Part shown: piece after piece, positions 1 to 64,000 of the stretch
How the letters are laid out: each line of letters starts with the position of its first letter
How positions within the stretch are numbered: position 1 is the stretch's first letter
NCBI GenBank assembly: GCA_963799285.1
Contig: CAWCWK010000004.1
Coordinates: 270,309-334,308, forward strand
Length of the DNA: 64,000 bases
Direction: 5' to 3'
Source of the DNA: an uncultured Alphaproteobacteria bacterium
GTDB taxonomy: Bacteria; Pseudomonadota; Alphaproteobacteria; Rhizobiales; CAWCWK01
Notes under the pieces: generated by a model
Databases searched by the model: none
What the model was told of the DNA's origin: nothing
What the model saw: the letters and a program-made list of their open reading frames with translations, nothing else
Translations under genes and position numbers: made by a program

Positions 1-2042
1 TCGAGAACGCGGCCGCCCGGGGCGACCCACGCGGCGCGATCAAGCGGGCACAGATGCATCTCGCCGCGGCCGGCGATCGCGGCGGGCGCGACCGCGCGGC
101 CACGCTGTTGGAGGACGCGGCAGACGGCGGCTCGTTCGATGCGGGCGTGTCGCTGGCCCGCCTCCTTCTGGAGGATGGCACGGACACGGACCGTGCCGTC
201 GCGCTTCTGGAGACGGGCGCGGCGAACCACGACCCGACGGCCTTCCGGCTCCTCGCCCGTTTCCATCGCGGTGACTATACGGCGGTGTCGGACCCGGTCC
301 GCATGCGGGCGGTGCTGGACGCTGCGATGGCGAGACCCGGCGTCTCGGCCGACATCGTCGCCATGGCCGCGCAGCCGCCGCTGACGAGCCCACCGGGGCC
401 GGGTGATCGCGAACGCGCCGCCGCCCTGCGCGCCCGCTTAGCGGCAATGGAGGGGCCGGCCGCCGACCTCGCCTACGCTCGAGCGTTGCTCGGGGCGGGC
501 GAGGACCTGGCCGAGGCCGGGCGCCGCCTGCGCCGAGCCGCGGAAGGCGGCGATCCGCAGGCCATGACCGAGCTCTCTGAGTTCCTGCGCTGCGTGCCGG
601 GAGCGGACCCGGCGGGCGAGGCGATCCGCTGGCGGGCTCGGGCGGCCGAGGCCGGCAGCACGGCGAGCCAGCGCGCCCTGGCGGAAGCGGCGCTGCGCGG
701 CGGGCGGGCCGATGAGGCCGACCGATGGCTGCGCCGTGCGGACGACCTTGGCGATCGACTGGCCACGGCGCGGCTCGCCGTGCTCGCTGCGGGCGGAGGA
801 GGCGACGTCGGCCCCTCCGCCGATGGCGCGCGTCCAGCCACCTCGGCCGAGGTCGAGAGTTTCGTCGAGCGTGCGGCGGCCCTCGGCGAAGGGGTCGTCT
901 CCGGCCGCCTGGCCCTGCTTCGCGCGCAGCGGCGCGGCGAGCTCGACCTCGATGCCGATGCGCTGCTGGCCGGCCTCTCTCGCAGCCTCGATCCCGATGC
1001 GCGACTCGCTCGAGCCGAGGCTCTTCTGGCCCGCGGGGAGCTCTCCGCCGCGTCGGACGATGCCGCTCGGCTCCTCCAGGCGGCTGCGTGGCAGGGCCAG
1101 GCAGACGCGATGATGCGTCTGGCGGCAGGCGAACCCGCGCCGACCGGGGCCTTGGCGCCGCAGGGCGGGTGGCTCGTGGAAGCGGCCCGGCACGGCGACG
1201 CCGACGCACTCGCCCGGCTCCCCGACGATGCCGCCCTGGCAGAGGACGTCCTCGCCTCTGCGGGGCAGCGCCGGGTATGCGATCCGGCCGCGCTGGTGGC
1301 ATTGGCGTCGTTGGAGCGACGCTTTGGCAAGGGACGGGCGGGCCCGTCCGCGGCGGACTACCTCGCCCAGGCCGTCTCCATCGCCGGGGAGCGCCCGTCC
1401 GATCTCTACAAGGTCGCCCTCGCCTTCGCCTCCGGCGATGCGACGGGAGAGCCCGACACCGCGCAGGCGCGTGAGCTCCTGCGAGGCGCGGCCGAGGAAG
1501 GCCACGCAAAGGCCGCCGTTGCCCTCGCGCGATCACTGGCACGGGCTCCGGGCCGGGCCTTCACCGAGGCGCTAGGATGGCTGGAGATGGCGGCCGACGC
1601 GGGCGAGCCGTCGGCTGTCGAGACTTTGGCGCGCTTCGCGAGCGACGAGGCCGTCGACAGTGCGGAACGCGAGGCCGTGCTAGACACCCTAAAGGCCGTT
1701 GCCGATCGCGGCGACGTGCCGGCCATGAATGCCTACGGCGCGGCCGTCGTGGCGCTCGGCGAGGCCCGGCGCGAGGAGGGCCTGTCGTTCATTCTGAAAG
1801 CCGCGGCGGAGGAGGACCCCGGAGCGATGATGGCGCTGGCACGCCTTTATGCCTCCGGCGTCATGGGCGACGTGTCGGTCGACAAGAGCACCGAATGGCT
1901 GCGCCGGGCCGCACAGGCCGGGAACCCGGAGGCGATGTACCGCTATGCGATGGCGCTCGACGTCGGCCTGGGAACGCCGCCCGATCAAAAGGCGGCCGCA
2001 CATTGGCTCAAGCGGGCACGAGATCATGGCTTCAACCAGTAG
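1..2042 (+). CDS. Sel1-like (SLR/TPR-type) repeat protein, 5' end cut by the window edge
   Basis: The frame of ORF 54..2042 stays open back to nt 3 (ENAAARGDPRGAIKRAQ precedes the first Met). It holds many degenerate ~36-aa Sel1-type repeats, e.g. GDPQAMTELSEFL and GNPEAMYRYAMALDVGLGTPPDQKAAAHWLKRA. GC3 is high. Confidence 0.8.
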   Translation, partial: ENAAARGDPRGAIKRAQMHLAAAGDRGGRDRAATLLEDAADGGSFDAGVSLARLLLEDGTDTDRAVALLETGAANHDPTAFRLLARFHRGDYTAVSDPVRMRAVLDAAMARPGVSADIVAMAAQPPLTSPPGPGDRERAAALRARLAAMEGPAADLAYARALLGAGEDLAEAGRRLRRAAEGGDPQAMTELSEFLRCVPGADPAGEAIRWRARAAEAGSTASQRALAEAALRGGRADEADRWLRRADDLGDRLATARLAVLAAGGGGDVGPSADGARPATSAEVESFVERAAALGEGVVSGRLALLRAQRRGELDLDADALLAGLSRSLDPDARLARAEALLARGELSAASDDAARLLQAAAWQGQADAMMRLAAGEPAPTGALAPQGGWLVEAARHGDADALARLPDDAALAEDVLASAGQRRVCDPAALVALASLERRFGKGRAGPSAADYLAQAVSIAGERPSDLYKVALAFASGDATGEPDTAQARELLRGAAEEGHAKAAVALARSLARAPGRAFTEALGWLEMAADAGEPSAVETLARFASDEAVDSAEREAVLDTLKAVADRGDVPAMNAYGAAVVALGEARREEGLSFILKAAAEEDPGAMMALARLYASGVMGDVSVDKSTEWLRRAAQAGNPEAMYRYAMALDVGLGTPPDQKAAAHWLKRARDHGFNQ

Positions 2043-3306
2043 CGGCACATCGCCCCGGCCCCGCCCTTTGCGTCCAGGGCCCCATGCGCGGCGCTACGCC
2101 GTGCTCCTCCTGGCTGCGGGCCTCTTCAGCTGGGCCGGGACGCTGGTTCCTGCGCCGCCTTTCGGCGCCACTCCGGCGATGGCAGCCCCCGCCGATGGCC
2201 ACCTCCAGCAGCACGTAGCCGGGGCGCTGAAGGGTAGCCGCGTCGATCTTCGCGAGGCGGCCAAGCTCATTACGGCGCGCGGGCCACGGCCCTTCGACGG
2301 CGCGGCTGCCTTGCGGCCGCTCCTGCGGGCCGAGGCCCTGCTCGGATCGAGCGCCTCGGCCAACGCCTATGCCCTGATGCTGCAATTCGGCATCGGCGGG
2401 CCCAAGGACGCGCGCGAGGCGCCGGAATGGTATGCCCGGGCGGCTGCGGACGGAAACCGATCGGCCACCGACGACGCCGCGCTCGCCTATGCGCTCGGCT
2501 GGGGCGTGCGGCGCGACAACGGACGCGCCGACGATCTTCTGGCGACGCTCGACGCGGACGCCCGGGCGCGCTCCATGCTGCGGATCAGCGACGCGCTCAT
2601 GGCGCCGGGCCGCGAGGAGCCGGAGGAAGCCCGCCGCTGGGCGGCCCGCGCTGCCGCCCTCGGGACGGCTGACCAGACCCGCGCCGCGCTGCGCTACGAG
2701 AAGCTCGGTCCTGTCGACGCCGTGGCTGCGGACAAGCTTCGCACGTGGTTCGGTGCCGGCGTCGAGCGCGGCGAGGCGGCGGCCATGCTCGGTCTGGCCC
2801 GGCAGCTGAACGGCGGTTCAGACGAGGAGCGGGCCAGGGCGGCGACGCTGATGGCCTCCGCGATCGCCGGCGGGGACGGCCAAGCGGTGTCCGCGCTCGT
2901 CGGCCTTCTCGAGGCAAGGCGTAGGGGCGATCCCGCGCTCGCCCCCGTGATCGCGACGCTCGAGGAGATGGCGACGCGAGGCGTCGGCGGGGCGAGGTCT
3001 GTCCTCGCGCAGGTCTACGCCGTCTGGGGTGTCTCGGACCCGGAATTGCGGCGCCGTGGGCGCGGCCATCTCGAGGCCGCCGCCGAGGCTGGCGACGCGG
3101 AGGCGCAATACAGGCTGGCATTGGTCCTCCTCAACCCGGTGGACGGCTCGGCCGACTTGAAGGCGGCCCGGGCCTATCTTTCCCTCGCGGCGCAGAGCGG
3201 ACACAGCCTTGCGCGCGACGCCGTCTCGCAATTCGGGGAGATGCCGCTCGAAGAGGCCCGCAGCGCCGTAGAGGCCCACGCCGCGTCTCATGAGGCGGAG
3301 CGCTAG
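2026..3306 (+). CDS. Sel1-like repeat protein with N-terminal signal/anchor segment
   Basis: I take the internal ATG at 2026 of ORF 1849..3306, giving MASTSSGTSPRP...RRYAVLLLAAGLFSWAGTLVPAPP (hydrophobic leader). Sel1 repeats follow (ANAYALMLQFGIGGPKDAREAPEWYARAAADG; GDAEAQYRLALVLL). It overlaps the upstream paralogue by 17 nt. Confidence 0.75.
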   Translation: MASTSSGTSPRPRPLRPGPHARRYAVLLLAAGLFSWAGTLVPAPPFGATPAMAAPADGHLQQHVAGALKGSRVDLREAAKLITARGPRPFDGAAALRPLLRAEALLGSSASANAYALMLQFGIGGPKDAREAPEWYARAAADGNRSATDDAALAYALGWGVRRDNGRADDLLATLDADARARSMLRISDALMAPGREEPEEARRWAARAAALGTADQTRAALRYEKLGPVDAVAADKLRTWFGAGVERGEAAAMLGLARQLNGGSDEERARAATLMASAIAGGDGQAVSALVGLLEARRRGDPALAPVIATLEEMATRGVGGARSVLAQVYAVWGVSDPELRRRGRGHLEAAAEAGDAEAQYRLALVLLNPVDGSADLKAARAYLSLAAQSGHSLARDAVSQFGEMPLEEARSAVEAHAASHEAER

Positions 3307-3442
3307 GCCGGCGACGGCTCGCGTGGCGGCGGGCCTTCAGCCGGCCCGGGCAAGCTTAACTTCCGGCAAGTGACCCGGTGCCGCGCCGTGCTCAAACCGA
3401 TGGCCAGGTCCCGGCCGGGACGCTCCCACGTGAGGTAGATGC

Positions 3443-6028
3443 GTGACCCAACTGTTCGACATAAGGGACTATGGCGCCGTCGCGGACGACGGCTCCGACG
3501 ACACGGCGGCCATCGCCTCGGCCGTCGGCGCGGCGCGGGCTGCCGGTGGCGGAGCGGTCTACGTCCCCTCCGGCACCTTCCACGTGAGCGGCGACGCGAG
3601 CGATCCATCCGTCGGCGGCATCACGCTCTACTCCGACATCGACCTCATGGGCGACGGGATGGGGCTCTCGGTCGTCAAGCTCATCGACGGGTTCGACGCA
3701 CGGATCAACGGCATCGTGCGCACGACGCCTTCCGAGAGTGTGTCCAACGTCACCATCTCCAACCTGACCATCGACGGCAATCGCGCCAACAACGCCGACC
3801 ATCAGGCCGGCTTCATCTGCGGCGTGAAGGAAGACGGCAGCGGCCGCATCCACGAGAACATCACGCTGTCCAACGTGGAAGCGAAGGATTGCACGGGCTA
3901 CGGCATCGATCCGCACGAGTTCACCCGCAACATGACCATCGAGGGCTGCGTCTCGCACGGCAATGGCGACGACGGCATCACGCTCGACGGCGTCATTGGC
4001 GGGCTCGTCAGGGACAACCTCGCCTTCAACAACGACCGGCACGGCTTCAACCTGACGACGAGCACGAGCGACGTGCGGTTGGAGAACAACGTCTCCTACG
4101 GCAACGGCTCTTCCGGCCTCGTCGTCCAGCGCGGCGACATCTTCGCCCCCGGCACCAACGACGTCGCGTGGCCGAGCAATATCCAGATCGTCGGCGGAGC
4201 CTTCTACGCCAACCAGCGCGAGGGCGTGCTGATCAAGCTCTCGGACGGCGTCACCGTCACCGGCGCCGCGATTCACGACAATCTGCTTCAGGGCGTGCGC
4301 ATAGAAGGCGCGTCCGGCACCGTCATCGACGGCAACACGATCTACAACAACGCCAATCTCGGTGACGGCCTGACCGACGAGATCAACATCCGCTCACGCT
4401 TCGACGACGCGTCGGCGACCCCTCGGACCTACTATTCGACCGACACGCTCATCACCAACAACACGATCTACAGTACCGACGCGACCGCTCCCCGCTACGG
4501 CGTCCGCGAGGAGCTCGGCAATTCCAGCGCCGCCAAGCCCTCGGGAACGCTCGTCTCCGCCAACACGATCTCGGGGGCGGCGGCGGGGCCCTACTTCATT
4601 CCGCCCTATTCGGTGACGAACGGCGACGACTTACTGCCGGGAACCAAGTCGGGCGACGCCTTCGCCGGCCAGCTCGGCAACGACACCTATATCGTCAACC
4701 ATAGCGGCGACACCGTCACCGAGCAGGCCAATGCCGGCACGGATACGGTCTATTCGTCGCTGAACTTCGTGCTGCCGAACCATGTCGAGAACCTGTTCCT
4801 GACCGACAACGCGGTGCGCGGGACCGGCAACGGGCTCGCCAATGTCGTGGTTGGAAACGCGCTCGACAACCAGCTCACCGGTCTGGGCGGCGCCGACACG
4901 CTCGATGGCGGGGCGGGTGCCGACCTGATGACCGGCGGCGACGGCGACGACGTCTACGTGGTCGACGACGCGCGGGACACGATCGTGGAGAAGGCCCATT
5001 CCGGCCTCGGCGGCATCGATACGGTGTATGCCAGCGTCGACACCGTTCTGCCCGAGCAGGTCGAGGTGCTCGTCCTGACCGGCAGTTCCGACCTCGCCGC
5101 GACGGGCAACGGGCTCGCGAACACCCTCATCGGCAATGCCGGCGACAACGTTCTCGATGGCGCGGCGGGCGCGGACACCATGGTGGGCGGTCTTGGCGAC
5201 GATACCTACATCGTCGATCACACCGGAGACAGCGTGCGCGAGGCCTTCGACGCGGGCGTCGACACCATCGTATCGAGCCTGTCCTATACGCTCGGCGACA
5301 ATGTCGAGCGGCTCGTACTGTCCGGGACCGTAGCCCTCAACGGCACCGGCAACGGCGGCGCCAATAGCCTGGTCGGCAACGCGGGCGCCAACCGGCTGCA
5401 CGGCATGGGCGGCGACGACACACTGGAAGGCGGGCTCGGCACCGACCAGCTCTATGGCGATGGCGGCAACGACACCTTCGTACTGCGCAAGGGCGAGTTC
5501 TCCGGCGACACGGTCGAGGATTTTTATGGCAATGGGGGAGCCGATGGTGACCGCCTCCTGTTCACCGGCTTCGGCGCCTCGGCGACGTTGACCCGGGTCT
5601 CCGGCAACCTCTGGCAGGTCAGTGAAAATGGCTATGTGGAGACGTTCATGCTGAAGGCGGGCGGCGGGCTCGATGTCTCCGACTACGCCTTCGACGGTGC
5701 TTCGGGTTCGGCCGCCGCCGCCCTGATCGCCGATGCGAGCGTGACCGACACCCCACTCCTCCTGCCGGACCAGGGGGACACCTTCGACTTCACGCTCTTG
5801 GATACGCGGGCGGTCGACGAGGCGGGCGCGTTCAGGCGGACTGGAGCGGATGAGCCGTTCGCGTTCGGCGGTGTGGCCGACGCGACGGAGCGTTCCCCTC
5901 ACGGCGGCCCGGACTATTTCGCCTACCTTGCCGATCGTCACGGTGACGCGCCGGACGACGGGCTTGCAGGGTTTGCGAGCGAGGACCCGCGCGGCGAGAT
6001 GTATGGCTTCTCCGACGGTCTTATCTGA
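3443..6028 (+). CDS. AlgE-type mannuronan C-5-epimerase-like right-handed beta-helix protein with C-terminal RTX (GGxGxD) modules; putative type I secretion substrate
   Basis: GTG start with GAGG 8 nt upstream. The N-terminus DIRDYGAVADDGSDDTAAIASAVGAARAAGGGAVYVPSGTFHVSG and the blocks YGIDPHEFT (nt 3899-3919), NNDRHGFNLTTST, SYGNGSSGLVVQRG and REGVLIK are colinear with the A-module of Azotobacter AlgE epimerases as I recall them. Calcium-binding nonapeptide runs and an acidic C-terminus follow. Confidence 0.8.
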   Translation: MTQLFDIRDYGAVADDGSDDTAAIASAVGAARAAGGGAVYVPSGTFHVSGDASDPSVGGITLYSDIDLMGDGMGLSVVKLIDGFDARINGIVRTTPSESVSNVTISNLTIDGNRANNADHQAGFICGVKEDGSGRIHENITLSNVEAKDCTGYGIDPHEFTRNMTIEGCVSHGNGDDGITLDGVIGGLVRDNLAFNNDRHGFNLTTSTSDVRLENNVSYGNGSSGLVVQRGDIFAPGTNDVAWPSNIQIVGGAFYANQREGVLIKLSDGVTVTGAAIHDNLLQGVRIEGASGTVIDGNTIYNNANLGDGLTDEINIRSRFDDASATPRTYYSTDTLITNNTIYSTDATAPRYGVREELGNSSAAKPSGTLVSANTISGAAAGPYFIPPYSVTNGDDLLPGTKSGDAFAGQLGNDTYIVNHSGDTVTEQANAGTDTVYSSLNFVLPNHVENLFLTDNAVRGTGNGLANVVVGNALDNQLTGLGGADTLDGGAGADLMTGGDGDDVYVVDDARDTIVEKAHSGLGGIDTVYASVDTVLPEQVEVLVLTGSSDLAATGNGLANTLIGNAGDNVLDGAAGADTMVGGLGDDTYIVDHTGDSVREAFDAGVDTIVSSLSYTLGDNVERLVLSGTVALNGTGNGGANSLVGNAGANRLHGMGGDDTLEGGLGTDQLYGDGGNDTFVLRKGEFSGDTVEDFYGNGGADGDRLLFTGFGASATLTRVSGNLWQVSENGYVETFMLKAGGGLDVSDYAFDGASGSAAAALIADASVTDTPLLLPDQGDTFDFTLLDTRAVDEAGAFRRTGADEPFAFGGVADATERSPHGGPDYFAYLADRHGDAPDDGLAGFASEDPRGEMYGFSDGLI
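4676..5485 (+). repeat. Three tandem ~84-aa (~250-bp) modules inside the epimerase-like gene, each ending in GGxGxD runs
   Basis: Module starts are GNDTYIVNHSGDTVTEQANAGTDTVYSSL..., GDDVYVVDDARDTIVEKAHSGLGGIDTVYASV... and GDDTYIVDHTGDSVREAFDAGVDTIVSSL.... Each continues with VE.L.L.G....TGNG.AN...GNA..N.L.G..G.D. Confidence 0.8.
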
Positions 6029-6173
6029 CCCGCCATGGCGGCCATGCGTGGCTCGATGGGCGAATGCCGCCGGTTCGGGTCCGGCGAGGCCCGTCACCAG
6101 CGGCGCCGCGCCCGGGCCGCATACGTCCTGCTGGGTTCTTCTTGCGTCCGTGCGCCGTTCCGGCCTCGCTAGC

Positions 6174-6614
6174 GTGCCGGCCGTTGCTGTCACCAGGTTC
6201 GACCTCGATCCCAGGCAGCTGCGGGAAGCGGCCGCCAAGGCGAGCGACGCCCGATCGGCCCGGCGCATGCTCGCCATCGCCCTCGTTCTCGAAGGCGTTG
6301 ATCGCAAGAGCGCGGCGGAGACCTGCGCGATGGACCGCCAGACGCTGAGGGACTGGGTACGCCGCTATAACGCCCAAGGCCTCGACGGGCTTCAGAACCG
6401 TCGGCCTCCCGGGCCGCCCTCCCGCCTCACGGACGCACAGATGGCCGAACTCGCCGCGCTGCTGCACCAGCACCCGAACGCTGGGGGACCGCGAACGTGG
6501 CGCCCGGCCGAGATACGCTTTCTCATCCGACAGCGGTTCGGCATCGACTATCACGAACGCACGGCAGCCAAGATCCTTACGCGTCTGCGACGAGTGCGTC
6601 CCCCCATCGACTGA
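6174..6614 (+). mobile_element. IS630-family transposase N-terminal (HTH / winged-helix) fragment; no DDE domain follows
   Basis: The tail of ORF 5850..6614 reads ARRMLAIALVLEGVDRKSAAETCAMDRQTLRDWVRRYNAQGLDGLQNRRPPGPPSRLTDAQMAELAALL...WRPAEIRFLIRQRFGIDYHERTAAKILTRL. This matches the DNA-binding half of IS630-type transposases. No catalytic domain is recognisable downstream in any frame. The start (GTG 6174) is uncertain. Confidence 0.6.
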
Positions 6615-7110
6615 ACCGGCGCTCCTTGAGGGCCCAGACCCTAATCCTCCGGGATGGTGAGGGGAGCTTCGCGCGGGTTCCGGGACCGGGGGGCGCCGTG
6701 CGCTCATCCGGCGCCACATCCACGATCGGACGTCTGTCCCCCCGAGCGCGGGCCACCGCGCGGTCCAAAACGCCTCTCGGCCGCCCATCGAAAACGCGCC
6801 CTGGGCTTTGACCCCTCCCCGTTAGGGCTCCTGTCCATCCGCTTCGAGAGCACTCGGGCCACGGGTGCGCTCGCCTCCCTCCTTCCTATCCCCCGTCCGC
6901 CGAGCCTTCAGTTGCGGAACGGCGCGGTCCTGCCTTTCCCGACCCGGGCAACGCCGCTTCGTGCGTGCGTGGCGGGCCCAGCGGTCACTTTCAAGGCCGG
7001 TCGCCTGGACCACACGCAATTTGCACCCTGGTGAATCACGATCCGGTCACATTCGGCCGTGTACCAGTGATTTATCGAGTTGTGTCGGCAACGGACAATA
7101 CGGCGCGTAC

Positions 7111-7149
7111 CTGACCATAAGATCTATAATACACTGGGCTCATGGTCAG
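7111..7149. promoter_or_regulatory. 8-bp inverted repeat CTGACCAT-N23-ATGGTCAG inside an AT-rich island upstream of the PL7 lyase gene
   Basis: Read directly: CTGACCAT at 7111-7118 and ATGGTCAG at 7142-7149. A third TGGTCAG lies at 7249-7255. The surrounding ~7030-7250 is clearly more AT-rich than the window. Confidence 0.3.
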
Positions 7150-7330
7150 ATCATGCCGCAGTAAAAATCGACAGCTATTGTAATTGCATACGAAAAACTA
7201 CCCTTTCTTACATTGTGATTACTTTACAGAGCTGCCTTTAGGTTCGAGTGGTCAGGATTGGTGTCTGGGCGTCATGCGACGACGTCTTTCCCCATGGTCG
7301 ACCGTTCGTCGATCCTTCCGGCCTAGGCGG

Positions 7331-7348
7331 GCGACCCTCGAGGGTCGC
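7331..7348. promoter_or_regulatory. 18-bp perfect palindrome GCGACCCTCGAGGGTCGC, ~115 nt upstream of the PL7 lyase start
   Basis: Read directly from the sequence. It could be an operator or an RNA hairpin (7-bp stem, 4-nt loop). Function is unknown. Confidence 0.3.
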
Positions 7349-7462
7349 GCGATACGCTCGAAGGGGGGGCTGGGCGCGGGGTCGCGCGGGGGCGCAACGA
7401 ATACTGCACACAGGACAGGCCGCCTTCGCCACTTGGTAGAGGCCGCCCAGAAAGGTTGAACG

Positions 7463-8794
7463 ATGAGCGTAAACTCCGAACATTTCGATCTCACGAACTG
7501 GAAGCTGACCCTTCCAGTGGACAAGGCGGGAACGATCTCCGGCCGTGCCGCAGAGGTTGCGGACCTCAACGGTTTCGAAGACCCGCGGTCCTTCTTCGAC
7601 GACGACACCGGCGCCATGGTCTTTCGCGTGTCCGTCGACGGCGCCACCACCGGCGGCAGCAAGTATCCCCGCTCAGAGCTGCGCGAGATGGACGGCGATG
7701 ACAGAGCCGCCTGGACGCTCTCCGAGGGCGGCACGATGAGCGCCACGCTGACCGTCCAGGAAGCCCCGACGCTCGACAAGGGCGGGCTCGGCCGGATCGT
7801 GGTTGGACAGATCCACGGGAGCGACGACGAGCTCGTCCGGCTCTACTGGGACAACGGCTCCGTCTACTTCAAGAACGATCAGGCCGGTCCGTCCGACAAG
7901 GAACTGAAGTTCACATTTACCGCATCCGACGGGAGCGAGCCGGACATCGCGCTCGGCGAGCGTTTCTCCTACGTCATCGAGGCGCGAGGCGAGACGCTTG
8001 CGGTCTCTATCTTCGCCGATGGCAAGACCTATACCTCCGTGACGCGGATCAACGACGTCTGGCAGTCCGATGCGCTCTATTTCAAGGCCGGAGCCTATCT
8101 CGGCGTCAACGAGACGAATGGCGATGGGTTCGGGCAGGTCGCGTTTCACGGCCTCGACTTCTCGCATGAGCCAGGCCGGGGCCTGGGCGGCCTCGTATCG
8201 GCGCCAAGCGAAGGCGACGAGGTCGTCGGGGGCGGTCAAGTGGACCCCGCGACCGAGCCTGCAGTCGATGTGGTGGACCTCCCGGTAGACGAGCCTCCCA
8301 AAGTCTCCGAAGAAGGCGAGACGTTCGCCGGCACGTCCGGCAATAACGCTCTCACCGGCGGTCATGGGAACGACACGTTCTACGGTCGAAGGGGCGACGA
8401 CGTCCTCGATGGTGGGGGTGGCGACGACGTGATCTGGGGCAATAGCGGTCAAGATACCCTGATCGGCGGGGCCGGCGACGATTGGCTCAAGGGCGGCGAC
8501 GGCATCGACACCTTCGTCTTCGAGGCGGGGCACGGCCACGACATCGTGCACGAGTTCCGGCGCGGCGAGACGCTCAAGCTCTCCGACACGTGGTTCGCAT
8601 CCCGGGACGACGTCCTCGATGCGCTGGTGAGGACGGATGACGGCCTCCTTCTCAAGACCGGGACCGTGTCCTCTATCCTCTTCACCAATACGAGCGAACG
8701 CGACCTCATGGGAGGGACGATCGAGCTCGAGACTGCCGCAAGCCCGACCAACGGCGCAGGGGATTCCCTGCTCGACCTCCCTGCCGGCTTTTAG
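7463..8794 (+). CDS. Polysaccharide lyase family 7 (alginate_lyase2) domain fused to RTX repeats; putative secreted alginate lyase
   Basis: PL7 signature blocks appear in order: WKLTLP, RSELRE (7670-7687), QIH (7808-7816) and YFKAGAY (8078-8098). RTX nonapeptides follow: GGHGNDTFYGRRGDDVLDGGGGDDVIWGNSGQDTLIGGAGDDWLKGGDGIDTF (8324-8518). Confidence 0.85.
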   Translation: MSVNSEHFDLTNWKLTLPVDKAGTISGRAAEVADLNGFEDPRSFFDDDTGAMVFRVSVDGATTGGSKYPRSELREMDGDDRAAWTLSEGGTMSATLTVQEAPTLDKGGLGRIVVGQIHGSDDELVRLYWDNGSVYFKNDQAGPSDKELKFTFTASDGSEPDIALGERFSYVIEARGETLAVSIFADGKTYTSVTRINDVWQSDALYFKAGAYLGVNETNGDGFGQVAFHGLDFSHEPGRGLGGLVSAPSEGDEVVGGGQVDPATEPAVDVVDLPVDEPPKVSEEGETFAGTSGNNALTGGHGNDTFYGRRGDDVLDGGGGDDVIWGNSGQDTLIGGAGDDWLKGGDGIDTFVFEAGHGHDIVHEFRRGETLKLSDTWFASRDDVLDALVRTDDGLLLKTGTVSSILFTNTSERDLMGGTIELETAASPTNGAGDSLLDLPAGF

Positions 8795-9359
8795 CCGAAA
8801 GGTTCGGAGATCCTCACCTCATCGCTCTCGCGCGGTAAGCGATGGGGTGGGCGACCGGCTTGACGCAGGTATTGCGCGTCACACCGCAAGCTGGTCCACG
8901 GTTTGAGCGAGGCCGGCGCCGACCCCGGCCTTCGACGAGATGGCACCACCTGGCCACCGTCGTCGATCGCGTTGAAGTAAAAGGACAGGCCGCCCCCATC
9001 GCCGGGCGCGTCGGCAGGCTTTCGGAGAGCCTGCCCTGCAACCTGGCTCCCAAGAATACTCGAGAGCATCATCGACCCCAGCGTCGAAGGGGGCCCGATG
9101 GGACGCCCATCACCCCGCCAACAGAGATCCTATTGCAAGCCACAGGCAGAGGTGCGCATCAACAAACTTGACGCAAACGGCGCACCCGGCTGCATTCCGT
9201 GCAGCGTGGACATGCCGACCATGGCCGCCGTGAGCGGGTGTTGGTGCTGGGATTGACGAGGAGAATGGACGGCGTCATGCCCTGGCTGCGAGCGGCCGAC
9301 CCATCCTGCGGGTACCCTCCCTCAAGCGTTATGGCTCTACAGTCTCGCCGAGACGTAAA

Positions 9360-10346
9360 GTGGTGATAGAAAGAAACGCTCCAGTGGATCGCGATAATCC
9401 CTCCGATGGTGCGGACGCAAAGCTCGAAGTCGATCGATATGGCGATGAGGGCCGCGATCTCGTCGGCTATCGCGGACGCTGGCCCGATATCCTCTGGCCC
9501 AACGGGACGCGACTCGCGGTCAGCGTCGTGCTGAATTTCGAGGAGGGGGCTGAACTGCAGGTAGGCGACGGCGATCCCATGAGCGAGCGCATGGGCGAGG
9601 TGCTCAGCGTCGTGCCAGAGGGCCGGCGCGACTTCGGTCAGGAACAGATCTTCGCTTACGGCACGCGCGCCGGCCTGTGGCGCTTCCTCGACACGCTCGA
9701 AGCCGAGGCCTGCCCAGCCACGATCTTCTTCTGCGGCCGAGCCGTCGCGCGCGCGCCCTCCCTTGCGCGGGCCTGTGTGGCAAGAGGGCACGAGGCGGCT
9801 TGCCACGGCTGGCTTTGGAGACCCCACGCCGACTATACGTCGCGAGACGCAGAGGCCGCCGACCTCGACCGCGCGCTCGACGCCATCGAGGCGGCGACGA
9901 AGGAGCGGCCCCGCGGATTCTTCTGCCGGGGCGGCGAGAGCCCCTGGACGCGCGACCTCCTCGTCGAGCGCGACTTCGCCTACACCTCGAACGCATTCGA
10001 CGACGACCTGCCCTACTGGACGAAGAACGGCGACCTCCTCGTTCTACCCTACGCGCTCGATACGAATGACATGAAGTTCTTTCATCCCAACGGCTTCGTG
10101 CTCGCATCCGAGATGGTAGACTATGTCCGCGACGCTTTGGAGACGCTCCTCCTGGAGGCCGAGAGCGGGCGGGCCCGGGTCCTTAATATCGGCTTTCACC
10201 TGCGCATCGCGGGCCGGCCGGCGCGGTTCCGTGCCGTGCGCGAGATTTTGGCGATGCTGAGCGCGCACCGCGACAGGCTATGGCTTGCCCGGAGGATCGA
10301 TATCGCCGAGGCGTTCCGTAGCCAAGTCCCACCGCGGGCGCGCTAG
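9360..10346 (+). CDS. PuuE-type (polysaccharide-deacetylase fold) ring amidohydrolase homologue, allantoinase-like
   Basis: RDLVGYRGRWPDILWPNGTRLAVSVVLNFEEGAE...HGWLWRPH...PYALDTNDMKF...LNIGFHLRIAGRPAR is colinear with PuuE allantoinase as I recall it. The GTG start at 9360 has no clear RBS, so the start is uncertain. Confidence 0.75.
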   Translation: MVIERNAPVDRDNPSDGADAKLEVDRYGDEGRDLVGYRGRWPDILWPNGTRLAVSVVLNFEEGAELQVGDGDPMSERMGEVLSVVPEGRRDFGQEQIFAYGTRAGLWRFLDTLEAEACPATIFFCGRAVARAPSLARACVARGHEAACHGWLWRPHADYTSRDAEAADLDRALDAIEAATKERPRGFFCRGGESPWTRDLLVERDFAYTSNAFDDDLPYWTKNGDLLVLPYALDTNDMKFFHPNGFVLASEMVDYVRDALETLLLEAESGRARVLNIGFHLRIAGRPARFRAVREILAMLSAHRDRLWLARRIDIAEAFRSQVPPRAR

Positions 10347-11887
10347 GCGCGCGGGTCCATCGGCAGCGCCGGCAGGTAGCCCTTATAGAAGGCGCGGACA
10401 TGCGGCATGACCTCGCGGGCGAGATCGCGGCGAGCGTCCTCGTCCGGCGTCAGCGGGCGGGCGAAGAAGCGGGCGAGCTCGGCCATCGCGTCCGACTTGT
10501 CGACCTGCAGATGCCGGGCATTGCGGTAGATGCACGCGCCGGCCACCCAGGTCTCCCGCACGGCGCCGGCCTTCGCGCGCTGCACCAGGACCTCTAGAAG
10601 GGGCACGTCGGGAGACTGGTAGGGTGCGGTGACCTCGGCCCAGTCGAGCAGTACCGCATCGGCCTCGGCGCCGACTGCAAGCGTGCCGATCGCCTCGCCG
10701 AACGGGGTTGTGCGGGCCGCGTGCTCGGTCGCCATGCGCAGCACCTGCGACGCGTCCGGCGCCGGCGAATCTATGCCTGGCGGCCGGTGGAAGCGTTGGA
10801 CGAGGCGGATCTCCTGCAACATGTCACGATCATCGTTGATGCCGGCCTCGTCGATCCCGATCGCGACGGGAATGCCTCTTGCGAGCATCCGGTTGAGCGC
10901 TGCGACGCCGCTCTTGAGGCGAAGGTTCGATGAGCAGTTGTGGCACACGCAAGCGCCACGTTCGGCCACGAGGTCGAGATCGCCCTCCGTCAGCCACACG
11001 CCGTGGCCGATCGTAAGCGCTGGGCCGACAAGACCGAAGCGGTCGAAATGGGCGAGCGCAGTGCCGCCGGTCCGCTTCTCGGCATAGGCCGCCTGATAGG
11101 GCGTCTCGACGATATGGGCGTGCATGCAGAGCCCGTGCGCGGGGCCGGCGTGACGGGCCGAGAGATCGGCGACCGCGCCGAGCGCCTGATCCGACAGCCA
11201 GTGCAGGTTGGACGGCGCAAGCTGGATGCGCACGCGTCCGCCGGACTGCCCGATCAACCCCTCGAAGAAGGCGATCTGGTCCTCCAGCGAGACCGTATAG
11301 GTTTCGAAATAATCCGCCATCGCCGGTCTCAGCGCCGCCGGGAGCCGGGCTACGAAATCGGCGTCCGGCTCGTAGACGAGACGGTTCTGGTCGCGCAGGG
11401 CCATCGAATAGGAAACCCTCAGCCCGATGTCGCGATAGGCCTTCAGGACCGCGCCGGACGCCCGCTCCAAACCGGCCAGCCCGCCGGCCGCGCGGCTGTG
11501 AAGATGCTGGACCGTCGTGACGCCCGACTCGATCAACTCGAAGGCCGATTGGAGCGTGTCGAGATAGGGGTCGACATCGCGCAGCGCGAGCCGACTGGCG
11601 AACCACAGCTCCAGAGGGTGGTCGAGCGAGCCGAGCTGCAGCGGCGTGGCGCCGACATGGTGATGTGCGTTGATGAGACCGGGGATGAGAGCATGCCCCG
11701 CCCCCCCGGAGCGCGGCGCGTCGGGATGGCTCTTTCCCAGCGCCTCACGCGAGGCGATCTCATGCACTCGCCCACCGACGATGACGAGACTAGCATCCTT
11801 GTGGATGATCGGCTTTCCATGGTCGAAGCGCTCCAGAATCCAGTCGGCTTCTAGGATTTCCGCCACTGCTGCACTCTTTGTCTCCAT
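10343..11887 (-). CDS. Metal-dependent amidohydrolase of the ATZ/TRZ / deaminase-chlorohydrolase type
   Basis: I take the internal ATG at 11887 of ORF 10343..11980 (METKSAAVAEILEADWIL). Motifs are LIPGLINAHHHVG, HAHIVET and IGIDEAGINDD. Its 3' end overlaps the convergent PuuE-like gene by 4 nt. Confidence 0.75.
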   Translation of the reverse strand: METKSAAVAEILEADWILERFDHGKPIIHKDASLVIVGGRVHEIASREALGKSHPDAPRSGGAGHALIPGLINAHHHVGATPLQLGSLDHPLELWFASRLALRDVDPYLDTLQSAFELIESGVTTVQHLHSRAAGGLAGLERASGAVLKAYRDIGLRVSYSMALRDQNRLVYEPDADFVARLPAALRPAMADYFETYTVSLEDQIAFFEGLIGQSGGRVRIQLAPSNLHWLSDQALGAVADLSARHAGPAHGLCMHAHIVETPYQAAYAEKRTGGTALAHFDRFGLVGPALTIGHGVWLTEGDLDLVAERGACVCHNCSSNLRLKSGVAALNRMLARGIPVAIGIDEAGINDDRDMLQEIRLVQRFHRPPGIDSPAPDASQVLRMATEHAARTTPFGEAIGTLAVGAEADAVLLDWAEVTAPYQSPDVPLLEVLVQRAKAGAVRETWVAGACIYRNARHLQVDKSDAMAELARFFARPLTPDEDARRDLAREVMPHVRAFYKGYLPALPMDPRA

Positions 11888-12166
11888 GCCCAATCCTTGC
11901 GCATTCGACCCTCTTGCCAAAGGCCGCCGACGCGGTCTAGCCTGATCGCGCAAGCTGGAGATTTGTTTACGTGATTGCACGCAGGCGCAAGACAGGGCGA
12001 CGCGGAGGGCATTTCAAATGTCGCTCCCGGTCGCCGCGCGCCTTCGTCTGTCTCGTGAAAGCGGGCTGCAGCCAGCACGGGTAGGTCCGCGCGGGGCACA
12101 GCCTCGTGCGTTTGCACCTGCGGGGCCGCCGAGGCGTCGCATCGACTCATTCCGTTCTGGCTTTCC

Positions 12167-13369
12167 ATGTCCCCTTCATCCGCTCCCTCGGCCCACGCAG
12201 CCGATGTTCGTCCTTCCGTCGTCTTCCCCGAGACCTATGCCGAGGCCTGCGCAGCGGCAGCCTCGACCGGCTTCGATGTCGATGTCGTCATCGCCCGAGC
12301 GAGAGAGGCTGCGGCGAAACTTCTCGAGCGCGCCGGGCCTCGTCTGACGCGCCTTCTCTTCGTCGGCTCTGGCGACAGCCTCTTCGCGGCCCGGTCGGCC
12401 GTGCCGGCCATTCAGCGGTGGACCGGGCTCTATGTCGAGGCGCAGACCTCGCTCACCTTCGCGCGCTACGGCGTGTCTCTCCTGGACGAGCGGGACGTTG
12501 TGGTGGCGGTCCCCAATTCCGGCAACTCGACCCGGACGCGTGAGGGCGTCACGCTGGCGAAGGCGGCCGGCCGGCTGACGCTCGGCATCACCGGCTCCGA
12601 TAGCGGCCCTTTGGCCAAGGGCGCGGACATCGTGCTCCACCGCCCCGTCGTGCGCGACGAGGCGATGCCCGACCACTATCGGCGCGTGTTCCTCAACATG
12701 GCCGAATATCTTGCCGCCCTCGTCGCGCACTGGGCGCTGGCTCTGGAGATCGGCGTGCTGCGCGAGCATCTGACGGCACAGGACCGCGATGCCTGGCTCG
12801 ATCGCATCCGCGCGGGCCTGGAGGAGATCGAGCCGACGGCGCGAGCGATCGAGCCGGCCATCGCTCGCTATGTCGCCGAGGCCGAGGCTTTCGATACCGT
12901 CTGGACCATCGGGGCCGGCCCGAACGTGGGCACGGCCGAATATTCCGCCGCCAAGTTCCACGAGCAGGTGCCGCTGAACGGCGTGCCCCAGGACCTCGAG
13001 GAGTGGGCGCACCTGCAATACTTTCTCACCGTGATGGGCCAGGCCAAGGGACCCGTCATCGTGCTGGCGCCATGTGGCAACGCGGTCGACCGGGCAGGCG
13101 AGATGCTCCAGGGCATCGCCAGCGCGGGCGGCACGGCCCTGCTGGCGACGGACGTCGACGAACTGACCGGGCCCGCCACCGTGCGCCTCGCCATGCCGCA
13201 CGTCGGGCACGAGCTTGTCAGCCCGCTGACCTACCACCTGCCGGCACAGCTCCTCGCGCTGCATGTCGCGCGCGGTCGCCCGCTCGGCTTCCTGCCGCTC
13301 CAGCGACAGGACGACTACTGGCTCATCCGCAAGGGTCTGATCAGGACCGATACGGCCGGACTCGACTGA
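12167..13369 (+). CDS. Double-SIS-domain phosphosugar isomerase/deglycase-like protein (GlmS C-terminal / FrlB / AgaS type)
   Basis: LLFVGSGDSLFAARSAVPAIQRW...VVVAVPNSGNSTRTREGVTLAKAAGRLTLGITGSDSGPLAKGADIVL is a typical SIS nucleotide-fold. A second SIS-like half follows. The N-terminal ~45 aa and the start are uncertain. Confidence 0.7.
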   Translation: MSPSSAPSAHAADVRPSVVFPETYAEACAAAASTGFDVDVVIARAREAAAKLLERAGPRLTRLLFVGSGDSLFAARSAVPAIQRWTGLYVEAQTSLTFARYGVSLLDERDVVVAVPNSGNSTRTREGVTLAKAAGRLTLGITGSDSGPLAKGADIVLHRPVVRDEAMPDHYRRVFLNMAEYLAALVAHWALALEIGVLREHLTAQDRDAWLDRIRAGLEEIEPTARAIEPAIARYVAEAEAFDTVWTIGAGPNVGTAEYSAAKFHEQVPLNGVPQDLEEWAHLQYFLTVMGQAKGPVIVLAPCGNAVDRAGEMLQGIASAGGTALLATDVDELTGPATVRLAMPHVGHELVSPLTYHLPAQLLALHVARGRPLGFLPLQRQDDYWLIRKGLIRTDTAGLD

Positions 13370-13386
13370 GCCCTACAGAAGGCCGC

Positions 13387-13410
13387 GAGGAGCACCCGAC
13401 AGGGCTCCTC
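13387..13410 (+). terminator. Hairpin GAGGAGC-N10-GCTCCTC between SIS gene 1 and the binding-protein gene
   Basis: A 7-bp perfect stem was read directly. No U-tract follows, so it may be a stabiliser or attenuator rather than a terminator. Confidence 0.25.
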
Positions 13411-13484
13411 CCGAACCCCGTTTAGCCGACACCAAGATCGGCCTTTCAAGAGACCCTACTACCATTCGTTCCCAGGAGGCGAGG

Positions 13485-14540
13485 ATGACGAAGCTAATCA
13501 ACCGCAGAATCTTCAATAGCGGCCTATTCGGCGCCGGCGTGGCAGCTGCGACGCTGGCGAAGCCCAACATCGTCCGCGCGCAGGATCGCGAGCTCGTGAT
13601 CATCAGCTACGGCGGCGCCCTGCAGGAGCCGCATCGCTGGCTCGGCGACAAAATGGAGGCCCAGCACGCGGGGCTGCGTGTCGTCCTGGTACCCTCCGAG
13701 AGCCAGGACATTGTCGCCCAGATCAAGGCCGCGCAGGGCTTCAGCCCCTATGACGCGATGCCGAACGGCGAGCCGCCGCACCTGATCGCGATCCAGGAGG
13801 GCTATATCGAGAAGGCCGATCCGTCGCAGATTCCGAACCTCGCGAACGCCATCCCGGAATTCGTCGCCAAGAGCCAGGGCTACGGCGTTCCGGCGACCTT
13901 TTCGCTGATCGGGCTCGCCTACAACGAGGAGATGGTCGAAACCCCGCCGACCTCGTGGGCCGACATGTGGAACGAGGAATATGCCGGTCAGGTCGGCATC
14001 TGCCGAACGTCGTCCAATCTCGGGCTCGGCACGCTGGCCGTGGTCTCCAAGATCTTCGGCGGCTCGGAGGACGATCTCTCCGTCGGCTAGCAGAAGCTTC
14101 AGGAGCTCAACCCCATCGCCGGCCGCAGCCCGCGCATCCTGTCGCAGATGATGGAGCGCGGCGAGATCGCCATGGCGCCGCTGTGGAATAACGACGCCGC
14201 CGTCGCGGCCGAGAAGGGCCTGCCGATCAAGTTCGTCAAGCCCGATCCCGGCCCTGTCGCGATCATCTCCTTCATGTCGCAGATCGCCAATTCGCGCGAG
14301 CCCGAGCTCGTCAACGAATGGCTGAACGGCATCCTGTCGGAGGAGTATCAGACCATGGCGGCCGCCGCGCCCTATTACTTCGGTGCAACGGTGCAAGGCA
14401 TTGAGATCCCGGAGGCCGCGAGACCCTATACGCCTTCGACGCCGGAGGAGGTGCTCAGCCTGCAGACGGTCGACTGGTCCAAGATCGTGCCCATTCGCGG
14501 CGACCTGGTCGAACAGTTCGACCGCACGTTCGCGGGCTGA
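13485..14540 (+). pseudogene. PotD/family-1 ABC substrate-binding protein interrupted by an in-frame TAG at 14088-14090
   Basis: ORFs 13485..14090 and 14148..14540 are in the same frame. Read-through gives ...GGSEDDLSVG*QKLQELNPIAGRSPRILSQMMERGEIAMAPLWNND.... A signal peptide is present (RRIFNSGLFGAGVAAATLAKPNIVRA). A single G-to-A change from TGG (Trp) would explain the stop. Confidence 0.8.
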
Positions 14541-14543
14541 TCG

Positions 14544-15662
14544 ATGACCGCGCGCGCGAATACGCAGGCGGGCGAGGGCGGCAAGGGCCACGTGGCGGCG
14601 CCGATGATGGCCGATATCGGCCGGCAACCGGACGTGCTGCGAGGCATCGTCGCCCGCCGCGACGCCATCGCGGATTTCGCGCGCGCACATCTCATGCCCG
14701 ATAGCGGCGGGCGAACCTACGTCTTCGGCTCGGGCGACGGCTGGTTCGCCGCTCGGGCCGGATGCGATGGCTCCGACGTCTTTGTCGGCGCGAGCGGGCT
14801 GGAAGTGCTCGGCCATCTGAGTGGTAAGGCCGTTCCTGCCGATCGCGGTCTGGCTATCTCCATGTCGGGCAATGTCGACCGCACCGTCGAAGCGGCCGAA
14901 GCCCTCGTCGCGCGGGGCGTGCCGATCGCCGCGCTGACCAATTCGGCCGGCGGTCGGCTCGCGGCGCTGGGCGCGCCGAACCACAGTCTTGATCTCGACG
15001 ACATCGCCCCCTTCCTCTGCGGCACGGCGAGCTATCTCGCCACGCTCGCGACCTTGCAGATGGCACGAGCGGCGCTCGACGGGACGATCGACGAGACGGC
15101 CGCGCGCATCGCCCGCACGGCGGACGCGCTCGATGAGAGCCTCTCGGCGCTGGATGCGCTCGCCCGGACCGTCGCGGCAGCGGGCGTTCCCTCCGGCGTG
15201 CGCATCCTGTCCTGCGGCGGCGCCGGCATGGCGACGGCCGATTACGGCGCGGCCAAGCTCGTTGAGGTCGCGCGCGTACCGGTCTGGACGGACGATGTCG
15301 AGGAGTTCGCCCACCGCCAGTTCTGGACCGCCGATACGGACGAGCTCATCGTCCATCTCCCGACGACGCCGGCCGTCGCCGAGATCGCCGACGAGGCCGG
15401 GGCGGCGCTGCGCGATTCAGGTTTTCGCACGCTTTGGATCGGTCAGGCGACGGGGGCTCGGCCGGGTGGCGAGCACCAGGCCGTGCCGGGCGAGGTGGAG
15501 CCGGCCCTCTTCGTGCCCGTCGCCTTGCAGCTTCTCGCCTATCACCTGTCCTGGGCCTGTGGGTTGGACCCCAACACGCGGCTGCACTTGAAGAACGACG
15601 AGCTCCGCTTTCGAACCAGCCGCCGCCTCACCCGGCGCTCGCTTCTGGGAACGGGGCAATGA
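14544..15662 (+). CDS. Double-SIS-domain phosphosugar isomerase/deglycase-like protein (paralogue 2)
   Basis: YVFGSGDGWFAARAG...GLAISMSGNVDRTVEAAEALVARGVPIAALTNSAGGRLAALG. Its stop overlaps the next start (ATGA). Confidence 0.7.
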   Translation: MTARANTQAGEGGKGHVAAPMMADIGRQPDVLRGIVARRDAIADFARAHLMPDSGGRTYVFGSGDGWFAARAGCDGSDVFVGASGLEVLGHLSGKAVPADRGLAISMSGNVDRTVEAAEALVARGVPIAALTNSAGGRLAALGAPNHSLDLDDIAPFLCGTASYLATLATLQMARAALDGTIDETAARIARTADALDESLSALDALARTVAAAGVPSGVRILSCGGAGMATADYGAAKLVEVARVPVWTDDVEEFAHRQFWTADTDELIVHLPTTPAVAEIADEAGAALRDSGFRTLWIGQATGARPGGEHQAVPGEVEPALFVPVALQLLAYHLSWACGLDPNTRLHLKNDELRFRTSRRLTRRSLLGTGQ

Positions 15663-16546
15663 GGAGTTTCGCCAGACCGCGCGTCGCCGTCTTCGGCTAC
15701 CTCTCGCTCGACGCGCTGTCGCGGGACGGCGCTCGCCACGAGGACATTCCCGGCGGAGGCGTGCTCTACGCCGCGCTCGGCGTCCTGGCGGCTGGCGGCG
15801 TCCCCTCGCTCTTCGCGGCGCGCACGGTCGACTTTTCAGGCGAGGTCCTGGCGCGGCTGTCCGCGATGGGCGCGGACCTGTCCGGTCTCGTTCCATCACC
15901 CCACGCAACGCGGCGGGCCGCGCTCCTGACCGAGCCGGACGACGGGCGTGTCTCGCCGCATCACGGCGCCCCTGCCTGGAGAGCCGCCACCGTCCGCCTC
16001 ACCCCAACCCCACCCTGCGGCATGGAACGCGTGGACGCCGCCATTCTTTGCCCGATGCCGCTCGAGGCCGCCAAGGCTATAGCGGATGCCCTGCCGTCCG
16101 ACCTCGCCCTCGTCCTCGACACGAGCGAGGCCTTCGCGGCCGACGGGCGCGAGGCCCTCGCGCCGCTCCTCGCGCGTGCGGACGTCTTCGCGCCGAGCCT
16201 CGCCGAGACGCGGCATCTTTATCCGAACCTCGAGGACGACGAGGCCGCGGCCGCGCTTTCGTGCCACGCGCGTCTCGTCGTCCAGACACGCGGCCCGCAC
16301 GGGCTCGCGGCCTTTGTGGATGGCACATGCGTGGCGACCCAGGCCGCCGGCGATGCGGCGGTCGTCGATACGACAGGTGCCGGAGACGCCGTTTGCGGGG
16401 CGCTGGCCGTGGCGACTGCGCGCGGTCTTTCCATCGTGCAAACGCTGGTGATGGCGTCTGAGGTCGGGGCGCGGGCCGTATCGGGCATCGGTCCTACCGG
16501 GCTCGGCCTCGACATTCGCAGGCAGGAGACCGCATCATGCGCGTAG
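15659..16546 (+). CDS. PfkB-family carbohydrate/ketoamine kinase
   Basis: I take the internal ATG at 15659 of ORF 15434..16546 (MRSFARPRVAVFGYLSLD). The C-terminal PfkB signature is DTTGAGDAVCGALAVA. Confidence 0.8.
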   Translation: MRSFARPRVAVFGYLSLDALSRDGARHEDIPGGGVLYAALGVLAAGGVPSLFAARTVDFSGEVLARLSAMGADLSGLVPSPHATRRAALLTEPDDGRVSPHHGAPAWRAATVRLTPTPPCGMERVDAAILCPMPLEAAKAIADALPSDLALVLDTSEAFAADGREALAPLLARADVFAPSLAETRHLYPNLEDDEAAAALSCHARLVVQTRGPHGLAAFVDGTCVATQAAGDAAVVDTTGAGDAVCGALAVATARGLSIVQTLVMASEVGARAVSGIGPTGLGLDIRRQETASCA

Positions 16547-17586
16547 ACATCCGCTCGCTCGACAAATGGTTCGGCGACAATCACGTCCTGCGCGACTGCG
16601 CGCTGGAGGTGGGCGACGGCGAACTCATCACTTTGCTCGGCGCGTCCGGCTGCGGTAAGACGACCCTCCTGCGCTGCCTGGCCGGCTTCGAGACGCCAAG
16701 CGACGGCCGGATCCTGCTCGGCGAAGACGACGTGACCCGCGTGCCGCCCAACCGTCGCAACGTGGGTTTCGTCTTCCAAAACTACGCTCTCTTCCCGCAC
16801 ATGACGGTAGCCGACAACGTCGGCTACGGACCCAAGGTGCGCAAGGAGCGCTCCGAGCGGCCCTTGCGCGAGCGCGTGCAGGAGGCGCTCGATCTCGTCT
16901 CCCTTCCAGACATGGGCGGGCGTTATCCGTCCGAGCTCTCGGGTGGGCAACAACAGCGTGTCGCGCTGGCCCGCGCGCTCGTCATCAAACCGCGCGTCCT
17001 GCTGCTCGACGAAGCCTTCAACGCGCTCGATGCCAAGTTGCGCGTGGCGATGCAGATCGAGATGCGAAAGCTCGTCAAGTCGGTCGGCATCACGACCGTC
17101 TGCGTGACGCACGACCAGACCGAGGCGATGACGATCTCAGATCGGATCGCGATCATGGAAGGCGGCCGCATCCTCCAGATCGGGACGCCGGCCGAGATCT
17201 ACGACCGGCCCGGCACGCCCTATGTCGCCGACTTCATCGGCGCAGCCAACATCTTGCGTCGCGAAGTGCGCGGCGGCGCGGCCGAGATCGGGCCCGGCAT
17301 CAGCGTCCCCAGCCGGACGACAGGGCCCGTCGCCATCGTCGTGCGACCCGAGAACCTACGCCTCGGTGCGCCCGGCGAAGGAGGTTGGCACGGCCGCGTT
17401 TCCTTCGCCCGCGTCCTCGGCGCCACCACCGAGTACGAGGTCGTGAGCCAGGCGGAGGCAGGCGATCCGCCCCTGCGGATCGTGATGGCGCGGCAGGGCA
17501 CGGCCGACCCGGCGCCGGGCGACGAGGTCTCGCTTGCCCTGAACGATGCAGGCGCATGCGTCGTCGTGCCGGAGACGCCGGCATGA
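16537..17586 (+). CDS. ABC transporter ATP-binding protein (PotA/CysA type with C-terminal TOBE-like domain)
   Basis: Walker A is GASGCGKTT. Also present: FQNYALFPHMTV, the signature LSGGQQQRVALARAL and Walker B LLLDEAF. Confidence 0.9.
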   Translation: MRVDIRSLDKWFGDNHVLRDCALEVGDGELITLLGASGCGKTTLLRCLAGFETPSDGRILLGEDDVTRVPPNRRNVGFVFQNYALFPHMTVADNVGYGPKVRKERSERPLRERVQEALDLVSLPDMGGRYPSELSGGQQQRVALARALVIKPRVLLLDEAFNALDAKLRVAMQIEMRKLVKSVGITTVCVTHDQTEAMTISDRIAIMEGGRILQIGTPAEIYDRPGTPYVADFIGAANILRREVRGGAAEIGPGISVPSRTTGPVAIVVRPENLRLGAPGEGGWHGRVSFARVLGATTEYEVVSQAEAGDPPLRIVMARQGTADPAPGDEVSLALNDAGACVVVPETPA

Positions 17587-18515
17587 CCGAGGCCGATATC
17601 GCGGCGCCCTCTCCGCGCTTGGCACGCGACGGGCCGATGGTCCGCATCGGGCGGCGGCTGATGGCGGGCGGCGTCTGGCCGGCCGTTCCCGCGCTCGTCT
17701 TCCTGGTGTTCTTCTTCGCCATCCCGATGGTGCTGTTGCTCGCCTTCGGCTTCGTGGACATCGAACGCGGCGTCGTACAGCCGGACACCTGGACGTTCGG
17801 CCATCTGACCGAGGTGCTGCGCGACGACCTCTTCTGGCGCTTCTGGTGGCGCTCCTTCTATGTGGGCGTGCTGGCGACCGTGAGCTGCATCGTCCTGGCC
17901 TATCCGCTGGCCTATCTCTACACCATGGTCGGCCGGGTCGGGCGCGGCGCGATCTTGCTCATCACCGTCGCGCCGCTTCTTACCAGCGCGCTCGTACGCA
18001 CCTATGCCTGGCTCGTCATCCTCGGCGGTCGGCGCGGCGTCGTGAACAACGCACTCATCGAGATGGGCCTGATCGAGCGGCCGCTGCGGCTCCTCAACAC
18101 GGATTTCGCGGTCATCCTCGGCATGACGCAAATCCACCTGCCGTTCATGGTGCTGCCGCTCATCACCGTGCTCGCCGCGCGTGACCGGGCGTATGAGCAG
18201 GCCTCGCTCGGCCTCGGCGCGAGCCATGTCTCGACCTTCCTCCGGGTGACGCTGCCGATGTCGCTGCCGGGCATCACGGCCGGGGCGGCGCTGGTCTTCG
18301 CGCTGTCCTACACGAACTTCATCATCCCGCAGCTGCTGGGCGGCGGCAACTACATGACGCTCGCCGTGCAGGTCTACGAGTACATCATCGTGATCCTGGA
18401 CTGGAATCGGGGCGCGGTGCTGGCCCTGCTCCTCCTGTCGAGTTGCTTTGCCTTTATCCTGGCGATGACCTGGGCCGGCAACCGGGCCGCCCGCTGGACG
18501 GAGGGCCCGAGATGA
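17583..18515 (+). CDS. ABC transporter permease (PotB-like)
   Basis: I take the internal ATG at 17583 (ATGA overlap with the ATPase stop), giving MTEADIAAP.... It has multiple TM segments and an EAA-type loop (ASLGLGASHVSTFLRVTLP). Confidence 0.85.
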   Translation: MTEADIAAPSPRLARDGPMVRIGRRLMAGGVWPAVPALVFLVFFFAIPMVLLLAFGFVDIERGVVQPDTWTFGHLTEVLRDDLFWRFWWRSFYVGVLATVSCIVLAYPLAYLYTMVGRVGRGAILLITVAPLLTSALVRTYAWLVILGGRRGVVNNALIEMGLIERPLRLLNTDFAVILGMTQIHLPFMVLPLITVLAARDRAYEQASLGLGASHVSTFLRVTLPMSLPGITAGAALVFALSYTNFIIPQLLGGGNYMTLAVQVYEYIIVILDWNRGAVLALLLLSSCFAFILAMTWAGNRAARWTEGPR

Positions 18516-19327
18516 GCCGCTTCCTATCGCTTAGCTGGGGCGATTGCCTCGGCGTAGCCCTTTTGATCGCGCTGGCCGCCTGCGCCTTGGTCCTCTTGAT
18601 CGTGCCGAGCCTGATCGTCGTCGCGGTCTCCTTCACCGAGACGGCCTACATCACCTTCCCGCCGCGCGGCTTCACGCTCGACTGGTATGTCGATCTGGCC
18701 GGCCGCGACCAGATCATCCATGCGGCCGGCACGAGCCTGCGGATCGCGCTGCTGACGATGGTGGTCTGCCTGCTGATCGGCGTGCCGGCCGCCTTCGCAC
18801 TGGTGCGCGGCCGCTTTTGGGGGCGCGGGCCGGCTGCCGCCTTCCTGCTGGCGCCGCAGATGCTGCCAGGCATGGTGATCGGTATCGCGATCCTCTTCTT
18901 CGGCGCCTATTTCGCCTTTCGCCAATCGGACACGATGGTCACGATCGGCCTCGTCGTCTTCTGTCTGCCGTTTGCGGTGCGCATGGTGATGGCGCGACTG
19001 GCCGGGCTCGACCCGCGGCTCGACGAGGCTTCGGCCGGTCTTGGCGCGTCCAGCCTGACGACCTTCATGAGGATCACGGTTCCGCAGATTGTGCCCGCCA
19101 TCCTGGCGGCGGCGACCTTCGTCTTCATCGAGGCGTTCGACAACCTGACGGTCGCGCTCTTTACCGCCTCGCCGCGCAGCCGGCCGCTCGCGGTCGAGCT
19201 CTACAACCTCGTCCAGTTCGATTCGAGCCCGGTCGTGGCCGCCTTGTCGAGCCTGGAGATATTGCTGGCGCTACTGATCGTGCTCGTGCTCTCGCGCACC
19301 GTCGGCCTCGATCGGCTGCGCACATAG
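18512..19327 (+). CDS. ABC transporter permease (PotC-like)
   Basis: I take the internal ATG at 18512 (ATGA overlap), giving MSRFLSLSWGD.... The EAA-type loop is EASAGLGASSLTTFMRITVP. Confidence 0.85.
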   Translation: MSRFLSLSWGDCLGVALLIALAACALVLLIVPSLIVVAVSFTETAYITFPPRGFTLDWYVDLAGRDQIIHAAGTSLRIALLTMVVCLLIGVPAAFALVRGRFWGRGPAAAFLLAPQMLPGMVIGIAILFFGAYFAFRQSDTMVTIGLVVFCLPFAVRMVMARLAGLDPRLDEASAGLGASSLTTFMRITVPQIVPAILAAATFVFIEAFDNLTVALFTASPRSRPLAVELYNLVQFDSSPVVAALSSLEILLALLIVLVLSRTVGLDRLRT

Positions 19328-19328
19328 C

Positions 19329-20282
19329 GTGCCGACCCCGCGCCTCCTTATCCTCGGTCAACTCACGGTCGACGACGTCGTGCCGGCCAGCCCAGGGCGC
19401 TGGGAGCGACGGCTGGGGGGAAACGCCCTCTACACCCTCGCCGGGGCACGGACAGTGATGCCGGAGGCCGAGATCGGCGTGGTCAGCCGTCTCGGCAACG
19501 GCGCCCCGGATGGCTTCGGCGCGCTGCTGGCGGGAACCTCAGCGTTGGCATCCCTCTCCCCGAGCGGAACGGACCAACTCGTCGAATGGCTCATCTATGA
19601 GCCGGACGGCTCGCGCCGCACCCTGCCACGCAATGTCGATCTGCGTGGAGGGGAGACCCCGGAGGCTCGTCACGCGCGCTATCTCGATCGCTTGGAGGCA
19701 CAGTCGCCTCGTCTTGCCGATATCCCGGCCGACTGGCGCGCCGCGCCCAACATCCATTGTGCTACGCAAGTCTGGCCACGACATGAGGAAGCACTGCGCG
19801 ATGCGCCGGCCGCCACGCGCCTCTCCCTCGACCCGTCCCGCCACTACGCCGCGCCGCTCGATCTCGCCGCGCTCGCGACCCGGCTGGTGCGAGCCGATGC
19901 GGTCCTGCCGAGCGAGCAGGAGATCGCGCATCTCGCGCCTCGCGGCCTTGAGGGTTCGCTCGCTCACGACCTTGTACGCTCCCTCGTGGAGGCGGGTTTG
20001 CGCGAGGTCGTGCTGAAGCTGGGCGCAAGGGGCTGCGTTGTCGGCACGAAGGGCGCAACGCACGAAATCGCCGGCAAGGCGATCGACGTCGTCGATCCGA
20101 CCGGAGCGGGGGATGCCTTTTGCGGCGCCTACGCGGCAGCCCGTGCCTTGGGCCTTCCGCCGAACGTGGCGGCCGAGCGCGCGGTCGAAGCAGGCGCCCT
20201 AATCGTCGGCCGCGCCGGTCTGGAGGCCGCGCTTGCTCTCCCTGTCATGCCTGCTGTCATGCCTGCGCACCGGGCGCTCTGA
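19329..20282 (+). CDS. PfkB-family kinase (paralogue 2)
   Basis: GTG start 2 nt after the permease stop. N-terminus is LLILGQLTVDDV. The C-terminal signature is DPTGAGDAFCGAYAAA. Confidence 0.8.
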   Translation: MPTPRLLILGQLTVDDVVPASPGRWERRLGGNALYTLAGARTVMPEAEIGVVSRLGNGAPDGFGALLAGTSALASLSPSGTDQLVEWLIYEPDGSRRTLPRNVDLRGGETPEARHARYLDRLEAQSPRLADIPADWRAAPNIHCATQVWPRHEEALRDAPAATRLSLDPSRHYAAPLDLAALATRLVRADAVLPSEQEIAHLAPRGLEGSLAHDLVRSLVEAGLREVVLKLGARGCVVGTKGATHEIAGKAIDVVDPTGAGDAFCGAYAAARALGLPPNVAAERAVEAGALIVGRAGLEAALALPVMPAVMPAHRAL

Positions 20283-20289
20283 CATGGCC

Positions 20290-21198
20290 CTAGCGTTCGG
20301 GAAAATCCGAGATGGGCGGTCGTGGCTCCCAGACGGGGAGCCCCTGTGCAACGCGCCACGCCCGCGCAATCTCTGCGCGCGTCATGAAGCGCACGCCCGG
20401 CCGCGCAGACATATGGTCGAGCGCCGCCTCCAGCCCGCCGATCCGCGCCGGCCGGCCGATGATACGCAAATGCAGTCCGATCGAGAGCATGCGCGGCGCA
20501 TCGGCGCCTTCGGCATAGAGCCGATCGAAGGCGGCGATGCAGTAGCGCGCGAAGTCTTCCGCGAAGACGAAGCCGCCATTGCGCTGGAAGCGCATGTCGT
20601 TGGTATCGAAGGCGTAGGGCAAGACGACATGCGTGCGCTCTGCGAGCCGCACGGTATAGGGCGCATCGCCATTATAGGCGTTGGAATCATAGAGAAAGCC
20701 GCCTTGTTCCAGCAGCAGCCTGCGCGTGTTGATCGACGTGGCCGAGCGGGTGTGCCAGCCGACGGGCGGGCGGCCCGCCGTCTCCCGGATCGCGGCGACG
20801 GCTCGGCCAATGGCGCGGCGCTCCTCGGTTTCGCTCATGTGCGCATGCGTTTCCCAGCGCCAACCATGGGCCGAGATTTCGTGCCCATCCGTAACGGCAT
20901 CGCGGGCGATATGCGGATTCTCCATCAAGGCGCGGCCGCAGGCGTTGAGCGTCGCGGGAACGCCGCGCGAGCGAAGGACCTCGCGGATGCGTGCCCAGCC
21001 AATGCCGGCGCCGTAGTCGAAATGGGAGTCCATGCACGGGTCGGGAACGCCCGTGACCTCCTCGACCACCTCGTATACGCCTTCGTTCCGTGCGTCGCCG
21101 CGCGCGATCGAGAGCTGCGCGCCCTCTTCGACGTTCACGACGATCGACACGGCGAGCCGATCGCCGTCAAGCCAGTCGCGACCTGCCTGCTCGTCCAT
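20290..21198 (-). CDS. PuuE-type (polysaccharide-deacetylase fold) ring amidohydrolase homologue (paralogue 2)
   Basis: ATG at 21198 is preceded by GGAGAGG. LAVSIVVNVEEGAQ...HGWRWETH...GWHTRS...LPYAFDTNDMRF...LSIGLHLRIIGRPAR is strongly PuuE-like. Confidence 0.85.
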   Translation of the reverse strand: MDEQAGRDWLDGDRLAVSIVVNVEEGAQLSIARGDARNEGVYEVVEEVTGVPDPCMDSHFDYGAGIGWARIREVLRSRGVPATLNACGRALMENPHIARDAVTDGHEISAHGWRWETHAHMSETEERRAIGRAVAAIRETAGRPPVGWHTRSATSINTRRLLLEQGGFLYDSNAYNGDAPYTVRLAERTHVVLPYAFDTNDMRFQRNGGFVFAEDFARYCIAAFDRLYAEGADAPRMLSIGLHLRIIGRPARIGGLEAALDHMSARPGVRFMTRAEIARAWRVAQGLPVWEPRPPISDFPER

Positions 21199-21244
21199 GC
21201 AGTTCCTCTCCACCGATCATTCCGACCCTGACGGATGCGACAAG

Positions 21245-22033
21245 ATGACCTCGACACATCCCGGGCCGCGTCCCTTCTCCCGCATCATCGCGGCCCTTCA
21301 CCTGCCGGCCTTCGACGCGCATGCTCCCTCCATGGCGTGGCTCGAAGATTACGTGCTGAGCAATGTCGAGGTCTTCGTGAAAGGTGGCATCGACGCCGTC
21401 AAGATACAGGACCAGACGCGCGAGCACGGCGCGGCTAACCCCCGGTCCGTCGCCCGGCTCGCCGCTCTGACGCGGCTCGTCCGCCGCACCTATCCAGACC
21501 TTTCGCTCGGCGTGATCGTGCAGGCCCACGATGCGGTCGCGCCTCTCGCCGTAGCGGATGCGGCGGATGCCGACTTCGTGCGGCTCAAGGTGTTCGTCGG
21601 CGCGGTCCTCAACGCGGAGGGGCAGCGCGACGCACTAAGTCTCGCAGCGACCGCCGCCCGTGCCGAAATGGGTCGTCCGGACATCGCGATCCTGGCCGAT
21701 GTCCACGACCGGACGAGCCATCCCTTGGGCGACGTACCCCACGAGACGGCCGCGACCTGGGCGCAGAAGGCCGGTGCGGACGCCCTCGTCATCACCGGCC
21801 ACGACTTCGCTGACAGCCTGACTCGAATCGAGGCAGCCCGGGCGGCGGGCGTCACCTGGCCTGTGTTCGTCGGCGGCGGCGTCACCGCCGACAACGTTCG
21901 CTCCGCCTTGGACGTCGCCAACGGCGTCGTCGTCAGTACGTCCATCATGCGCAAGGATCCGTTTGCGACCGATCTTGTCCGTTGGGACCTCGACGCGGTC
22001 CGCCATCTGGTAGACCAAACAGTCGGCCGATAG
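21245..22033 (+). CDS. BtpA/SgcQ-family TIM-barrel protein
   Basis: I take the internal ATG at 21245 of ORF 21032..22033. RIIAALHLPAF...VEVFVKGGIDAVKIQDQ...VGGGVTADNV...GVVVSTSI fits the BtpA family pattern. It diverges from the PuuE-like gene across only 46 bp. Confidence 0.65.
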   Translation: MTSTHPGPRPFSRIIAALHLPAFDAHAPSMAWLEDYVLSNVEVFVKGGIDAVKIQDQTREHGAANPRSVARLAALTRLVRRTYPDLSLGVIVQAHDAVAPLAVADAADADFVRLKVFVGAVLNAEGQRDALSLAATAARAEMGRPDIAILADVHDRTSHPLGDVPHETAATWAQKAGADALVITGHDFADSLTRIEAARAAGVTWPVFVGGGVTADNVRSALDVANGVVVSTSIMRKDPFATDLVRWDLDAVRHLVDQTVGR

Positions 22034-22119
22034 GCGACCGGGTCGATACGATAGAGACGGTTCGTCGCGCCTATGCCGAGCACACCGTCACGGGCGTCTG
22101 AACCGCGCCGGGTTTGCCG

Positions 22120-22327
22120 AAGGTTCTCCATCGAGAAGGATGGGGTTCATGGGAAGCGGGAGACGACGTAGGGCGTCCGCACTGGCCTTGTGCGCCCGAT
22201 CGCGCTGGGCCGCCGCAACTGGCTGTTTGCCGGCTCGGGCCGGGGCGGCGAACGCGCTGCCGCCATCTCGTGCATCGACGAACTCCTCCCTTGGAGCACG
22301 GCGCAAGGAGACACCTCGCTAGCCTGA
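22120..22327 (+). mobile_element. Decayed IS66-family transposase C-terminal fragment
   Basis: Translation of 22172-22327 gives GVRTGLVRPIALGRRNWLFAGSGRGGERAAAIS-CIDELLPWS. This matches the conserved IS66 TnpC tail (ALGRKNWLFAGS..GGERAA ... ELLPWN) with about 40 residues missing in the middle. An in-frame TAG at 22169 lies upstream. Confidence 0.55.
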
Positions 22328-22420
22328 CCGGAGGCCTGCTCTCTAGACGGGCATGCAAGCGCTCAAGGAGCACAGGTCGCAGTGAGTGCAGGCCCGCGCG
22401 CCGCCGGAGGCGCCCGCTTG

Positions 22421-23056
22421 TCAGCCGAGGATGTCGGCCGTCGTCGCGAACGTGGCGCCTGCGGCCGTCAGGCGGTCTGTCATCGGCTGATTGAGCGCGT
22501 TGCCGAAGACGCCGGTCGCGTCCTCTACGACGACGACCTCGAAGCCCTGTTCGGCGCCGTCATGGGCCGAGAAGCCGACGCAATATTCGTAGACGAGACC
22601 CGTAAGGAAGATGCGGCGCACGCCCTTCTCGCGAAGGTAGCCGGCAAGGCCTGTCGAGGTCTTCTTGTCGTTCTCGAAGAAGGTCGAATAGGAATCGATC
22701 TCGGGGTTCACGCCCTTGCGCACGATCACGTCGACGCGGTCGACCTCGAGATCGGGGTGGAAGGCGGCGCCTTCGGTGCCCTCGACGCAATGGTCTGGCC
22801 AGAGCATCTGCTCGCCATAGGACAGCTTGGTCGTCTCGAACGGGCTCTTGCCCGGATGGGCCGACGCGAAGGACTTGTGGCCCGGCGGGTGCCAATCCTG
22901 GCTCATGGCGACGATCGGAAACGCCGCCATCAACCGATTGATGGGCGCGACGACCTTGTCACCCTCCGGGATGGCGAGCGCCCCGCCGGGGCAGAAATCG
23001 TTCTGCACGTCGATGACGACAAGCGCATCGCCGTCGCCGATCTCGATCGAAGCCAT
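22421..23056 (-). CDS. pncA: Nicotinamidase / pyrazinamidase
   Basis: ALVVIDVQNDFCPGGALAI...QDWHP.GH.SF...LWPDHCV.GT.GA.FH...VRKG....DSYS.F..N......TGL..YL...G...IFL.GL..EYCV. It is full length at 211 aa. Confidence 0.9.
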   Translation of the reverse strand: MASIEIGDGDALVVIDVQNDFCPGGALAIPEGDKVVAPINRLMAAFPIVAMSQDWHPPGHKSFASAHPGKSPFETTKLSYGEQMLWPDHCVEGTEGAAFHPDLEVDRVDVIVRKGVNPEIDSYSTFFENDKKTSTGLAGYLREKGVRRIFLTGLVYEYCVGFSAHDGAEQGFEVVVVEDATGVFGNALNQPMTDRLTAAGATFATTADILG

Positions 23057-23096
23057 GTCGGACGCCTTCTCCTCAGATAGATTAAGAGATCGCCCG

Positions 23097-23561
23097 TCAG
23101 ACGAAGGCCTGCAAGCCCGTCTGCGCGCGCCCCAGGATCAGGGCGTGGACGTCGTGCGCGCCTTCATAGGTGTTGACCGTCTCCAGGTTGCACATGTGGC
23201 GCATGTTCTGGAACTCTTCCGAGATGCCATCGCCGCTATGCATGTCGCGCGACGCCCGGGCGATGTCGAGCGCCTTGCCGCAATTGTTGCGCTTGATGAT
23301 GCTGATCATCTCAGGCGCGGCCTTGCCCTCGTCCCGGTAGGCTTCGATCACGCGGAGTTGCAGCTTTTCCTGCGCGTAGGAGCGGGCTGCATCACGCAGC
23401 ATCCGCTCGTCCTCGCTGAGCTGCTCCTCGAGCCGGAACGGATCGTCCCAGGAAAAACTCGACAGTTCGGGGCGCGAAGCCGGGCTCAGCTCGCGCGGCA
23501 ACGCGTCGGCCGGGTCGACCTCGCAAGAGACTTCCTGGTGAACGATCGACAATACGGTCAA
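23097..23561 (-). pseudogene. gcdH: Glutaryl-CoA dehydrogenase remnant with a large in-frame internal deletion
   Basis: The N-terminal block [43 protein letters not shown] is joined directly (junction ~23325-23330) to the C-terminal block [76 protein letters not shown]. The middle ~270 residues of a normal ~395-aa enzyme are absent. The start (TTG 23561) is a guess. Confidence 0.8.
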
Positions 23562-23584
23562 CGGTCTACCTTTTTGATCCCGGC

Positions 23585-24406
23585 TCAGCCGACGAAGGCG
23601 CGCTCGACGACGAAGGTGTTCGGCGCGGCGTTGGAGCCTTCGACGAGGCCATAGCCCTCCAACATCGCCTTGGTGTCGTTCAACATGGCCATGGAGCCGC
23701 AGATCATGCCGCGATCCTCGTCGGGATTGATGGTTGGCACGCCCAGATCCTCGAAGAGCCTGCCCGATGCCATGAGTTCGGTGATCCGGCCCTTGCAATG
23801 GTAGTCGCCGCGCGTCACCGAGGTGTAGAGCCTAAGGCGCCCCTTGGCGAACTCCCCGACGAGGGGGTCTTCCTGGGTCTCGCGCATCAGCGCCTCGGCA
23901 TATTGCAGCTCGTCGACCTCGCGGCAGGTATGGGTGAGGATGACCTCGTCGAACTTCTCGTAGGTCTCGGGGTCGCGCACCAGCGAGGCGAAGGGCGCGA
24001 CGCCCGTGCCGGTCGAGAACATGTAGAGCCGCTTGCCGGGTATAAGCGCATCGTTGACGAGCGTCCCCGTCGGCTTCCTGCGCATCAGCATCGTGTCGCC
24101 GACCTTGATCTTCTGGAGATGCTCGGTCAACGGGCCGCCGGGCACCTTGATCGAATAGAACTCGATCTCCTCGTCCCAGGACGGGCTTGCCATCGAATAG
24201 GCGCGGTAGACGGGCTTCTCGGCACTCGGCAGGCCGATCATGACGAATTCCCCGGAGCGAAAGCGAAAGCTTGCCGGCCGGGTGATGCGAAAGCGGAAGA
24301 GCCGGTCCGTGTAGTGCTCGACGGAGGTGACGGTCTCGGCAAAGACGCCCGTCGGTATCGTGAAGTCGACCGGGCTTCCCTTTACGATCGGTGTCATGTC
24401 CGTCAT
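23585..24406 (-). CDS. fpr: Ferredoxin-NADP+ reductase (bacterial Fpr type)
   Basis: ATG at 24406 with GAGGA upstream. Blocks present: RFR....F.F..GEF.MIGL, RAYS.AS, GPLT.HL, LYM.STGTG.APF and FVVERAFVG at the C-terminus. Confidence 0.9.
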
Positions 24407-24469
24407 GCGATCCTCATGCGTGCTGTCGTCTAGGCTCGGAACGTGGTGCGAGCGCTCCGATCTCCACCA

Positions 24470-24493
24470 ATATCGTTCGTACACAAACGATAT
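24470..24493. promoter_or_regulatory. Operator-like palindrome ATATCGTT-CGTACACA-AACGATAT upstream of fpr
   Basis: Perfect 8-bp arms were read directly. It lies 64-87 nt upstream of the fpr start. It shares the TCGTT-N8-AACGA core with sites at 29393, 39286 and 40097. Confidence 0.55.
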
Positions 24494-24654
24494 GTCAGAT
24501 CTCGTTCCGGCGTCAAGGTCCGCGCTGCGTCTATCGGGGCCCGAGGGCCGAGCACACGTCCGGCGTCCGCCTTGACCGGCAATGTTCGGAACGTCGTTTC
24601 ATACGGTCGTGCTATCGCGCGCCGGGCTGTGTCAGGCGGCAGCTCGGCGAAGCA

Positions 24655-25350
24655 TCAGACGCCGAGATAGGTATGGATCTTGCCGTGGTCGGCCCGCAGG
24701 GCCGCGGCCGACAGGGTCTCGAGGTTTCGGCCGTTCTCGATGAAGACCGCCTGGTCGGCGACCGCCAGGATCGCGTCGACCCGCTGCTCGACGAGGACGA
24801 CGGCCAGCCCTTCCTCCCGCATGCGCGTGATGACATCGCGAATGAGGGCGATCATCGAGGGCTGCAGGCCTTCGGTCGGCTCATCGAGGAGAAGGACCTT
24901 CGGCTCCAGGCAGAGCGCACGGGCCATGGCCAGCATCTGCTGCTCGCCGCCGGACAGCGTGCTCGCCTGCTGGTCGAGCCGCTCGCCTAGGCGCGGGAAC
25001 ATCTCCAGCACGCGGTCGCGGACATGGGCTCCGGAGCGGCAGGCCAGAAGGCCCATCTCGATATTTTCGTCGACGGAGAGCTCAGGGAAGAGGCGGCGCC
25101 CTTGCGGGACGTAGCCGACGCGGCGCTTTGGCACCTCGTGGGCGGGAAGGCGGCCGATATCCTCGCCGTCGAGCGCGATCGTGCCGCCCTGGAGGGGTAG
25201 AAGCCCCATGATCGCGCGCATGGTGGTCGTCTTGCCGGCGCCGTTGCGGCCCAGGAGGCAGGTGATCTGGCCGGGCCTCGCCTCCAGGCTGACGCCGAAA
25301 AGGACCTTCACCTTGCCGTAGGCGACGTGGATGTCATCAAGCTGGAGCAT
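24655..25350 (-). CDS. livF: Branched-chain-amino-acid-type (HAAT family) ABC transporter ATP-binding protein, LivF-like
   Basis: LLGRNGAGKTTT, LSGGEQQMLAMARAL and LLLDEPTEGL. Length is 231 aa. Confidence 0.85.
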   Translation of the reverse strand: MLQLDDIHVAYGKVKVLFGVSLEARPGQITCLLGRNGAGKTTTMRAIMGLLPLQGGTIALDGEDIGRLPAHEVPKRRVGYVPQGRRLFPELSVDENIEMGLLACRSGAHVRDRVLEMFPRLGERLDQQASTLSGGEQQMLAMARALCLEPKVLLLDEPTEGLQPSMIALIRDVITRMREEGLAVVLVEQRVDAILAVADQAVFIENGRNLETLSAAALRADHGKIHTYLGV

Positions 25351-26089
25351 CGACGGCCTCCACGCTCGTGCCGAGATAGGCGGCCTGAACGGCCGGGTTG
25401 TCCTGCACCTCGACCGGCGTTCCGCTGGCCAGGATCTCGCCGAAATTAAGCACCGTGATGCGCTCGGCCGTGCGCATGACGACGTCCATGTTGTGTTCGA
25501 TGAGGAGGATGGTGGTCTTGCCCGTCAGGTCTTTGATGAGGCGGACGAACTCGGTGACTTCCGCTTCGGCCAGCCCTTGTGTCGGTTCGTCGAGGATGAA
25601 GAGCTTGGGGTCCTGCGCCAGCCCCATCGCGATCTCGAGCACGCGCTGGTGTCCGTAGGAGAGATCGCCGGCGAGCTGGGCGGCGCGGTCGGCGATCCCG
25701 ACGCGGGTCAGCACCTCATCGACCTTGGCTGTCACGCCCGCCTCGCCGCGCGTCCCGTCGCGGCGGACCGCGAGCGCGACGTTCTCGTGCACCGTCAGGT
25801 TGGCGAAGACCGACGTGATCTGAAAGGTGTAGGCGATGCCGAGGCCGATGCGCTTATGCGCCGGCATGGCACTGATGTCCCGGCCCTTGAAGAGGACGGT
25901 GCCGCGGGTCGCCGTAATGCGCCCGCAGAGCATGCCGACGAAGGTCGACTTGCCGGCGCCGTTGGGGCCGATGAGCGCCATCGTCTGCCCCTCGGGTAGA
26001 ATGAAGTCGATATCGGTGTTGGCCTTGATGCCGCCGAATGTCTTGGTCAGCCCCCGCGTCTCCAGGATCGGCGCCGCGTTCGCGCTCAT
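25337..26089 (-). CDS. livG: HAAT-family ABC transporter ATP-binding protein, LivG-like
   Basis: ATG at 26089 forms an ATGA overlap with the livM stop. Motifs: LTKTFGGIKA, IGPNGAGKST, LSYGHQRVLEIAMGL and LILDEPTQGL. Confidence 0.85.
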   Translation of the reverse strand: MSANAAPILETRGLTKTFGGIKANTDIDFILPEGQTMALIGPNGAGKSTFVGMLCGRITATRGTVLFKGRDISAMPAHKRIGLGIAYTFQITSVFANLTVHENVALAVRRDGTRGEAGVTAKVDEVLTRVGIADRAAQLAGDLSYGHQRVLEIAMGLAQDPKLFILDEPTQGLAEAEVTEFVRLIKDLTGKTTILLIEHNMDVVMRTAERITVLNFGEILASGTPVEVQDNPAVQAAYLGTSVEAVDAPA

Positions 26090-27002
26090 GGCAGCCACCT
26101 CATCGCCTTCTGGCGCAGCACGCCGGCCAGCCCATGCGGGGCGAAGAGCGTCAGGAGGACGAGGGCGATGCCGGCGATGAACATGTAGGCGTCGGTCACG
26201 GTCGAGGACAAATCGATCAGATAGAACATGAAGGCGACGCCAATGAGCGGGCCGATCGTCGTGCCGGCGCCGCCGAGGAGCACCCAGAGAAGGGGAAAGA
26301 TCGAATATTGGACGGTCGCGAAGGTGGCTCCGACATAGCCGAAGAGGAGTGCATAGCCGGCGCCCGCACAGCCCGACAGCGTGCCGGAGATGAGGATGGC
26401 CGACAGTTTCAGCCTATAAGTGTCGTAGCCAAGCATCCGCGCGCGCTCCTCGTTCTCGCGGATGGCGACCAGGGCGCGGCCGAGCCGCGATTTTACGAGG
26501 ATGGCCGAGCCGAGGAAGGCGGAGGAGAAGAAGACCCAGGCGGCCCAGTAGCGCGACTGCTCGCCCGAGACATCGATGCCGAAGAGCGAGCGCGCCGTCT
26601 GCTCGACCACGAAGCCTTCATCGCCGCGCGTCCAGGCGCCGAAATAGAGCGCGGCGAGATAGCCGGCCTGCGCGAACATGAGCGTCACGATCATGAAGGC
26701 GACCTCGCGCGTCCGCAGCGCGAGAAAGCCGATGGCGAGCGAGACGAGCAGGGCGATGAGCGCACCCATGCAGGAGCGCGAGGCCGGTCGGCACACCGCC
26801 ATGCTCGACCGCGAGACCGAAGCCGTACATGCCGGCCGCAAAGAAGAGCGCGTGGCCGAGGCTCAGAGAGGCCCGTGTAGCCGAAGAGCACGTTGTAGCC
26901 GATCGCGTAGACCGCCAGCACCATGATGCGCGCGAGGTTGCCGACATGATAGGCGGGCAGCACGAAGAAGAGGAGCGCGAGGAGCGGCGATGACACCGGC
27001 AT
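26086..27002 (-). pseudogene. livM: HAAT-family permease (LivM-like) split over three reading frames by two frameshifts
   Basis: Frame 1 gives MPVSSPLLALLFFVLPAYHVGNLARIMVLAVYAIGYNVLFGYTGL. Frame 2, from ~26868, gives SLSLGHALFFAAGMYGFGLAVEHGGVPTGLALL. Frame 3, from ~26771, gives MGALIALLVSLAIGFLALRTREVAFMIVTLMFAQAGY... to the stop at 26086. Each junction looks like a 1-nt insertion (a CTCTCT run; CTGcATG). Confidence 0.75.
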
Positions 27003-27029
27003 GGAAGACGTAGGATTTCTGTGCGTCGG

Positions 27030-27956
27030 TCATGACAGGCGCTTCCCCATCAGCCCCTGCGGGCGGAAGACGAGCACCATGGCGACGGCGAGCGTCGCGA
27101 TGATCTTGGCCAGCGTCGGCGAGAAGAAGACCGACACGATACCGTCCGTCATGCCGATGAGGATGGCCGCAATGACCGTGCCGGGCAGGCTGCCGAGCCC
27201 GCCGATGATCACGACGATGAACGAAAGGAGCAGCGGATCGTGCCCCATCAGGTAATGCGCCTGCTGGACCGGCACGACGAGCACGGCCCCGATGGCGGCC
27301 AGCGCCGCGCCAAGGCCGAAGACGTAGGCGAAGACCTTGTCGACCGGCACGCCGAAGGCCCGCGACATCTCGCGGTCCTGCTGTGTGGCGCGCATGACGA
27401 GGCCGAATGTGGTGCGCGTCATCAAGAGCCAGATGCCGGCCAGGATGGCGGCTGCGGCGGCGATGATGAAGAGCTTGTAGCTCGTGATGCTGAGCCCCCA
27501 GGGGAAGAAGACCTCCACCCCCTCCTCGCCGAACTCGAGCCAAGGGAGCGCGATCCGCTCGTTAAAGGGCGGCTCGACCGGGCGCGCATCGGGCCCGAAG
27601 GTCATGAGGGTCGCCTGCTGGATGATGTAGAGAAGGCCGATCGTCGCGACGATCGTGCGCTCGGGATTATACGCGATCCGCTTCAGGATCACCCGGTCGG
27701 CGGCCGCCGCCAGCGCGCCAACGAGCAGCGGCGCGATCAGGATCGCGGCGACGAAGCCGAGCGCGGGATGCGCGCCGATGGCGGTCGCGATCCACCAGGC
27801 GAGCACCGCGCCCAGCATGAAGAATTCGCCGTGGGCGACGTTCACGACGCGCATCACGCCGAAGACGATGGAGAGGCCCATCGCCGTCAGCGCGAGAACC
27901 GCGGCCGTGACGGCGCCCTCCAAGGACGCCAGGAGTAGGTGAGGTCCGAATTCCAC
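27030..27956 (-). CDS. livH: HAAT-family permease, LivH-like
   Basis: AVLALTAMGLSIVFGVMRVVNVAHGEFFMLGA.... It is 308 aa and polytopic. Confidence 0.85.
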   Translation of the reverse strand: MEFGPHLLLASLEGAVTAAVLALTAMGLSIVFGVMRVVNVAHGEFFMLGAVLAWWIATAIGAHPALGFVAAILIAPLLVGALAAAADRVILKRIAYNPERTIVATIGLLYIIQQATLMTFGPDARPVEPPFNERIALPWLEFGEEGVEVFFPWGLSITSYKLFIIAAAAAILAGIWLLMTRTTFGLVMRATQQDREMSRAFGVPVDKVFAYVFGLGAALAAIGAVLVVPVQQAHYLMGHDPLLLSFIVVIIGGLGSLPGTVIAAILIGMTDGIVSVFFSPTLAKIIATLAVAMVLVFRPQGLMGKRLS

Positions 27957-27967
27957 GGGGCGGCCGC

Positions 27968-28005
27968 GCTCGCTTGAGGGCGAGCCCGGACCCAGGTGTT
28001 CCGGG
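27968..28005 (-). other. Two adjacent intercistronic hairpins between the binding-protein gene and livH
   Basis: GCTCGC-N6-GCGAGC (27968-27985) and CCCGGA-N9-TCCGGG (27985-28005) were read directly. No U-tract follows. Confidence 0.3.
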
Positions 28006-28040
28006 CGTCGCGTTTCAGTTTCGGTTCGGGAAAAGCGCGC

Positions 28041-29345
28041 CTAGAAGGACTGGGTCGTGTAGTCCACCTCGTCCGGATAGAGGGTGTCCTCGATCGAGGT
28101 CTGATGGACACGAACCATGCGACCGTTCTCGACACGCGAAATGTTCTGCTTGCCGAAGACCTGGTGGGTCTTGCCGTTGAAGATCTTCGCGCCCTGCGGG
28201 TGATCGTCCGACAGCGGAATGTCGGAGATCGCCTCGACGGCCTCGATGAGGCCCGTGCGATCGTCGGGGCCCTGGTAGCCGGCGGCCTCCATGCCCTGCT
28301 TGATGATCGCCAGCGTCTCCCAGACGCCGAACATGTGGGCGTAGGTCGACACGTCGCGCGGATCGTCGAGCGAGGCGCCGGTATCGTCGACGCCCACCGC
28401 GGCGCGGTAGGCCGCCTCGTGCGCCGTCTGGTCGGCCTGCGCGGCGCGGCACATGCCCTCCCACATGTAGGACCCCTCGAGGAATTCCAGACCGGGGCTC
28501 GACAGATCGACCGCCTCCAGGCTGTCGACGAAGCCGAAGAGGGCCGGGCCCGCGCCGCCGAAGAACTCGCCCATCTCGCGCACGAAGGTCAGGACGGCCG
28601 GACCGACCATGACGTGATAGACGACTTCGGTGTCGCGCGGGATACGCGGGAAATAGCGCGTGAAAGAGGTCTCGGTCGGCGGCACGGCAATCATCTCGAG
28701 CACCTCGCCGCCTTGCGCCTTGATGGCTTCGGAGAAGAAGTCGCGGTGATCGTGGCCGAACGCGAAGTCCGGGTAGATCATCGTGACCTTTTTGCCGACA
28801 TTGTTCGCGACGTAGGGCGCCATCGAGATGACCTGGCTCTTCACGTCCGTGATGCCGGGCTGCAACGTGTAGCGGTTGAGCATGCCGGACGCGACGTGGT
28901 GGCCCTCGGAGACGACGAAATAGGGCATCTTCAGCTCGCCCGCACGCGGCGAGGAGCCAATGACGACGTGGCTGAAGAGGGGGCCGAACACGGCATCGCA
29001 ATTGTGCAGCGTGGCGAAGCGCTCGAGCACCTCGGCGCCGCGGCGCGGATCGGTGCCGTCGTCCTCGGCGATCATCTCGACCTCGCGGCCGTTGATGCCG
29101 CCGGCCTCGTTCATGCGGGCGATGGCAGCGGTGGCGACCCGCTCGTACCAGCGCCCATAGGCCGAGCCGATGCCCGTGCGATGAACCTGGAAACCGAGCC
29201 GGATCGGCCCGCTCGATTGCGCGTGGGCCATGCGGGCCCAGCCCGGCATGAGACCGGTCGTGCCGGCGGCGCCCGCCGCGGCACCAAGCCCGACAAGCGC
29301 GGAGCGGCGCGTCAGGGCGGATTTCGGCGTCTTCGTATCCGTCAT
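28041..29345 (-). CDS. LivK-type (type I periplasmic binding fold) substrate-binding protein with Tat-like signal
   Basis: ATG at 29345 is preceded by GAGGGGAG. The signal is TRRSALVGLGAAAGAAG. PIRLGFQVHRTGIGSAYG...INGREVEMIAEDDGTDP fits the Leu/Ile/Val-binding family pattern. The ligand is unknown. Confidence 0.8.
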   Translation of the reverse strand: MTDTKTPKSALTRRSALVGLGAAAGAAGTTGLMPGWARMAHAQSSGPIRLGFQVHRTGIGSAYGRWYERVATAAIARMNEAGGINGREVEMIAEDDGTDPRRGAEVLERFATLHNCDAVFGPLFSHVVIGSSPRAGELKMPYFVVSEGHHVASGMLNRYTLQPGITDVKSQVISMAPYVANNVGKKVTMIYPDFAFGHDHRDFFSEAIKAQGGEVLEMIAVPPTETSFTRYFPRIPRDTEVVYHVMVGPAVLTFVREMGEFFGGAGPALFGFVDSLEAVDLSSPGLEFLEGSYMWEGMCRAAQADQTAHEAAYRAAVGVDDTGASLDDPRDVSTYAHMFGVWETLAIIKQGMEAAGYQGPDDRTGLIEAVEAISDIPLSDDHPQGAKIFNGKTHQVFGKQNISRVENGRMVRVHQTSIEDTLYPDEVDYTTQSF

Positions 29346-29392
29346 GATGATTCTCCCCTCATGGGCCTTTGCGACCCGCTTTCCTTTATGGA

Positions 29393-29416
29393 ATAGTGTT
29401 CGCATACAAACGATTT
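29393..29416. promoter_or_regulatory. Operator-like site ATAGTGTTCGCATACAAACGATTT upstream of the Liv-type operon
   Basis: It matches the fpr site at 19 of 24 positions (22/27 including the following GTC). It lies 48-71 nt upstream of the binding-protein start. Confidence 0.5.
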
Positions 29417-29427
29417 GTCCAGCCTCT

Positions 29428-30840
29428 TTAGGCGCCACGCGGCGCGGCCAAGAGCCAGAGGCCAAAAAGCGTGTAGCAAATCATGAAGCCAGCGAGCGGT
29501 ATCTGAGACACGACGGCCCGTTCGCGATCACCGGCGAGGCGCAGCGCGACGTGGTGCGAGACGAGGACGGACAGCACGTGGCCGCCCACGACGAGCGCCG
29601 CTTGGGTCAGCCAGATTGCGCGCACGCTGTCGGCCGTGTTGAGAAAGCCGGTCGTCACCCGCGTTTCGCCAAGGCCGAAGAGGTTGGCACCCGTCGCGAG
29701 CGGATCGCCGATCGCGGCCAGGAGATACTGGCCGTCGACGAGGAAAGCGACGAGGAAATGCGAGGTGTGATAGCCGACCGCGATTGGCAGGACCGCCGGA
29801 GCGAGACCGCGAAAGAGGGATACGAAGCCGATATGCTCGGCGGGCGGCCGCCCCCGATCGGCCAGCCGCGCGCCCAGCCAGACGATGCCGGCGAAGGCGA
29901 GCGGCACGAGAATGCAGGCAGCGGCCAGTCCCCATAGCGACGACGCCAGTACGGCGCTACGGCCGGGAAATTCGAGCGGGTTCACGTCGATCCGCGCCAA
30001 CCACCAGAACGTCTCCTTCAACCCGTCAAAGCTGCCGCCGGCGAGGATGACGAGGGCGAAAACGCCAGCGCTCGCCGGCATCAGATCGTCGCGCGTCAGC
30101 CCCCAGCCCGGGCAGCCGATGGCGGGGCGTGGCGCGGGGTGGATGATCGCCGTCCGACCGAGAAGCGCGAAGAGGACCGAGAAGGCCTCGACCTGCGACA
30201 GCCAGGCCCGATCGCCGACGAGCGCCATGCCGGCGAAGGTGAAGAGGGCGTAGGCGAGCACTATCATCGCCAGCCGATCGGGATCGGCGGGTGCCGGATC
30301 GGCGATGTGGAAGGCCGAAAAGGCGATGAAGACGAGAAGCGCCGGCCAGACCCCTACACACGCCGGCATCGATAAAGGCGGCGCGCCGGCCAGCCTCAGG
30401 ATCGCCAGCCGATAAGGCCCGACCCAGGGGTTGATGAAGACCCAGGCGTTGCCAAAGAGGCCGACCACCGAGAAGAAGATGATCCAGAAGCCCGTCCAGA
30501 ACACAAGCGGCAGCGCGTTCGTCAAGGGATCGCGCGGGCCGGTGATGCCGGCCCAGACGAGGAAGACCCAGAAGGCGAAGGCCAGCAGGCTCGTTGCCGT
30601 CGTCAGGGCTCGGGGCGATGTCGGGACGGGAAGCGTTGCGGCCGCGAAGAGTTGCGTCGTCGCGTGCGTCGGCGCGGCCGAGATGAGCAGGATCGAGGCC
30701 AGCACCGAGAGGCAACCGCCGACGATGTAGTGCCCCGTCGGCAAGAGCAGCACGAAGGCCTGCTCGGAGACATGTGCCGCCGCCGGCGCGGCCAGTAATC
30801 CCATGCCTAGGATTGCGAGCGCTATCCCCCATACGCGCAT
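29428..30840 (-). CDS. Polytopic inner-membrane protein of unknown function with cleavable-looking signal peptide
   Basis: ATG at 30840 is preceded by AAGGAG (7-nt spacer). The N-terminus is MRVWGIALAILGMGLLAAPAAA/HVSEQAFVLLLPTGHY. About 12 hydrophobic segments follow. I do not recognise a family. Confidence 0.6.
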   Translation of the reverse strand: MRVWGIALAILGMGLLAAPAAAHVSEQAFVLLLPTGHYIVGGCLSVLASILLISAAPTHATTQLFAAATLPVPTSPRALTTATSLLAFAFWVFLVWAGITGPRDPLTNALPLVFWTGFWIIFFSVVGLFGNAWVFINPWVGPYRLAILRLAGAPPLSMPACVGVWPALLVFIAFSAFHIADPAPADPDRLAMIVLAYALFTFAGMALVGDRAWLSQVEAFSVLFALLGRTAIIHPAPRPAIGCPGWGLTRDDLMPASAGVFALVILAGGSFDGLKETFWWLARIDVNPLEFPGRSAVLASSLWGLAAACILVPLAFAGIVWLGARLADRGRPPAEHIGFVSLFRGLAPAVLPIAVGYHTSHFLVAFLVDGQYLLAAIGDPLATGANLFGLGETRVTTGFLNTADSVRAIWLTQAALVVGGHVLSVLVSHHVALRLAGDRERAVVSQIPLAGFMICYTLFGLWLLAAPRGA

Positions 30841-30922
30841 CGCCGCGCTCCTTCGCTGGAACCGTCCCCAAATCATGTTAGTGTGCTAGCGATCTTTTGA
30901 GAAGCGAAGAGGCCGACCACCG

Positions 30923-31705
30923 ATGCTCCGCTCCTTCCTGTTCGTCGCGCTCTGCCTCGTCGCCGGGCTTCTGGCCTGGCAGTTCCTTGCCGCGGAGGAA
31001 GAGCCGGTGGCGCTCGGCAATGCGCGGGCCGAGGTCGCGATGACGGGCGATGCGCTGCACGTCTTTGTCGATGTGACGAACCCGGCCGGGCCGGACCGCC
31101 TCGTGGGCGCGTCCTCCCCCGAAGCCCGTTCGGCCGTCATCGTCTCGCGGGCCGGCACGGAAGCGTTGCCGATTCCGGCCGGAAGCACCCCCCAGCTGTC
31201 TGCCGATGGCGCCTATCTGCGGCTGGAAGGCGTAGAGGGCGCTTTGGAGGAGGGGCGGCTGGTGCCGATCGCACTTACCTTCGAGCGCTCAGGCACGCTC
31301 TCTACCCAGGCCCTTGTCGGCGCACCGGCCGATCCGCATGCCATGCTCCGCGCGATGGGCATGATGACGGCGATGGTTGGCCCGCCGCTCGCGGACGTTC
31401 CGCCGACGCTCGCGATCGTCGTCACACCGGCCGAAGACGGTGGCTGGGCGGTCGCGCTGACGACCGGAAATTTCGTTTTCGACCCCGAAGTCGAGAAGCC
31501 CGCGCACGTCGCCGGTCACGGGCATGGCCATCTCTACCTCGACGGCTTGAAGCTCCAGCGCCTCTACGGCGCGACCGCCCGCATCGGTGCGCTGGCGCCG
31601 GGCGACTATACGGTGCTGGTCTCGCTCAATACCAATACGCACGAGGTCTATCTGGGATCGGACGGGCCGGTCATGGCCGAGGCCACGATCACCGTACGCG
31701 ACTAA
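30923..31705 (+). CDS. Periplasmic two-domain protein: PCu(A)C/DUF461-like N-domain plus His-rich C-domain
   Basis: It has a signal anchor (MLRSFLFVALCLVAGLLAW). ALHVFVDVTNPAGPDRLVGASSP...IPAGSTPQLSADGAYLRLEGV..ALEEGRLVPIALTFERSG resembles the PCuAC fold pattern. The C-domain carries HVAGHGHGHLYLDG. Confidence 0.5.
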   Translation: MLRSFLFVALCLVAGLLAWQFLAAEEEPVALGNARAEVAMTGDALHVFVDVTNPAGPDRLVGASSPEARSAVIVSRAGTEALPIPAGSTPQLSADGAYLRLEGVEGALEEGRLVPIALTFERSGTLSTQALVGAPADPHAMLRAMGMMTAMVGPPLADVPPTLAIVVTPAEDGGWAVALTTGNFVFDPEVEKPAHVAGHGHGHLYLDGLKLQRLYGATARIGALAPGDYTVLVSLNTNTHEVYLGSDGPVMAEATITVRD

Positions 31706-32031
31706 GGCGCCGGCTCGAAGACGTGCGCCACCTCGTAGAGAACGGGGGCGAAGCTCTTGCTCATTTCGGTCAGACGGCGGTTGACGTCCTGCATCTGATC
31801 CGAGCGCAGGACGGCGAGGAAAGCGTCGCGGCTCCCCCATTGCGAATAGCTGGCCACACGCGTCCTGGCGTCGTTGACGTGGATCGCGGCGCCGACGAAG
31901 CCCGGCTGATGCGTGATGAAGCCCTCGTAGGTCTCCGAGAGCAGCGCCACGATCGGCTCGCACGAGCCGGAGGGAACCTCGTAGGTCAGGATCACCGTCT
32001 GGACGTCGGACGGCTGCGTGATCTGGACCAT
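31702..32031 (-). CDS. Antibiotic-biosynthesis-monooxygenase (ABM, ferredoxin-like fold) domain protein
   Basis: ATG at 32031 is preceded by GGGAGG. The 109-aa sequence is MVQITQPSDVQTVILTYEVPSG...FITHQPGFVGAAIHVNDARTRVASYSQWGSRDAFLAVL. Confidence 0.6.
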   Translation of the reverse strand: MVQITQPSDVQTVILTYEVPSGSCEPIVALLSETYEGFITHQPGFVGAAIHVNDARTRVASYSQWGSRDAFLAVLRSDQMQDVNRRLTEMSKSFAPVLYEVAHVFEPAP

Positions 32032-32124
32032 GGCTCGGCCTCCCTCGTCGGCTCGTATTGGTATGCGTCTTGGCGCGCGTGTCGCCAGCATGCGCCGGGT
32101 TCGGCCGAGCGTCTACCGGAGCCG

Positions 32125-32709
32125 CTAGCGCAGCCCGTCTTTCCCTTCGGCCTCTTCGTGTGTCAGCCCGCCCACGCGTGGCAGCGGTCGACCACTGTCC
32201 GTAACGGCGATGGCGACGAGGATTTCGTTGGGACGCGGCGCATCGTTCAGCCTGATCTCGACGCCGTCGAAATGGGAGCGGACATAGGCCGCATCCTTGT
32301 GGCCGAGCGGAATGTCGATGTCCTGTCCGAGCCCGCCGCGCTTCTTCGACGAAGGCACGAGGGCCGCGCCCTTCTCGACCGCCTTGCGGAGCGGCGCTCC
32401 CATCTTCGGGTGCAGAAGGGCCGCGGCATGCTCCAGTTCGCCATTCTCTCCGACCATGGCGGCCTTGCCGTAGCTCTCCGCCTCCTCCGGACTGATACCA
32501 AGCGCTGCGACGGCGCGTTCCCCGAGAAGGCCGCCGAGCTCGGCGCCGATCTCCATGAGTTCGCTCAGGTCCTCGACATAGGTGCCCGCAAACGGGTTCT
32601 CGATGACGGCGGCGGCGATGACCTTGCGGGTGGGCGGCGAGATGGTCCGTCCGCCCTCCTTCCGGGTCTCCTCGACCCAGGTCACGAGCTTTCTGATAGC
32701 GGCGCTCAT
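32125..32709 (-). CDS. Amino-acid-synthesis family protein (AA_synth / DUF1185), paralogue B
   Basis: ENPFAGTYVEDLSELMEIGAELGGLL...YGKAAMVGENGELEHAAALLHPKMG...VPSSKKRGGLGQDIDIPLGHKDAAYVRSHFDGVEIRLNDAPRPNEILV. The start overlaps the upstream paralogue's stop by 4 nt. Confidence 0.75.
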   Translation of the reverse strand: MSAAIRKLVTWVEETRKEGGRTISPPTRKVIAAAVIENPFAGTYVEDLSELMEIGAELGGLLGERAVAALGISPEEAESYGKAAMVGENGELEHAAALLHPKMGAPLRKAVEKGAALVPSSKKRGGLGQDIDIPLGHKDAAYVRSHFDGVEIRLNDAPRPNEILVAIAVTDSGRPLPRVGGLTHEEAEGKDGLR

Positions 32710-33287
32710 TTCAGACCGTCCTCTCCTTTGATGTCAGCGGCTTCGAGGCCGCCGGAGCGCGAGTGGACGCGCGGACCCGTCGTCATGACGAGCGCGACCA
32801 GCATCTCGTCGGCGCGGGGCGCGTCGTTGAGGCCAATCTCCATCGAATCGAAATGGCTGCGCACGTAGGACGCGTTGACATGCGTGATCGGCACGTCGAT
32901 GCGGGCGCCCATGCCGCCGACCTTCTTGGCAGACGGCACGATGGCCTTCGAGCCGCCGATCACTTCGCGCATGGCGTAGCCGCCCGGCGCGTGCCAGAGC
33001 GCGCCGTGCTCCAGCTCGCCCGCCGCACCGACCAGCGAGGCCTTGCCATAGCCCTCGATTTTGTCCGCCCCGCCAAGCGCGGCGACGAGCTGCTTGGCGA
33101 GCTCCAGGCCGAGCGGGCGCAGATCATCGATGAAGCCCTGAATGTCCGGCTCGTAGCGCCCCGCGAACGGGTTGGCGATGACGGCAAAGGCCGCGCCGCG
33201 AAGCAGTGGGGTGGCCGGTGCCGGCCCTCCCTCATGGAAGATCTCCTCCACGGTGACGACGCGTTTTCGAATCTCGGGGGCAGGCAT
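32706..33287 (-). CDS. Amino-acid-synthesis family protein (AA_synth / DUF1185), paralogue A
   Basis: ANPFAGRYEPDIQGFIDDLRPLGLELA...YGKASLVGAAGELEHGALWHAPGG...VPSAKKVGGMGARIDVPITHVNASYVRSHFDSMEIGLNDAPRADEMLV. Confidence 0.75.
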   Translation of the reverse strand: MPAPEIRKRVVTVEEIFHEGGPAPATPLLRGAAFAVIANPFAGRYEPDIQGFIDDLRPLGLELAKQLVAALGGADKIEGYGKASLVGAAGELEHGALWHAPGGYAMREVIGGSKAIVPSAKKVGGMGARIDVPITHVNASYVRSHFDSMEIGLNDAPRADEMLVALVMTTGPRVHSRSGGLEAADIKGEDGLK

Positions 33288-34186
33288 CAGGCGATCTCCA
33301 GTCTGGTCTCACGGGCGGCGAGAAGCGGCCCGGCATGGGCGCTCTCGCCTTGAAGGAAGAGGGCGGCGGCGAGGATCTGCCTTTGCGCAACCATTCGCGC
33401 CGCGCGGCGCCGTCCGGCCTCGAGGGCTGCGCGCTTGTCGGCTTTGGCGAGCGGCGGCACCCGCGTCACGACGAGCCGGTCGCCGAGATCGCTATCGGGA
33501 TGCAGCGTCTCGGCCGGTGCGCGCGAGATGCCGGGATGGTCCGGCAGGTCGACGGCATTGGCGATCAGCGTCGCGGCGACGTCGGCCTCGGCCGCGCAGC
33601 GCGCGAGAACGGTCACGCTCGTCGCGATACCGAGTGAGAGGCTGCGCCCCCCTGACCCGCTCGTCGCGATGCCGCCAATGCCGGCATGGGCGTCGATCGT
33701 GATGCGGCCGAGATCGGAGCCCTCCACACCTGCCATCGCGATCGCATAGGTCGCATCGCCAGCGAGATGCAGCGCGATGTCGCCGCCATTGTTGACATAG
33801 GCCCGGCGCGGAGCGGTCACGGCCAGGATTGCCGCCAGGACCTCGTCGGAGACGGAGCCCGCCACCGCGATCATCGGCGTGAGGAACGCCGTCCCGCAGA
33901 AGGGCCGCGCTGCGCGATACATCCGACATGCGGTCGGATCGGCGGGGTCTGGCGTATCCCCGCGTAGCGGCATGCGGTGGGTCGGCAACTCGGAGACGAG
34001 TCCGTTCAAAATGCTATCGAAGCGCGTCGCGGCGGCCTCGAATGCCGCATTCCGCTCGACGTCATTCCTCGCATCGACGCCGACGATCAGATCGATCGGC
34101 CCGTGCTGGAGATGCAGGCGCCGTCCGCCGTCGAGAAGTACCGCCGCCGGCCCCTGCATCGGGGTCTGGGCTCCAGCCTTACGCAC
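33287..34186 (-). CDS. UPF0280-family protein (ApbE-like superfamily)
   Basis: LLDGGRRLHLQHGPIDLIVGV...GTAFLTPMIAVAGSVSDEVL...GIGGIATSGSGGRSLSLGIATSVTVLA. It overlaps the upstream reductase-like gene by 8 nt. An alternative start is ATG 34159. Confidence 0.65.
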   Translation of the reverse strand: MRKAGAQTPMQGPAAVLLDGGRRLHLQHGPIDLIVGVDARNDVERNAAFEAAATRFDSILNGLVSELPTHRMPLRGDTPDPADPTACRMYRAARPFCGTAFLTPMIAVAGSVSDEVLAAILAVTAPRRAYVNNGGDIALHLAGDATYAIAMAGVEGSDLGRITIDAHAGIGGIATSGSGGRSLSLGIATSVTVLARCAAEADVAATLIANAVDLPDHPGISRAPAETLHPDSDLGDRLVVTRVPPLAKADKRAALEAGRRRAARMVAQRQILAAALFLQGESAHAGPLLAARETRLEIA

Positions 34187-35687
34187 TCGCCTTCCAGCGA
34201 TAGTTGTGCTGAGCCGTCGGGTTGGCGTCGGGGTCGATCCGGTCGACCCGGCGCACGTCGGCGGGAATGATCTCCTCGATCGGCTTCACATGTTCGATAT
34301 GTCCGCCGAGCGCCACGTAGTCCGAGCGCCGCATGGTGAACTCGATCGGCGCGACGAGGGCCGGCGTCGGCACGTAGCCAAAGGCGTTGGACGGCATGTC
34401 CATCACGTCCGCCATGACGGTGATGCCGCCGCCCGGCCAGACATAGGCGTTGGCCCCGCCGCAGGAGACGTGCGTCAGCGAATCCTTGACCGACCTGGTG
34501 AGCTTGACCGGGTTCTCGGTCACGCCGGCGCGCAGCGAGCCGCCGGCTCCGCCCATGAAGAGCACCGAGCAGAGCGAGGGCTCGCAATTCTCAGCGATCC
34601 GCTCGACGGAGACCTGAAGCGTTTCCGGCAAAGGCATCGGCTGCGGCTCGAGGTTCTCATCGAGTTCGAAATAGGCGTATTGCTCGCCGGTCGTCGAGAC
34701 CATCAGCAGGCGCAGGCCTTGCCAGGCGACCTCGGGATCGGCCGGTTTCAGGATCGTCAGCGGATCGTCGACATCGGTCCCGCCCCAGCCGGTGCCGGGC
34801 TCGGCGACCTGGAAGTAGCGGCCAGGCGTCGAGCGACGCCCCTTCACGCGGATGCCGGTGGGGGGCACGTTCAGCATCTTCCCGGCCTGATGCTCGGAGA
34901 GGACGCCGGTGATGTGATCATCGACCACGATGACCTCGTCGACATGCTGGGCCCATTGCGAGGCGAACATGCCGATGGTGGCCGAGCCGCAGCCGACGCG
35001 CATCAGCTTCTCCTCGACACCGTTGACGATCGGCGCCTTGCCCGCCTGGACGACGAGGGACGCGCCCCCGTCTATTGTCAGCTCGACCGCCTCGCGATTG
35101 CAGAGCTTGAGGAGCGTGTCGCAGGTCACGCGCCCTTCCTTCTTGCTGCCGCCCGTCAAGTGCTCGACGCCGCCGAGGGAGAGCATCTTCGATCCGTACT
35201 CGCCCGTCATCACGTGACCCACCGGCTCGCCATCGACGCGCACGATCTCGCGCTCGTGGCCGATGAAACGGTCGGTGTCGATCTTCACCTTCACGCCGCA
35301 ATAGCTGAAGATGCCCTCGGTCACCACCGTGACCATGTCGGCGTCGCCGACCGTCTGGGAGACGATGAAGGGCGCCGGCTTGTAGTCCGGATAGGTCGTG
35401 CCGGCGCCGATCGCAGTCACGAAGGGCCGGCTGCCCTGCAGGATGTCGCCGTCCCAGTCGCTGCCGTCGGTCCCCTTCATGAAGGGCACGGCCCTCGCGC
35501 CGCTCTCGCGGGAATTCTCGATGATCGTCAGCGGGTCGAGCCGCACCAGCCGTCCCTCCCGGTTGCCATAGCGGTCGCAGGCGCCAGACCGGCCTTCCGC
35601 GATGTAGCAAAGGACCGGGCAGGCGTCGCAGCGGATCTTCCCAGGTGTGGCGACCTTGTCGGCGGCCGGGCTTGTCGTGTCAGACAT
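34179..35687 (-). CDS. hnr: 6-hydroxynicotinate reductase-like iron-sulfur (flavo)protein
   Basis: It is 502 aa with an N-terminal Cys cluster, KIRCDACPVLCYIAEGRSGACDRYGN. I recognise it as the proteobacterial family carried in databases under this name. Context: it sits between a Mo-hydroxylase and UPF0280/AA_synth genes, opposite an enamidase. Confidence 0.65.
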   Translation of the reverse strand: MSDTTSPAADKVATPGKIRCDACPVLCYIAEGRSGACDRYGNREGRLVRLDPLTIIENSRESGARAVPFMKGTDGSDWDGDILQGSRPFVTAIGAGTTYPDYKPAPFIVSQTVGDADMVTVVTEGIFSYCGVKVKIDTDRFIGHEREIVRVDGEPVGHVMTGEYGSKMLSLGGVEHLTGGSKKEGRVTCDTLLKLCNREAVELTIDGGASLVVQAGKAPIVNGVEEKLMRVGCGSATIGMFASQWAQHVDEVIVVDDHITGVLSEHQAGKMLNVPPTGIRVKGRRSTPGRYFQVAEPGTGWGGTDVDDPLTILKPADPEVAWQGLRLLMVSTTGEQYAYFELDENLEPQPMPLPETLQVSVERIAENCEPSLCSVLFMGGAGGSLRAGVTENPVKLTRSVKDSLTHVSCGGANAYVWPGGGITVMADVMDMPSNAFGYVPTPALVAPIEFTMRRSDYVALGGHIEHVKPIEEIIPADVRRVDRIDPDANPTAQHNYRWKASA

Positions 35688-38421
35688 CGCTCGATTCCTT
35701 GATGGCCTGGCGCAGTTTCGACGGCGTGACGGGAACCGAACGGATGCGCACGCCGCAGGCGTGGTGGATGGCGTTCAGAAGCGCGGGCGCGGTCGGAATG
35801 AGCACGTGCTCGCCGAGGCCCTTGGCACCGAATGGTCCGTGCGGGTCCGGCACCTCGACGATGAGCGTGTCGATGGGCGGGACGTCGCCGACGGTCGGAA
35901 TGAGATAGTCGTGCAGGTTCTCGGTCCGGCCCGGAAGATACTCCTCCATCAGCGCCATGCCGAGCCCTTGTGCGATGCCACCATGGACCTGGCCCTCGAC
36001 CAGCATCGGGTTGATCGCCTTGCCGACATCGTGCGCCGCGACGAAGCGGACGGGCCTGGTGGTGCCGAGCCGTGTGTCGATCTCGACCACCGCGAGTTGG
36101 GCCGCATAGCCGAACTGCGCATAGGGCGAGCCCTGTCCCTTCTCGTCGAGCGGCTTGGTCGGCGGATCGTAGGTCTCTTCGGCCCGCAGGGCGTAGCCCT
36201 CGCGGTCCGGGGTAAGGCTCGCGGTATCGATCGCATGCTCGCCCGCTACGTCCCGCACGACGATCCGACCGTCGGCAAAGGCGATCGTCGCGTCCTCGGC
36301 CGCGTTCACCTGGCGTAGGATCGTGGCGCGCAGCGCCTCGCCGCACAAGCGCGCCGCGTTGCCGGACACGAAGGTCTGGCGCGAGGCGGAGGTCTTGCCG
36401 GCATCGGGCGTCACGTCCGTATCGCCATAGACGAGCGAGACGTTGGCGACGGAGGCGCCAAGCGCGGTCGCGAAGATCTGGGCAATGACGGTGTTGGCGC
36501 CCTGGCCGATATCCATCGCGCCCTGATGAAGGACGACTTGGCCGTTCGGCCGCACGCCGGCCTTGATGGTCGAGGGGTTGGGCAGCGAGGTGTTGCCGCA
36601 GCCATACCACCCGGCGGCGAGGCCGACGCCGCGCCGCTTGGAGCCGGTCTGACTGTCGTTGAACGCTTCCGCCCTGCCGCGCTCCTCGCTCCAGGCGGGA
36701 CGCAGCGCCTCGAGGCAGGCGCGAATGCCGACGCCGCTTTCAAAGACCTGACCGCAGACAGTGGGCGTGCCGTCTTCGAGCGCATTCAGAATGCGGAACT
36801 CCAAGGGATCGAGTCCCACCGCTTCGGCCAGCTCGTCGAAGAGCGTTTCCTGCGCGATCGCCGATTGCGGCACGCCGAAGCCGCGAAACGCGCCGGCCGG
36901 CGGACAATGCGTGTGAATCCCCTTGGCCTCGGCCCGGTAGTCCGTCACGCGATAGGGGCCCGAGGCGTGGACCGGCACGCGATTGGCGACCGTCGGTCCC
37001 CAGGAGGCATACGCACCAGTGTTGAAGGCGCCGCGAAAGTCGAAGCCCGACAGCGTGCCGTCCTTCTTAGCGCCGATCGTCAGGCGGATGTCCGACGGAT
37101 GGCGCTTGGTGGTCGATTGCAGGGATTCGGTGCGGGTGTAGGTGAGCCGGACCGGCCGGCCGGTCTTCAGCGCGGCGAGCGCAAGGTAAGGCTGGACTGA
37201 GAGATCGAGCTTGGAGCCAAAGCCGCCGCCGACGCCGGTCGGCACGACGCGAATGCGGCTCGCGTCCATGCCCAGGATGATCTCGAGCGACTCCTTGTCC
37301 ATAACGGCGGCTTGGGTACAGGCGTGAACCTCGATGCGGCCACCCACGATCTCGGCAAACCCGGCCTCGGGCTCGATATAGGCGTGCTCGACGAAACCGG
37401 AGACGAACGATCCTTCGACCGTCACGTCTGCCTCCGCCAGCGCGGCCTTCGGATCGCCGCAGGTCACGAAGCCGGTGCACATCAGGTTGCCGCCCCGGCC
37501 TTCATGCAGCTGCGCGGCGCCTGCGTCTCGGGCCTCGGCGACCGTGCGGGCCGCCTCGCGCTCCGTCCAAGTGACGGGGAAGGTCTCGGGATCGAAGGTG
37601 CGGATCGCGTCCGGCTGGCCGACCACGGCCGCGACCGCCTCGCCGCGAAAGCGTGCGACGCCTTCGGCAAAGACCGGCTGGTCGGCGAAGGCGGGGATGA
37701 CGCCGAACAGGTTCTTGCCCGGAATATCCGCCGCCGTCAGAACGGCCTCCACGCCGGGGGTCTTGGCGGCCCAGGCCTCCAGATCACCAAAGGCGAAGGC
37801 GGCGTGCGGATAGGGCGAGCGCACGACCTTGATCTCGAGCGTTCCGGCCGGCGCCACGTCGTCGCCATAGCGCTCCGCGCCGGTCAGCTTGTCGGCGCCG
37901 TCGAGCCGGCGGATCGCATCGCCCGCGACGCCTTCGCCATGGAGGGCCGGCGCGACGCCGCGTACGGCGTCGATGATCTTTCGGTAGCCCGTGCAGCGGC
38001 AAAGCACGCCGCCGAGCGCATTCTCGGTCTCACGCTCGCTCGGGCTCGCATTGTCGCGCAGCAGGGCGACGGCCGATACGACCATGCCGGGCGTGCAGAT
38101 GCCGCATTGCGCGGCGCCGTGGTCCTGGAAGCGCTCGGCGAGGTCTTGCGCGATCGGATCGGCTTCGGCGAGGCCGGCGGCCGTCACGACCTCGCAATCG
38201 GCACACTGATGCGCCGGAACGAGGCAGGCGCAGGCCACGTCGCCGTCAATGAGAACGCTACAGGCGCCGCAATCGCCGGCATTGCAGCCGATCTTGACGT
38301 CGCGGGCGCCCAGCCGCTCACGCAGAGCTTCGGACAGGCGCTCGCCGGGATAGGGATCGATCTCGACCGGCCGCCCGTTGAGGCGGAACGCAATGCGCGT
38401 ATCGACGACTTTCTGGTCCAT
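35680..38421 (-). CDS. Molybdopterin hydroxylase, fused [2Fe-2S] small-subunit and MoCo large-subunit polypeptide; candidate nicotinate dehydrogenase
   Basis: ATG at 38421 shares 1 nt with the FAD-subunit stop. The N-terminus has CNAGDCGACSV and QCGICTPGMV...CRCTGY (two 2Fe-2S motifs). An aldehyde-oxidase/xanthine-dehydrogenase a/b hammerhead and MoCo-binding region follow, for 913 aa in total. Confidence 0.85.
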   Translation of the reverse strand: MDQKVVDTRIAFRLNGRPVEIDPYPGERLSEALRERLGARDVKIGCNAGDCGACSVLIDGDVACACLVPAHQCADCEVVTAAGLAEADPIAQDLAERFQDHGAAQCGICTPGMVVSAVALLRDNASPSERETENALGGVLCRCTGYRKIIDAVRGVAPALHGEGVAGDAIRRLDGADKLTGAERYGDDVAPAGTLEIKVVRSPYPHAAFAFGDLEAWAAKTPGVEAVLTAADIPGKNLFGVIPAFADQPVFAEGVARFRGEAVAAVVGQPDAIRTFDPETFPVTWTEREAARTVAEARDAGAAQLHEGRGGNLMCTGFVTCGDPKAALAEADVTVEGSFVSGFVEHAYIEPEAGFAEIVGGRIEVHACTQAAVMDKESLEIILGMDASRIRVVPTGVGGGFGSKLDLSVQPYLALAALKTGRPVRLTYTRTESLQSTTKRHPSDIRLTIGAKKDGTLSGFDFRGAFNTGAYASWGPTVANRVPVHASGPYRVTDYRAEAKGIHTHCPPAGAFRGFGVPQSAIAQETLFDELAEAVGLDPLEFRILNALEDGTPTVCGQVFESGVGIRACLEALRPAWSEERGRAEAFNDSQTGSKRRGVGLAAGWYGCGNTSLPNPSTIKAGVRPNGQVVLHQGAMDIGQGANTVIAQIFATALGASVANVSLVYGDTDVTPDAGKTSASRQTFVSGNAARLCGEALRATILRQVNAAEDATIAFADGRIVVRDVAGEHAIDTASLTPDREGYALRAEETYDPPTKPLDEKGQGSPYAQFGYAAQLAVVEIDTRLGTTRPVRFVAAHDVGKAINPMLVEGQVHGGIAQGLGMALMEEYLPGRTENLHDYLIPTVGDVPPIDTLIVEVPDPHGPFGAKGLGEHVLIPTAPALLNAIHHACGVRIRSVPVTPSKLRQAIKESSDV

Positions 38422-39266
38422 CAGACGACCTCCTCGCCACAGGCGCGCAAGACGGCGCGGCGACACAGTTCGCAGACGACGTCGAGCCGGTACGCCGCCG
38501 AGCCGCGCACGTCCGAGATCGGATCGAGCGGCGTCAGAAGCGCGGGATCCTCCAGCTGCGCATCGCGCAAGTCGGCAACCGCCATGCCCTCCAGTTGCCG
38601 CTCCAGCGCATCCAGCCGCTCGGCCACCGGAGAGCAGCTTCCGACCGCGACGCGCGCGTCCGTGATCCGGCCGTCCCGCACCGTGGCAACGGCCGCGACC
38701 ATGGCGATCGAGATGACCAGATATTTGCGGGCGCCGAGCTTTTCGAACGCACTGCCCGCATCGCCAGCGACGGATGGGATGTGAAGCGCGGAGACGAGCT
38801 CGCCGTCCTTAAGAGCCGTCTTGCGCACACCCTGGACGAACTGGCGCAGCGGCATCGTGCGGGCGCCCTCGAGGCCGCTCACCTCGACATGCGCGTCAAG
38901 CGCGAGAAGGGGCGGAACGCCATCCGCAGCCGGCGAGGCGTTGCAGATATTACCGGCAAGCGTCGCGCGGTTCTGAATTTGGGCGGAGCCGACCTGGAGG
39001 GCAGCCTGCTTCAAGGCATCGAAGGCAGGCGGCAGATCGGCCCTGACCACATCAGTCCAAGTCGTCGCCGCGCCGATACGCCAGCCGTCATCGACCCGGC
39101 GGATACCGCGCAAGCCTTCGATCCGCGTGATATCCAGCGCTCGGTGAGGGGGATGGCCGGGCGCCATGGAGGGAAAGACGTCCGTTCCCCCGGCGATCAC
39201 TTGGCCGCCGGAGACGTTGAGCGTCGTCAGCGCCTCGGCCAAACTCGTCGCGACAGTGTAGGACAA
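38421..39266 (-). CDS. FAD-binding subunit of a molybdopterin hydroxylase (CoxM/XdhB-like)
   Basis: TTG start at 39266 with GGAGAG upstream. Blocks: VIAGGTDVFPSM, IQNRATLAGNICNASPAAD and DVRGSAAYR. Confidence 0.85.
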   Translation of the reverse strand: MSYTVATSLAEALTTLNVSGGQVIAGGTDVFPSMAPGHPPHRALDITRIEGLRGIRRVDDGWRIGAATTWTDVVRADLPPAFDALKQAALQVGSAQIQNRATLAGNICNASPAADGVPPLLALDAHVEVSGLEGARTMPLRQFVQGVRKTALKDGELVSALHIPSVAGDAGSAFEKLGARKYLVISIAMVAAVATVRDGRITDARVAVGSCSPVAERLDALERQLEGMAVADLRDAQLEDPALLTPLDPISDVRGSAAYRLDVVCELCRRAVLRACGEEVV

Positions 39267-39285
39267 CGTCCGCTCTCCGCCCGCT

Positions 39286-39309
39286 AGATCATTTGCATGC
39301 TAACATTAT
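39286..39309. promoter_or_regulatory. Degenerate operator-like site AGATCATTTGCATGCTAACATTAT immediately upstream of the hydroxylase operon
   Basis: It matches the enamidase palindrome at 15 of 24 positions, including the contiguous CATGCTAAC core. It lies 20-43 nt upstream of the TTG start at 39266. Confidence 0.4.
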
Positions 39310-39405
39310 CGACACCAGACCGGGTGATGTCAACGCAAGGCTCGGGCGTCGATGCCGGTGGCCAATCCGTTCCTGCCGGCAGCCCGCCGTCAAGGGCGAG
39401 ACGGA

Positions 39406-39852
39406 CTAGCCGAGCTTGGCGAGAAGGCTGAGAAAGACCGTCTGATCCGCTGGGCTCAGTGGCGCCAGCGTCTCGCGAGTGATGGCGGCGCCTGCCGCAT
39501 AGAGCTGCCGGGCAAACTCCTGATGGCCCGGCGCGATGGAGAGCAGCGTGCGGCGCTGGTCGTTGGGATCGGCCTTGGCGGCGACCAAGCCCTTGCGCCG
39601 CAGGCGATCGACCACGCCCTTGATGGTCGCTACGTCCATCGCCGTCTGACGGCCGAGCTCGTTTTGCGAGCAATGGCCGAGTTCCACGAGCTTTGCGAGG
39701 GCCGCGAACTGCGTGGGCGTCACGTCGAGCGGGATCAGCTTCTGGAAGATCGCCGTGTGGCGCTGGGTCGCCTGGCGCAACAGGAACCCGACCTGCGTTT
39801 CGAGGACATAGGCTCTGTCCTTCGCCTCTCTCTCCTCGACTGCCAGACTCAT
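39406..39852 (-). CDS. MarR-family transcriptional regulator
   Basis: ATG at 39852 has GGAG 8 nt upstream. QVGFLLRQATQRHTAIFQKLIPLDVTPTQFAALAKLVELGHCSQNELGRQTAMDVATIKGVVDRLRRKGLV...DPNDQRRTLLSI is a winged helix-turn-helix. Confidence 0.85.
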   Translation of the reverse strand: MSLAVEEREAKDRAYVLETQVGFLLRQATQRHTAIFQKLIPLDVTPTQFAALAKLVELGHCSQNELGRQTAMDVATIKGVVDRLRRKGLVAAKADPNDQRRTLLSIAPGHQEFARQLYAAGAAITRETLAPLSPADQTVFLSLLAKLG

Positions 39853-39966
39853 CTCGTACTCCAAAGCTCGCCAGAGGCGCTGTTGAGAGGCCTTGGGGAT
39901 CTCCCAGTCATGCCACGACCATCCCTCGATGGGAAACCCGCCTTGCTCCGTCCTCACCAAGGGCAC

Positions 39967-39983
39967 GAACGAAATCGTCGTTC
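39967..39983. promoter_or_regulatory. Inverted repeat GAACGA-AATCG-TCGTTC in the marR-enamidase divergent region
   Basis: It uses the same AACGA/TCGTT words as the other sites but in everted order with a 5-nt spacer. It lies 115 nt upstream of the marR start chosen here. Confidence 0.3.
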
Positions 39984-40096
39984 AACACGCGGTTCCACCG
40001 TCGGGCAGCACATTCGGTAGCCGGCGTCGACCCGCGCCGGAGCCCGCGGCGCATAGCCGTGGTCGAACCCGGACCTTCATATTGATGCACTGCCGA

Positions 40097-40120
40097 AATT
40101 CGTTATCATGCTAACGAATT
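40097..40120. promoter_or_regulatory. Perfect 24-bp operator-like palindrome AATTCGTTA-TCATGC-TAACGAATT directly upstream of the enamidase RBS
   Basis: 9-bp perfect arms were read directly. It ends 3 nt before GGGGAGG and 18 nt before the ATG at 40139. Confidence 0.6.
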
Positions 40121-40138
40121 ATTGGGGAGGTCGAAACG

Positions 40139-41332
40139 ATGGCGGACGCCGCGAGCAAGCTGGTCGTGAGGAATATCGGGCTGCTTCTGACGGGCAAGAT
40201 CGAGGCGCCGATAGCGGACGGGGACTGCGTGATCGCCATCGACGGGCGCATTCACGCCTTCGGCTACGAGCGCGACCTCGACACCGAAGGCGCCGATACG
40301 ATCGTCGACGCCAAGGGCGTCACACTCGCGCCCGGCCTCATCGACAGCCATGTCCACCCGGTCGTCGGCGATTACACGCCCCGCCAGCAGCAGCTCCACT
40401 GGATCGATTCGACCTTGCATGGCGGCGTCACGACCATGATCTCAGCCGGCGAGGTACACATGCCGGGCCGCCCGAAGGACATCGTCGGCCTCAAGGCGAT
40501 GGCGATCGCGGCGCAGCGTTGGTACGAGAACTTTCGCCCCTCCGGCGTCAAGGTGCTTGCCGGCGCCCCCGTCATCGAGCACGGCATGGAGGAGCACGAC
40601 TTCAAGGAACTGGCCGACGCCGGCGTGCGGTTCCTCGGCGAGGTCGGTCTCGGCACCGTCAAAGACGGCAAGACAGCCAACCAGATGGTCTCCTGGGCGC
40701 GCAAATACGGCATCCAGTCGACGATCCACACGGGCGGACCCTCGATCCCCGGCTCGGGGCTCATCGACGCGGACATGGTGCTGGAGACCGGCACCGATGT
40801 CGTCGGGCATATTAATGGCGGCCACTCGGCCCTGCCAGACGATCAGATCGTCTGCCTCTGCGAGAACTGCGCCAAGGGCCTCGAGATCGTCCACAACGGC
40901 AACGAGCGGGCCGCCCTCTTGACGCTCAACACGGCGCGAGAGCTCGACAAGCTCGACCAGATCATCCTCGGAACGGACGGGCCGGCCGGCTCCGGCGTGC
41001 AGCCTTTGGGCATCTTGCGCATGGTCGCCATGTTGTCCGCGCTCGGCAATGTCGATGCTGCGACGGCCTTCTGCTTCGCCAACGGCAACACGGCCCGCCA
41101 GCGCGAACTCGATACCGGCCTGCTCGAGAAGGGCTATGCCGCCGATTTCGTCCTCATGGACCAGGCCCAGCACGCGCCCGGCAAGGACATTCTGGAGAGC
41201 GTGCAGCTCGGCAACCTGCCGGGCGTCGGCATGACGATCATCGACGGCGTCGTGCGCTCCATGCGCAGCCGCAACACGCCTCCGGCGCACAAGCTGCCTG
41301 AACTGGTGTCGGGCCCCCGTCCGGCTGCCTGA
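40139..41332 (+). CDS. ena: Enamidase (1,4,5,6-tetrahydro-6-oxonicotinate amidohydrolase) homologue
   Basis: It is colinear with the E. barkeri enzyme as I recall it: DSHVHPVVGDYTPRQ, LHGGVTTMISAGEVHMPGRPKD, GVKVLAGA, GEVGLGTVK, HTGGPSIPGSG, GHINGGHSA, LGILRM and SRNTPPA. Length is 397 aa. Confidence 0.8.
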   Translation: MADAASKLVVRNIGLLLTGKIEAPIADGDCVIAIDGRIHAFGYERDLDTEGADTIVDAKGVTLAPGLIDSHVHPVVGDYTPRQQQLHWIDSTLHGGVTTMISAGEVHMPGRPKDIVGLKAMAIAAQRWYENFRPSGVKVLAGAPVIEHGMEEHDFKELADAGVRFLGEVGLGTVKDGKTANQMVSWARKYGIQSTIHTGGPSIPGSGLIDADMVLETGTDVVGHINGGHSALPDDQIVCLCENCAKGLEIVHNGNERAALLTLNTARELDKLDQIILGTDGPAGSGVQPLGILRMVAMLSALGNVDAATAFCFANGNTARQRELDTGLLEKGYAADFVLMDQAQHAPGKDILESVQLGNLPGVGMTIIDGVVRSMRSRNTPPAHKLPELVSGPRPAA

Positions 41333-41615
41333 CGGTCTGCTCGCTCTGCCGCATGGTCCCATGCCTTCTAGCCGTCGCCGAGATCAGCGTCCCGACCTGG
41401 TCGCCCCCCGGCGGCATGATCACGGACCCGGAGTAGCTCAGCCAAGCCGACAGACCGTCCAGAATGGAGAGACCACCGCTCGTGGCTCGGGCCCCTGGTG
41501 ATGGTCGGTCGCACGGCACGCGGTCATATCCTCGTATCGCCTCGACAAGTTCCTGATTGCATATTCTCCGCCGGCCTGAAAAAGCCCTTGGCGACATGTC
41601 GACGGGGCGCAACGC

Positions 41616-42341
41616 ATGACTTCCGCCATTCTTCCTATCCTCGACCCTGGTCGCGCGGACGCGTCGACCGATCCGGCGGTCTGGGTCGCCGGCGTCTTGC
41701 GCGATCGTATCGTCAAGGGATCCTACCCGTCGGGATCGCGGATCGTGGAGCGAACCGTGTCCGCCGAGCTTGCGGTGTCGCGGACGCCCGTGCGCGAGGC
41801 TCTCAAGTTGCTTCACGCCGATGGCCTCGTCAGGATCTCGCGGCACAAGGGCGCCCACGTCCTCCCATACGATGCGGACGAGGCCCTCGCCCTCTTCGAG
41901 GTCCTCGCGGCGCTGGAGGGCATGGCTGCGGAACGGCTTGCGAGCACAATAGATGATGGGGCGTTTACCGCTCTGGAAAGTCTGCACGCCCGGATGATGA
42001 ACCGCTACGAGGCTGGCGATCTGGAGGGCTATTTCGACAGCAATACCGAGATTCATGATCGGATCGTCGAAGGGTGCGCAAATCCCATCCTCATCGATAC
42101 CTATGGCCGGCTCATCGCGCGCGCCCGACGTGGCCGATATCTCGCGATCATGGACCCGCGCCGGCTGGAGGAGGCCGTCGCGGAGCATGAAGGCCTGATG
42201 GCTGCGCTGCGCCGGCGGCATCCGGGGGATGCAGCCGGCATCTGGCGCCGGCACCTGCTACATTCGGGCGAGACGGTCGCCAAGGCCATCAGCGCGAGGG
42301 CCGTTAGTCCGACGGCCACCCAGTCGGGGCACGCGAGCTGA
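41616..42341 (+). CDS. GntR-family (FadR/FCD subfamily) transcriptional regulator
   Basis: ERTVSAELAVSRTPVREALKLLHADGLVRISRHKGAHV is the winged helix-turn-helix. An all-helical FCD-like C-domain follows. Confidence 0.85.
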   Translation: MTSAILPILDPGRADASTDPAVWVAGVLRDRIVKGSYPSGSRIVERTVSAELAVSRTPVREALKLLHADGLVRISRHKGAHVLPYDADEALALFEVLAALEGMAAERLASTIDDGAFTALESLHARMMNRYEAGDLEGYFDSNTEIHDRIVEGCANPILIDTYGRLIARARRGRYLAIMDPRRLEEAVAEHEGLMAALRRRHPGDAAGIWRRHLLHSGETVAKAISARAVSPTATQSGHAS

Positions 42342-42713
42342 GGCGAGGACGCCGAAAGTCCTTTGCCGCCGCGCGGGTCCATGGGGCTCGGCCACGCGAC
42401 GCGCATCCGCGATTAGGTGTCCATGTCCACGCGGCCCGACCGTCGGTCAGGTTGCCGGCCGAACTGGAGTGGCCGACCATGCCCATACCGGCGATGACGG
42501 GCCGAAGATGAGGCGCCTGCGTGTACCAGTCGTCCTGCGTGCGGGCTTGAGCGCGAGCCTTGATGCGATCCTCCGGATCCCTTCGTCCCGCCCAATATCG
42601 ATATCGGCGTCGAATCGGACCCCCGGCTTCCCTCGTCAGCAGCGCCACGTTCCGAAGGCGCAGGCTCATCACGGCATCCTGATCTGACAATGGATGCGGC
42701 AGACCGCGCCATC

Positions 42714-42753
42714 AATTGCTCAAATATTCATCGATCCGAAGATATGAGCAATT
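42714..42753. promoter_or_regulatory. 9-bp perfect inverted repeat AATTGCTCA-N22-TGAGCAATT upstream of the ABC/hydantoinase operon
   Basis: Read directly. It sits in a locally AT-richer stretch 128-167 nt upstream of the binding-protein start. A separate 12-bp palindrome ATGGCATGCCAT lies at 42804-42815. Confidence 0.35.
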
Positions 42754-42880
42754 TAACGCCATGTCGGACTTGCGCGACGCCGTCCCCTTCGCTCTAGATC
42801 AAATGGCATGCCATTCGCAAACCGGCGGACGACCGGTGATTGGATCGCAATTTCCAACGCTACCGAAAGGCGAAAACGTT

Positions 42881-43951
42881 ATGACTCACCACGACTTACC
42901 GGGTTCGATCTCAGCCAGTATCGGACGCCGGACGCTTCTGAAGACGGCTGGCGCCTTTGCTATCGGCACGCTGGCGTCGCCCGCCATCCTGCGCGCGCAG
43001 ACGACCGAGATCGTCGTCGGCTGCGCCGGCTCGCACACCGCCTGGATGGAGGCGATCGTGGCGCCCCACATGAAGGCGGCGATCGGCGCGGACATTCTCT
43101 TCGAGGGCACCAAGTCTTCGGTGAACCTCGAGAAGATGTCGTCCAACAAGGATGACCCCTACCTCTCGGTCGTACAGATGGACGATCCGGTCATGATCCA
43201 GGCGGTGGAGGCCGACCTCCTGACGCCGATCGTGCCGGACGCGGTGCCGAACATGACGGATCTACGCGACGGCGCCGTCCACATGGACGGGATGTGGTGC
43301 AACTACGTCCAGCCCTGGGCGGGTATCGCCTATAACACGGATGCGAAGGGGGGCGTCTCGTCCTGGGCGGAGCTGTGGGATCCGGCCAACCAAGGCCAGA
43401 TCATCATCATCCCGTCGCTGCAGAACACGGAAGGGATGTGGACGCTCTTCGCCGCCGCCATGCTGGGCACGGGCAAGCCCTTCGCGGAAGCCCAATACGA
43501 GATCGACGCCGCCTTCGCCAAGCTGGAAGAGCTGAAGCCCAACCTGTTGTCGGTCTACACGACGATGAGCCAGGCGTTCAACCTGCTCGAACAGGGCGAG
43601 ATCGCCATGCTGTCGGGCAACTTCTCGTCCTACACCCTGCCGCGCAAGGCCGAGGGGGTGCCGGTCGAACTGGCCGCGCCGAGCGAGGGCATCTTCGCGA
43701 TGCCGTCAGGCATTTGCCTCGTCAAGGGCGGCCCCAACCCGGAGCTCGCGGCAGCCTATGTCAACGAGATGCTGGGGCCGAAGCTTCAGGCGGAGATCGC
43801 CGATTTCGCGACCTCGGTGCCGGCCAATACGACCGTCTCGGCCGGTGCCGTCATACCCGATGGCGTGCCGATCTATAGCCCGGACTGGGCCTTCGTCGCC
43901 GCGAACCGCCGCGCGTGGATCGACCGTTTCGACAAGCTGATGGCCCTCTAG
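42881..43951 (+). CDS. PotD/family-1 ABC substrate-binding protein with Tat-type signal
   Basis: I take the internal ATG at 42881 of ORF 42716..43951. The N-terminus is MTHHDLPGSISASIGRRTLLKTAGAFAIGTLASPAILRA. Confidence 0.8.
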   Translation: MTHHDLPGSISASIGRRTLLKTAGAFAIGTLASPAILRAQTTEIVVGCAGSHTAWMEAIVAPHMKAAIGADILFEGTKSSVNLEKMSSNKDDPYLSVVQMDDPVMIQAVEADLLTPIVPDAVPNMTDLRDGAVHMDGMWCNYVQPWAGIAYNTDAKGGVSSWAELWDPANQGQIIIIPSLQNTEGMWTLFAAAMLGTGKPFAEAQYEIDAAFAKLEELKPNLLSVYTTMSQAFNLLEQGEIAMLSGNFSSYTLPRKAEGVPVELAAPSEGIFAMPSGICLVKGGPNPELAAAYVNEMLGPKLQAEIADFATSVPANTTVSAGAVIPDGVPIYSPDWAFVAANRRAWIDRFDKLMAL

Positions 43952-43965
43952 GGCTCGAGGCGGAC

Positions 43966-45045
43966 ATGATGCACGAAGCGGCGCCTCAGAGCCGGAACTA
44001 TCTCGAGGTCTGGGGCGTCGCGAAGGCTTTCAAGGGCACGCGCGTCATGTCCGGTCTGAACGCCCGGGTGGACCGGGGCGAGCTCGTATCGCTCCTCGGT
44101 CCGTCCGGTTGCGGCAAGAGCACGCTTCTGCGGATCATCGCAGGGCTTCTGACGGCCGACGAGGGCTCCGTCATCGTCGGCGGACGCGAGATCACGCATC
44201 TGCCCGCGCATCGCCGCAACATCTCCGTCGTCTTCCAGAACTACGCGCTGTTCCCTCACCTGACCGTCGCGGAGAACGTCGCCTTCGGCCTGCGCGCACG
44301 AGGCACGGCGAAGGCCGCCACGGCCGCACTGGTGGCGGACGCACTCGCACTGGTGCGAATGAGCGAGTATGCGGACCGTTCGATCGCGGCCCTGTCGGGC
44401 GGGCAGCAGCAGCGGGTGGCGGTGGCCCGCGCGCTCGTTGTGAACCCCGACCTCCTCCTTCTCGACGAACCCTTCTCGGCACTGGACCGCAAGCTGCGCG
44501 AGACGATGCAGGTCGAGTTGAAGGCTCTCCTTCGCGATCGCGGCATGACGGCGATATTCGTGACGCACGATCAGGAGGAGGCGATGGGCGTCTCCGATCG
44601 CATCGCGGTGATGAACGAGGGCCGGATCGAGCAATTCGCCGATCCGTCGACGCTCTACGCCCGCCCCGCCTCACCCTTCGTCATGGACTTCGTCGGCCTG
44701 TCCGCCCGGATGCGCGGCACGGTCGCGGCGTCCGACGGCGGCACGCTCACGATCGAGACCGCCTATGGGATGGTCCGCGCGCCGGGCGATTCGGCGCCCA
44801 GCGCCGAGGTCCAGGTCGGCATCCGGCCGGAGCTGATGTCCGTCGAGGGCGGCGACAACCAAATTCGCGTGACGCTGGACGACGTCGTGGTGCTCGGCTC
44901 CAAGACCGTGCTGCACGGACGAGCCGCGCCCGGCGAGCGCATCATCTGCGAGCTCCCCGGCATCCGCACCGGCTTTCTCCGTGGCGAGACCGTGTCGCTC
45001 GGATGGGCGGTCGAGGACACGCTCGTCTACGAGGTCGCGGCATGA
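43966..45045 (+). CDS. ABC transporter ATP-binding protein (PotA type)
   Basis: GAGG lies 5 nt upstream of ATG 43966. Motifs: GPSGCGKSTLL, FQNYALFPHLTV, LSGGQQQRVAVARAL and LLLDEPFSALD. Confidence 0.9.
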   Translation: MMHEAAPQSRNYLEVWGVAKAFKGTRVMSGLNARVDRGELVSLLGPSGCGKSTLLRIIAGLLTADEGSVIVGGREITHLPAHRRNISVVFQNYALFPHLTVAENVAFGLRARGTAKAATAALVADALALVRMSEYADRSIAALSGGQQQRVAVARALVVNPDLLLLDEPFSALDRKLRETMQVELKALLRDRGMTAIFVTHDQEEAMGVSDRIAVMNEGRIEQFADPSTLYARPASPFVMDFVGLSARMRGTVAASDGGTLTIETAYGMVRAPGDSAPSAEVQVGIRPELMSVEGGDNQIRVTLDDVVVLGSKTVLHGRAAPGERIICELPGIRTGFLRGETVSLGWAVEDTLVYEVAA

Positions 45046-45872
45046 GCGCCCCGATCAGCCGTGTCGGCCATCTCGCGATCCCGGGTCTGGCCTATCTGGC
45101 CGTCGTCTATGCGCTGCCGCTGGTGCTGCTGCTCGCCAAATCCGTCCGGACGGCTGACGGACTGTCCTTCGGCGAATATGCCGACTTCTTCGGCGACGAG
45201 TTCAACCGCCGGGTGCTGTGGCGCACGCTGCGCGTCGCCGGGCTGACGACCGTGCTCGCGCTTCTCATCGCCTACCCGACGGCCTTTGCCATGAACCGCG
45301 CCAGGGGTGTCTGGCTGACCGTCTTCCTGGTCGCTCTGGTCCTGCCGATGTCGCTCGGCGTCGTCGTGAAGGCCTTCGCCTGGTCGATCCTCTTTCGCGC
45401 AAACGGGTTCCTCAACACGACCTTGCAGTGGATCGGGCTGACGGACGCGCCCGTGCGCATGCTCTTCACCGAGACGGCGCTGATCATCGGCGCGGCCAAC
45501 GTCTTCCTGCCTTTCATGGTGCTGCCGATCTACGCCGTCATTCGCCAGTTCGACGGGCGCCTGCCGGAGGCGGCCGCCTCGCTCGGCGCCGGGCCTTTCT
45601 TTCGCTTCTTCCACGTCACCCTGCCGCTCACCCTGCCGGGCGTGGTGGCGGGCTCGGCCTTCACCTTCTCGATGGCGATCTCGATGTACGTCATCCCGTC
45701 GCTGATCGTCGGCGAGCGCCAGCAGACGATGTCCATGCTGATCGCCCGCAGCTTCCTCTACCTGCGCAACGAACCGCTCGGCTCGACCATCTCCGCCGTG
45801 CTGCTGGCCATCGCGATCTTCGTGGTCGTCTTCTCCAGCTGGCTCGCCCGGCGGCTGGGGGCGCGCGCGTGA
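45042..45872 (+). CDS. ABC transporter permease (PotB-like)
   Basis: ATGA overlap with the ATPase stop. The N-terminus is MSAPISRVGHLAIPGLAYLAVVYALPLVLLL. The EAA loop is EAAASLGAGPFFRFFHVTLP. Confidence 0.85.
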   Translation: MSAPISRVGHLAIPGLAYLAVVYALPLVLLLAKSVRTADGLSFGEYADFFGDEFNRRVLWRTLRVAGLTTVLALLIAYPTAFAMNRARGVWLTVFLVALVLPMSLGVVVKAFAWSILFRANGFLNTTLQWIGLTDAPVRMLFTETALIIGAANVFLPFMVLPIYAVIRQFDGRLPEAAASLGAGPFFRFFHVTLPLTLPGVVAGSAFTFSMAISMYVIPSLIVGERQQTMSMLIARSFLYLRNEPLGSTISAVLLAIAIFVVVFSSWLARRLGARA

Positions 45873-46669
45873 CCCGCGTCGATCGCATCGCGCAAGGCCT
45901 GAGCTGGGCGGTCGGCCTCATCTGCATCGTCTTCCTGATGCTGCCGATCATCATCACGGTCGCCGCGTCATTCACCTCGTCGGCCGTCTACACCCTGCCG
46001 CCGCCCGAATGGTCGTTGCGCTGGTATGCCTCGCTTGAGCGCCGATCCGGCCTTTGGGACGCAGTCGTCCTCTCGCTCAATCTCGCGGCCGTCTCCACGG
46101 CGATCGCGCTCGTTCTCGGCACGCTCACCTCGATCGCCGTCGCCCGGGGCGACTTCCGAGGCCGTGACGCGATCGCGACCTTCGCCGTCTCGCCGCTGAT
46201 GATGCCCGGGCTCGTGGTCGGCGTCGCACTTCTCCAGTTCTTTCGCGAGATCGGATTGCGCGACGCCTATTGGTCGCTCTTGCTCGGCCATATCGTGATC
46301 ACGCTGCCCTTCGCGATGCGAACGCTGCTCGCCTCGATGTCGGCCTTCGACTTCGCGCTCGTCGATGCCGCCCGCACGCTGGGCCTGAGCTACCCCAAGG
46401 CGATCCTCAAGGTGCTCGTGCCCAACCTCGCGCCGTCCTACCTGACCGCCGGCCTCTTCGCCTTCCTCGCGTCGATGGACAACTATCCGATCTCGATCTT
46501 CCTGACGGATGCGCGCAACAAGACGCTGCCGATCAAGATGCTGCAATATCTCGAGGAACAGCCGGACCCTTCGCTCGCCGCCATCTCGTCGGGCCTCATC
46601 CTCCTCGCCGTCATCGTCCTCGCCTTCGGCGCACGGACCGTCGGTCTCAACCGGATGATCCAGGGATGA
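45869..46669 (+). CDS. ABC transporter permease (PotC-like)
   Basis: GTGA overlap with the previous stop. The N-terminus is VTRVDRIAQGLSWAVGLICIVFLMLPIIITV. The EAA loop is DAARTLGLSYPKAILKVLVP. Confidence 0.8.
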   Translation: MTRVDRIAQGLSWAVGLICIVFLMLPIIITVAASFTSSAVYTLPPPEWSLRWYASLERRSGLWDAVVLSLNLAAVSTAIALVLGTLTSIAVARGDFRGRDAIATFAVSPLMMPGLVVGVALLQFFREIGLRDAYWSLLLGHIVITLPFAMRTLLASMSAFDFALVDAARTLGLSYPKAILKVLVPNLAPSYLTAGLFAFLASMDNYPISIFLTDARNKTLPIKMLQYLEEQPDPSLAAISSGLILLAVIVLAFGARTVGLNRMIQG

Positions 46670-46736
46670 GCCGACGCGACCCCAGGATCTATCCGGACGT
46701 TGACCTGGAGCCATGCCGGTCGGAGGGGCGCAGCCG

Positions 46737-47486
46737 ATGATGCGCATCCTTCTCGTCAATCCGAACATGACCCGAGCCATGACCGACACGATGGTCGAGA
46801 TCGCCGGGCCGCTGGCGGGCGACCGTGCCGAGATTGTGCCCGTGACGGCGACGCGAGGGTTTCCCTACATCGCATCGCGCGCGGAGGCGACGATCGCCGG
46901 CGCCATCGCGATCGAGACCATCGCCGACAATCTGCGCGGCATCGACGCCGTCGTGATCGCCGCCTTCGGCGACCCCGGGCTCGCAGGCGCGCGCGAGCTC
47001 TTCGACGTGCCGGTGGTGGGGCTCGCGGAGGCGTCGGCGATGTCGGCCGCGATGCTGGGCGAACGCTTCTCGGTCGTCACCTTCTCGCCGCTCATGATGC
47101 GGTGGTACGCGGCCTCGATCATCGATACCGGCCTCGGTGCCCGCTTCACGGGGGTGCGCACGCCGCCATCGCATATCGCCGATGTCGGCCGCGCCGCGAA
47201 CGACTTGCGCGACGAGCTCGTCGCGCTCGCCAGGCGCGCCGTCAGGGAGGACGGCGCGGACGTCGTCATCCTCGGCGGGGCGCCGCTGGCGGGCCTTGCG
47301 CCCCAGATCGCGCACGAGGTCCCGGCCGCCGTTATCGATCCGATTGCGGCGGCGACCGCGCAGGCCCTCGCGCTCGCATCGCTCGGCATCCGTCTGGGCG
47401 GTCGGGCGGGGAAGCCAGCGCCGAAGGCGTCGATGGGTCTGTCCGACCGGCTCTCGGCAATCATCGCGGCGGAGGGCGGGGAATGA
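46737..47486 (+). CDS. Asp/Glu/hydantoin-racemase-family protein lacking both catalytic cysteines
   Basis: GGAGGGG lies ~9 nt upstream of ATG 46737. The N-terminus is MMRILLVNPNMT. The positions of the two catalytic Cys motifs read IAAFGDPGL and ILGGAPLAG, versus IAC(W/F)GDPGL and LLGCAGM in hydantoin racemases as I recall them. Confidence 0.75.
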   Translation: MMRILLVNPNMTRAMTDTMVEIAGPLAGDRAEIVPVTATRGFPYIASRAEATIAGAIAIETIADNLRGIDAVVIAAFGDPGLAGARELFDVPVVGLAEASAMSAAMLGERFSVVTFSPLMMRWYAASIIDTGLGARFTGVRTPPSHIADVGRAANDLRDELVALARRAVREDGADVVILGGAPLAGLAPQIAHEVPAAVIDPIAAATAQALALASLGIRLGGRAGKPAPKASMGLSDRLSAIIAAEGGE

Positions 47487-48880
47487 GCTTCGATACGATC
47501 ATTACGGGTGCGCGTGTGGTGTCACCTGGTGGCGTCGCGGTCTGCGATATCGGCATCACCGGCGGGGTCATCACGGCGCTGGCCGCCCGTCTCGAAGGTG
47601 CGGGCGAGGTCATAGCGGCTGACGGCCTGATCGCGATGCCGGGCGGGATCGACAGCCACGTGCACATCTCGCAGCCCTCCGGTCCCGGCATCGAGATGGC
47701 GGACGATTTCGCCTCCGCGACCCGCTCCGCCGTGGCGGGCGGCAACACGACCGTGCTGCCCTTCTGCCTGCCCGAGGACGGCCAGAGCCTGCGCGAAGCC
47801 GTCGCAGCCTATCACGCGAAGGCGGAAGGCCAATGCCATTGCGACGTCTCCTTCCATCTGATCGTGGCGGATACGGGCCCTGCGACGCTGGGACAGGACC
47901 TGCCGGCGCTCATCAATGCCGGCCACACGAGCTTCAAGGTCTTCATGACCTATAGGGGGCTGGCGCTCTCCGACCGGCAGATCCTCGACGTCATGGCCGT
48001 GGCGCGCGAGCATGGCGCCCTCGTCATGGTGCACGCCGAGAACGAGGACGCGATCGAGTTCCTGCGCGACAAGGCCGATCGCGAGGGGCGGACCGAGCCC
48101 CACCACCACGCGCGCTCGCGCCCCGTCGCCGTGGAGCGCGAGGCGACGCACCGCGCGATCTCGCTGGCCGAGGTCGCCGACGTACCGCTGACCATCGTGC
48201 ATGTCTCCAACGGCGAGGCATTGGACGAGATCCGTCGTGGGCGCCGGCGCGGGGCGAAGGTCTTCGCCGAGACCTGCCCGCAATACATCACGCTGACGGC
48301 GGACGATCTCGACCGCGCGGGCTTCGAGGGTGCAAAGTATGTCTGCTCGCCCCCGCCGCGCACGACGGCCGATTGGGACGCGATCTGGAACGGCATCACC
48401 GGCGGCGATTTCGAGCTCTTCTCGTCCGATCACTGCCCGTTCCGCTTCGCCGATCCCGCCGGCAAAGACGCGCCCGGGGCGCGACAGTCCTTCCGCAACA
48501 TCCCGAACGGCATCCCGGGTGTCGAGACGCGTCTGCCCATCCTCTTCTCGGAGGGGGTAACCAAGGGGCGGATCTCGCTGGAGACGTTCGCTGCGATCAC
48601 GGCGACCAACCACGCCCGGCTCTACGGCCTGACGTCCAAGGGCGCGATCATGGTGGGCAAGGACGCCGACATCGTCCTATGGGACCAGAGACTGACGCGT
48701 CCGATCCGGCAGGCGGACCTCCACCACGGCTCGGACTATACGCCCTGGGAGGGTTTCGAGGTCACCGGCTGGCCGGTGCGCACGATCCTCCGCGGCCGGA
48801 CCATCATGCGCGACGGCGAGCCGGAGGGCGATCCGACTGGCGGCCACATCGCGCGCGCGGCGCCGGAGTTGCGGCCATGA
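47483..48880 (+). CDS. D-hydantoinase / dihydropyrimidinase / imidase-type cyclic amidohydrolase
   Basis: ATGA overlap with the previous stop. The full metal-ligand set is present: GGIDSHVH, SFKVFMTY (Lys to be carboxylated), VMVHAEN, IVHVS and SSDHCP. Length is 465 aa. Confidence 0.9.
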   Translation: MSFDTIITGARVVSPGGVAVCDIGITGGVITALAARLEGAGEVIAADGLIAMPGGIDSHVHISQPSGPGIEMADDFASATRSAVAGGNTTVLPFCLPEDGQSLREAVAAYHAKAEGQCHCDVSFHLIVADTGPATLGQDLPALINAGHTSFKVFMTYRGLALSDRQILDVMAVAREHGALVMVHAENEDAIEFLRDKADREGRTEPHHHARSRPVAVEREATHRAISLAEVADVPLTIVHVSNGEALDEIRRGRRRGAKVFAETCPQYITLTADDLDRAGFEGAKYVCSPPPRTTADWDAIWNGITGGDFELFSSDHCPFRFADPAGKDAPGARQSFRNIPNGIPGVETRLPILFSEGVTKGRISLETFAAITATNHARLYGLTSKGAIMVGKDADIVLWDQRLTRPIRQADLHHGSDYTPWEGFEVTGWPVRTILRGRTIMRDGEPEGDPTGGHIARAAPELRP

Positions 48881-49629
48881 TCCATGCGCCCCTAGACGGC
48901 GCCCGCGTGGGCATGCTGACACCGTCGTCCAATACCGTGCTGGAACCTTACACGGCCGCTATGTTTGCGCCATTGGGCGAGGAGGCGAGCGCGCATTTCG
49001 CCAGGTTCCGCGTCGTCGAGATCTCGCTGTCGGAAGCCTCGCAAACCCAGTTCGATCTCGCGCCTGTCCTTGAGGCGGCGACCCGGCTCGCGGAACTGCG
49101 ACCGCGCCTCATCGCCTGGAACGGCACGTCCGCATCCTGGCTGGGGCTCGACAAGGACCGCGCGCTCTGCGCCGCGATCGAGGCCGAGACCGGCATCCGC
49201 GCGACCTCTACCGTGCTGGGCTTCGAGCGCGTCCTTCGCGCGATGAAGGCCAGGCGGATCGGCCTGGTGACGCCCTATATCGCGGACGTCCAGGACCGCA
49301 TCGCCGCGAACTTCGCGGCCCAGGGCATCGAGGTCGTCGCCAGCGAGCGGCTCGACGTCAGGGATAACTACGCCTTCGCCACCACCCCGCCCGAACAGGT
49401 GGGCGAGATGGCACGATGCGCCGCGAAGGACCGTCCCGACGCCCTCGTCATCATGTGCACCAATTTCCGCGGCGCTCCGCAAGCGGCCCGGATCGAGGCC
49501 GAGACGGGCGTGCCCGTGCTCGATTCCGTGGCGGTCACCGCCGCGCACTGTCTGCGCGAGATGGGCTGCGACCCCTCTCGCGTGACCGGCTGGGGCTCCG
49601 TGTTCCAGCGTTTCGCCGACCCTTCCTGA
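48877..49629 (+). CDS. Maleate-isomerase / arylmalonate-decarboxylase-like member of the Asp/Glu racemase superfamily, with only the second catalytic Cys
   Basis: ATGA overlap with the previous stop. Blocks are VGMLTPSSNTVLEP, then WNGTSAS where two-Cys enzymes carry the first Cys, then VIMCTNFRG retaining the second. Confidence 0.7.
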   Translation: MIHAPLDGARVGMLTPSSNTVLEPYTAAMFAPLGEEASAHFARFRVVEISLSEASQTQFDLAPVLEAATRLAELRPRLIAWNGTSASWLGLDKDRALCAAIEAETGIRATSTVLGFERVLRAMKARRIGLVTPYIADVQDRIAANFAAQGIEVVASERLDVRDNYAFATTPPEQVGEMARCAAKDRPDALVIMCTNFRGAPQAARIEAETGVPVLDSVAVTAAHCLREMGCDPSRVTGWGSVFQRFADPS

Positions 49630-49676
49630 CCCCCCCAAACGGGCCGGAAGAGCCCGCCATCGACAGAGAGACCATC

Positions 49677-50711
49677 ATGACCCTGAAGACCACACTCTCC
49701 GCAGTCCTTCTCGCCACCACGGTCCTCGCCGGTGCGGCAAGCGCCGAGACATATCGCGTCATGGGCCAGCCCGCCGCGACCGGGCTCATCCAGAAGAATG
49801 TCGAGCAGCCCTTCTTCGAGAGCTTCGCCGAGAAGACCGGCCTCGACATGACGGCCGACTACCAGCCCGTCGACGTGACCGGCATCAAGGACACCGAGCA
49901 GCTGCGCATCCTCAAGGACGGGCTGTTCGACATCGTCTCGCTGCGCCTCAGCCAGGTCTCGCGCGACGAGCCGACCATTCTCGGCCTCGACCTCGTCGGC
50001 CTGAACCCCGACTACGCGACCGGCAAGGTAACGGTCGAGAAGTTCGCGCCCATCGTCGACGAGGCGCTGCAAGACAAGTTCAACACCAAGCTGCTCGGCG
50101 TCTGGCCATTCGGGCCGCAGGTTCTCTTCTGCAAGCCGGAGATCGCTTCGCTGTCCGACCTCACGGGGCTCAAGGTGCGCGTATACGATCAGAATCTGGC
50201 CAACTTCATCTCGCTCGTCGGCGGCACGCCCGTGCCGCTCTCCTTCCCCGAAGTCCAGCAATCGCTGGCGCGCGGCGTGGTCGATTGCGCTGTGACCGGT
50301 CCGTCCTCGGCCAACTCTGCCGGATGGCCCGAGGTCACGACCCACATGCTCCCGATCGCCTTCCAGCTCGCGATGAACGGCTACGGGATGAATCTCGATA
50401 AGTGGAACGCGCTGTCGCCCGAGGAGCAGGAGAAGGTGCAGACCGCCTTCGACGGCCTGATCGAGGAGATCTGGACCTATTCCGAGGAGCTCTTCGTCGA
50501 CGCCGTGTCCTGCAACACCGGTGGCGAGGCCTGCGAGACGGGCACGAAATACGACAACGTCCTCGTCAGCCCGACCGAGGCCGACACCGCCCTCATCGGC
50601 ACCGCCGTCACGGACGTCTCCTTCCCTGCCTGGAAGGAGACCTGCGATGCGGTCAACGAGGGCTGCTCGGCAAAGTGGCTGGAGACCGTAGGAACGGCCT
50701 ACGACTTCTGA
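49677..50711 (+). CDS. TRAP transporter substrate-binding protein (DctP-like)
   Basis: I take the internal ATG at 49677 of ORF 49416..50711. The signal peptide is MTLKTTLSAVLLATTVLAGAASA. TRAP Q and M genes follow. Confidence 0.75.
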   Translation: MTLKTTLSAVLLATTVLAGAASAETYRVMGQPAATGLIQKNVEQPFFESFAEKTGLDMTADYQPVDVTGIKDTEQLRILKDGLFDIVSLRLSQVSRDEPTILGLDLVGLNPDYATGKVTVEKFAPIVDEALQDKFNTKLLGVWPFGPQVLFCKPEIASLSDLTGLKVRVYDQNLANFISLVGGTPVPLSFPEVQQSLARGVVDCAVTGPSSANSAGWPEVTTHMLPIAFQLAMNGYGMNLDKWNALSPEEQEKVQTAFDGLIEEIWTYSEELFVDAVSCNTGGEACETGTKYDNVLVSPTEADTALIGTAVTDVSFPAWKETCDAVNEGCSAKWLETVGTAYDF

Positions 50712-50720
50712 TCGCGCAAC

Positions 50721-50746
50721 GTCGCGCCCCGGTATCGGGGCGCGAC
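50721..50746 (+). terminator. Strong intercistronic hairpin GTCGCGCCCCG-GTAT-CGGGGCGCGAC between TRAP binding-protein and membrane genes
   Basis: An 11-bp perfect GC-rich stem with a 4-nt loop was read directly, 10 nt after the stop. No U-tract follows. It is likely a partial terminator or mRNA stabiliser. Confidence 0.45.
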
Positions 50747-50765
50747 AAGACCAAGGGGCCTCCCA

Positions 50766-51323
50766 GTGATGAATGCCGTCGCCACATGGATTTCGCGCCT
50801 CTTCGGGGCCGCCTTGCTCTTTCTCTCCGGCTTCGTCGCGCTGGAGACATTGCTTCGCAAGGTCTTCAACACGTCCCTGCAGGGCGCGGACGAGCTTGGC
50901 GGCTATGTTCTGGCCTTCGGTGCGTCCGCTGCTTTCGTGGTGGCCTTGATCGACCGCGCGCATGTCAGGATCGACGTGCTGCATCAGCGCCTGCCCGTCG
51001 CCCCGCGCGCCTGGATCGACTTCGCTGCCGTGCTGTCGCTTGGCGTCTTGGGCCTCTTCTTCCTCTATATCGGCTGGTTCGTGGTCACCGACACGATTGC
51101 CTACGGGTCGACCGCGGCCACGCCCTGGCGGACGCCGCTCATCTATCCGCAAGGCGCGTGGTATGCGGGCCTGGCGGTCTTCGCGATCGCCTCGTTCTGG
51201 CTATCGGCGCGCGCGTTGCGGCTCGTCGTGACCGGACGGATCGATCAGGTGGCCCGCGAGTTCGCGCCCTGCAGCGCGGCCGAGGAACTGGCCGAGGAAC
51301 TCGATCGGCTCTCCCGCCGATGA
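50766..51323 (+). CDS. TRAP transporter small permease (DctQ-like)
   Basis: It has four hydrophobic segments and contains GADELGGYVLAFGASAAFVVAL. It sits between the P and M genes. The start is GTG 50766 or ATG 50769. Confidence 0.8.
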   Translation: MMNAVATWISRLFGAALLFLSGFVALETLLRKVFNTSLQGADELGGYVLAFGASAAFVVALIDRAHVRIDVLHQRLPVAPRAWIDFAAVLSLGVLGLFFLYIGWFVVTDTIAYGSTAATPWRTPLIYPQGAWYAGLAVFAIASFWLSARALRLVVTGRIDQVAREFAPCSAAEELAEELDRLSRR

Positions 51324-51351
51324 CCCGCACCATGCCCGAAAGCGCCCGCAC

Positions 51352-52665
51352 ATGAGCATGATCGACGTCCTTGTCGGCTTCACGACGATGATGGGCCTCT
51401 TGATGCTCGGCATGCCCGTCGCCGTCGTCATGGTGGTCATGGGCGTGGCCGGGGGCATGATCCTCTATGGGCCTGTCCTGCTGAAATCCATGGGGCCGGT
51501 CCTCTGGGGCGTCTCCAACGAGAACGTGCTGACGGCCATTCCGCTCTTCATCCTGCTCGGCGAATTGCTTCTGCGCTCGGGTCTGGCGGACCGGATGTAT
51601 GCGACGCTGTCCCTCTGGCTCGGGCGCCTGCCCGGCGGACTGCTGCACACCAATATCGGGGCCTGCTCGCTCTTCGCCGCAACGTCAGGGTCCTCGGTTG
51701 CGACGGCTGCGACCGTCGGGACAGTGGCGCTGCCGGCGCTGAACGAGCGCGGCTACGACCCGGCCCGCTCGCTTGGCTCCCTAGCGGCCGGCGGGACGTT
51801 GGGCATCCTCATCCCGCCCTCCGTCAACCTGCTGATCTACGGCTCGCTCGCCTCAGTCTCGGTCGGCCAGCTCTTCGTCGCTGGCATCGTGCCGGGCATC
51901 CTTCTGACATTGACCTTCATGGCCTTTGTGGTCGCCGAGAGCCTGTGGCGCCGCTCGCGCGGTTTGGCCGACGCATCGCGCGTCGAGGATGCCTTGCCCT
52001 TGTTCGAGCGCGTGCGAGCGCTCATCCATCTCGTGCCGGCGGCGGTCGTCTTTCTCGTCGTGATGGGCTCGATCTATCTGGGCATCGCGACGCCGACCGA
52101 AAGCGCGGCGCTCGCCGTGCTCGTCGCGCTCGTCTTCGTGTGGCGCGAGGGCAGGCTGTCTTTCGCCTTCCTCGACATATGCTTTCGGCAGACCGCGAAG
52201 ACGACCGGAATGATCCTCCTCATCATAGCGGCCGCCTTCACGCTGAACGTGACGCTGGCACTGGGTGGCATCACCGGCGTCATCTCCGATTGGGTGGACG
52301 GGCTGGGTCTCGGGCCCACGGGGCTCCTCTTCGCGCTGATGCTTTTCTATCTGATCCTCGGAATGTTCATGGACGTCCTGTCGATGCAGGTGCTGACGAT
52401 CCCGATCGTCGTCCCCATCGTGATAGCCGCCGGCATCGATCCCGTCTGGTTCGGCATCTTCGTCGTGCTGATGAGCGAACTGGGTATGATAACGCCACCC
52501 GTAGGCATGAACCTCTATGTCGTGCAGGGCGTACGCACCGACGGCGGGCCGTTCACCGACGTCGTGCGTGGCGCCATCCCCTATGCAGTGCTGATGCTGC
52601 TCTTCACCGTCCTCCTCATCTTCGTACCCGGGGTTGCGATGTGGCTGCCACGGAGCCTGGGATGA
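51352..52665 (+). CDS. TRAP transporter large permease (DctM-like)
   Basis: It is a 437-aa polytopic protein. Typical DctM blocks are present (LFILLGELLLRSGLADRM, GSSVATAATVG, GTLGILIPPS). Confidence 0.9.
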   Translation: MSMIDVLVGFTTMMGLLMLGMPVAVVMVVMGVAGGMILYGPVLLKSMGPVLWGVSNENVLTAIPLFILLGELLLRSGLADRMYATLSLWLGRLPGGLLHTNIGACSLFAATSGSSVATAATVGTVALPALNERGYDPARSLGSLAAGGTLGILIPPSVNLLIYGSLASVSVGQLFVAGIVPGILLTLTFMAFVVAESLWRRSRGLADASRVEDALPLFERVRALIHLVPAAVVFLVVMGSIYLGIATPTESAALAVLVALVFVWREGRLSFAFLDICFRQTAKTTGMILLIIAAAFTLNVTLALGGITGVISDWVDGLGLGPTGLLFALMLFYLILGMFMDVLSMQVLTIPIVVPIVIAAGIDPVWFGIFVVLMSELGMITPPVGMNLYVVQGVRTDGGPFTDVVRGAIPYAVLMLLFTVLLIFVPGVAMWLPRSLG

Positions 52666-54005
52666 TCTGGCAACACGACGCTACCGCACTGCTGGAGTCA
52701 TTCGCGGCAGGTCGGGCGACGCCGAGCGAGGCGGTCGAGGCCGTTCTCCAACGCATCGCGGCCACCGATCCGGTCGTGAACGCCTACTCCGCCGTGTCCG
52801 ACACCCTCCGGATGGAGGCCGATGCCTCGACCGCCCGTTGGTCCGGCGGTACGCCATCCGGCCCGCTCGACGGCCTGCCGCTGGTGATCAAGGACAATCT
52901 CGTCAGTGCGGGCCTGCCGGCGTCGTGGGGCAATGCCGCCCTCGCCAAGCGCGTGCCCGCGCGAGACGAAAGTCCCGTGGCGGCGTTACGTGAGGCTGGC
53001 GCCTTAGTGATCGGCAAGGGCAACACGCCCGAGTTCGCGGTCGAAGGCTTTACCGACAACCTGACCTTCGGTGCGACCCGCAATCCCTTCGATGCGGCTC
53101 TGACACCGGGCGGCTCCTCTGGCGGCGTCGTCTCGGCAATTGCCTGCGGCTCGGCCTTTGCAGGCCTCGGGACGGATGGCGGCGGCTCGATCCGCCGCCC
53201 GGCCGGCTATACGGGCCTCGTCGGTCTGAAGCCCGGGATCGGCCGTGTCCCGCGCGGTGGCGGCCTGCCGCAAGTGCTGCTCGATTTCGAGGTCGTGGGA
53301 CCGATCGCGCGCTCGCTTCGCGATGTTCGCCTGCTGGACGAGGTGCTGTCCGGCACGCCGGCAGAGTCTCGCCTGGCCGCACCTTCGCGCATCCTCGCCG
53401 TTCCTACGCTCGGAGACGCGCCGTGCGATCCAGCCATCCTCGCCGCGTTCGAGGACGTCCTGGGGCGCCTCCTCGAGCGGGGTCACAGGGTCGAGATCGG
53501 CGGGCTGCCACATGACTTGACCGATCTGAACGCAGGCTGGTCCCGAATCGGACAGATCGGCCTCGCTGCCTATTTCGCCCGCGATCAGGAGGTGGCCGAA
53601 GCGGCCGCACCTCGATATCGCGAGATGGCGAAGGCCGGTTCCGAAGCCTCCGCCACCGAGTTCCAGGCCGTGCTGGACGCCGTCTACGACCTGCGCCATT
53701 CGGCGCGCGATCTCTGGGGGCACGACGCGATCCTGATGCCGACCTCAGCCGCCCAACCATGGGCCGCGCGCGAAAGCCACCCGCGTGAGATCGCCGGACG
53801 CGCCGTCGGCCCTCGTGGCCATGCCGTCTATACGGGCTGGGTGAATGCGGCGGGCCTGCCGGCGCTCGCCTTCCCGGCCCCCCTGTCCAAAGGGCTCCCG
53901 ATCGGAATCCAGTTGGTGGGGCCGATGGGATCGGAGGGGCGGCTCATGGATATTGCCGAGCCGATACTCGCCCCGTTCCGCTGGCCCGACCTTACGCTAG
54001 GTTGA
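52662..54005 (+). CDS. Amidase-signature (GatA-like) amidase
   Basis: ATGA overlap with the dctM stop. Blocks are LDGLPLVIKDNL and GGSSGGVVSAIACGSAFAGLGTDGGGSIRRPA. Confidence 0.9.
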   Translation: MIWQHDATALLESFAAGRATPSEAVEAVLQRIAATDPVVNAYSAVSDTLRMEADASTARWSGGTPSGPLDGLPLVIKDNLVSAGLPASWGNAALAKRVPARDESPVAALREAGALVIGKGNTPEFAVEGFTDNLTFGATRNPFDAALTPGGSSGGVVSAIACGSAFAGLGTDGGGSIRRPAGYTGLVGLKPGIGRVPRGGGLPQVLLDFEVVGPIARSLRDVRLLDEVLSGTPAESRLAAPSRILAVPTLGDAPCDPAILAAFEDVLGRLLERGHRVEIGGLPHDLTDLNAGWSRIGQIGLAAYFARDQEVAEAAAPRYREMAKAGSEASATEFQAVLDAVYDLRHSARDLWGHDAILMPTSAAQPWAARESHPREIAGRAVGPRGHAVYTGWVNAAGLPALAFPAPLSKGLPIGIQLVGPMGSEGRLMDIAEPILAPFRWPDLTLG

Positions 54006-54711
54006 CCGAGACGTCGCCGAGCCCTTCGATCCACCCCTCGATCCGCGTGCCCGGCCCGAACCAGGGAAGGCCGCACAGCGAACCGGTGATGACGATCTGC
54101 CCCGGCCGCACGCCGCCGCAATGATCGCCGAGGTGCCGGAGAAGGAGATCGAGATTGGCGAGCGCGGAACCGCCCGGCACTGTCGCGGGACCATCGAGAA
54201 CATAGCTGTCATCGGCCGTCAGTCGGGCCGGCACCTCGCCGAAATCGGCACCGTCCCAGTCCGTCGGCCCCTCTCCGATGACGATCCCGGCGTTCATCTG
54301 AAGATCAGCGAACTTGAGCGACGGGTTCTCGGCGGCCCGGCCCGCCAGGCGGGTATCGACGAGTTCCAGAACCGTGCGGGGGCGGAGATAGCGCTGCGGT
54401 TCGTCGGGGAGGCCGTCTCCGGGCAGTGCCGTGAGGACCTCGAAGCCGACCTCCAGCTCGATCCCTAACCGGTCGGCCACTGTGCGAACGCCGCGATTCT
54501 CCGTACCGTAGCGGGCGGGTATGGGGGCGAGGATGGGCAGCCCGTCGGGCACCGCGCTCACCTTGAAGCCCGCCACAGGCCCCAGCGCCGTGCAGACCGT
54601 CGTCTGTATCGACAGGATGTCGCGGCGCCTGAGCGCTGCGATGGGCGACGCGATCCTCACGCCGGTGCGATGCGCGCCCAGCAGCCTTTGCGCCAGCATG
54701 TCAGGCGTCAC
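53992..54711 (-). CDS. 2-keto-4-pentenoate hydratase / MhpD-HpcG-like hydratase-decarboxylase family protein
   Basis: GFKVSAVPDG...IELEVGFEV...PGQIVITGSL.G. The 3' end overlaps the convergent amidase by 14 nt. Confidence 0.55.
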   Translation of the reverse strand: MTPDMLAQRLLGAHRTGVRIASPIAALRRRDILSIQTTVCTALGPVAGFKVSAVPDGLPILAPIPARYGTENRGVRTVADRLGIELEVGFEVLTALPGDGLPDEPQRYLRPRTVLELVDTRLAGRAAENPSLKFADLQMNAGIVIGEGPTDWDGADFGEVPARLTADDSYVLDGPATVPGGSALANLDLLLRHLGDHCGGVRPGQIVITGSLCGLPWFGPGTRIEGWIEGLGDVSVNLA

Positions 54712-54715
54712 CGCG

Positions 54716-55351
54716 TCATCCTTCCAGAAGCGCCACGACCTCGTCGGCCGCGCAGATGATCGGATTTAGGAGGGGGAGGGGACTTCGCGACCGCAGCCGC
54801 TCGGCGGCCTCGCCCAACGGACCGCCGCCGATGATGATGCGTTCCGCGCCCTTCGCCCGAGCGTCCTCGATCGCACCCAACAGGGCTGCGTCTAGGGCGT
54901 CGTCGTTTGCCATGAGGGCCAGGGGGGCGCCATCAGAGACGAAGCATCCGATATAGGGCGCCGCACCGGCATGCCGCCGCATCAGATCGTCGATTGCGAT
55001 GCGCAGGCCGGGCGTCGTGGTGGCCACGGCGAAGGGTACACATTCTTTGGCAGCGGAACGCGCAGAAGCCGCCCCAATGCCGATGACGGGACAAGTCAGC
55101 CTACGCGCGAGGGCCTCGGCTCCCGGATCGCCGAAGGCCGCCACGATGACGGCGGCCACATCTCGCGGAACGCTCATTGCGGCGACCTGGCGGCCCGCTT
55201 CGGCAAGCGCATCGGCTGTGACGATCATCCCGGGACCGTGAGGCATGGTCCATCCCTGCGGCGCGGCGCCCAGCGCGCGCGACGCAATCGCGCACATCCG
55301 CTTGGTCGTGGACGCATTGCTATTGGGATTGACGAGAAGGACCGCGTTCAA
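54716..55351 (-). CDS. Asp/Glu/hydantoin-racemase-family protein lacking both catalytic cysteines (paralogue 2)
   Basis: The N-terminus is MNAVLLVNPNSNAS. The motif positions read VAAFGDPGA and IIGGGPLGE. Confidence 0.7.
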   Translation of the reverse strand: MNAVLLVNPNSNASTTKRMCAIASRALGAAPQGWTMPHGPGMIVTADALAEAGRQVAAMSVPRDVAAVIVAAFGDPGAEALARRLTCPVIGIGAASARSAAKECVPFAVATTTPGLRIAIDDLMRRHAGAAPYIGCFVSDGAPLALMANDDALDAALLGAIEDARAKGAERIIIGGGPLGEAAERLRSRSPLPLLNPIICAADEVVALLEG

Positions 55352-55867
55352 GCTCGAGATTTCCTGCCCTTCGAACGCTTCCGACGCCCGGCGAGCCCAA
55401 GTCCCGTCGGCCGCTCGGAGGGTTCAGCCCCACAATACCCCCCCCGGCCCTGCCGGTTTCCCGGACGAACTGACTGGAACGCGCCTAGCCTGTCTTATGG
55501 CTTCCGGTCCAACATCACGACAAGCGCCTCTCGCCGCGATGGCATAGTCTGTCACGTACAGGATCCCATCCACAAACGTGTTCGCGGTCTCATCCTTCCC
55601 TGCGCGCCATTTCCGCAACGATCGAAGCGTCGCCCATGTCGCCGTGAGCCTCGTCGCCTGCCGCGGCGGCCTGGCATGCCGAGATGGCGGAGCTGCTGTC
55701 TCGCCCGGGTTGGGTTGTAAGGGTTCAGCCAAATATCCATGGAACCGAAGTTCAATGGAGGATGGTGCCGCCGCACCAGCCCCGCGAAATCCGCGTCGCG
55801 AGCGCCTTCGAGCCTTCGTGAACCTCTCGGCATCGAGGCGGGAGGTGACGGCGCTCCGTATCGCGAG

Positions 55868-56749
55868 TCAGGCGCGAGCGGGCAGGCCATGGCGTTCGAG
55901 GAAGGCACGCCCGTCGCGCCGGCCCGCTTCCCACGTCGCCTCGATCTTCTCCCGGCTCGTAAAGTCGATCTTGTCGGCCGGCACGCTCCGGGCCGGTTCG
56001 ATGTAGAGCCGGTCGGGGTGATCGGGCAGGTTGCGGAACTTGCGGGTGAGGAGGACGAGGGTGCGCCCCCTGTCGGGATTCGGCATCGGCGCCTTGTTGG
56101 CCATCCCACCGTCGACAACGGGGCGCCCGTTCCAGCCCTGCACGTTGAACACCGGAGGAATGACGGCGGCGGCGCAGACGAGGTCGATCAACGTCCCGTC
56201 GCGCGCGGCCTGGCGCCCGTCGATGAGCACCTGATCGGCGCCCAGTCCGTCGGCCGAGATCACGTGCGGGGTCGAGCGGATCAGCTTGTCGGCCTGATAC
56301 GCGATCATCATCGGGACGGTCGAGAGTTTCGGGGCCGCGTCGAAGGGCGGATGGGTGAGGAGGACCTGAAAGGCCGGGCCGTCCTCTATGCGCGAGACCG
56401 CCTCCGACGTCAGCGTCTCCTCCACGATCTCGCGATACATCTCCTGATGCGGGGTCAGCCCGTTTTCGCGCACCTCGTTCCAATCGACGGACGTGTTGGA
56501 TTCACGCCGGTGCAGCGCCTCGCCCATGACCTCGAAGAGCCGCTCCTCGACTTCGCCGATGAAGGCGCAGGACGAGAGCGCCCCGCCCGAGACGGCCGCG
56601 ATCCGTTGAGGGGCCAGACCGAGCGGATCAGCCACGATTTCCATGAAGCCCCCGTGCCAGAAGCAGCGCGTGCCCCCGCCAGAGAAGACGAGCTGCTCGA
56701 AGCGTAGAGCGTCGGGCAGGTCCGCTGCCGCAACCTTGCGCGGGCTCAA
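55868..56749 (-). CDS. Patatin-like phospholipase
   Basis: The oxyanion motif is FSGGGTRCF, the nucleophile elbow is AVSGGA and the C-terminal DGG is VVDGGMANKAP. The TTG start forms a TTGA overlap with the upstream PLD stop. Confidence 0.8.
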   Translation of the reverse strand: MSPRKVAAADLPDALRFEQLVFSGGGTRCFWHGGFMEIVADPLGLAPQRIAAVSGGALSSCAFIGEVEERLFEVMGEALHRRESNTSVDWNEVRENGLTPHQEMYREIVEETLTSEAVSRIEDGPAFQVLLTHPPFDAAPKLSTVPMMIAYQADKLIRSTPHVISADGLGADQVLIDGRQAARDGTLIDLVCAAAVIPPVFNVQGWNGRPVVDGGMANKAPMPNPDRGRTLVLLTRKFRNLPDHPDRLYIEPARSVPADKIDFTSREKIEATWEAGRRDGRAFLERHGLPARA

Positions 56750-58521
56750 TGCCCTGTCCGCCGCGCGCGGGCCGCCGCGACGAGGGCGGCATCGCCCGTC
56801 CGCGGCTCGACCAATAGGACGTTCTCGCGAACCGGCGCGTCATGCGGTCTCGCCCGCGGCGGATAAGGCGTGATCACGGCGGGCGCGGGGAACGGGCGTC
56901 GCGGCGCGCGGCGGCGGGCGTAGCGCATACTGGCCCAGACGCCGACGGCAACGGCGCCGACGGCCAGCAGGAGGGCGCCCGCACCCACGGCCTCGACATG
57001 GTAGGGCGCGATGGCGCGTTTGGCGCCGTGCGATAGGCTTTTCAAAGGGTGCGGCCTGTTGCGCGGATAGGTCCGCTCGTCGCCGAGGATGCGCTCGCCG
57101 GTCTCGCGCATCACGGCGCCGAGCGGATCCGGGTCGATGGGTTTGAGCCGCCGTGCGGCCTTCTCATTGAGCGCATCCACCGCCGCGATGAGCGAGCCCT
57201 TCTCGGCCGCGACGCTCGCGACCTGCGCCGGCTCGCAGCCCAGATGCTCTGCCAGGAGATCGTGTCGCATCGCCAGGGCGAAAGCACGCTGATCCGCGCT
57301 CGCCGTCTCGAAGGCGACGTCGCACTCGGTATCGAATCCCATGGAGCGGTTGTTGACGTTGCTTGACCCGATGCGCACCAGCCGGTCGTCGATGATCAAG
57401 ACCTTGGCATGGACGTAGATCGGATCGCCGCCCGCGTTCACGGGGTGGTAGATGCGGAAACGATCGCGGCCCTCGGGTCCGCCGCGCGCCGCGGCTGCGC
57501 GCAGCCGCTCGATCATACGCGCGCGGGCGGTATCCATGACCTGGTGCTCGACCGGACCTTGCGCCCGGTCCGGGTTGATCACCAAAAGCTCGGGCCCGCC
57601 CGGCTCGGCCAAGCGCCGCTCCAACGCCTCGCAGATCGTGCCGGAAGCGAGATATTGGCTCTCTAGGTAGATGACGTCGCGCGCTGCGCGGATGGCGGCG
57701 AGATAGAGCTTCTCGATCTCGTCGACGCGCGGCTGCTCGTGGTAGTCGGGTTTAGTCCGCGCCACCGCGACCTCGACACCCTCGAGATCGACGTCCAGCT
57801 CATCGGGCCAAAGCTGGGAGGGTACGCGTGGCGGATCGAGCTCGTCGCCGTTGGCCGCATGCCAGCGCTCGCGCGCCAGATCGCCCAGCACTTCGGCAAT
57901 CGGCCCGCCGAGCGCCGTCGTCACGTCGTGCCATGGCTTATGTCCGTCGCCGTTCGGGAAGTGCCGACGTCTGTCGTCCGGCGCATGGTCCCGCGTGTCC
58001 CAGCGCCCCCCGGTGACGTCGATGCCGCCGCAAAAGGCGAGACGGTCATCCACCACGACCACCTTCTGATGGTGCGTCGCGCCGACGGGGTGATGGCTGT
58101 CGAGCGCGAATTGGATGCGATCCGAGGCGAGCTTGAGGTCGAGCGTCTCCTTGGCCTGCTGGGCGATCTCGACCAGCATCGCCTTATCCCACTTCAAGAT
58201 GTAGAGGGACAGGCCGGGCGTCGCCGTCACGAGATGCTGGAGGAAGTCGCCCAAACGGTTGGGCAGGCCATCGGGTGCGTTGCCGTCCGCATCACCCTTG
58301 TCGGGCAACATCTCCAGCCGCAGGTCGAAATCCCAGCCGATAAGGAAGATCGTTTTCTTGGCGGCGCGCAGGGCCGCACGCAGATGCCGGAAATAGTCGG
58401 CTGCATCGACGATGACCGATAACCGATCCGCCCGCGCTAGGCGCCAGCATGTCTCGCCGGGCACCAAGATGGGCGCGCGGTCGAACCCGTTTCCGGCCTT
58501 TCCCTTGTCGTCTTCTACCAT
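56746..58521 (-). CDS. Phospholipase D / cardiolipin-synthase-superfamily protein with two HKD motifs and a C-terminal membrane anchor
   Basis: I take the internal ATG at 58521 of ORF 56746..58638 (MVEDDKGKAG). HKD1 is THHQKVVVVDDRLAFCGGID and HKD2 is VHAKVLIIDDRLVRIGSSNVNNRS. The C-terminal hydrophobic segment is GAGALLLAVGAVAVGVWA. Confidence 0.85.
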   Translation of the reverse strand: MVEDDKGKAGNGFDRAPILVPGETCWRLARADRLSVIVDAADYFRHLRAALRAAKKTIFLIGWDFDLRLEMLPDKGDADGNAPDGLPNRLGDFLQHLVTATPGLSLYILKWDKAMLVEIAQQAKETLDLKLASDRIQFALDSHHPVGATHHQKVVVVDDRLAFCGGIDVTGGRWDTRDHAPDDRRRHFPNGDGHKPWHDVTTALGGPIAEVLGDLARERWHAANGDELDPPRVPSQLWPDELDVDLEGVEVAVARTKPDYHEQPRVDEIEKLYLAAIRAARDVIYLESQYLASGTICEALERRLAEPGGPELLVINPDRAQGPVEHQVMDTARARMIERLRAAAARGGPEGRDRFRIYHPVNAGGDPIYVHAKVLIIDDRLVRIGSSNVNNRSMGFDTECDVAFETASADQRAFALAMRHDLLAEHLGCEPAQVASVAAEKGSLIAAVDALNEKAARRLKPIDPDPLGAVMRETGERILGDERTYPRNRPHPLKSLSHGAKRAIAPYHVEAVGAGALLLAVGAVAVGVWASMRYARRRAPRRPFPAPAVITPYPPRARPHDAPVRENVLLVEPRTGDAALVAAARARRTGH

Positions 58522-58716
58522 CGGATCGGACCCTTTCGGCAGTTCTCGTGATCTCTTGCGTTCCGCGTTCGAGGCTTCGGCCTCCTCAACGGCATACCGG
58601 CGCACTTCGTTCACGCCGCCGCTCCTGCCTTTGTGCAACCCCTCAACCCGCGCCGCGTTCGTTCTCGGTATATGCAGTTCGCCATGCGTGCTGGCTCGGT
58701 CGGAGATTTAGAGAGT

Positions 58717-59823
58717 ATGACCTCAAGAGAAAGCGGTTCCGGCGACGATCTGGCCACGTGGGGCGGCCCCCTAGAGCGCCCGGCGCGCATGCTGTCGGCC
58801 GAGCGGATCCTCGCCGTCACCGCCCTCGTCCTGCTGCCCCTGGCACTGATTTATCTGTTCTGGATTGGCAAGAACGCCTTTTTCCTTCTTTTCGCAGGTA
58901 TTCTCCTTGCCGCTATCCTCGACGCGGGCGCGCGCGGCATCACGAACCATACGAGCCTTGCCAGAAAGTGGGCGATCGGCATCGTCATCGGCGCGGTCGT
59001 TATCGTCCTAGCGGCTCTGGCTTGGTTCGCCGGCCACTATCTCGTCACCCAGGCCGGTGATCTCTACGACGCCCTCCAGGCGCAGGCTCGCCGGATCGGC
59101 GCCATGATCGACCGTTTCCGCCCGGGCGGGGGCGACCCGGAGGCCGAGACTCCGGCCGAGCTTCTCAACGATGCCACGCAGATGATGGCGGGCGGCGACG
59201 GCGGCGCGGGTTCCTTCGTCAAGGCCGTGCTCGGCGCGTTGGCCAACGCCTTCATCGTCTTCTTCATCGGCGTCTTCCTCGCCCTCGACCCCCACCTCTA
59301 CAAGCGCGGTCTGACGCGTCTCTTTCCCGTCAAGCATCGCGAGACCGTGGACGACGCCCTGCACCGCGCCGGCGGCACGCTGCGCCAGTGGCTTATCGGA
59401 AAGCTGCTTTCGATGGCCATGATCTTCGTCTTCACCCTCGCGGGTCTGTGGCTGATCGGCTACCCGCTGGCGATCCCGCTGGCCTTGCTGGCCGGGCTGC
59501 TGGCCTTCGTTCCAAATCTCGGGCCGATCCTGACCTATATCCCCATCGCGATGGCCGGCTTCTCGGACGGCGTGTCGACGGTCTTGATGGGCGTCGCGGT
59601 CTACGCCGTCGCGCAGACGATAGAGAGCTACATCTTCACGCCGCTCATCCAGAAGCGGATGGTCTCGCTGCCGCCGGCCCTGATCCTCTTCACCCAGGTC
59701 TTGGGTGGCCTTCTCTTCGGCCTGTGGGGCGTCGCACTCGCCACGCCAATTGCCGCCGTGCTGCGGCTGTGGATCGACCGCTACTACGTGCGGGCCGAAC
59801 TGGAAGGAAAGGCAGCCACCTGA
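58717..59823 (+). CDS. AI-2E (PerM/YhhT, UPF0118) family transporter
   Basis: I take the internal ATG at 58717. The family block is LAGLLAFVPNLGPILTYIPIAMAG...QTIESYIFTPLIQKRMVSLPPAL. It has about 8 TM segments. Confidence 0.8.
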   Translation: MTSRESGSGDDLATWGGPLERPARMLSAERILAVTALVLLPLALIYLFWIGKNAFFLLFAGILLAAILDAGARGITNHTSLARKWAIGIVIGAVVIVLAALAWFAGHYLVTQAGDLYDALQAQARRIGAMIDRFRPGGGDPEAETPAELLNDATQMMAGGDGGAGSFVKAVLGALANAFIVFFIGVFLALDPHLYKRGLTRLFPVKHRETVDDALHRAGGTLRQWLIGKLLSMAMIFVFTLAGLWLIGYPLAIPLALLAGLLAFVPNLGPILTYIPIAMAGFSDGVSTVLMGVAVYAVAQTIESYIFTPLIQKRMVSLPPALILFTQVLGGLLFGLWGVALATPIAAVLRLWIDRYYVRAELEGKAAT

Positions 59824-59884
59824 AGGTGGGGCTCTCCGAAGGCGCTCCGCGCGTTTCCACAAGGCCAGAACCCGAGAGGCTATC

Positions 59885-60730
59885 ATGCCGGACACAAGCC
59901 CCCATATTCCCCGCATTCTCCTCGCGTTCGACTTCGACAGCACCCTGGCGACCGACTCCATCGATGCCGTGCTCTCGCTCTACGAGACCGATCGGGAGAC
60001 CTGGGAGCGCGAGTTCGCGCGTCCGCTCGGCGATGGCTGGGACGAGATCGTCCGTCGCGGCCAGGCGCTCATCGATCTCGGCCGCGAGACCGGCAAGCCG
60101 TTGACCGCCGACAGGCTGCGCGAGGCCGGAACGCGCCTAAGCCTCTTCGACGGCGCGACCGAAATGCCGAGCCGTCTCCGCTCGGTGGCGGAGGAAATCG
60201 CCGAGGACATCGAACTGGAATTCGTCGTCCTCTCCTCCGGGTATGCCGAAATCATTGAGGCCGGCTCCATCATGGACGCGTTCGACATGCTGCTCGCCTC
60301 CACCTTTCACTTTCGCCAGAACGGCGAGGCTGCCTGCGTCAAGCGCGCCGTCACCCATCCCGAGAAGGCGCTCTACCTGGAGGCGCTCGGCAAGGGGTTG
60401 GACTATGACGGCTCCAACGGACCCGAGCGAGCGGGCGACCATGTCGACGCATACGACATGCACTGCCCATTCGATCAGATGATCTATCTCGGCGATGGCG
60501 CGTCCGACCTGCAGGCGTTCGGCTTCCTGACCGAGGCGGGGGGCATCGCGATAGCGGTCGATCCCGACGAGGACGGGGCGCTCGACGATACCGGCGCGCA
60601 AGCCGCCCGCCAACGCGTCGATGCCCTCGCACCGCCCGACTATACCGCCGGAACGCGTTTAATGACCGCGCTGGAACATGCGGTGCGGGCGGCCGCCCAT
60701 CGCATCGCTCTACGCCGCATATCGTCGTAA
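59885..60730 (+). CDS. HAD-superfamily hydrolase-like protein
   Basis: I take the internal ATG at 59885. Motif I is LAFDFDSTLA and motif IV-like is YLGDGASDLQAF. Confidence 0.6.
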   Translation: MPDTSPHIPRILLAFDFDSTLATDSIDAVLSLYETDRETWEREFARPLGDGWDEIVRRGQALIDLGRETGKPLTADRLREAGTRLSLFDGATEMPSRLRSVAEEIAEDIELEFVVLSSGYAEIIEAGSIMDAFDMLLASTFHFRQNGEAACVKRAVTHPEKALYLEALGKGLDYDGSNGPERAGDHVDAYDMHCPFDQMIYLGDGASDLQAFGFLTEAGGIAIAVDPDEDGALDDTGAQAARQRVDALAPPDYTAGTRLMTALEHAVRAAAHRIALRRISS

Positions 60731-60990
60731 GGCGCGACGGAGCCCGCCAGCCCCTGCTCGCAGCTGGCAATGAATGATCGGCTCGGTTCGGCGCAAAACT
60801 ATGCGAGGGCGGTGCCGGCCTCGTCGTCGGCCCGGCCGGCTTGGTCTGGATCGACCTGCCCGATGGCCAGGCGGCGCATCTCCACGCTGTTCTCCTTGAA
60901 GACCTCGGGAGCGCGGCTAAGCGCTCGACCGGGCGCGGCGCGAGGGCCGGATCGTCCTTCGCCATCCACGCGCGGCAGGGCCGGGCGGCA

Positions 60991-61407
60991 TCACGTTTCC
61001 TCTGCGGTCTTCGGGCGTTCGGCCAGGACGGCGAGAAGTGCCGATAAGACCCGCCCGTCGGGCGATGGTTTGGTGCAGAGCGGCGCGCCTGGAAAGCGCT
61101 CCGTCAGGTCGTGGGAATCGACATGGCCGGAATGGAAGATGAAGCCGATCTTTCGCTCCTGCAGAATGGCGGCCGCAGGGAAGACCTCCTTGCGGCCGAC
61201 CATGATATCGAGGATCGCGGCGTCGAAGGTCTCGGACGCCAGACCGTCCAGCAGCTTGTCCAATGTCGCGTAGGGCCCGACGACCCGGCCGCCGTGCCGC
61301 TCGACGATCTCTTCGAGGTCGAGCGCGATCAAGGCCTCGTCTTCGGCGATGAGGATCGAGCGTCCCGCTAGGACGCCTGCCTCCGGGGCATGCTCCAACG
61401 CGATCAC
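60991..61407 (-). CDS. Single-domain response regulator (receiver only)
   Basis: GTG at 61407 forms a GTGA overlap with the kinase stop. The sequence is RSILIAEDEALIALDLEEIVERHGGRVVGPYATLDKLLDGLASETFDAAILDIMV...FIFHSGH. Confidence 0.75.
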   Translation of the reverse strand: MIALEHAPEAGVLAGRSILIAEDEALIALDLEEIVERHGGRVVGPYATLDKLLDGLASETFDAAILDIMVGRKEVFPAAAILQERKIGFIFHSGHVDSHDLTERFPGAPLCTKPSPDGRVLSALLAVLAERPKTAEET

Positions 61408-64000
61408 GAGCGCCGTCCTTCGTCGATCTTGACGTGCAATTCCGCCACGAGCCCGGCAGGAAGCCATGTCATCGAGATGTCGCCGTCCATCTGACGCGCG
61501 GAGTAGGTGACGAGCTTGGAGCCGAATCCCGGCGGCGGATCGTCCGCAGCGACGGTCGGGCCGCCGGTCTCCGTCCAGCGGACCATCGCCTCGCCGTCTT
61601 GTCTGGACCAGTCTACCGAGATCCTTCCACTCTCCTTGGAGAGCGCGCCGTACTTGGCCGAGTTCGTTGCCCACTCGTGGAGAATGAGCCCCATGGGCGT
61701 GACCATGTCGACCGGAATCGTCATTCCGGATCCGACGAACTCGATGGCGTGGTCGGCACGGTAAGGCTCCAGAACCGTCTTGATAAGTGCGCCGAGCTCG
61801 GCCTGGGGGAGGCCGCCCACGCTGTCGGTCGCCTGCGTCTGGCCTTGCGTGATCGCGTGGGCCCGCCCCAGCGCATCGATCCGCGCCCGCACGTCGGACA
61901 CGAGCTCCGGCATCGAGGTGGCATTCTTCGCGGCGAGCGACAGGATGGCCGGAATGATGGCGAAGAGGTTCTTCACGCGGTGGTTGATCTCGCGCAGGAG
62001 GAAGTCCTGGCTCTCCTTCGCGTTGCGCTCGGCCGTGATGTCGAAATTCATGCCGGTCATCCGGTCCTGGCCGTTCACGCCGCGCCGCAGCGTGCCGGCC
62101 CCCTGCATCCAGCGCACCCCCTCGCGCCCGTGCACGCGGAATGCCTGGCGGAACGGCGCACCTTCTGAAATCGTCGCGGCGATGCCGGCCTCGACCGCAT
62201 CGCGATCCGCTTCGTCGATCTTCTCCATGAAGCTCTCGACGGTGAACACGTCGTCGGGCCCGAGACCCCACAGCCGCCGCATGGTCTCGTCGACCTTGGT
62301 GATCCGCGTCTTCACGTCGAAGTCCCAAACGCCCATGCCACCGACCTCAAGCGCCAACCGCAACCGGTCCGTCTGGGCGCGCAGCTCGTGTTCCATGGCG
62401 ATCAGGCGGGTGACGTCGGCGAATACGAGCGTCGCGCCTTCGACGCGTTCGTTGGCACGATAGGGCATGATCCGCATCGCATAGGTGCGCAGGCCATCAT
62501 GCGACGTCACGAGGCGCTCCGCCGGCGGCGCGCCCTCAATGATGGCGCGGGCATCGTGGATGATGGCGTCGTCGTTCACCAGGCTCGCGACCTCGGTCAG
62601 CGGCCGGCCGCGATCGCCCTCCTGGAGGGGAAAGACGCCGGCGATGGGCGGCGTGAAGCTCTGCACGGCTGCATCGCGGTCGATGACGACGAGCGCGATC
62701 TCGGTCGACGCCATGAAGTTGTTAATCTCGTCATTGGCGAGGCTGAGTTCGTCGACCTTGCTCTTCAACTCCTCGTTGAGCGTAGAGAGTTCCTCGTTGG
62801 CCGATTGAAGCTCCTCGTTCATCGACATCATCTCTTCGTTCGACGACTTGAGCTCCTCGTTGGCGGTCTCCAACTCCTCGACGGTGGTGTGGAGCCGGAA
62901 GCGGGTATGGCGCAGCTCCTCTTCGAGATCGTGGAAGCGATCGTCCGGCGCGGTGTCGTCTACGAAGTCGTCGGCGACCTCGGCCTGGAAAGCGCCCGCT
63001 TCGACGAAGACGGCGAGGAGCGTTCCGTCCGATAGCGGATCGACGACGAGGTCGATGGCCTGCGAGCCGAACTCGGACCGCACGTCGATACCGCGCGCGG
63101 CTACGCGTTTGCCCTCGCTGACCGCGTGCCGCAGCATCGGCCCGAGCGCCTCGGCCAATCCGGGCCGGGCGAGGGTTACGGCGTGCATCGTCGAATGGCT
63201 GTCGGGGAACTCCAGGAACTTGGAGAGCTTGCCGTTCGTGGAGAGGATGTTGCCGTGATCGTCCAGCACGAGCGACGCATGGGCGTAGCGCTCGAGTATG
63301 CGCTCCGTCGCCGGTGACTTCTCGCCATTATCGGCGAAACTTGTGGGCCGCCGCGTCGTAGGCGCCGGCGTTCGCACACGAAGTCCCACCTTCGTATTCG
63401 CGAAACCGATCGGGTAGGAGGCCTGGCCCACCTTGCGCCTGAAGATGCGCGACACCTGGTCGATGGGCTCGAAGAGTTGCTCGTGGCGACCGATCCCCTC
63501 CGACGGCCCGAGAAACAGCGTGCCGCCCGGTTTGAGGGCGTAATGCATGAGGGGTACGAAGGTCGCTTGGATCTCGTGGCCCATGTAGATCAGCATGTTG
63601 CGGCAGGAGACGAGATCGAGCCGCGAGAATGGCGGGTCCTTGATGACCGAGTGTGCGGAGAACTGCACCATGTCGCGCACGCGCGGTGCGATCTGGAACT
63701 TGCCGTCCATGCCGATGACGTATCGGTCTCGAAAGTCGTCGGGAATGTCCTTCATGGCGGTCAGCGGATAGCGGGCCTCGCGCGCCATGCTGAGCATTCG
63801 CGGATCGATGTCGGTGGCGAAGATCTGGACGACAGGGTGTTTGTCCATCGCGCTGGTGGCCTCGGCGAAGAGCATGGCGACCGTGTAGGCCTCCTCGCCC
63901 GAGGAACAGCCCGGCACCCACACGCGGATCGGCACGCCTGGCATGGAGGCCTCGACGAGCGGCCGGATGGCCTTCTCCTCCAGCAGGCGGAACATCTCCG
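61404..64000 (-). CDS. CheR-methyltransferase / PAS / HWE(HisKA_2)-type histidine kinase hybrid, N-terminus beyond the window
   Basis: The frame is open to nt 64000. The CheR SAM fold is IRVWVPGCSSGEEAYTVAMLF...CRNMLIYM. A coiled-coil ELETANEELKSSNEEMMSMNEELQSANEEL follows, then PAS regions. The kinase core is REINHRVKNLFAII...HEWATNSAKYGAL. Confidence 0.85.
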   Translation of the reverse strand, partial: EMFRLLEEKAIRPLVEASMPGVPIRVWVPGCSSGEEAYTVAMLFAEATSAMDKHPVVQIFATDIDPRMLSMAREARYPLTAMKDIPDDFRDRYVIGMDGKFQIAPRVRDMVQFSAHSVIKDPPFSRLDLVSCRNMLIYMGHEIQATFVPLMHYALKPGGTLFLGPSEGIGRHEQLFEPIDQVSRIFRRKVGQASYPIGFANTKVGLRVRTPAPTTRRPTSFADNGEKSPATERILERYAHASLVLDDHGNILSTNGKLSKFLEFPDSHSTMHAVTLARPGLAEALGPMLRHAVSEGKRVAARGIDVRSEFGSQAIDLVVDPLSDGTLLAVFVEAGAFQAEVADDFVDDTAPDDRFHDLEEELRHTRFRLHTTVEELETANEELKSSNEEMMSMNEELQSANEELSTLNEELKSKVDELSLANDEINNFMASTEIALVVIDRDAAVQSFTPPIAGVFPLQEGDRGRPLTEVASLVNDDAIIHDARAIIEGAPPAERLVTSHDGLRTYAMRIMPYRANERVEGATLVFADVTRLIAMEHELRAQTDRLRLALEVGGMGVWDFDVKTRITKVDETMRRLWGLGPDDVFTVESFMEKIDEADRDAVEAGIAATISEGAPFRQAFRVHGREGVRWMQGAGTLRRGVNGQDRMTGMNFDITAERNAKESQDFLLREINHRVKNLFAIIPAILSLAAKNATSMPELVSDVRARIDALGRAHAITQGQTQATDSVGGLPQAELGALIKTVLEPYRADHAIEFVGSGMTIPVDMVTPMGLILHEWATNSAKYGALSKESGRISVDWSRQDGEAMVRWTETGGPTVAADDPPPGFGSKLVTYSARQMDGDISMTWLPAGLVAELHVKIDEGRRS

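Follow-up and report, generated by a model that had tools for sequence, protein, structure and literature searches.

To our knowledge, accounts of the alginate pathway have so far been confined almost entirely to Pseudomonas and Azotobacter, and the literature that we searched contains no report of alginate from the Hyphomicrobiales-like group. In rhizobia, PlyA/PlyB, ExsH and EglC are leaderless RTX polysaccharide enzymes, exported by the type I system PrsDE, whose genes lie elsewhere, that act on the cell's own exopolysaccharide (EPS). A. vinelandii secretes AlgE1-7 as well as the PL7 lyase AlyA3, which carries three R-modules, opens the cyst coat and is needed for germination (PMC4444821). 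AlgE1-7 leave the cell through the eexDEF system (PMC6140867). The roles of the catalytic residues Y149, D152, H154 and D178 of AlgE have been described, and R148 is required if AlgE7 is to act as a lyase (PMC8824271). PL7 enzymes share the conserved blocks RxExR, QxH and YxKAGxYxQ (PMC8618178).

Gene organization and synteny with alg clusters

We analyzed positions 1-8794 of a stretch of 64,000 nucleotides (the window), a region that encodes two Sel1-repeat proteins, an AlgE-type epimerase homolog and a PL7 lyase (Table 1). The homologies in this region are not due to chance (E-values of 1e-50 to 1e-80). Judging from gene order in relatives, the region is likely the distal (3') end of a larger alginate-type EPS locus of a Hyphomicrobiales-like alphaproteobacterium. 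The first-pass annotation had proposed a module that remodels an alginate-like polymer outside the cell, in a lineage without known alginate; this proposal is supported, and sharpened by the alg synteny in relatives, except that the module appears not to be free-standing, since the locus runs beyond the window edge.

Table 1. Features of positions 1-8794 of the window
Feature	Position (nt)	Strand	Evidence
Sel1A (P0193), 3' two-thirds, 679 codons	1..2042	+	Pfam Sel1, E=8.7e-16
Sel1B, Sel1-repeat protein, 426 aa from ATG 2026	2026..3306	+	Pfam Sel1, E=4.5e-10
AlgE-type epimerase homolog, whole 861-aa ORF	3443-6028	+	Pfam, phmmer
A-module of AlgE-type epimerase homolog, aa 1-392	3443..4618	+	phmmer vs PDB, AF2, Foldseek
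Epimerase RTX region and tail	4625..6028	+	Pfam HemolysinCabind
Epimerase nonapeptide pairs	4907-4960, 5159-5212, 5429-5482	+	Motif count
IS630-family transposase remnant, HTH part	6270..6614	+	Pfam HTH_32/HTH_29/HTH_28; NCBIfam
PL7 lyase with RTX tail, 443 aa	7463..8794	+	Pfam Alginate_lyase2, HemolysinCabind
PL7 catalytic jelly-roll, aa 8-235	7484-8167	+	Pfam
PL7 lyase RTX repeats, aa ~290-372	8330-8578	+	Pfam/motif

The order Sel1-Sel1-Sel1-epimerase is kept in 12 Hyphomicrobiales loci, and Sel1-Sel1-Sel1-(PL5)-epimerase was found in L001, L002, L004, L005, L007-L012 and L028. AlgG-like and PL5/AlgL-like genes precede this order in all 11 loci that extend far enough upstream; AlgG-like and PL5 genes were seen upstream in L001-L012. 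Upstream of algG, L080 and L081 carry a gene for a Crp-family regulator, then algD, alg8, alg44 and orf662 (L080 also has algA), and the gene order of L080 runs parallel to that of L008 and L005, with 77-79% nucleotide identity. Eight Microvirga loci have these alg genes next to the epimerase gene but in divergent orientation, with a PL7 gene between them in four of the eight. A public contig that is 100% identical to the window (L083) adds 2127 bp upstream of it and carries a further Sel1 gene, orthologous to that of the ~915-aa Sel1 protein of the relatives. The assignment to a larger locus rests on the synteny of these relatives, whose proteins are 35-65% identical, the source genome itself having been read only 2.1 kb further upstream.

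Like the canonical operon (algD-8-44-K-E-G-X-L-I-J-F-A), the cluster of the relatives begins with algD-alg8-alg44, and its genes include algD, alg8-like, alg44-like, algA, algG and algL. The dehydrogenase matched P. aeruginosa AlgD from end to end (2.5e-132, versus 6e-74 for the best UDP-glucose dehydrogenase), the AlgG model scored 312 bits (E=6e-93), an AlgA-type GMP/PMI enzyme was present, and the Alg44-like protein combined PilZ and membrane-fusion domains. For the Alg8-like glycosyltransferase of these clusters, neither an Alg8-specific model nor a solved structure gave a match. In contrast with the canonical operon, three large Sel1 proteins (~915, ~930 and ~410 aa) take the place of one AlgK lipoprotein, a secreted helical-repeat protein of ~660 aa (orf662, fused to AlgG in Microvirga) is added, genes for a secreted epimerase and a PL7 lyase are attached, and the genes called in L080 and L081 included no AlgE/AlgJ-type outer-membrane porin, AlgX or AlgI/J/F acetylation homolog. 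The product of orf662 is a helical-repeat protein rather than a porin. As in Azotobacter, an AlgG-type epimerase of the periplasm is also encoded in the relatives. The algE genes of Azotobacter lie away from the alg operon, whereas the gene described here would stand at the end of a biosynthetic cluster and encodes a single A-module.

Because alg biosynthesis genes precede the Sel1 and epimerase genes in relatives, we favour modification of the cell's own polysaccharide over an attack on neighbours or algae, both of which had been put forward. The secreted enzymes could instead serve foraging or attack by degrading foreign alginate (from brown algae, Pseudomonas or Azotobacter); organisms that degrade alginate typically secrete PL7 lyases (PMC8618178), and several transporters are also encoded in the 64-kb window (Pfam on the further ORFs). 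However, near the two enzyme genes we found neither an oligoalginate lyase nor a catabolic gene of the KdgF/DehR type nor a TonB-dependent receptor, the adjacent genes (PuuE-like and amidohydrolase) have no relation to uronates, an epimerase lacks an obvious catabolic use, and the synteny with biosynthetic alg genes extends across many genera, all of which makes foraging very improbable. If the own-polymer reading is true, a secreted epimerase and lyase would repeat the logic of Azotobacter AlgE and AlyA3, now in Alphaproteobacteria.

The AlgE-type epimerase homolog

The 861-aa protein had been described as an AlgE A-module-like beta-helix with a YG(F/I)DPHE catalytic block, and both parts of this description were borne out. 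Pfam recognized Beta_helix, Pect-lyase_RHGA_epim and HemolysinCabind in the protein. In a phmmer search against the PDB, residues 5-395 matched the A-modules of AlgE6 (5lw3, E=4.8e-80) and AlgE4 (2pyg, E=7.9e-78), and the AF2 model of the A-module (pLDDT 88.9) had the A-module of AlgE4 as its best Foldseek match (2pyg, TM 0.85-0.93, rmsd 1.9 A). By homology and predicted fold this is a true AlgE-type A-module, the same beta-helix as in the secreted, Ca2+-dependent mannuronan C-5 epimerases AlgE1-7 of A. vinelandii (2pyg, 5lw3) and in P. syringae PsmE, with ~41-43% structural-alignment identity. At the sequence level it is distinct from the AlgG-type epimerase that the related clusters encode, to which it showed only 24% identity over 88 aa.

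The right-handed beta-helix carries the catalytic block, YGIDPHE, at residues 153-159. On alignment, the four catalytic residues of AlgE4 (Y149/D152/H154/D178) are all kept, as Y153/D156/H158/D182, and D173, R195 and H196 correspond to D177, R199 and H200. Position 148 (AlgE numbering) is Gly, as in epimerase-only AlgEs. Unlike AlgE, the alphaproteobacterial protein sits in a separate, Hyphomicrobiales-only subclade, throughout which His stands for K117 and Ala for D119 of AlgE4 (His120 and Ala122 in the 861-aa protein), with loss of the residues of the K117-D119 salt bridge, which characterised epimerases conserve along with D173, R195 and H196; 'DHQAGFIC' stands there in place of the 'GKVDGWFN' of AlgE. 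Nearly all members of the subclade have YG(F/I/V)NPHE, with Asn at the D152 position, whereas the window protein retains Asp (DPHE). Because of these K117H and D119A changes and of the prevalent Asn for D152, AlgE-like activity cannot simply be assumed for this divergent subclade, altered as it is beside the active site, and its activity may differ.

The subclade 'epimerase' could act chiefly as a lyase, have both activities or merely bind its polymer without catalysis, so that the locus would encode two depolymerases. AlgE7 and the 8ja4 epimerase/lyase are bifunctional A-modules, and in addition to the substitutions just described, published D119A/N variants of AlgE7 keep 0.5-2% of its activity. 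Against this stand the intact tetrad of the window protein, the Gly at the position where the lyase activity of AlgE7 needs Arg148, the greater activity left by D152N than by D152E in AlgE7 (published variants) and the dedicated PL7 lyase encoded alongside. We regard this possibility as rather unlikely and prefer an epimerase, whose A-module would catalyze the Ca2+-dependent conversion of mannuronate to guluronate.

The C-terminal region matched HemolysinCabind in four stretches (Pfam, E=1e-21). Six strict GGxGxD-type repeats were counted, and three strict nonapeptide pairs (aa 489-506, 573-590 and 663-680) lie within repeated units of ~90 aa, which makes three RTX modules, as first proposed, a fair description. 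If an R-module is defined as a Ca2+-binding unit of ~155 aa that follows the A-module, those of AlgE4 and AlgE6 were matched weakly (E 5e-4 to 9e-4) and only at aa 636-772, in the last unit; the other units resemble the repeats of rhizobial EglC (NCBIfam, 129 bits), and in this respect they are unlike AlgE. The similarity of the RTX repeats to those of rhizobial glycanases was measured with the EglC model, which gave scores of 129 and 70 bits, but the rhizobial enzymes are glycoside hydrolases of succinoglycan or acidic EPS, in contrast with an epimerase and a lyase for an alginate-type polymer here. The protein is acidic (D+E 122 vs K+R 41), and its C-terminus, ...GFSDGLI, is presumed to be a type I secretion signal.

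The PL7 lyase

Pfam Alginate_lyase2 (PF08787) matched the 443-aa protein over its entire profile (positions 1-225 of 225, E=1e-51), and HemolysinCabind was also recognized (4e-20). The protein has no signal peptide, contains three strict RTX repeats, is acidic (D+E 78 vs K+R 32) and ends in ...SLLDLPAGF. It had been annotated as holding all PL7 signature blocks followed by RTX repeats. The canonical RSELR and QIH blocks and the RTX repeats are indeed present, but the third block reads YFKAGAYLG, with G for the final Q of YxKAGxYxQ, so that 'all' was a slight overstatement. This change is common to the syntenic orthologs (9/9). PL7 genes adjoin epimerases of this type in Antarcticirhabdus and in eight Microvirga loci, where the lyase orthologs are 55-65% identical, and the alg cluster on the Rhizobium gallicum chromid is accompanied by an ortholog with 57% identity.

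The enzyme resembles A. vinelandii AlyA3 in its PL7 module, its C-terminal Ca2+-binding repeats, its lack of a leader and the presence of an AlgE-type epimerase in the same organism (PMC4444821). It differs from AlyA3 in that its PL7 domain is nearer to 8wok and 5zu5 (1e-26) than to P. aeruginosa PA1167 (7e-12), to which AlyA1-3 are homologous, and in that its third motif ends in G, not Q; cyst biology is not implied here.

Both enzymes might act on another polyuronate, such as a glucuronan or a heteropolymer, since PL7 includes glucuronan lyases (7nde, E=1e-11). The atypical third motif of the lyase clade (YFKAGxYLG), the changed binding groove of the A-module subclade (K117H, D119A) and the Alg8-like glycosyltransferase, with its lack of an Alg8-specific match, are in line with such a polymer. 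On the other hand, the best PDB matches of the lyase are PL7 alginate lyases (1e-26 to 1e-22), the dehydrogenase encoded in the related clusters resembles AlgD much more closely than any UDP-glucose dehydrogenase, and these clusters encode AlgA-type GMP/PMI, AlgG and PL5 AlgL-like proteins. We consider a different polyuronate unlikely; the substrate is probably polymannuronate.

Sel1-repeat proteins

Two Sel1-repeat proteins, one with a leader, had been reported upstream of the enzymes. Both were confirmed by Pfam, but the window edge truncates the first, whose frame is open to position 1 with no stop upstream of ATG 54, and the full-length protein (P0193, 944 aa, 100% identical to Sel1A) has a signal peptide of its own, MPILTAQPP...LGLAAPAFG. 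Sel1A is the second and Sel1B the third of three consecutive Sel1 genes. The PDB matches of Sel1B are Sel1 proteins. Its leader, RRYAVLLLAAGLFSWAGTLV...AMA/AP as read from the sequence, is plausible if translation starts at ATG 2026; a public gene call places the start at 2179, which gives 375 aa. Orthologs of Sel1A (35-44%) occupy the same position in 11 relatives, and in 11 relatives those of Sel1B (42-46%) come immediately before the epimerase gene or before a PL5/PL7 gene that intervenes.

The likeness of these proteins to AlgK, as first suggested, holds in part. Residues 104-334 of P0193 matched AlgK (7ula_B, E=7e-6), and Sel1 repeats, signal peptides and a position within the alg clusters of relatives are all AlgK-type traits. 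However, the window protein stayed below equivalog level (20.6 bits to the NCBIfam AlgK model, cut-off 700; the first Sel1 protein of L080 reached 64.9 bits), and no canonical lipobox was found in the Sel1 leader examined (...LASAIC precedes Cys). Instead of one protein of ~450 aa, as with AlgK, there are three of 410-944 aa. Sel1A is a candidate periplasmic, AlgK-like scaffold.

Proposed pathway

In the pathway that we propose, AlgD (GDP-mannose dehydrogenase) and AlgA (mannose-1-phosphate guanylyltransferase), whose genes would lie upstream of the window, would supply GDP-mannuronate. The Alg8-like glycosyltransferase and its PilZ/membrane-fusion Alg44-like partner would polymerize it, probably under activation by c-di-GMP. 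In the periplasm the chain would pass the AlgG-type epimerase, the PL5 lyase of AlgL type and, in the role of AlgK, three large secreted Sel1 proteins, the last two of which would be those encoded in the window. The leaderless acidic RTX enzymes would leave by type I export, and Ca2+ outside the cell would bring about their folding and activity. There, the AlgE-type epimerase would act on the completed polymer and turn mannuronate into guluronate, creating Ca2+-gelling blocks, and the PL7 lyase would cut the polymer for cell release or chain-length control.

Secretion and IS630 remnant

Both enzymes show the traits of type I substrates, namely RTX repeats, an acidic composition and no N-terminal hydrophobic leader; AlgE is likewise leaderless with C-terminal Ca2+-binding repeats, which implies the same route. 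As stated initially, the 64-kb window holds no HlyB/HlyD/TolC-type genes (Pfam on 45 further ORFs), and a tblastn search of the whole window with a type I ABC protein and its HlyD partner gave no match. This lack, which had been pointed out, is unremarkable because in Azotobacter the exporter of AlgE1-7, eexDEF, is a separate operon. The two enzymes would depend for their export on a type I system whose genes lie elsewhere. Genes for an ABC transporter and an HlyD-type protein adjoin the ortholog in L003 and L006, such a pair adjoins the epimerase gene in Flaviflagellibacter, and ABC and HlyD-type genes lie near Pseudomonas homologs in L072, L075 and L078.

Between the epimerase gene and the lyase gene, a gap of 1.4 kb contains an IS630 remnant, limited to the N-terminal HTH part, that covers positions 5-108 of 299 of the NCBIfam transpos_IS630 model. 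No DDE domain was found in the ORFs downstream of it, and no convincing terminal inverted repeats were seen. Because this remnant separates the two enzyme genes, their adjacency is partly the result of rearrangement.

Gene content of the locus

The locus at window 1-8794 contains the genes listed in the table below. Pfam identified Sel1 repeats in both proteins encoded before the enzymes, as the first-pass annotation had proposed, and all the long ORFs showed a third-position GC of 0.82-0.87, as real genes do in this sequence (67% GC). The module ends at 8794. Type I secretion genes had been reported as missing from the window, and indeed none was found in it.

Features identified in the locus at window 1-8794
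Feature	Position	Strand	Evidence
Sel1-repeat ORF, incomplete at window start	ends 2042	+	Pfam Sel1 repeats
Second Sel1-repeat ORF	ends 3306	+	Pfam Sel1 repeats
861-aa ORF (epimerase)	3443-6028	+	Pfam Beta_helix, Pect-lyase_RHGA_epim, HemolysinCabind
Short IS630-type helix-turn-helix ORF	about 6270-6614	+	Truncated transposase
443-aa ORF (lyase)	7463-8794	+	Pfam full-length Alginate_lyase2 (PL7), E=1e-51, plus HemolysinCabind

The gap between the epimerase and PL7 genes (6029-7462) holds an IS630 remnant consisting of the helix-turn-helix part alone, for which no DDE domain and no clear terminal repeats were found. Its presence indicates a local rearrangement; nonetheless, the genes on either side are intact. 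In a public assembly, the opposite strand is annotated with a gene at 6021-6788; this 255-aa ORF matches no family and is probably spurious. Rfam and tRNA scans across the window gave no match, and therefore no c-di-GMP riboswitch is present; the sites detected in a promoter and terminator scan were no more common than in shuffled sequence.

The 861-aa protein is an AlgE-type epimerase homolog

The description of this protein as an AlgE A-module-like beta-helix with RTX modules was well supported. Its best matches among all PDB sequences were the A-modules of AlgE6 (5lw3, 4.8e-80) and AlgE4 (2pyg, 7.9e-78), followed by the alginate epimerase/lyase 8ja4. The AlphaFold model of residues 1-400 (pLDDT 88.9) aligns with the AlgE4 A-module at a TM-score of 0.85-0.93 and an rmsd of 1.9 Å, the next folds being phage tailspikes (E~1e-11). 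The catalytic residues of AlgE4 and AlgE7 are Y149, D152, H154 and D178 (PMC8824271), and the alignment revealed that all four are kept (Y153, D156, H158 and D182), so that the Tyr/Asp/His block noticed in the first reading is conserved; D173, R195 and H196 (AlgE numbering) are likewise kept. At position 148 there is a Gly, as in the epimerase-only AlgEs; the lyase activity of AlgE7 requires Arg148 (PMC8824271).

Downstream of the A-module, units of ~90 aa, delimited by eye and by motif, carry three pairs of strict GGxGxD nonapeptides; self-BLAST of this region reported no internal repeats. The units are similar to rhizobial EglC-type repeats (NCBIfam, 129 bits), and only the last one matched the AlgE R-modules, weakly (E about 5e-4). 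The protein is very acidic and lacks an N-terminal leader. The AlgE-type orthologs of several relatives are far longer, 1290-1470 aa (e.g., L009 9995-14104 and L003 9977-14398), with cadherin-like and Big_9 domains after the RTX region that are absent from the window protein and from that of Pseudochelatococcus (870 aa). A comparison of the A-module with the PLSDB plasmids gave no relevant match.

A second kind of A-module is restricted to Hyphomicrobiales

A neighbour-joining tree, together with a motif table covering loci L001-L068, separated the A-modules into two kinds. The canonical kind, with the motifs K(V/I)DG(W/F) and YGFDPHE, includes those of Azotobacter, Pseudomonas and one Microvirga clade unlinked to alg genes. 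The second kind, found only in Hyphomicrobiales, is characterised by DHQAGF(I)CG or HQAGIITG and, with few exceptions, by YG(F/I/V)NPHE; it alone lies at alg clusters, alongside Sel1 and PL7 genes. The changes K117 to H, D119 to A and D152 to N occur together in it. Microvirga genomes carry several copies of both kinds.

The beta-helix domain of the window epimerase was placed in this second kind, and therefore the Lys117-Asp119 pair of the characterised epimerases is replaced in it by His and Ala. Yet it keeps the Asp of the PHE motif, a feature shared only with a Fulvimarina protein. Its identity with the AlgG homolog of the related clusters, which has a DPHD variant of the motif, is 24% over 88 residues only; judged by its sequence, the window epimerase is not AlgG-like. 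In AlgE7, the substitutions D119A or D119N leave 0.5-2% of the activity (PMC8824271), and D152N is better tolerated than D152E. A neighbouring Asp, D119 of the window protein, may compensate for this replacement. The coupled changes K117H, D119A and D152N of this subclade bear directly on the mechanism proposed for AlgE.

The PL7 lyase departs from the consensus in one block

The first-pass annotation credited the 443-aa protein with all the PL7 signature blocks followed by RTX repeats. This protein has a complete PL7 domain, in which the RSELR and QIH blocks follow the consensus, and RTX repeats in its C-terminal 200 residues; the third block, in contrast, did not conform, since it reads YFKAGAYLG, with Gly for the final Gln of the consensus YxKAGxYxQ (PMC8618178). 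This change is common to every syntenic ortholog. The closest solved relatives are alginate lyases (1e-26 to 1e-22), while a glucuronan lyase matched at 1e-11 only. The protein has no leader.

Three consecutive Sel1 genes precede the epimerase in the source genome

The reading frame of the first Sel1 ORF stays open 5' of its first ATG, and therefore the window begins inside this gene. The full protein (P0193), 100% identical in the database, has 944 aa and a signal peptide, and its residues 104-334 showed a weak but specific match to AlgK (7ula_B, 7e-6). Exact look-ups of the PL7 protein and P0193 retrieved two short Logan contigs (L082 and L083); those of the 861-aa protein and the second Sel1 protein (426 aa) gave no match. 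L083, which is identical to the window, adds 2127 bp upstream, the only upstream sequence gained for the source genome, and on it another gene ends 5 bp before that of P0193. The product of this gene shares 42-44% identity with the Sel1 protein of ~915 aa that relatives encode at the same position; thus, the source genome has three consecutive Sel1 genes and then the epimerase gene. An exact 40-mer from the end of L083 had no match in the JGI metagenomes.

Related loci include homologs of alginate biosynthesis genes

Scanning one genome per species, we found 286 A-module relatives. The nearest (52-58%) all belong to Hyphomicrobiales (Fulvimarina, Aliirhizobium, Flaviflagellibacter, Rhizobium/Allorhizobium, Pseudochelatococcus and Antarcticirhabdus) and are followed by many Microvirga paralogs. 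In 12 of these loci, the epimerase gene is immediately preceded by orthologs of both window Sel1 genes. The best-resolved ones carry, in this order, genes for an AlgG-like beta-helix protein, a PL5 (AlgL-type) lyase, Sel1 proteins of ~915, ~930 and ~410 aa, an optional second PL5 and the AlgE-type RTX protein. In Antarcticirhabdus, the last Sel1 gene and the epimerase gene are separated by a PL7 gene (65% identical). The epimerase genes of Flaviflagellibacter deserti and a related MAG directly follow genes for an ABC exporter and an HlyD protein and are themselves followed by algD/alg8/alg44 homologs.

Two metagenomic contigs reach further upstream. L080 carries, in this order, genes for a Crp-family regulator, a nucleotide-sugar dehydrogenase, a GT2 glycosyltransferase, a PilZ/Alg44-type protein and a mannose-1-phosphate guanylyltransferase/isomerase, followed by those for a 662-aa secreted helical-repeat protein (orf662), an AlgG-like protein, PL5 and the Sel1 proteins. 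Two genomes whose cluster ends in an AlgE-type gene share the gene layout of L080, at 77-79% nucleotide identity. The other contig, L081, has the same gene set except for an algA homolog, which was not found. The dehydrogenase of the related clusters aligned end to end with the GDP-mannose 6-dehydrogenase AlgD of P. aeruginosa (2.5e-132; best UDP-glucose dehydrogenase, 6e-74), the beta-helix protein matched the AlgG model (6e-93) and the transferase the GMP/PMI model (6e-110). The Alg8-like glycosyltransferase matched neither a PDB entry nor an Alg8-specific NCBIfam model, and its assignment is based on Pfam architecture and on the order of the genes. In eight Microvirga loci, algD-alg8-alg44-algA-orf662-algG are divergent from and adjoin the AlgE-type gene, and a PL7 ortholog lies between them in half of the loci (4/8).

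Compared with known alginate systems, the related clusters differ in encoding three large Sel1 proteins plus a further, helical-repeat protein, and no AlgE porin, AlgX or AlgI/J/F could be recognised in them. The possibility that orf662 is the missing porin was ruled out, as it is a helical-repeat protein. In Microvirga (L016 36-3797 (-), L019, L020 and L025) and Pseudochelatococcus (L012 3-1922), this ~660-aa protein is fused to the N-terminus of the AlgG-type epimerase, giving proteins of 1050-1260 aa.

Alg8-like homologs (56-57%) are also present on chromids of Rhizobium gallicum, R. etli 8C-3, R. grahamii and R. sullae. The 2.5 Mb chromid pRGM101b of R. gallicum M101, a cultured nodule rhizobium, encodes PL7, PL5, AlgD, Alg8, Alg44, AlgA and AlgG (851236-884642), with no AlgE-type gene near these alg genes. 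Other Alg8 homologs occur on Rhodobacterales plasmids (Loktanella, Salipiger, Tateyamaria and Jannaschia).

A possible alginate pathway in Hyphomicrobiales

Since gene order is conserved in relatives (protein identity 35-65%), the most likely reading is that the window carries the distal end of a biosynthesis locus for an alginate-type polymer. This supports and extends the idea of an extracellular, alginate-like remodelling module. The Sel1 proteins would be periplasmic scaffold components in place of AlgK, and the epimerase and lyase, both leaderless RTX proteins, would leave the cell through a type I system whose genes lie elsewhere and would act on the polymer after its completion. The same logic, a secreted epimerase plus a secreted PL7 lyase, operates in Azotobacter vinelandii, where AlyA3, a secreted PL7 lyase with R-modules, opens the cyst coat (PMC4444821). 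The lack of secretion genes in the window is unremarkable, because AlgE1-7 of A. vinelandii are exported by the system encoded by eexDEF (PMC6140867).

Tentatively, and at somewhat less than an even chance, many soil- or plant-associated Hyphomicrobiales (including Microvirga, Rhizobium, Allorhizobium, Fulvimarina relatives and the window organism) may hold a complete, undescribed alginate pathway with its own export scaffold (three giant Sel1 proteins and the helical-repeat protein; no AlgE porin, AlgX or AlgIJF), a cluster-encoded AlgE-type subclade (His/Ala for K117/D119 and usually Asn for D152) and a secreted PL7, in which a gel-forming alginate would be made and then tailored outside the cell by enzymes that differ from those of Azotobacter in product pattern or pH/Ca2+ behaviour. 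Each gene can be recognised by itself, and some already carry an automatic annotation. To our knowledge, no alginate locus that has its own subclade of secreted epimerases has been described in Alphaproteobacteria. Textbooks treat bacterial alginate synthesis, and in particular the formation of G-blocks outside the cell by AlgE-type epimerases, as a matter of Azotobacter and Pseudomonas only. The open-access literature searched contained no account of Hyphomicrobiales making alginate or possessing AlgE-type enzymes, and an earlier description elsewhere is possible. Alginate operons were largely confined to Pseudomonas in a 2020 survey of 1733 genomes, which also detected a few atypical operons among environmental bacteria (PMC7112194), and CAZy lists PL5 entries from Rhizobium, Agrobacterium and Microvirga (PMC11890756). 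If rhizobia-like soil bacteria have a working version, it would bring a new matrix polymer into the biology of the rhizosphere, desiccation and nodulation, a natural experiment on how a periplasmic and outer-membrane export scaffold is rebuilt, and a new pool of epimerases and lyases of industrial value for alginate tailoring.

Other regions of the window

The polysaccharide-deacetylase gene at 9360-10346 (+) was considered as an alginate deacetylase in the style of the PsmE N-module, and this was ruled out: its product is PuuE-allantoinase-like, has no leader and is absent from the loci of relatives. Together with a paralog at 20290-21213 (-), it flanks amidohydrolase, SIS-domain, ABC-transporter, BtpA and isochorismatase genes, and the region between the two resembles an island for the breakdown of ureides or N-heterocycles that has no relation to the polysaccharide genes. 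Two adjacent short ORFs (13485-14090 and 14148-14540, both +) match the N- and C-terminal halves of a single solute-binding protein family (SBP_bac_8/6), and may be one gene split by a frameshift or a stop codon. A CheR methyltransferase domain, PAS domains and an HWE histidine kinase are combined in one 863-aa protein (61404-63995, -); the HWE kinase is consistent with an alphaproteobacterial origin. The regions 29428-30876, 33287-35687 and 53992-54711 (all -) show coding-like third-position GC and match no Pfam family; two of these ORFs (299 and 502 aa) lie directly 3' of a xanthine-dehydrogenase-type molybdoenzyme operon.

Follow-up and report, generated by a model that had tools for sequence, protein, structure and literature searches.

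The window, meaning the whole 64,000-nucleotide stretch analysed here, contains between positions 22421 and 41332 a set of genes that, as read from sequence, identifies a reductive-type island for nicotinate/nicotinamide catabolism, encoding a hydroxylase, an enamidase-like amidohydrolase and a 6-hydroxynicotinate reductase. The amidohydrolase gene, ena (40139..41332, plus strand), matches Pfam Amidohydro_1 and Amidohydro_3, and its orthologues share a median identity of 85% over 50 loci of the cluster; the name enamidase is putative, being taken from context and the literature (PMC3511419). Divergent from it lies marR (39406..39852, minus strand), encoding a BpsR/NicR-like protein of 148 aa. 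Seven minus-strand genes that overlap or abut their neighbours, assigned by family matches, form the hydroxylase operon (31702..39266): the FAD subunit (38421-39266, starting with TTG at 39266), a fused 2Fe2S/Mo subunit (35680-38466), the 6-hydroxynicotinate reductase Hnr (34179-35687), whose homologues with 76-87% identity carry that name, a PRK04334-type protein (33287-34186), two AA_synth (PF06684) proteins (32706-33287 and 32125-32709) and ABM (31702-32091). Next to this operon, a gene for a PCuAC-domain protein (30923..31705, plus strand; Pfam PCuAC, E 2.9e-9) faces away from that of a multi-pass membrane protein of the Unk482 type (29428..30840, minus strand; ~470 aa), for which no Pfam or NCBIfam match was found. 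The latter gene likely starts at ATG 30840, after a GAAGGAG ribosome-binding site, and in 8 loci it has livK and the PCuAC gene as conserved neighbours. A Liv-type ABC importer follows on the minus strand (24655..29345; Pfam Peripla_BP_6, BPD_transp_2 and ABC_tran), with livK (28041-29345), livH (27030-27956), a frameshifted livM (~26086-26957), livG (25337-26098) and livF (24655-25350). The last unit (22421..24406, minus strand) comprises fpr (23585-24406), which matches the NCBIfam ferredoxin--NADP(+) reductase family (E 5.7e-37) with 127 bits, under the curated cut-off of 390, then an acyl-CoA dehydrogenase remnant with an internal deletion (an Acyl-CoA_dh_1 C-terminal fragment within 23097-23798), and the nicotinamidase gene pncA (22421-23056; 192.7 bits, above the cut-off of 174). 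No minus-strand terminator was found between fpr and pncA, which are probably co-transcribed.

Five copies of one 18-20 bp palindrome front gene units of this 19-kb nicotinate (vitamin B3) island. S1 (40097-40120, AATTCGTTA-TCATGC-TAACGAATT; core TTCGTTATCATGCTAACGAA, 40099-40118) has perfect 9-bp arms; it lies between the divergent marR and ena genes, and 18 nt separate its end from the ena ATG (40139). S2 (24470-24493, ATATCGTT-CGTACACA-AACGATAT; core ATCGTTCGTACACAAACGAT, 24472-24491), with perfect 8-bp arms, lies 63 nt upstream of the fpr ATG (24406). S3 (29393-29416; core AGTGTTCGCATACAAACGAT, 29395-29414) is identical to S2 at 19 of 24 positions; it follows the membrane-protein gene, 12 nt past its stop codon, and precedes the livK ATG (29345) by 47 nt. 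S4 (39286-39309; core ATCATTTGCATGCTAACATT, 39288-39307) is identical to S1 at 15 of 24 positions and stands 19-20 nt upstream of the hydroxylase operon. These four had been listed in the initial annotation, and all their sequences were found as quoted. The fifth, S5 (30872-30895; core CATGTTAGTGTGCTAGCGAT, 30874-30893), is new; it occupies the 82-nt divergent spacer between the membrane-protein gene, 32 nt away, and the PCuAC-like gene, 27 nt downstream.

The operator had been described as TCGTT-N8-AACGA. This exact form is above chance in the window (2 matches, 0.07 expected), but its CG is variable and the N8 is not a free spacer, since a G and a C within it never vary and its centre reads YATR; the consensus is TyrTTwGyATrCwAAyrA, with the invariant core TT.G....C.AA. 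With up to 2 mismatches, the 10-base core of the original description occurs at chance level (17 matches versus 19.7 expected) and thus by itself lends no support to S3 and S4. Leave-one-out weight matrices built over the full 24-mers recovered every left-out site (S1-S4) with 19-33 bits and gave S5 15.6-22.6 bits in all scans, the other background reaching at most 10.6 bits. A comparative matrix, composed only of sites from other genomes yet seeded from the window sites and hence not fully independent, found five matches of 16.7-27.4 bits: S2 (27.4), S4 (25.6), S3 (23.2), S1 (23.1) and S5 (16.7). S4, previously thought the weakest, thus ranks second, and the best further match in the window reached 3.7 bits. 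Shuffles keeping local composition gave an expectation of 0.007 matches at ≥16 bits, versus 5 observed. The sites therefore belong to one motif family, well in excess of chance, and the single architecture first claimed for four of them holds. An everted GAACGA-N5-TCGTTC upstream of marR (39967-39983), initially counted with the system, is present but is noise: with at most 1 mismatch it has 3 matches versus 1.3 expected, the comparative matrix gives it -13.7 bits, and it was found in 0 of 14 other divergent ena-marR spacers. We rejected it on these grounds.

The motif is conserved in position as well as in sequence. In 80 Hnr-centred loci from other genomes (1.47 Mb), 205 matches were found versus 14 in shuffled sequence, and only 3 matches, all of ~13 bits or weaker, fell inside mapped genes. 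At a distance of no more than 300 nt, a site precedes ena in 94% of 50 loci, the FAD-subunit gene in 93% of 70 (mostly ~20 nt ahead of its start), the livK orthologue in 67-78% of 9, fpr or fdxA-fpr in 48%, about half, of 25, and marR in 27-31% of loci; operon-internal genes essentially lack one (0-4%). In relatives, a (7Fe) ferredoxin gene sits between the operator and fpr. The layout of S3, between the Unk482 and livK genes, recurs in L016, L052, L053, L081 and L085, and S5 has counterparts in L073 (25.4 bits), L016 (12.5 bits) and, upstream of an Unk482 homologue, in the Rhizobium locus L085 (23.2 bits). The same targets carry the motif in the MarR-centred locus L084 and in L085, a replicon from the plasmid collection, both of which also have the fpr-type site. 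In Rhodobacterales and Rhizobiaceae the palindrome marks the orthologous promoters, as it does, less strongly, in one Methylobacterium locus.

The adjacent MarR protein is the best candidate for the cognate regulator. It matches Pfam MarR (E 4.8e-11) and the PDB entries 2nnn (E 1e-35) and 6pcp, which is BpsR (E 1.6e-24), and is 38% identical to Bordetella BpsR (E 2e-31). A marR orthologue occurs in 62 of the 80 loci, unbiased clustering of open reading frames returned MarR as the only regulator gene conserved across loci, and where marR has relocated (L016, L039 and L080) the sites accompany it. Within the predicted DNA-binding region, residue conservation among the orthologues exceeds 90%. 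The two half-sites of 8-9 bp, with centres ~10 bp apart, suit a winged-helix dimer as known from MarR-DNA complexes. A real operator read by a different regulator, either the GntR/FCD protein encoded just downstream of ena (41616-42341) or one encoded elsewhere, is improbable given these observations. The GntR/FCD gene does adjoin ena, but just 4 of the 80 loci contain a homologue (29% identity). Such a reading draws on 8 of 66 motif-bearing loci, 4 of them full-length, with no MarR gene within 10 kb, and on five Ruegeria loci in which a LysR gene, transcribed away from the hydroxylase operon, has a site at its start; against it stand the sole conservation of MarR and the relocated loci. In L082, no motif was found near a MarR homologue with 53% identity. 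As S1 lies 245 nt from marR in the window, autoregulation is uncertain. No binding, expression or transcription-start data were found in the searchable literature for this organism or any orthologue.

With MarR as the proposed regulator, the position of the sites suggests repression. A sigma-70-like promoter predicted for the hydroxylase operon (39305..39333, minus strand; TTGACA-17-GATAAT, 11/12 matches) has its -10 box GATAAT (39310-39305) overlapping S4. In the promoters predicted for ena (40082..40109, plus strand; TTGATG-16-TATCAT) and fpr (24487..24516, minus strand; TTGACG-18-TATCGT), the -10 boxes TATCAT (40104-40109) and TATCGT (24492-24487) fall inside S1 and S2, and an alternative fpr promoter (CTGACA-18-GATATT, 24498-24469) likewise overlaps S2. 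The bound protein would thus most likely block RNA polymerase at these three promoters. Alternatively, MarR might bind as an activator or dual regulator, or respond to another ligand such as nicotinate, nicotinamide or tetrahydro-6-oxonicotinate. The lack of a detectable consensus promoter at S3 and S5 would fit this. So would the ligand pocket: in an alignment of 40 sequences (the window protein, BpsR and 38 orthologues), the contact His23 of BpsR (contacts as in PMC6837509) is Phe or Tyr in these MarR proteins, so that the inducer could differ from that of BpsR, whose ligand residues P. putida NicR is stated not to share (PMC6837509). We nevertheless regard this alternative as unlikely, since three promoters have their predicted -10 boxes overlapped, the other three of four contacts (Tyr15, Arg26 and His32) are invariant, and the characterised homologues BpsR and NicR both repress and come off upon binding 6-hydroxynicotinate (PMC6837509, PMC10269826).

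S1 and S2 fold into hairpins better than shuffled sequence (-6.5 and -9.1 kcal/mol), S3, S4 and S5 showed no hairpin folding, and mirror positions showed no covariation, their complementarity being at or below that expected of independent positions; the independent variation of the half-sites and the unfolded S3-S5 fit DNA recognised by a protein better than they fit a hairpin. That the palindromes are RNA hairpins, terminators, REP-like repeats or chance AT-rich intergenic similarity is, despite the folding of S1 and S2, effectively refuted by the chance expectation, the absent covariation and the unfolded S3-S5, with a GC-rich stem and a T-run both missing and sequence and position upstream of start codons conserved across orders.

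The proposed operators resemble those of known MarR systems. MarR-family operators, such as those of E. coli MarR and OhrR-ohrA, are dimer-bound (pseudo)palindromes of 16-20 bp over the -10/-35 region, with half-site centres about one helical turn apart (references in PMC6837509). The window sites share this size, predicted overlap and spacing, but differ in sequence, and the regulon is catabolic rather than devoted to stress or efflux. The closest known regulator, compared at the protein level, is BpsR of Bordetella bronchiseptica, a MarR-family nic repressor responsive to 6-hydroxynicotinate (PDB 6pcp/6pco; PMC6837509) and described as a NicR homologue. It belongs to the same family by direct homology (38%), is likewise encoded inside a nicotinate-catabolic cluster and has the mode predicted here, repression of catabolic promoters. 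By contrast, BpsR serves the aerobic 2,5-dihydroxypyridine (nicC/nicX) pathway, whereas the window MarR accompanies the reductive hnr and ena; it carries the His23 replaced here, and it also affects biofilm and motility genes, of which there is no evidence for the window MarR. NicR, the MarR-type protein that represses nicC and nicX operons in Pseudomonas putida KT2440 (PMC6837509, PMC10269826), is by description similar as a local nicotinate repressor over several operons of one cluster, a parallel already drawn in the initial annotation. It acts on another pathway, however, and P. putida has a second regulator, NicS, for its hydroxylase genes, whereas one operator type, hydroxylase included, is found in the window. 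Clusters of the Eubacterium barkeri type are known from Azorhizobium caulinodans, Bradyrhizobium japonicum and Rhodopseudomonas palustris (PMC3511419, citing Alhapel 2006 and Kitts 1989/1992). For the Azorhizobium-type cluster, PMC3511419 and the works it cites describe the genes and report no operator or regulator; the window differs in adding fpr, pncA and the membrane-protein/PCuAC pair under the same operator.

Taken together, these results favor one MarR-operator nicotinate regulon across the island, with MarR as repressor, to which we assign a probability of roughly 0.78. A MarR dimer would bind the five operators, one winged-helix monomer per half-site, and most likely block RNA polymerase where operators cover the predicted -10/start region of three promoters (ena, hydroxylase-hnr and fpr); by analogy with BpsR, 6-hydroxynicotinate, which is the first intermediate formed, would release it. 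As in Eubacterium barkeri and Azorhizobium, the route would run from nicotinate through 6-hydroxynicotinate and tetrahydro-6-oxonicotinate to opening of the ring. The putative regulon comprises ena, the hydroxylase-hnr-PRK04334-AA_synth x2-ABM operon, the PCuAC-like and membrane-protein genes, the Liv-type importer and fpr(-acd remnant)-pncA. Hnr is presumably ferredoxin-dependent (EC 1.3.7.1), which offers a simple rationale for fpr in the regulon: Fpr may regenerate reduced ferredoxin for this enzyme. PncA would feed nicotinamide into the pathway, and the importer is the probable nicotinate uptake system; the literature already speaks of a "putative nicotinate ABC transporter" (PMC3511419).

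The proposal that one regulator, most likely the adjacent MarR, governs the ena, hydroxylase, fpr and Liv units is thus strongly supported by comparative genomics, through the conserved palindrome at orthologous promoters, MarR as sole conserved regulator and the homology to BpsR. The initial annotation held that such a regulon would not have been predicted from the gene annotations alone; part of it is less unexpected than that. The livM frameshift and the acyl-CoA dehydrogenase remnant suggest that part of the regulon may be decaying. With the same site at the same promoters in dozens of other alphaproteobacteria, beside a gene for a BpsR/NicR-like MarR repressor, we regard the regulon as genuine and local but of a conventional kind.

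Four intergenic sites had been proposed as copies of a single operator, lying upstream of ena, which encodes an enamidase-like amidohydrolase (S1, 40097-40120), fpr (S2, 24470-24493), livK (S3, 29393-29416) and the hydroxylase operon (S4, 39286-39309). Re-reading the sequence confirmed their coordinates, their arm lengths (perfect arms of 9 bp at S1 and 8 bp at S2) and their pairwise identities (19/24 between S3 and S2, 15/24 between S4 and S1). The core that the initial annotation had drawn from them, TCGTT-N8-AACGA, held in its exact form, with two matches against 0.07 expected, and failed once two mismatches were tolerated, with 17 matches against 19.7 expected. Since the relaxed core occurs at chance level, the core alone provides no justification for S3 and S4, and this 10-base core was replaced by full-length weight matrices. 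Leave-one-out matrices run over all 64 kb of the window recovered every site that had been withheld, at 19-33 bits, and a further site, S5 (30872-30895), scored 15.6-22.6 bits every time; S5 apart, the background stayed at or below about 10.6 bits. A comparative matrix, seeded from the window sites and then built only from the sites of other genomes, scored S2 at 27.4 bits, S4 at 25.6, S3 at 23.2, S1 at 23.1 and S5 at 16.7, the sixth-ranked score in the window being only 3.7 bits. Five matches of at least 16 bits were thus found in the 64 kb of this genome that was scanned for the operator, versus 0.007 in shuffles preserving local composition. A weak match at 7177-7200, which reached 6.4-10.6 bits with window-derived matrices and 3.1 bits with the comparative matrix, was dismissed.

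Conservation of the sites was assessed by footprinting orthologous promoters. A scan centred on the 6-hydroxynicotinate reductase gene (hnr), restricted to one genome per species, yielded 80 loci, each bordered on both sides by flanks of at most 10 kb. Most of them come from Rhodobacterales and a few from Hyphomicrobiales. The window-derived matrix gave 205 matches of at least 12 bits in these 1.47 Mb versus 14 in shuffled sequence, spread over 69 loci at conserved positions; only three lay inside mapped genes, all at about 13 bits or weaker. When sites of at least 15 bits were counted in the 300 nt preceding each gene, they occurred before ena in 94% of 50 loci, the FAD-subunit gene in 93% of 70, livK in 67% of 9, fpr in 48% of 25 and marR in 27% of 62, and operon-internal control genes in 0-4% (n = 36-80 loci). 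Two independent retrievals agree with this result: a MarR-centred locus from a 7.8-Mb genome (L084) carries sites before ena, fpr and a marR/AA_synth pair, and a replicon of Rhizobium sp. 007, from a plasmid collection, carries them for fpr/ena, FAD-subunit/marR, livK and the membrane-protein gene. Sites are also present, at lower scores, in a Methylobacterium locus.

The 157 unique sites define an A/T-flanked consensus, TyrTTwGyATrCwAAyrA, in which TT, G, C and AA are near-invariant. This revises the proposed core in two respects: the CG of TCGTT varies (C/T, then G/A), and the N8 is not a free spacer, as a G and a C within it are invariant and its centre reads YATR. Because of this variable CG and constrained spacer, S4, previously ranked as the weakest copy, emerges among the best sites with the comparative matrix. 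The everted repeat GAACGA-N5-TCGTTC reported upstream of marR does lie at 39967-39983; it is not significant, has no matrix match and recurs in none of the 14 other divergent spacers between ena and marR. Palindromes of this kind could also be read as hairpins, terminators, REP elements or other RNA structures. No excess complementarity was found at mirror positions, which vary independently, and no fold was obtained for three of the five sites in the window; the independent mirror positions and the non-folding sites therefore indicate a DNA site for a symmetric dimer, and not a hairpin.

The five palindromic sites are located at putative catabolic promoters. Sigma-70-like promoters were predicted for the hydroxylase operon (TTGACA-17-GATAAT, 11/12 matches), ena (TTGATG-16-TATCAT) and fpr (TTGACG-18-TATCGT), and in all three the operator overlaps the predicted -10 hexamer, an arrangement which, judged from these predictions, is the geometry of a repressor. 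The consensus promoter scan returned nothing at S3 or S5; at S3, a poor match discerned by eye, TGGACA-17-CACTAT, would place the site in the promoter spacer. We propose that a symmetric MarR dimer would bind the palindromic DNA operators and hold the nicotinate units repressed; we infer the binding, the repressive sign and the inducer alike.

The candidate regulator is encoded by marR (39406-39852, minus strand), located between ena and the hydroxylase operon. Its product, 148 aa from the ATG at 39852, falls within the size expected for its type (about 140-160 aa) and contains a winged helix-turn-helix domain (Pfam MarR, E 4.8e-11; MarR_2, E 1.4e-9). It matches PDB entries 2nnn (E 1e-35) and 6pcp/6pco, the latter being BpsR (E 1.6e-24 over residues 14-147), with which it shares 38% identity by BLASTP (E 2e-31). 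In Bordetella, BpsR represses the nic genes and responds to 6-hydroxynicotinate, which it contacts through Tyr15, His23, Arg26 and His32 (PMC6837509). In an alignment of 40 sequences (the window MarR, BpsR and 38 alphaproteobacterial orthologues), Tyr15, Arg26 and His32 are invariant in 40/40, and position 23 is Phe or Tyr, not His. Of the 80 loci, 62 have a MarR orthologue encoded no further than 10 kb from hnr, at a median identity of 54%; a marR gene is present in 58 of the 66 loci with strong sites, and where marR has moved away from ena, sites are found directly upstream of it. An unbiased clustering of every plausible ORF from these 80 loci brought out no second conserved regulator. In public databases, these proteins are named only "MarR family transcriptional regulator", and a protein identical to the window MarR turned up only on a 1.7-kb contig assembled from reads.

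The other regulator encoded nearby, of the GntR/FCD type, was rejected as the one acting on the operator: it has counterparts in only 4 of the 80 loci, at 29% identity. Its gene (41616-42341) lies downstream of ena and belongs to a separate unit (41616-47486) devoid of an operator copy, which also encodes an ABC system, comprising a solute-binding protein (42716-43951), an ATPase (43915-45045) and a permease (45218-46669), and an Asp/Glu/hydantoin racemase (46713-47486). A LysR-type gene was encountered in only five loci, all from Ruegeria (L021, L044, L045 and two more; ORF cluster 37). This gene (for instance 5359-6366 in L044) is divergent from the hydroxylase operon and has a MarR-type site at its called start, and may represent a second control layer in that genus. 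One locus, L082, encodes a 53%-identical MarR beside an ena-like amidohydrolase (10001-12087) with no motif, and was taken as a paralogue or a decayed locus. This pair is enclosed by transposase genes, the best motif score, 8.5 bits, being about 10 kb away.

The genes served by the operator form an island (22421-41332) in a window of 67% G+C. Listed along the sequence, it comprises pncA, an acyl-CoA dehydrogenase remnant, fpr, S2, livFGMHK, S3, the gene of a membrane protein of unknown family, S5, a PCuAC-domain gene, ABM, two AA_synth genes, a PRK04334-type gene, hnr, a fused 2Fe2S/Mo subunit, the FAD subunit, S4, marR, S1 and ena, with the genes from ABM to the FAD subunit constituting the hydroxylase operon. 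The cluster has the make-up of the reductive nicotinate pathway, which has been described in Eubacterium barkeri and Azorhizobium caulinodans. The molybdenum hydroxylase displays FAD_binding_5/CO_deh_flav_C and Fer2/Fer2_2/Ald_Xan_dh_C/MoCoBD_1/2 domains, and its context suggests specificity for nicotinate. A 502-aa protein belongs to no Pfam family; NCBI calls its homologues, 76-87% identical, 6-hydroxynicotinate reductase, and on this homology we assign it as Hnr. Its closest matches, 86-87% identical, come from Roseovarius and a Nitratireductor MAG, and the designation goes back to homology with the E. barkeri enzyme, at 42% identity (PMC3511419). For the enamidase, the amidohydrolase by which the ring of tetrahydro-6-oxonicotinate is opened, the ena product is a candidate: it has a generic amidohydrolase family match and passed no specific model, and within the cluster ena keeps a median identity of 85%. 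PncA (192.7 bits against a cut-off of 174) is a nicotinamidase which would feed nicotinamide into the pathway, and the Liv-type system would probably act as the importer. 6-Hydroxynicotinate reductase is ferredoxin-dependent (EC 1.3.7.1), so operator control of fdxA-fpr, with fpr encoding a ferredoxin-NADP reductase-like protein, would make biochemical sense: the couple would supply electrons to this enzyme.

In relatives, a 7Fe ferredoxin gene (Fer4+DUF3470) follows the operator by about 13 nt, ahead of fpr, at many loci (15772-16131 in L005, 13707-14051 in L013, 2819-3154 in L017); no fdxA gene was found in the window. The unknown membrane protein (29428-30840) is a multi-pass protein of roughly 470 aa with no family match. 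The PCuAC-domain gene (30923-31705) is divergent from it across an 82-nt spacer that holds S5, and 7-8 other loci have the pair next to livK. The two tandem AA_synth (PF06684) genes and the PRK04334-type gene (32125-34186) follow hnr in the operon and are conserved in 74-76 of the 80 loci; their products probably belong to the "conserved proteins of unknown function" of PMC3511419.

Around 26790-26960, the livM permease gene is broken up when set against its 314-aa orthologues: its reading frame is -3 at 26957-26868, -1 at 26866-26801 and -2 thereafter, between about 26787 and 26089. These two apparent frameshifts point to either a pseudogene or an assembly error. The ORF at 23097-23798, labelled gcdH', is a deletion remnant missing about 800 nt of its middle; its last 77 aa are 88% identical to the C-terminus of a full-length acyl-CoA dehydrogenase of 403 aa, encoded after fpr in L003. 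With these frameshifts and this remnant, decay or mis-assembly may have affected part of the island. The regulon of relatives would also take in an acyl-CoA dehydrogenase and a CoA-transferase (18684-19796 in L040, 18672-19784 in L044), the latter having succinate-glutarate CoA-transferase as its best match, at 536 bits and thus short of the 750 cut-off. The CoA-transferase gene of L040 is no more than about 350 nt from operator sites, which lie in the spacer that it shares with fpr. This match and this position fit a glutarate branch of the regulon, and a glutarate route has been reported for Azorhizobium (PMC3511419).

The system resembles BpsR and NicR, known nicotinate repressors, in family and function, as a putative MarR repressor with palindromic operators. 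It differs in serving a reductive pathway instead of their 2,5-dihydroxypyridine pathway, in one ligand residue relative to BpsR, and in using one operator type throughout, from the hydroxylase and downstream enzymes to transport and electron supply. In the searchable literature, we found no account of this regulator, operator or cluster regulation. A broader reading, to which we give a rough probability of 0.4, is that the operator marks a complete aerobic reductive nicotinate pathway and thereby gives roles to genes without any. A dedicated FdxA-Fpr couple would then provide low-potential electrons to 6-hydroxynicotinate reductase in aerobes, and the Liv-type binding protein would serve as a receptor for pyridine carboxylates. 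Both AA_synth proteins, the PRK04334-type protein and ABM would be missing steps or an unrecognised membrane component, as would the membrane protein and its PCuAC-like partner.

In concept, the regulon is of the ordinary local MarR type, clean and widely conserved, and its logic would not surprise a specialist. The MarR protein and its operator constitute a candidate 6-hydroxynicotinate-responsive pair for biosensor work, and the motif is usable for genome-wide annotation of nicotinate regulons. Taken together, these results describe the operator at sequence level and delimit the regulon of the reductive nicotinate pathway in rhizobia and marine Rhodobacterales. The regulon is also a useful flag for uncharacterised genes: by operator sharing, AA_synth, the PRK04334-type protein, the membrane-protein/PCuAC pair and fdxA-fpr are pathway candidates.

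Follow-up and report, generated by a model that had tools for sequence, protein, structure and literature searches.

A UPF0280 (ApbE-like) protein encoded next to 6-hydroxynicotinate reductase is a candidate maturation factor of the proteobacterial nicotinate module

In a nicotinate-type gene cluster of an uncultured alphaproteobacterium, a gene of the UPF0280/COG2122 (ApbE-like) family directly follows hnr, which encodes a 6-hydroxynicotinate reductase-like protein (Hnr), and its product most likely helps the reductase to work. Near-constant adjacency of the two genes in relatives makes a dedicated functional link between them well founded. The form of this help is best put tentatively: the reading we favour, short of even confidence, is that UPF0280 is a dedicated cytoplasmic maturation factor of the proteobacterial Hnr module, in which an ApbE-derived site would handle a cofactor, likely FAD, for Hnr. 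To our knowledge UPF0280/COG2122 and the accompanying DUF1185 family are widespread and have solved structures, and we know of no biochemistry for either.

The window, that is the whole stretch of 64,000 nucleotides that was analysed, holds a cluster resembling those of Eubacterium barkeri, Azorhizobium, Bradyrhizobium and Rhodopseudomonas, with a nicotinate dehydrogenase-like molybdenum enzyme, hnr, an enamidase-like amidohydrolase and an ABC transporter. Published descriptions of the E. barkeri cluster and its proteobacterial counterparts give no role to UPF0280 or DUF1185. The features of the cluster are:

40139..41332, plus strand: amidohydrolase, enamidase-like, divergently transcribed (PF01979, PF07969)
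39406..39966, minus strand: MarR-family regulator, head of the operon (PF01047; conserved in relatives)
38421..39266, minus strand: FAD-binding subunit of a molybdenum hydroxylase (PF00941, PF03450)
35680..38466, minus strand: fused 2Fe-2S and molybdopterin (Moco) subunit, nicotinate-dehydrogenase-like (Fer2_2, Ald_Xan_dh_C, MoCoBD_1, MoCoBD_2)
34179..35687, minus strand: hnr, 6-hydroxynicotinate reductase-like, 502 aa (homologues 76-87% identical and so named by NCBI)
34160..34178, minus strand: 19-nt spacer from the hnr stop to the UPF0280 ATG, containing GGAG (read from the sequence)
33287..34159, minus strand: UPF0280/COG2122 (ApbE-like) gene, 290 aa from the favoured ATG (NF003322, PF27030, homologue N-termini)
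32706..33287, minus strand: first DUF1185/AA_synth gene (PF06684, E 3e-70; PDB 3byq), its ATG overlapping the UPF0280 stop by one base
32125..32709, minus strand: second DUF1185/AA_synth gene (PF06684, E 2e-74), overlapping the first by 4 nt
23585..24484, minus strand: ferredoxin-NADP reductase-like protein (FAD_binding_6, NAD_binding_1)

The Moco subunit gene, translation of which probably begins at the Met at about 38421, ends in an 8-nt overlap with the start of hnr (ATGTCTGA). Copies of the enamidase-like amidohydrolase in related clusters are 61-90% identical. The ferredoxin-NADP reductase-like gene also recurs beside the module in relatives, and its product is a probable supplier of electrons to the reductase.

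6-Hydroxynicotinate reductase (Hnr) is EC 1.3.7.1. The family of the 502-aa protein bears this name at NCBI, in line with the original prediction of a reductase-like neighbour, and the molybdenum hydroxylase and enamidase genes nearby fit the nicotinate pathway. Hnr has a C-x2-C-x3-C-x9-C motif at its N-terminus and ten invariant cysteines (20, 23, 27, 37, 130, 189, 196, 233, 368 and 373). Sequence and profile searches with Hnr returned no Pfam, NCBIfam or PDB match above threshold; a sub-threshold GCV_T_C match at residues 130-166 recurs in 24 of 30 members. Modelling of Hnr by AF2 reached a pLDDT of only 50 because the alignment of 30 sequences is too shallow, and Foldseek with this model gave noise alone, so poor a model permitting no assignment of a flavin site or Fe-S domain. 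Hnr of E. barkeri reportedly contains covalently bound flavin and Fe-S clusters. A homologue from Bradyrhizobiaceae is 42% identical to the E. barkeri protein (PMC3511419).

The junction of the two genes depends on the start codon chosen for UPF0280. The mechanically called open reading frame (33287..34186, minus strand, 299 aa) begins at a GTG, and from this start 8 nt are shared with the stop of hnr (GTGCGTAA), which is the overlap that had been described. The GTG is unlikely to be used, and the start is most likely the ATG at 34159, which leaves a 19-nt spacer behind the hnr stop (TAA, 34181..34179). The ATG is favoured because NF003322 first matches residue 11 of the 299-aa frame, because the internal Met (MQGP...) is the start position in 35 of 35 aligned homologues, because the identical public protein (P0001) has 290 aa, and because in the two closest relatives (L003 and L004) the UPF0280 ATG lies 6 nt past the hnr stop. 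On these grounds the 8-nt overlap is rejected as the true junction. The other overlap in the original prediction, one base shared by the UPF0280 TGA and the ATG of the following DUF1185 gene (TGATG at 33287), is indeed present, and close coupling of hnr and UPF0280 holds in general: in 45 of 73 genome loci of relatives the hnr stop and UPF0280 start overlap by 1, 4 or 8 nt, with a median gap of -1.

Among relatives, hnr has UPF0280 as its immediate downstream neighbour in 126 of 132 assessable loci. By source these are 73 of 79 from genomes, 27 of 27 from low-GC metagenomes and 26 of 26 from plasmids, and this adjacency is far above chance. The loci span Alpha-, Beta- and Gammaproteobacteria and metagenome-assembled genomes (MAGs) of Acidobacteriota, at a GC content from 31 to 69% and with UPF0280 identity down to 28%. 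The conserved unit consists of hnr, UPF0280 and a pair of DUF1185 genes; in most loci the first of the pair comes after UPF0280, and the position of the second is conserved as well. This order holds even in clusters that use a different nicotinate hydroxylase and a different enzyme for ring opening. Of the core genes UPF0280 is conserved least, its median identity being 51%, compared with 71% (Hnr) and 68-76% (DUF1185). Such faster divergence than that of the catalytic genes is typical of accessory factors. A search of metagenomes with an AT-biased codon pattern, aimed at Firmicutes (E. barkeri-type) hnr, yielded none of that type, all 42 matches being proteobacterial-type Hnr of 56-79% identity.

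There are exceptions, of which the loci without UPF0280 and a lineage without hnr count against an accessory-factor reading. UPF0280 is missing within 8 kb of hnr in five loci (L036, L039, L043, L048 and L075); in L036, L039 and L043 DUF1185 is absent along with it, and L075 has DUF1185 after hnr. UPF0280 stays beside hnr with DUF1185 elsewhere in L052 and L068, and in L049 UPF0280 and DUF1185 relocate together. The lineage in question, recovered from four samples, has the enamidase, MarR, FAD subunit and Moco subunit genes, the last of these followed immediately by UPF0280 and a DUF1185 pair, and no hnr within 10 kb.

Membership of the family is plain. NF003322 matches the reading frame over its full length with 349 bits (E 1.4e-104, residues 11-291 of 299 aa), above its curated cut-off of 290 bits, and PF27030 (AbpE_bact) is assigned to the identical protein in public databases. 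The N-terminus reads as free of a signal peptide, which would place UPF0280 in the same compartment as Hnr. Its AF2 model (pLDDT 90.5) finds 2o34 (DVU1097) as best Foldseek match (E 4e-11, TM 0.55-0.68), and a sequence profile search reached this PDB entry (E 6.6e-10) and no other. Against structures of ApbE, Ftp and FmnB (7esc, 5mgy, 3pnd, 2o18, 6nxi, 4xgv and 1vrm) Foldseek gave a probability of 1.0 with E 1e-4 to 1e-3 and TM 0.35-0.51, and the modelled protein appears to share their double T-fold architecture. The ApbE family itself (PF02424) is not matched by a Pfam search of UPF0280, even at E<=10. Both the assignment to UPF0280 and, as judged from the model, the ApbE-like relationship thus agree with what had been predicted.

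Within COG2122 the window protein falls into a subfamily of longer members, about 290 aa in length, with an insertion of some 40 residues (about 218-258) and an N-terminal motif of its own (RLHLQHGPIDL), whereas the Desulfovibrio and methanogen members under study have about 250 aa. This subfamily is locked to hnr; the Desulfovibrio and methanogen proteins act with DUF39/COG1900 in homocysteine/sulfide metabolism. In two Desulfovibrionaceae contexts no DUF39 gene or other partner gene adjoins COG2122. The best 150 matches of a representative-library search with UPF0280 were all of the Hnr-linked subfamily. The two types nevertheless have core motifs in common (AVAG..S, NGGD, S...G.S.S.G and AD..AT...N), and the residues at least 90% conserved in both sets are A98-G101, S104, N124-D127, S167, G171, S173, S175, G177, D193, T197 and N201.

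How much of the ApbE active site is kept was judged by profile alignment with ApbE of E. coli, Salmonella and Vibrio (66% probability, E 6e-5); identity to the ApbE, Ftp and FmnB proteins is 11-15%. UPF0280 GGIATSG pairs with ApbE HGISTSG, and EADVAAT with EADAWDT. By this alignment D193 and T197 would correspond to the Mg2+ ligands D284 and T288 of Treponema pallidum Ftp, and S167 to the conserved TSG serine (Vc S241, Tp S240); all three are invariant in 36 homologues. UPF0280 thus appears to retain from ApbE the Mg-site Asp and Thr, the TSG serine, the subsequent Arg and the GG strand. In T. pallidum Ftp, mutation of D284 or T288 abolishes FAD pyrophosphatase activity, and D284A, the mutant for which the FMN-transfer result is reported, also loses FMN transfer; the Mg-ligating residues are the only ones found critical for transfer by Ftp (PMC4436053, PMC4767422).

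Other parts of the site are missing or escape detection. ApbE LSHVIDP pairs with UPF0280 GRSLSLGIA, so that the His that serves ApbE as general base (Vc H257, Tp H256; PMC12052999) falls at position 176, which is L, M, F or R among the homologues. The second-metal or auxiliary residue (Ec E169, Tp K165) is likewise absent, ApbE STVGEGYAAD pairing with IAVA-GSVSDE with the Glu in an alignment gap. Confident alignment begins only at UPF0280 residue 95, and the N-terminal ApbE region that contacts the flavin isoalloxazine (Ec Y60, Tp N55) has no alignable counterpart at the level of sequence profiles; COG2122 homology has been noted to stop short of the ApbE flavin-binding region (PMC5764234, citing Rauch & Perona 2016). 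UPF0280 also differs from ApbE in a reduced helical insertion and the lack of a lipoprotein signal. ApbE clients carry the flavinylation motif D-x-x-[ST]-G-A-[ST] (PMC12052999); when 13 cluster proteins, Hnr included, were scanned with a regular expression, none matched strictly, and a loose TGAS occurs only in the periplasmic binding protein. Thr-FMN flavinylation of the canonical ApbE type at the standard motif is rejected for this reason, and, as far as residue conservation tells, a canonical ApbE mechanism is not established for UPF0280. Cytoplasmic ApbEs that serve a soluble reductase do have a precedent in the fumarate reductase of K. pneumoniae (PMC12052999).

The proposal that UPF0280 flavinylates or otherwise matures the reductase is therefore partly supported: the modelled fold, the putative Mg ligands and the synteny speak for it, and the lost His base and second-metal residue, the unalignable flavin region and the absence from Hnr of the flavinylation-type motif speak against it. 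A flavin-transferase role of COG2122 was proposed as early as 2014 (PMC4045070), and the expectation that Hnr would be the first physiological client is wrong at the level of the family, where phenotypes of DvMF_0044 and MA1715 in homocysteine synthesis and sulfide assimilation came before (PMC5764234, PMC12068725). A literature search found nothing on UPF0280 by that name or on Hnr maturation.

On the favoured reading, UPF0280 would be translated from the hnr mRNA directly after Hnr and would act as a maturation factor, not as a pathway enzyme. A predicted Mg2+-dependent, phosphate- or nucleotide-binding site of ApbE descent, built from the AVAG loop, NGGD, S167, R172 and D193...T197, would handle a nucleotide-linked cofactor, most likely FAD, and deliver it to Hnr or fix it there. 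We infer Hnr as the client, FAD as the ligand and the formation of a covalent bond. With neither the His base nor the second-metal ligand nor the usual client motif, UPF0280 is not a canonical ApbE, and any transfer would have to take place at another target site and differ in its chemistry.

The COG2122 partners DUF39/COG1900 are not known as flavoproteins (PMC5764234, PMC12068725), which weakens a flavin role, and UPF0280 could aid Hnr in another way, resembling the role put forward for COG2122 in the biosynthesis of homocysteine and coenzyme M: by sulfur or persulfide trafficking or by assembly or repair of an unusual Fe-S site in a ferredoxin-dependent reductase, its own site binding some other phosphorylated ligand. 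COG2122 is required together with DUF39 and a NIL/ferredoxin protein for homocysteine synthesis, with a COG2122-DUF39 cofitness of r=0.98 (PMC5764234), and MA1715 has been termed a sulfur-trafficking protein (PMC12068725). The family core shared by Hnr-linked and Desulfovibrio-type proteins, the ten invariant cysteines of Hnr, including those of the N-terminal cluster motif, and the undetectable ApbE flavin-binding part point the same way. However, the cysteines of UPF0280 (78, 88 and 188) are not invariant and the Hnr-linked subfamily has no conserved Cys at all, making a persulfide carrier improbable; the residues that are conserved form a metal and phosphate site, and nicotinate reduction requires no sulfur chemistry. 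We regard this explanation as unlikely.

The DUF1185 pair suggests another possibility, that UPF0280 is a stoichiometric subunit or enzyme acting with it, either in a reductase complex or in the steps after ring opening that are specific to proteobacteria, for example from 2-formylglutarate towards glutarate. The genes travel together, directly behind the Moco gene in the lineage without hnr and as one unit in L049, and both are absent from L036, L039 and L043; overlapping junctions run along hnr, UPF0280 and both DUF1185 genes, as is also seen for complex subunits. Apart from the enzymes of the first three pathway steps, the cluster has been noted to encode conserved proteins to which no function is assigned (PMC3511419). 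Known COG2122 partners act on aldehydes (aspartate semialdehyde, sulfoacetaldehyde; PMC12068725), a class to which 2-formylglutarate, by our inference, belongs as well. Yet L052 and L068 keep UPF0280 with hnr and DUF1185 apart, L075 has hnr followed by DUF1185 and no UPF0280, UPF0280 has diverged far more rapidly than the cluster enzymes, and the only known catalytic precedents for its fold are FAD:protein FMN transfer and FAD hydrolysis; this role, too, seems to us unlikely. That the adjacency is functionally meaningless and UPF0280 merely hitch-hikes in a mobile catabolic cluster is highly improbable: the cluster is often plasmid-borne and an IS1071-flanked UPF0280 remnant occurs in Hydrogenophaga, but gene order is constant in 126 of 132 assessable loci across three proteobacterial classes (Alpha, Beta, Gamma) and Acidobacteriota MAGs, with reading frames intact and core residues conserved.

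COG2122 is also implicated in the sulfur amino-acid synthesis of methanogens and sulfate reducers. A broader generalization, which we consider distinctly doubtful, is that all COG2122/UPF0280 proteins are ApbE-derived maturases that load a cofactor, possibly a non-canonically attached flavin, into ferredoxin-dependent two-electron reductases. If so, candidate clients would be Hnr in aerobes that degrade nicotinate and, in methanogens and sulfate reducers, L-ASST and MMP16 of DUF39/COG1900, and such a general maturase class could explain why COG1900 activity is difficult to reconstitute. The four-gene module is near-obligate and is present, often on plasmids, in aerobes amenable to genetics, among them Sulfitobacter, Rhizobium and Azorhizobium. 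It offers a simple system for this branch of the ApbE superfamily, with a nicotinate growth phenotype and a coloured Fe-S flavoenzyme as read-out. Should UPF0280 turn out to transfer flavin to a target site of a new kind, post-translational flavinylation would be wider than its present scope and an extra flavin-tagging tool would be at hand; should it not be, the same system would still narrow the function of COG2122.

The gene for the 6-hydroxynicotinate reductase-like protein (hnr, product Hnr) and that of its ApbE-like neighbor of the UPF0280 (COG2122) family belong to a minus-strand operon in a genome of 67% GC, with Liv-type ABC transporter genes also lying 3′ of the ABM-domain gene.

Genes of the cluster in the window (coordinates, strand, description)
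40139-41332, plus: amidohydrolase, divergent from the operon
39406-39966, minus: MarR regulator, first in transcription order
38421-39266, minus: FAD subunit
35680-38466, minus: fused 2Fe-2S/molybdopterin subunit
34179-35687, minus: 502-aa protein (hnr)
33287-34186, minus: UPF0280 ORF, read from GTG
32706-33287, minus: DUF1185/AA_synth gene, first of two
32125-32709, minus: DUF1185/AA_synth gene, second of two
31702-32091, minus: ABM-domain gene
29428-30876, minus: 482-aa protein downstream of the ABM-domain gene, no Pfam or NCBIfam match
23585-24484, minus: ferredoxin-NADP-reductase-like (FNR-like) gene, downstream part of the cluster
22421-23056, minus: gene of the isochorismatase family, possibly encoding a nicotinamidase; far end of the cluster

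The TGA of UPF0280 and the following ATG have one base in common, as originally described. Read from GTG 34186, the ORF also overlaps the stop of hnr by 8 nt. This start, on which the claimed translational overlap depended, is not supported: the NF003322 match begins at residue 11, all aligned homologs begin at the position of an internal Met, the identical database protein has 290 aa, and in the closest relatives UPF0280 starts just 3′ of the hnr stop. The likely start is ATG 34159, giving a 19-nt spacer between the two genes. The genuine 8-nt overlap of the operon is that of the Mo-subunit gene with hnr, in agreement with the RefSeq annotation.

Among related loci, sampled under L-numbers, homologs of the isochorismatase-family gene occur at several (L005, L007, L031). 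The 482-aa protein has homologs of 33-43% identity beside a Liv-type substrate-binding protein gene at L030, L034, L038, L069 and L131; at L059 the homolog is present and the binding-protein gene was not detected, and at L137 an unnamed gene adjoining livK resembles it in size and position. A copper-chaperone-like gene of the PCu(A)C type (30923-31705, plus strand), its N-terminus resembling a signal peptide, is convergent to the operon end. It seems to be part of the nicotinate cluster, since a PCu(A)C gene occupies the equivalent place in a Sulfitobacter mediterraneus plasmid cluster.

The conserved unit consists of hnr, UPF0280 and the two DUF1185 genes. With each GTDB species represented by one genome, a scan listed 80 hnr loci of at least 600 matches. 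UPF0280 is immediately 3′ of hnr in 73 of the 79 assessable genome loci among the matches listed and elsewhere within the cluster in one. At 45 of those 73 the hnr stop and the UPF0280 start overlap, by 1, 4 or 8 nt, and the median gap is -1. In metagenomes, an AT-biased codon pattern yielded 42 hnr loci of 31-57% GC; UPF0280, at only 28-52% identity, is next to hnr wherever enough downstream sequence exists (27/27). PLSDB plasmids carrying hnr have UPF0280 directly beside the reductase gene in 26 of 26 cases. Because these three samples, all anchored on Hnr, are mutually consistent, the association is beyond chance. The four-gene order survives the replacement of the usual partners by a NicAB-type hydroxylase and hydantoinase-like genes. 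At L137 (Neorhizobium pNCHU2750a, 8968-16428) the four genes precede hyuA/hyuB (hydantoinase/oxoprolinase-like) and their partner is a nicB-type nicotinate dehydrogenase in place of an XDH-type enzyme and enamidase, which suggests an alternative ring-opening step.

Five listed genome loci have hnr and no UPF0280 within 8 kb; four belong to Granulosicoccaceae, the fifth to Acidisphaera (sp. L21). At three Granulosicoccus loci the whole UPF0280-DUF1185 set is absent downstream of hnr, and one Granulosicoccus Hnr (L036, 7968-9518) has about 30 extra residues, acidic and of low complexity, inserted behind its N-terminal Cys motif. Conversely, a lineage found in four independent samples (the L133/L139 type; GCA_028280885.1) carries enamidase, MarR, FAD, Moco, UPF0280 and two DUF1185 genes in that order with hnr cleanly missing and none within 10 kb; here the stop of the Moco gene and the start of UPF0280 overlap. 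This leaves two options: an hnr gene in another part of the genome, or a role of UPF0280 and DUF1185 that does not depend on Hnr. The DUF1185 genes are followed, on the other strand, by a tandem series of nine paralogs, each of about 160-180 aa and with no Pfam hit (L133 12054-17383, L139 12073-17401). On the Hydrogenophaga sp. BPS33 plasmid pBPS33-1 (L136), UPF0280 occurs without hnr directly 3′ of an IS1071 transposase, inside a plasmid-repeated unit (4 matching places) that also has Rieske, VanB-type oxidoreductase and TTT-transporter genes. The arrangement has the look of an IS1071-flanked remnant captured by a composite transposon.

By sequence, the window protein clearly belongs to UPF0280/COG2122: it scores 349 bits with NF003322, whose cut-off is 290, and the identical database protein carries PF27030. 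Its ApbE-like fold is confirmed by Foldseek, where the top match is the family member DVU1097 (2o34, E 4e-11), followed by all solved structures of the FAD:protein FMN transferases ApbE, Ftp and FmnB (E 1e-4 to 1e-3, probability 1.0), with TM only 0.35-0.5 and identity 11-15%. The Pfam ApbE model gives no match even at E<=10. Hnr was to have been the first physiological client of the family, which is inaccurate: in Desulfovibrio vulgaris COG2122 proteins are already known to be needed for homocysteine synthesis and show cofitness with DUF39 of r=0.98 (PMC5764234). A 2014 suggestion (PMC4045070) that COG2122 beside a ferredoxin-linked enzyme is a flavin transferase was later doubted. No link between UPF0280 and Hnr was found among the searchable papers.

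An hhalign comparison of the UPF0280 profile, with low-GC homologs added, against the E. coli, Salmonella and Vibrio ApbE proteins gives 66% probability and E 6e-5; a single-sequence version was also run. The expected ApbE sites appear to be kept only in part. GGIATSG aligns with HGISTSG, retaining the conserved Ser (S167), and EADVAAT with EADAWDT, retaining the putative Mg ligands D193 and T197, the apparent equivalents of T. pallidum D284 and T288. The Arg after the Ser (R172) and the GG strand (NGGD) are likewise present. These residues are invariant across 36 homologs and common to the Desulfovibrio-type subfamily. In contrast, the position matching the conserved His base of ApbE is variable, the alignment has a gap at the second-metal Glu/Lys, and before UPF0280 residue 95 there is no confident alignment with the isoalloxazine-contacting N-terminal part of ApbE. 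The only ApbE residues reported to be critical for FMN transfer are the metal-ligating ones (PMC4767422, PMC4436053).

The candidate client is 76-87% identical to proteins named 6-hydroxynicotinate reductase by NCBI, and no sequence relatives were found in Pfam, NCBIfam or PDB. It has 10 invariant cysteines, among them an N-terminal C-x2-C-x3-C-x9-C motif; its predicted model is too poor for interpretation. The sole domain hint for the family is a weak, sub-threshold match of residues 130-166 to the GCV_T C-terminal barrel (E about 0.006-0.01), recurring in 24 of 30 homologs. The E. barkeri Hnr reportedly carries covalently bound flavin (Alhapel et al. 2006). A ferredoxin and/or ferredoxin-NADP reductase gene often adjoins the module in relatives. 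In one genome (L140, 8210-9405) the next genes after it are one for a 7Fe-type ferredoxin (Fer4 + DUF3470) and an FNR-like one; the window cluster and many relatives have an FNR-like gene too. These neighbors suggest an electron path in aerobes from NAD(P)H through FNR and ferredoxin to Hnr. The flavinylation-type motif anticipated in the reductase, the ApbE target D-x-x-[ST]-G-A-[ST] (PMC12052999), is absent from Hnr and from every other cluster protein.

Tentatively, and with rather less than even confidence, UPF0280 is read as an accessory factor dedicated to the reductase module, co-expressed with Hnr and often translationally coupled to it. Its site for Mg and phosphate, derived from ApbE, would serve to handle a nucleotide-linked cofactor on behalf of Hnr, FAD being the most plausible. 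The data show the synteny, the coupling, the fold and the residues of the site; the ligand, Hnr as the client and any bond formed are inferred. At a median identity of 51%, UPF0280 diverges faster than Hnr (71%), DUF1185 (68-76%) and the enamidase (80%), as suits an accessory factor better than a catalytic enzyme. UPF0280 could instead be a subunit or enzyme acting with the DUF1185 pair, an unlikely arrangement favored by the hnr-less lineage and by the tendency of UPF0280 and DUF1185 to move together. Maturation of a kind that does not involve flavin has been proposed for other COG2122 proteins; here it is about equally unlikely, and is weakened by the absence of a conserved Cys from the Hnr-linked subfamily. 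Hitch-hiking without functional meaning is highly improbable next to an association of the consistency described.

The UPF0280 gene and the cluster had been catalogued before. The novelty lies in a quantified, near-obligate four-gene module and, with accessory cofactor handling for Hnr as the favored reading, in a concrete functional proposal, open to testing, for a branch of the superfamily whose function was hitherto unknown and which differs from ApbE in defined ways.
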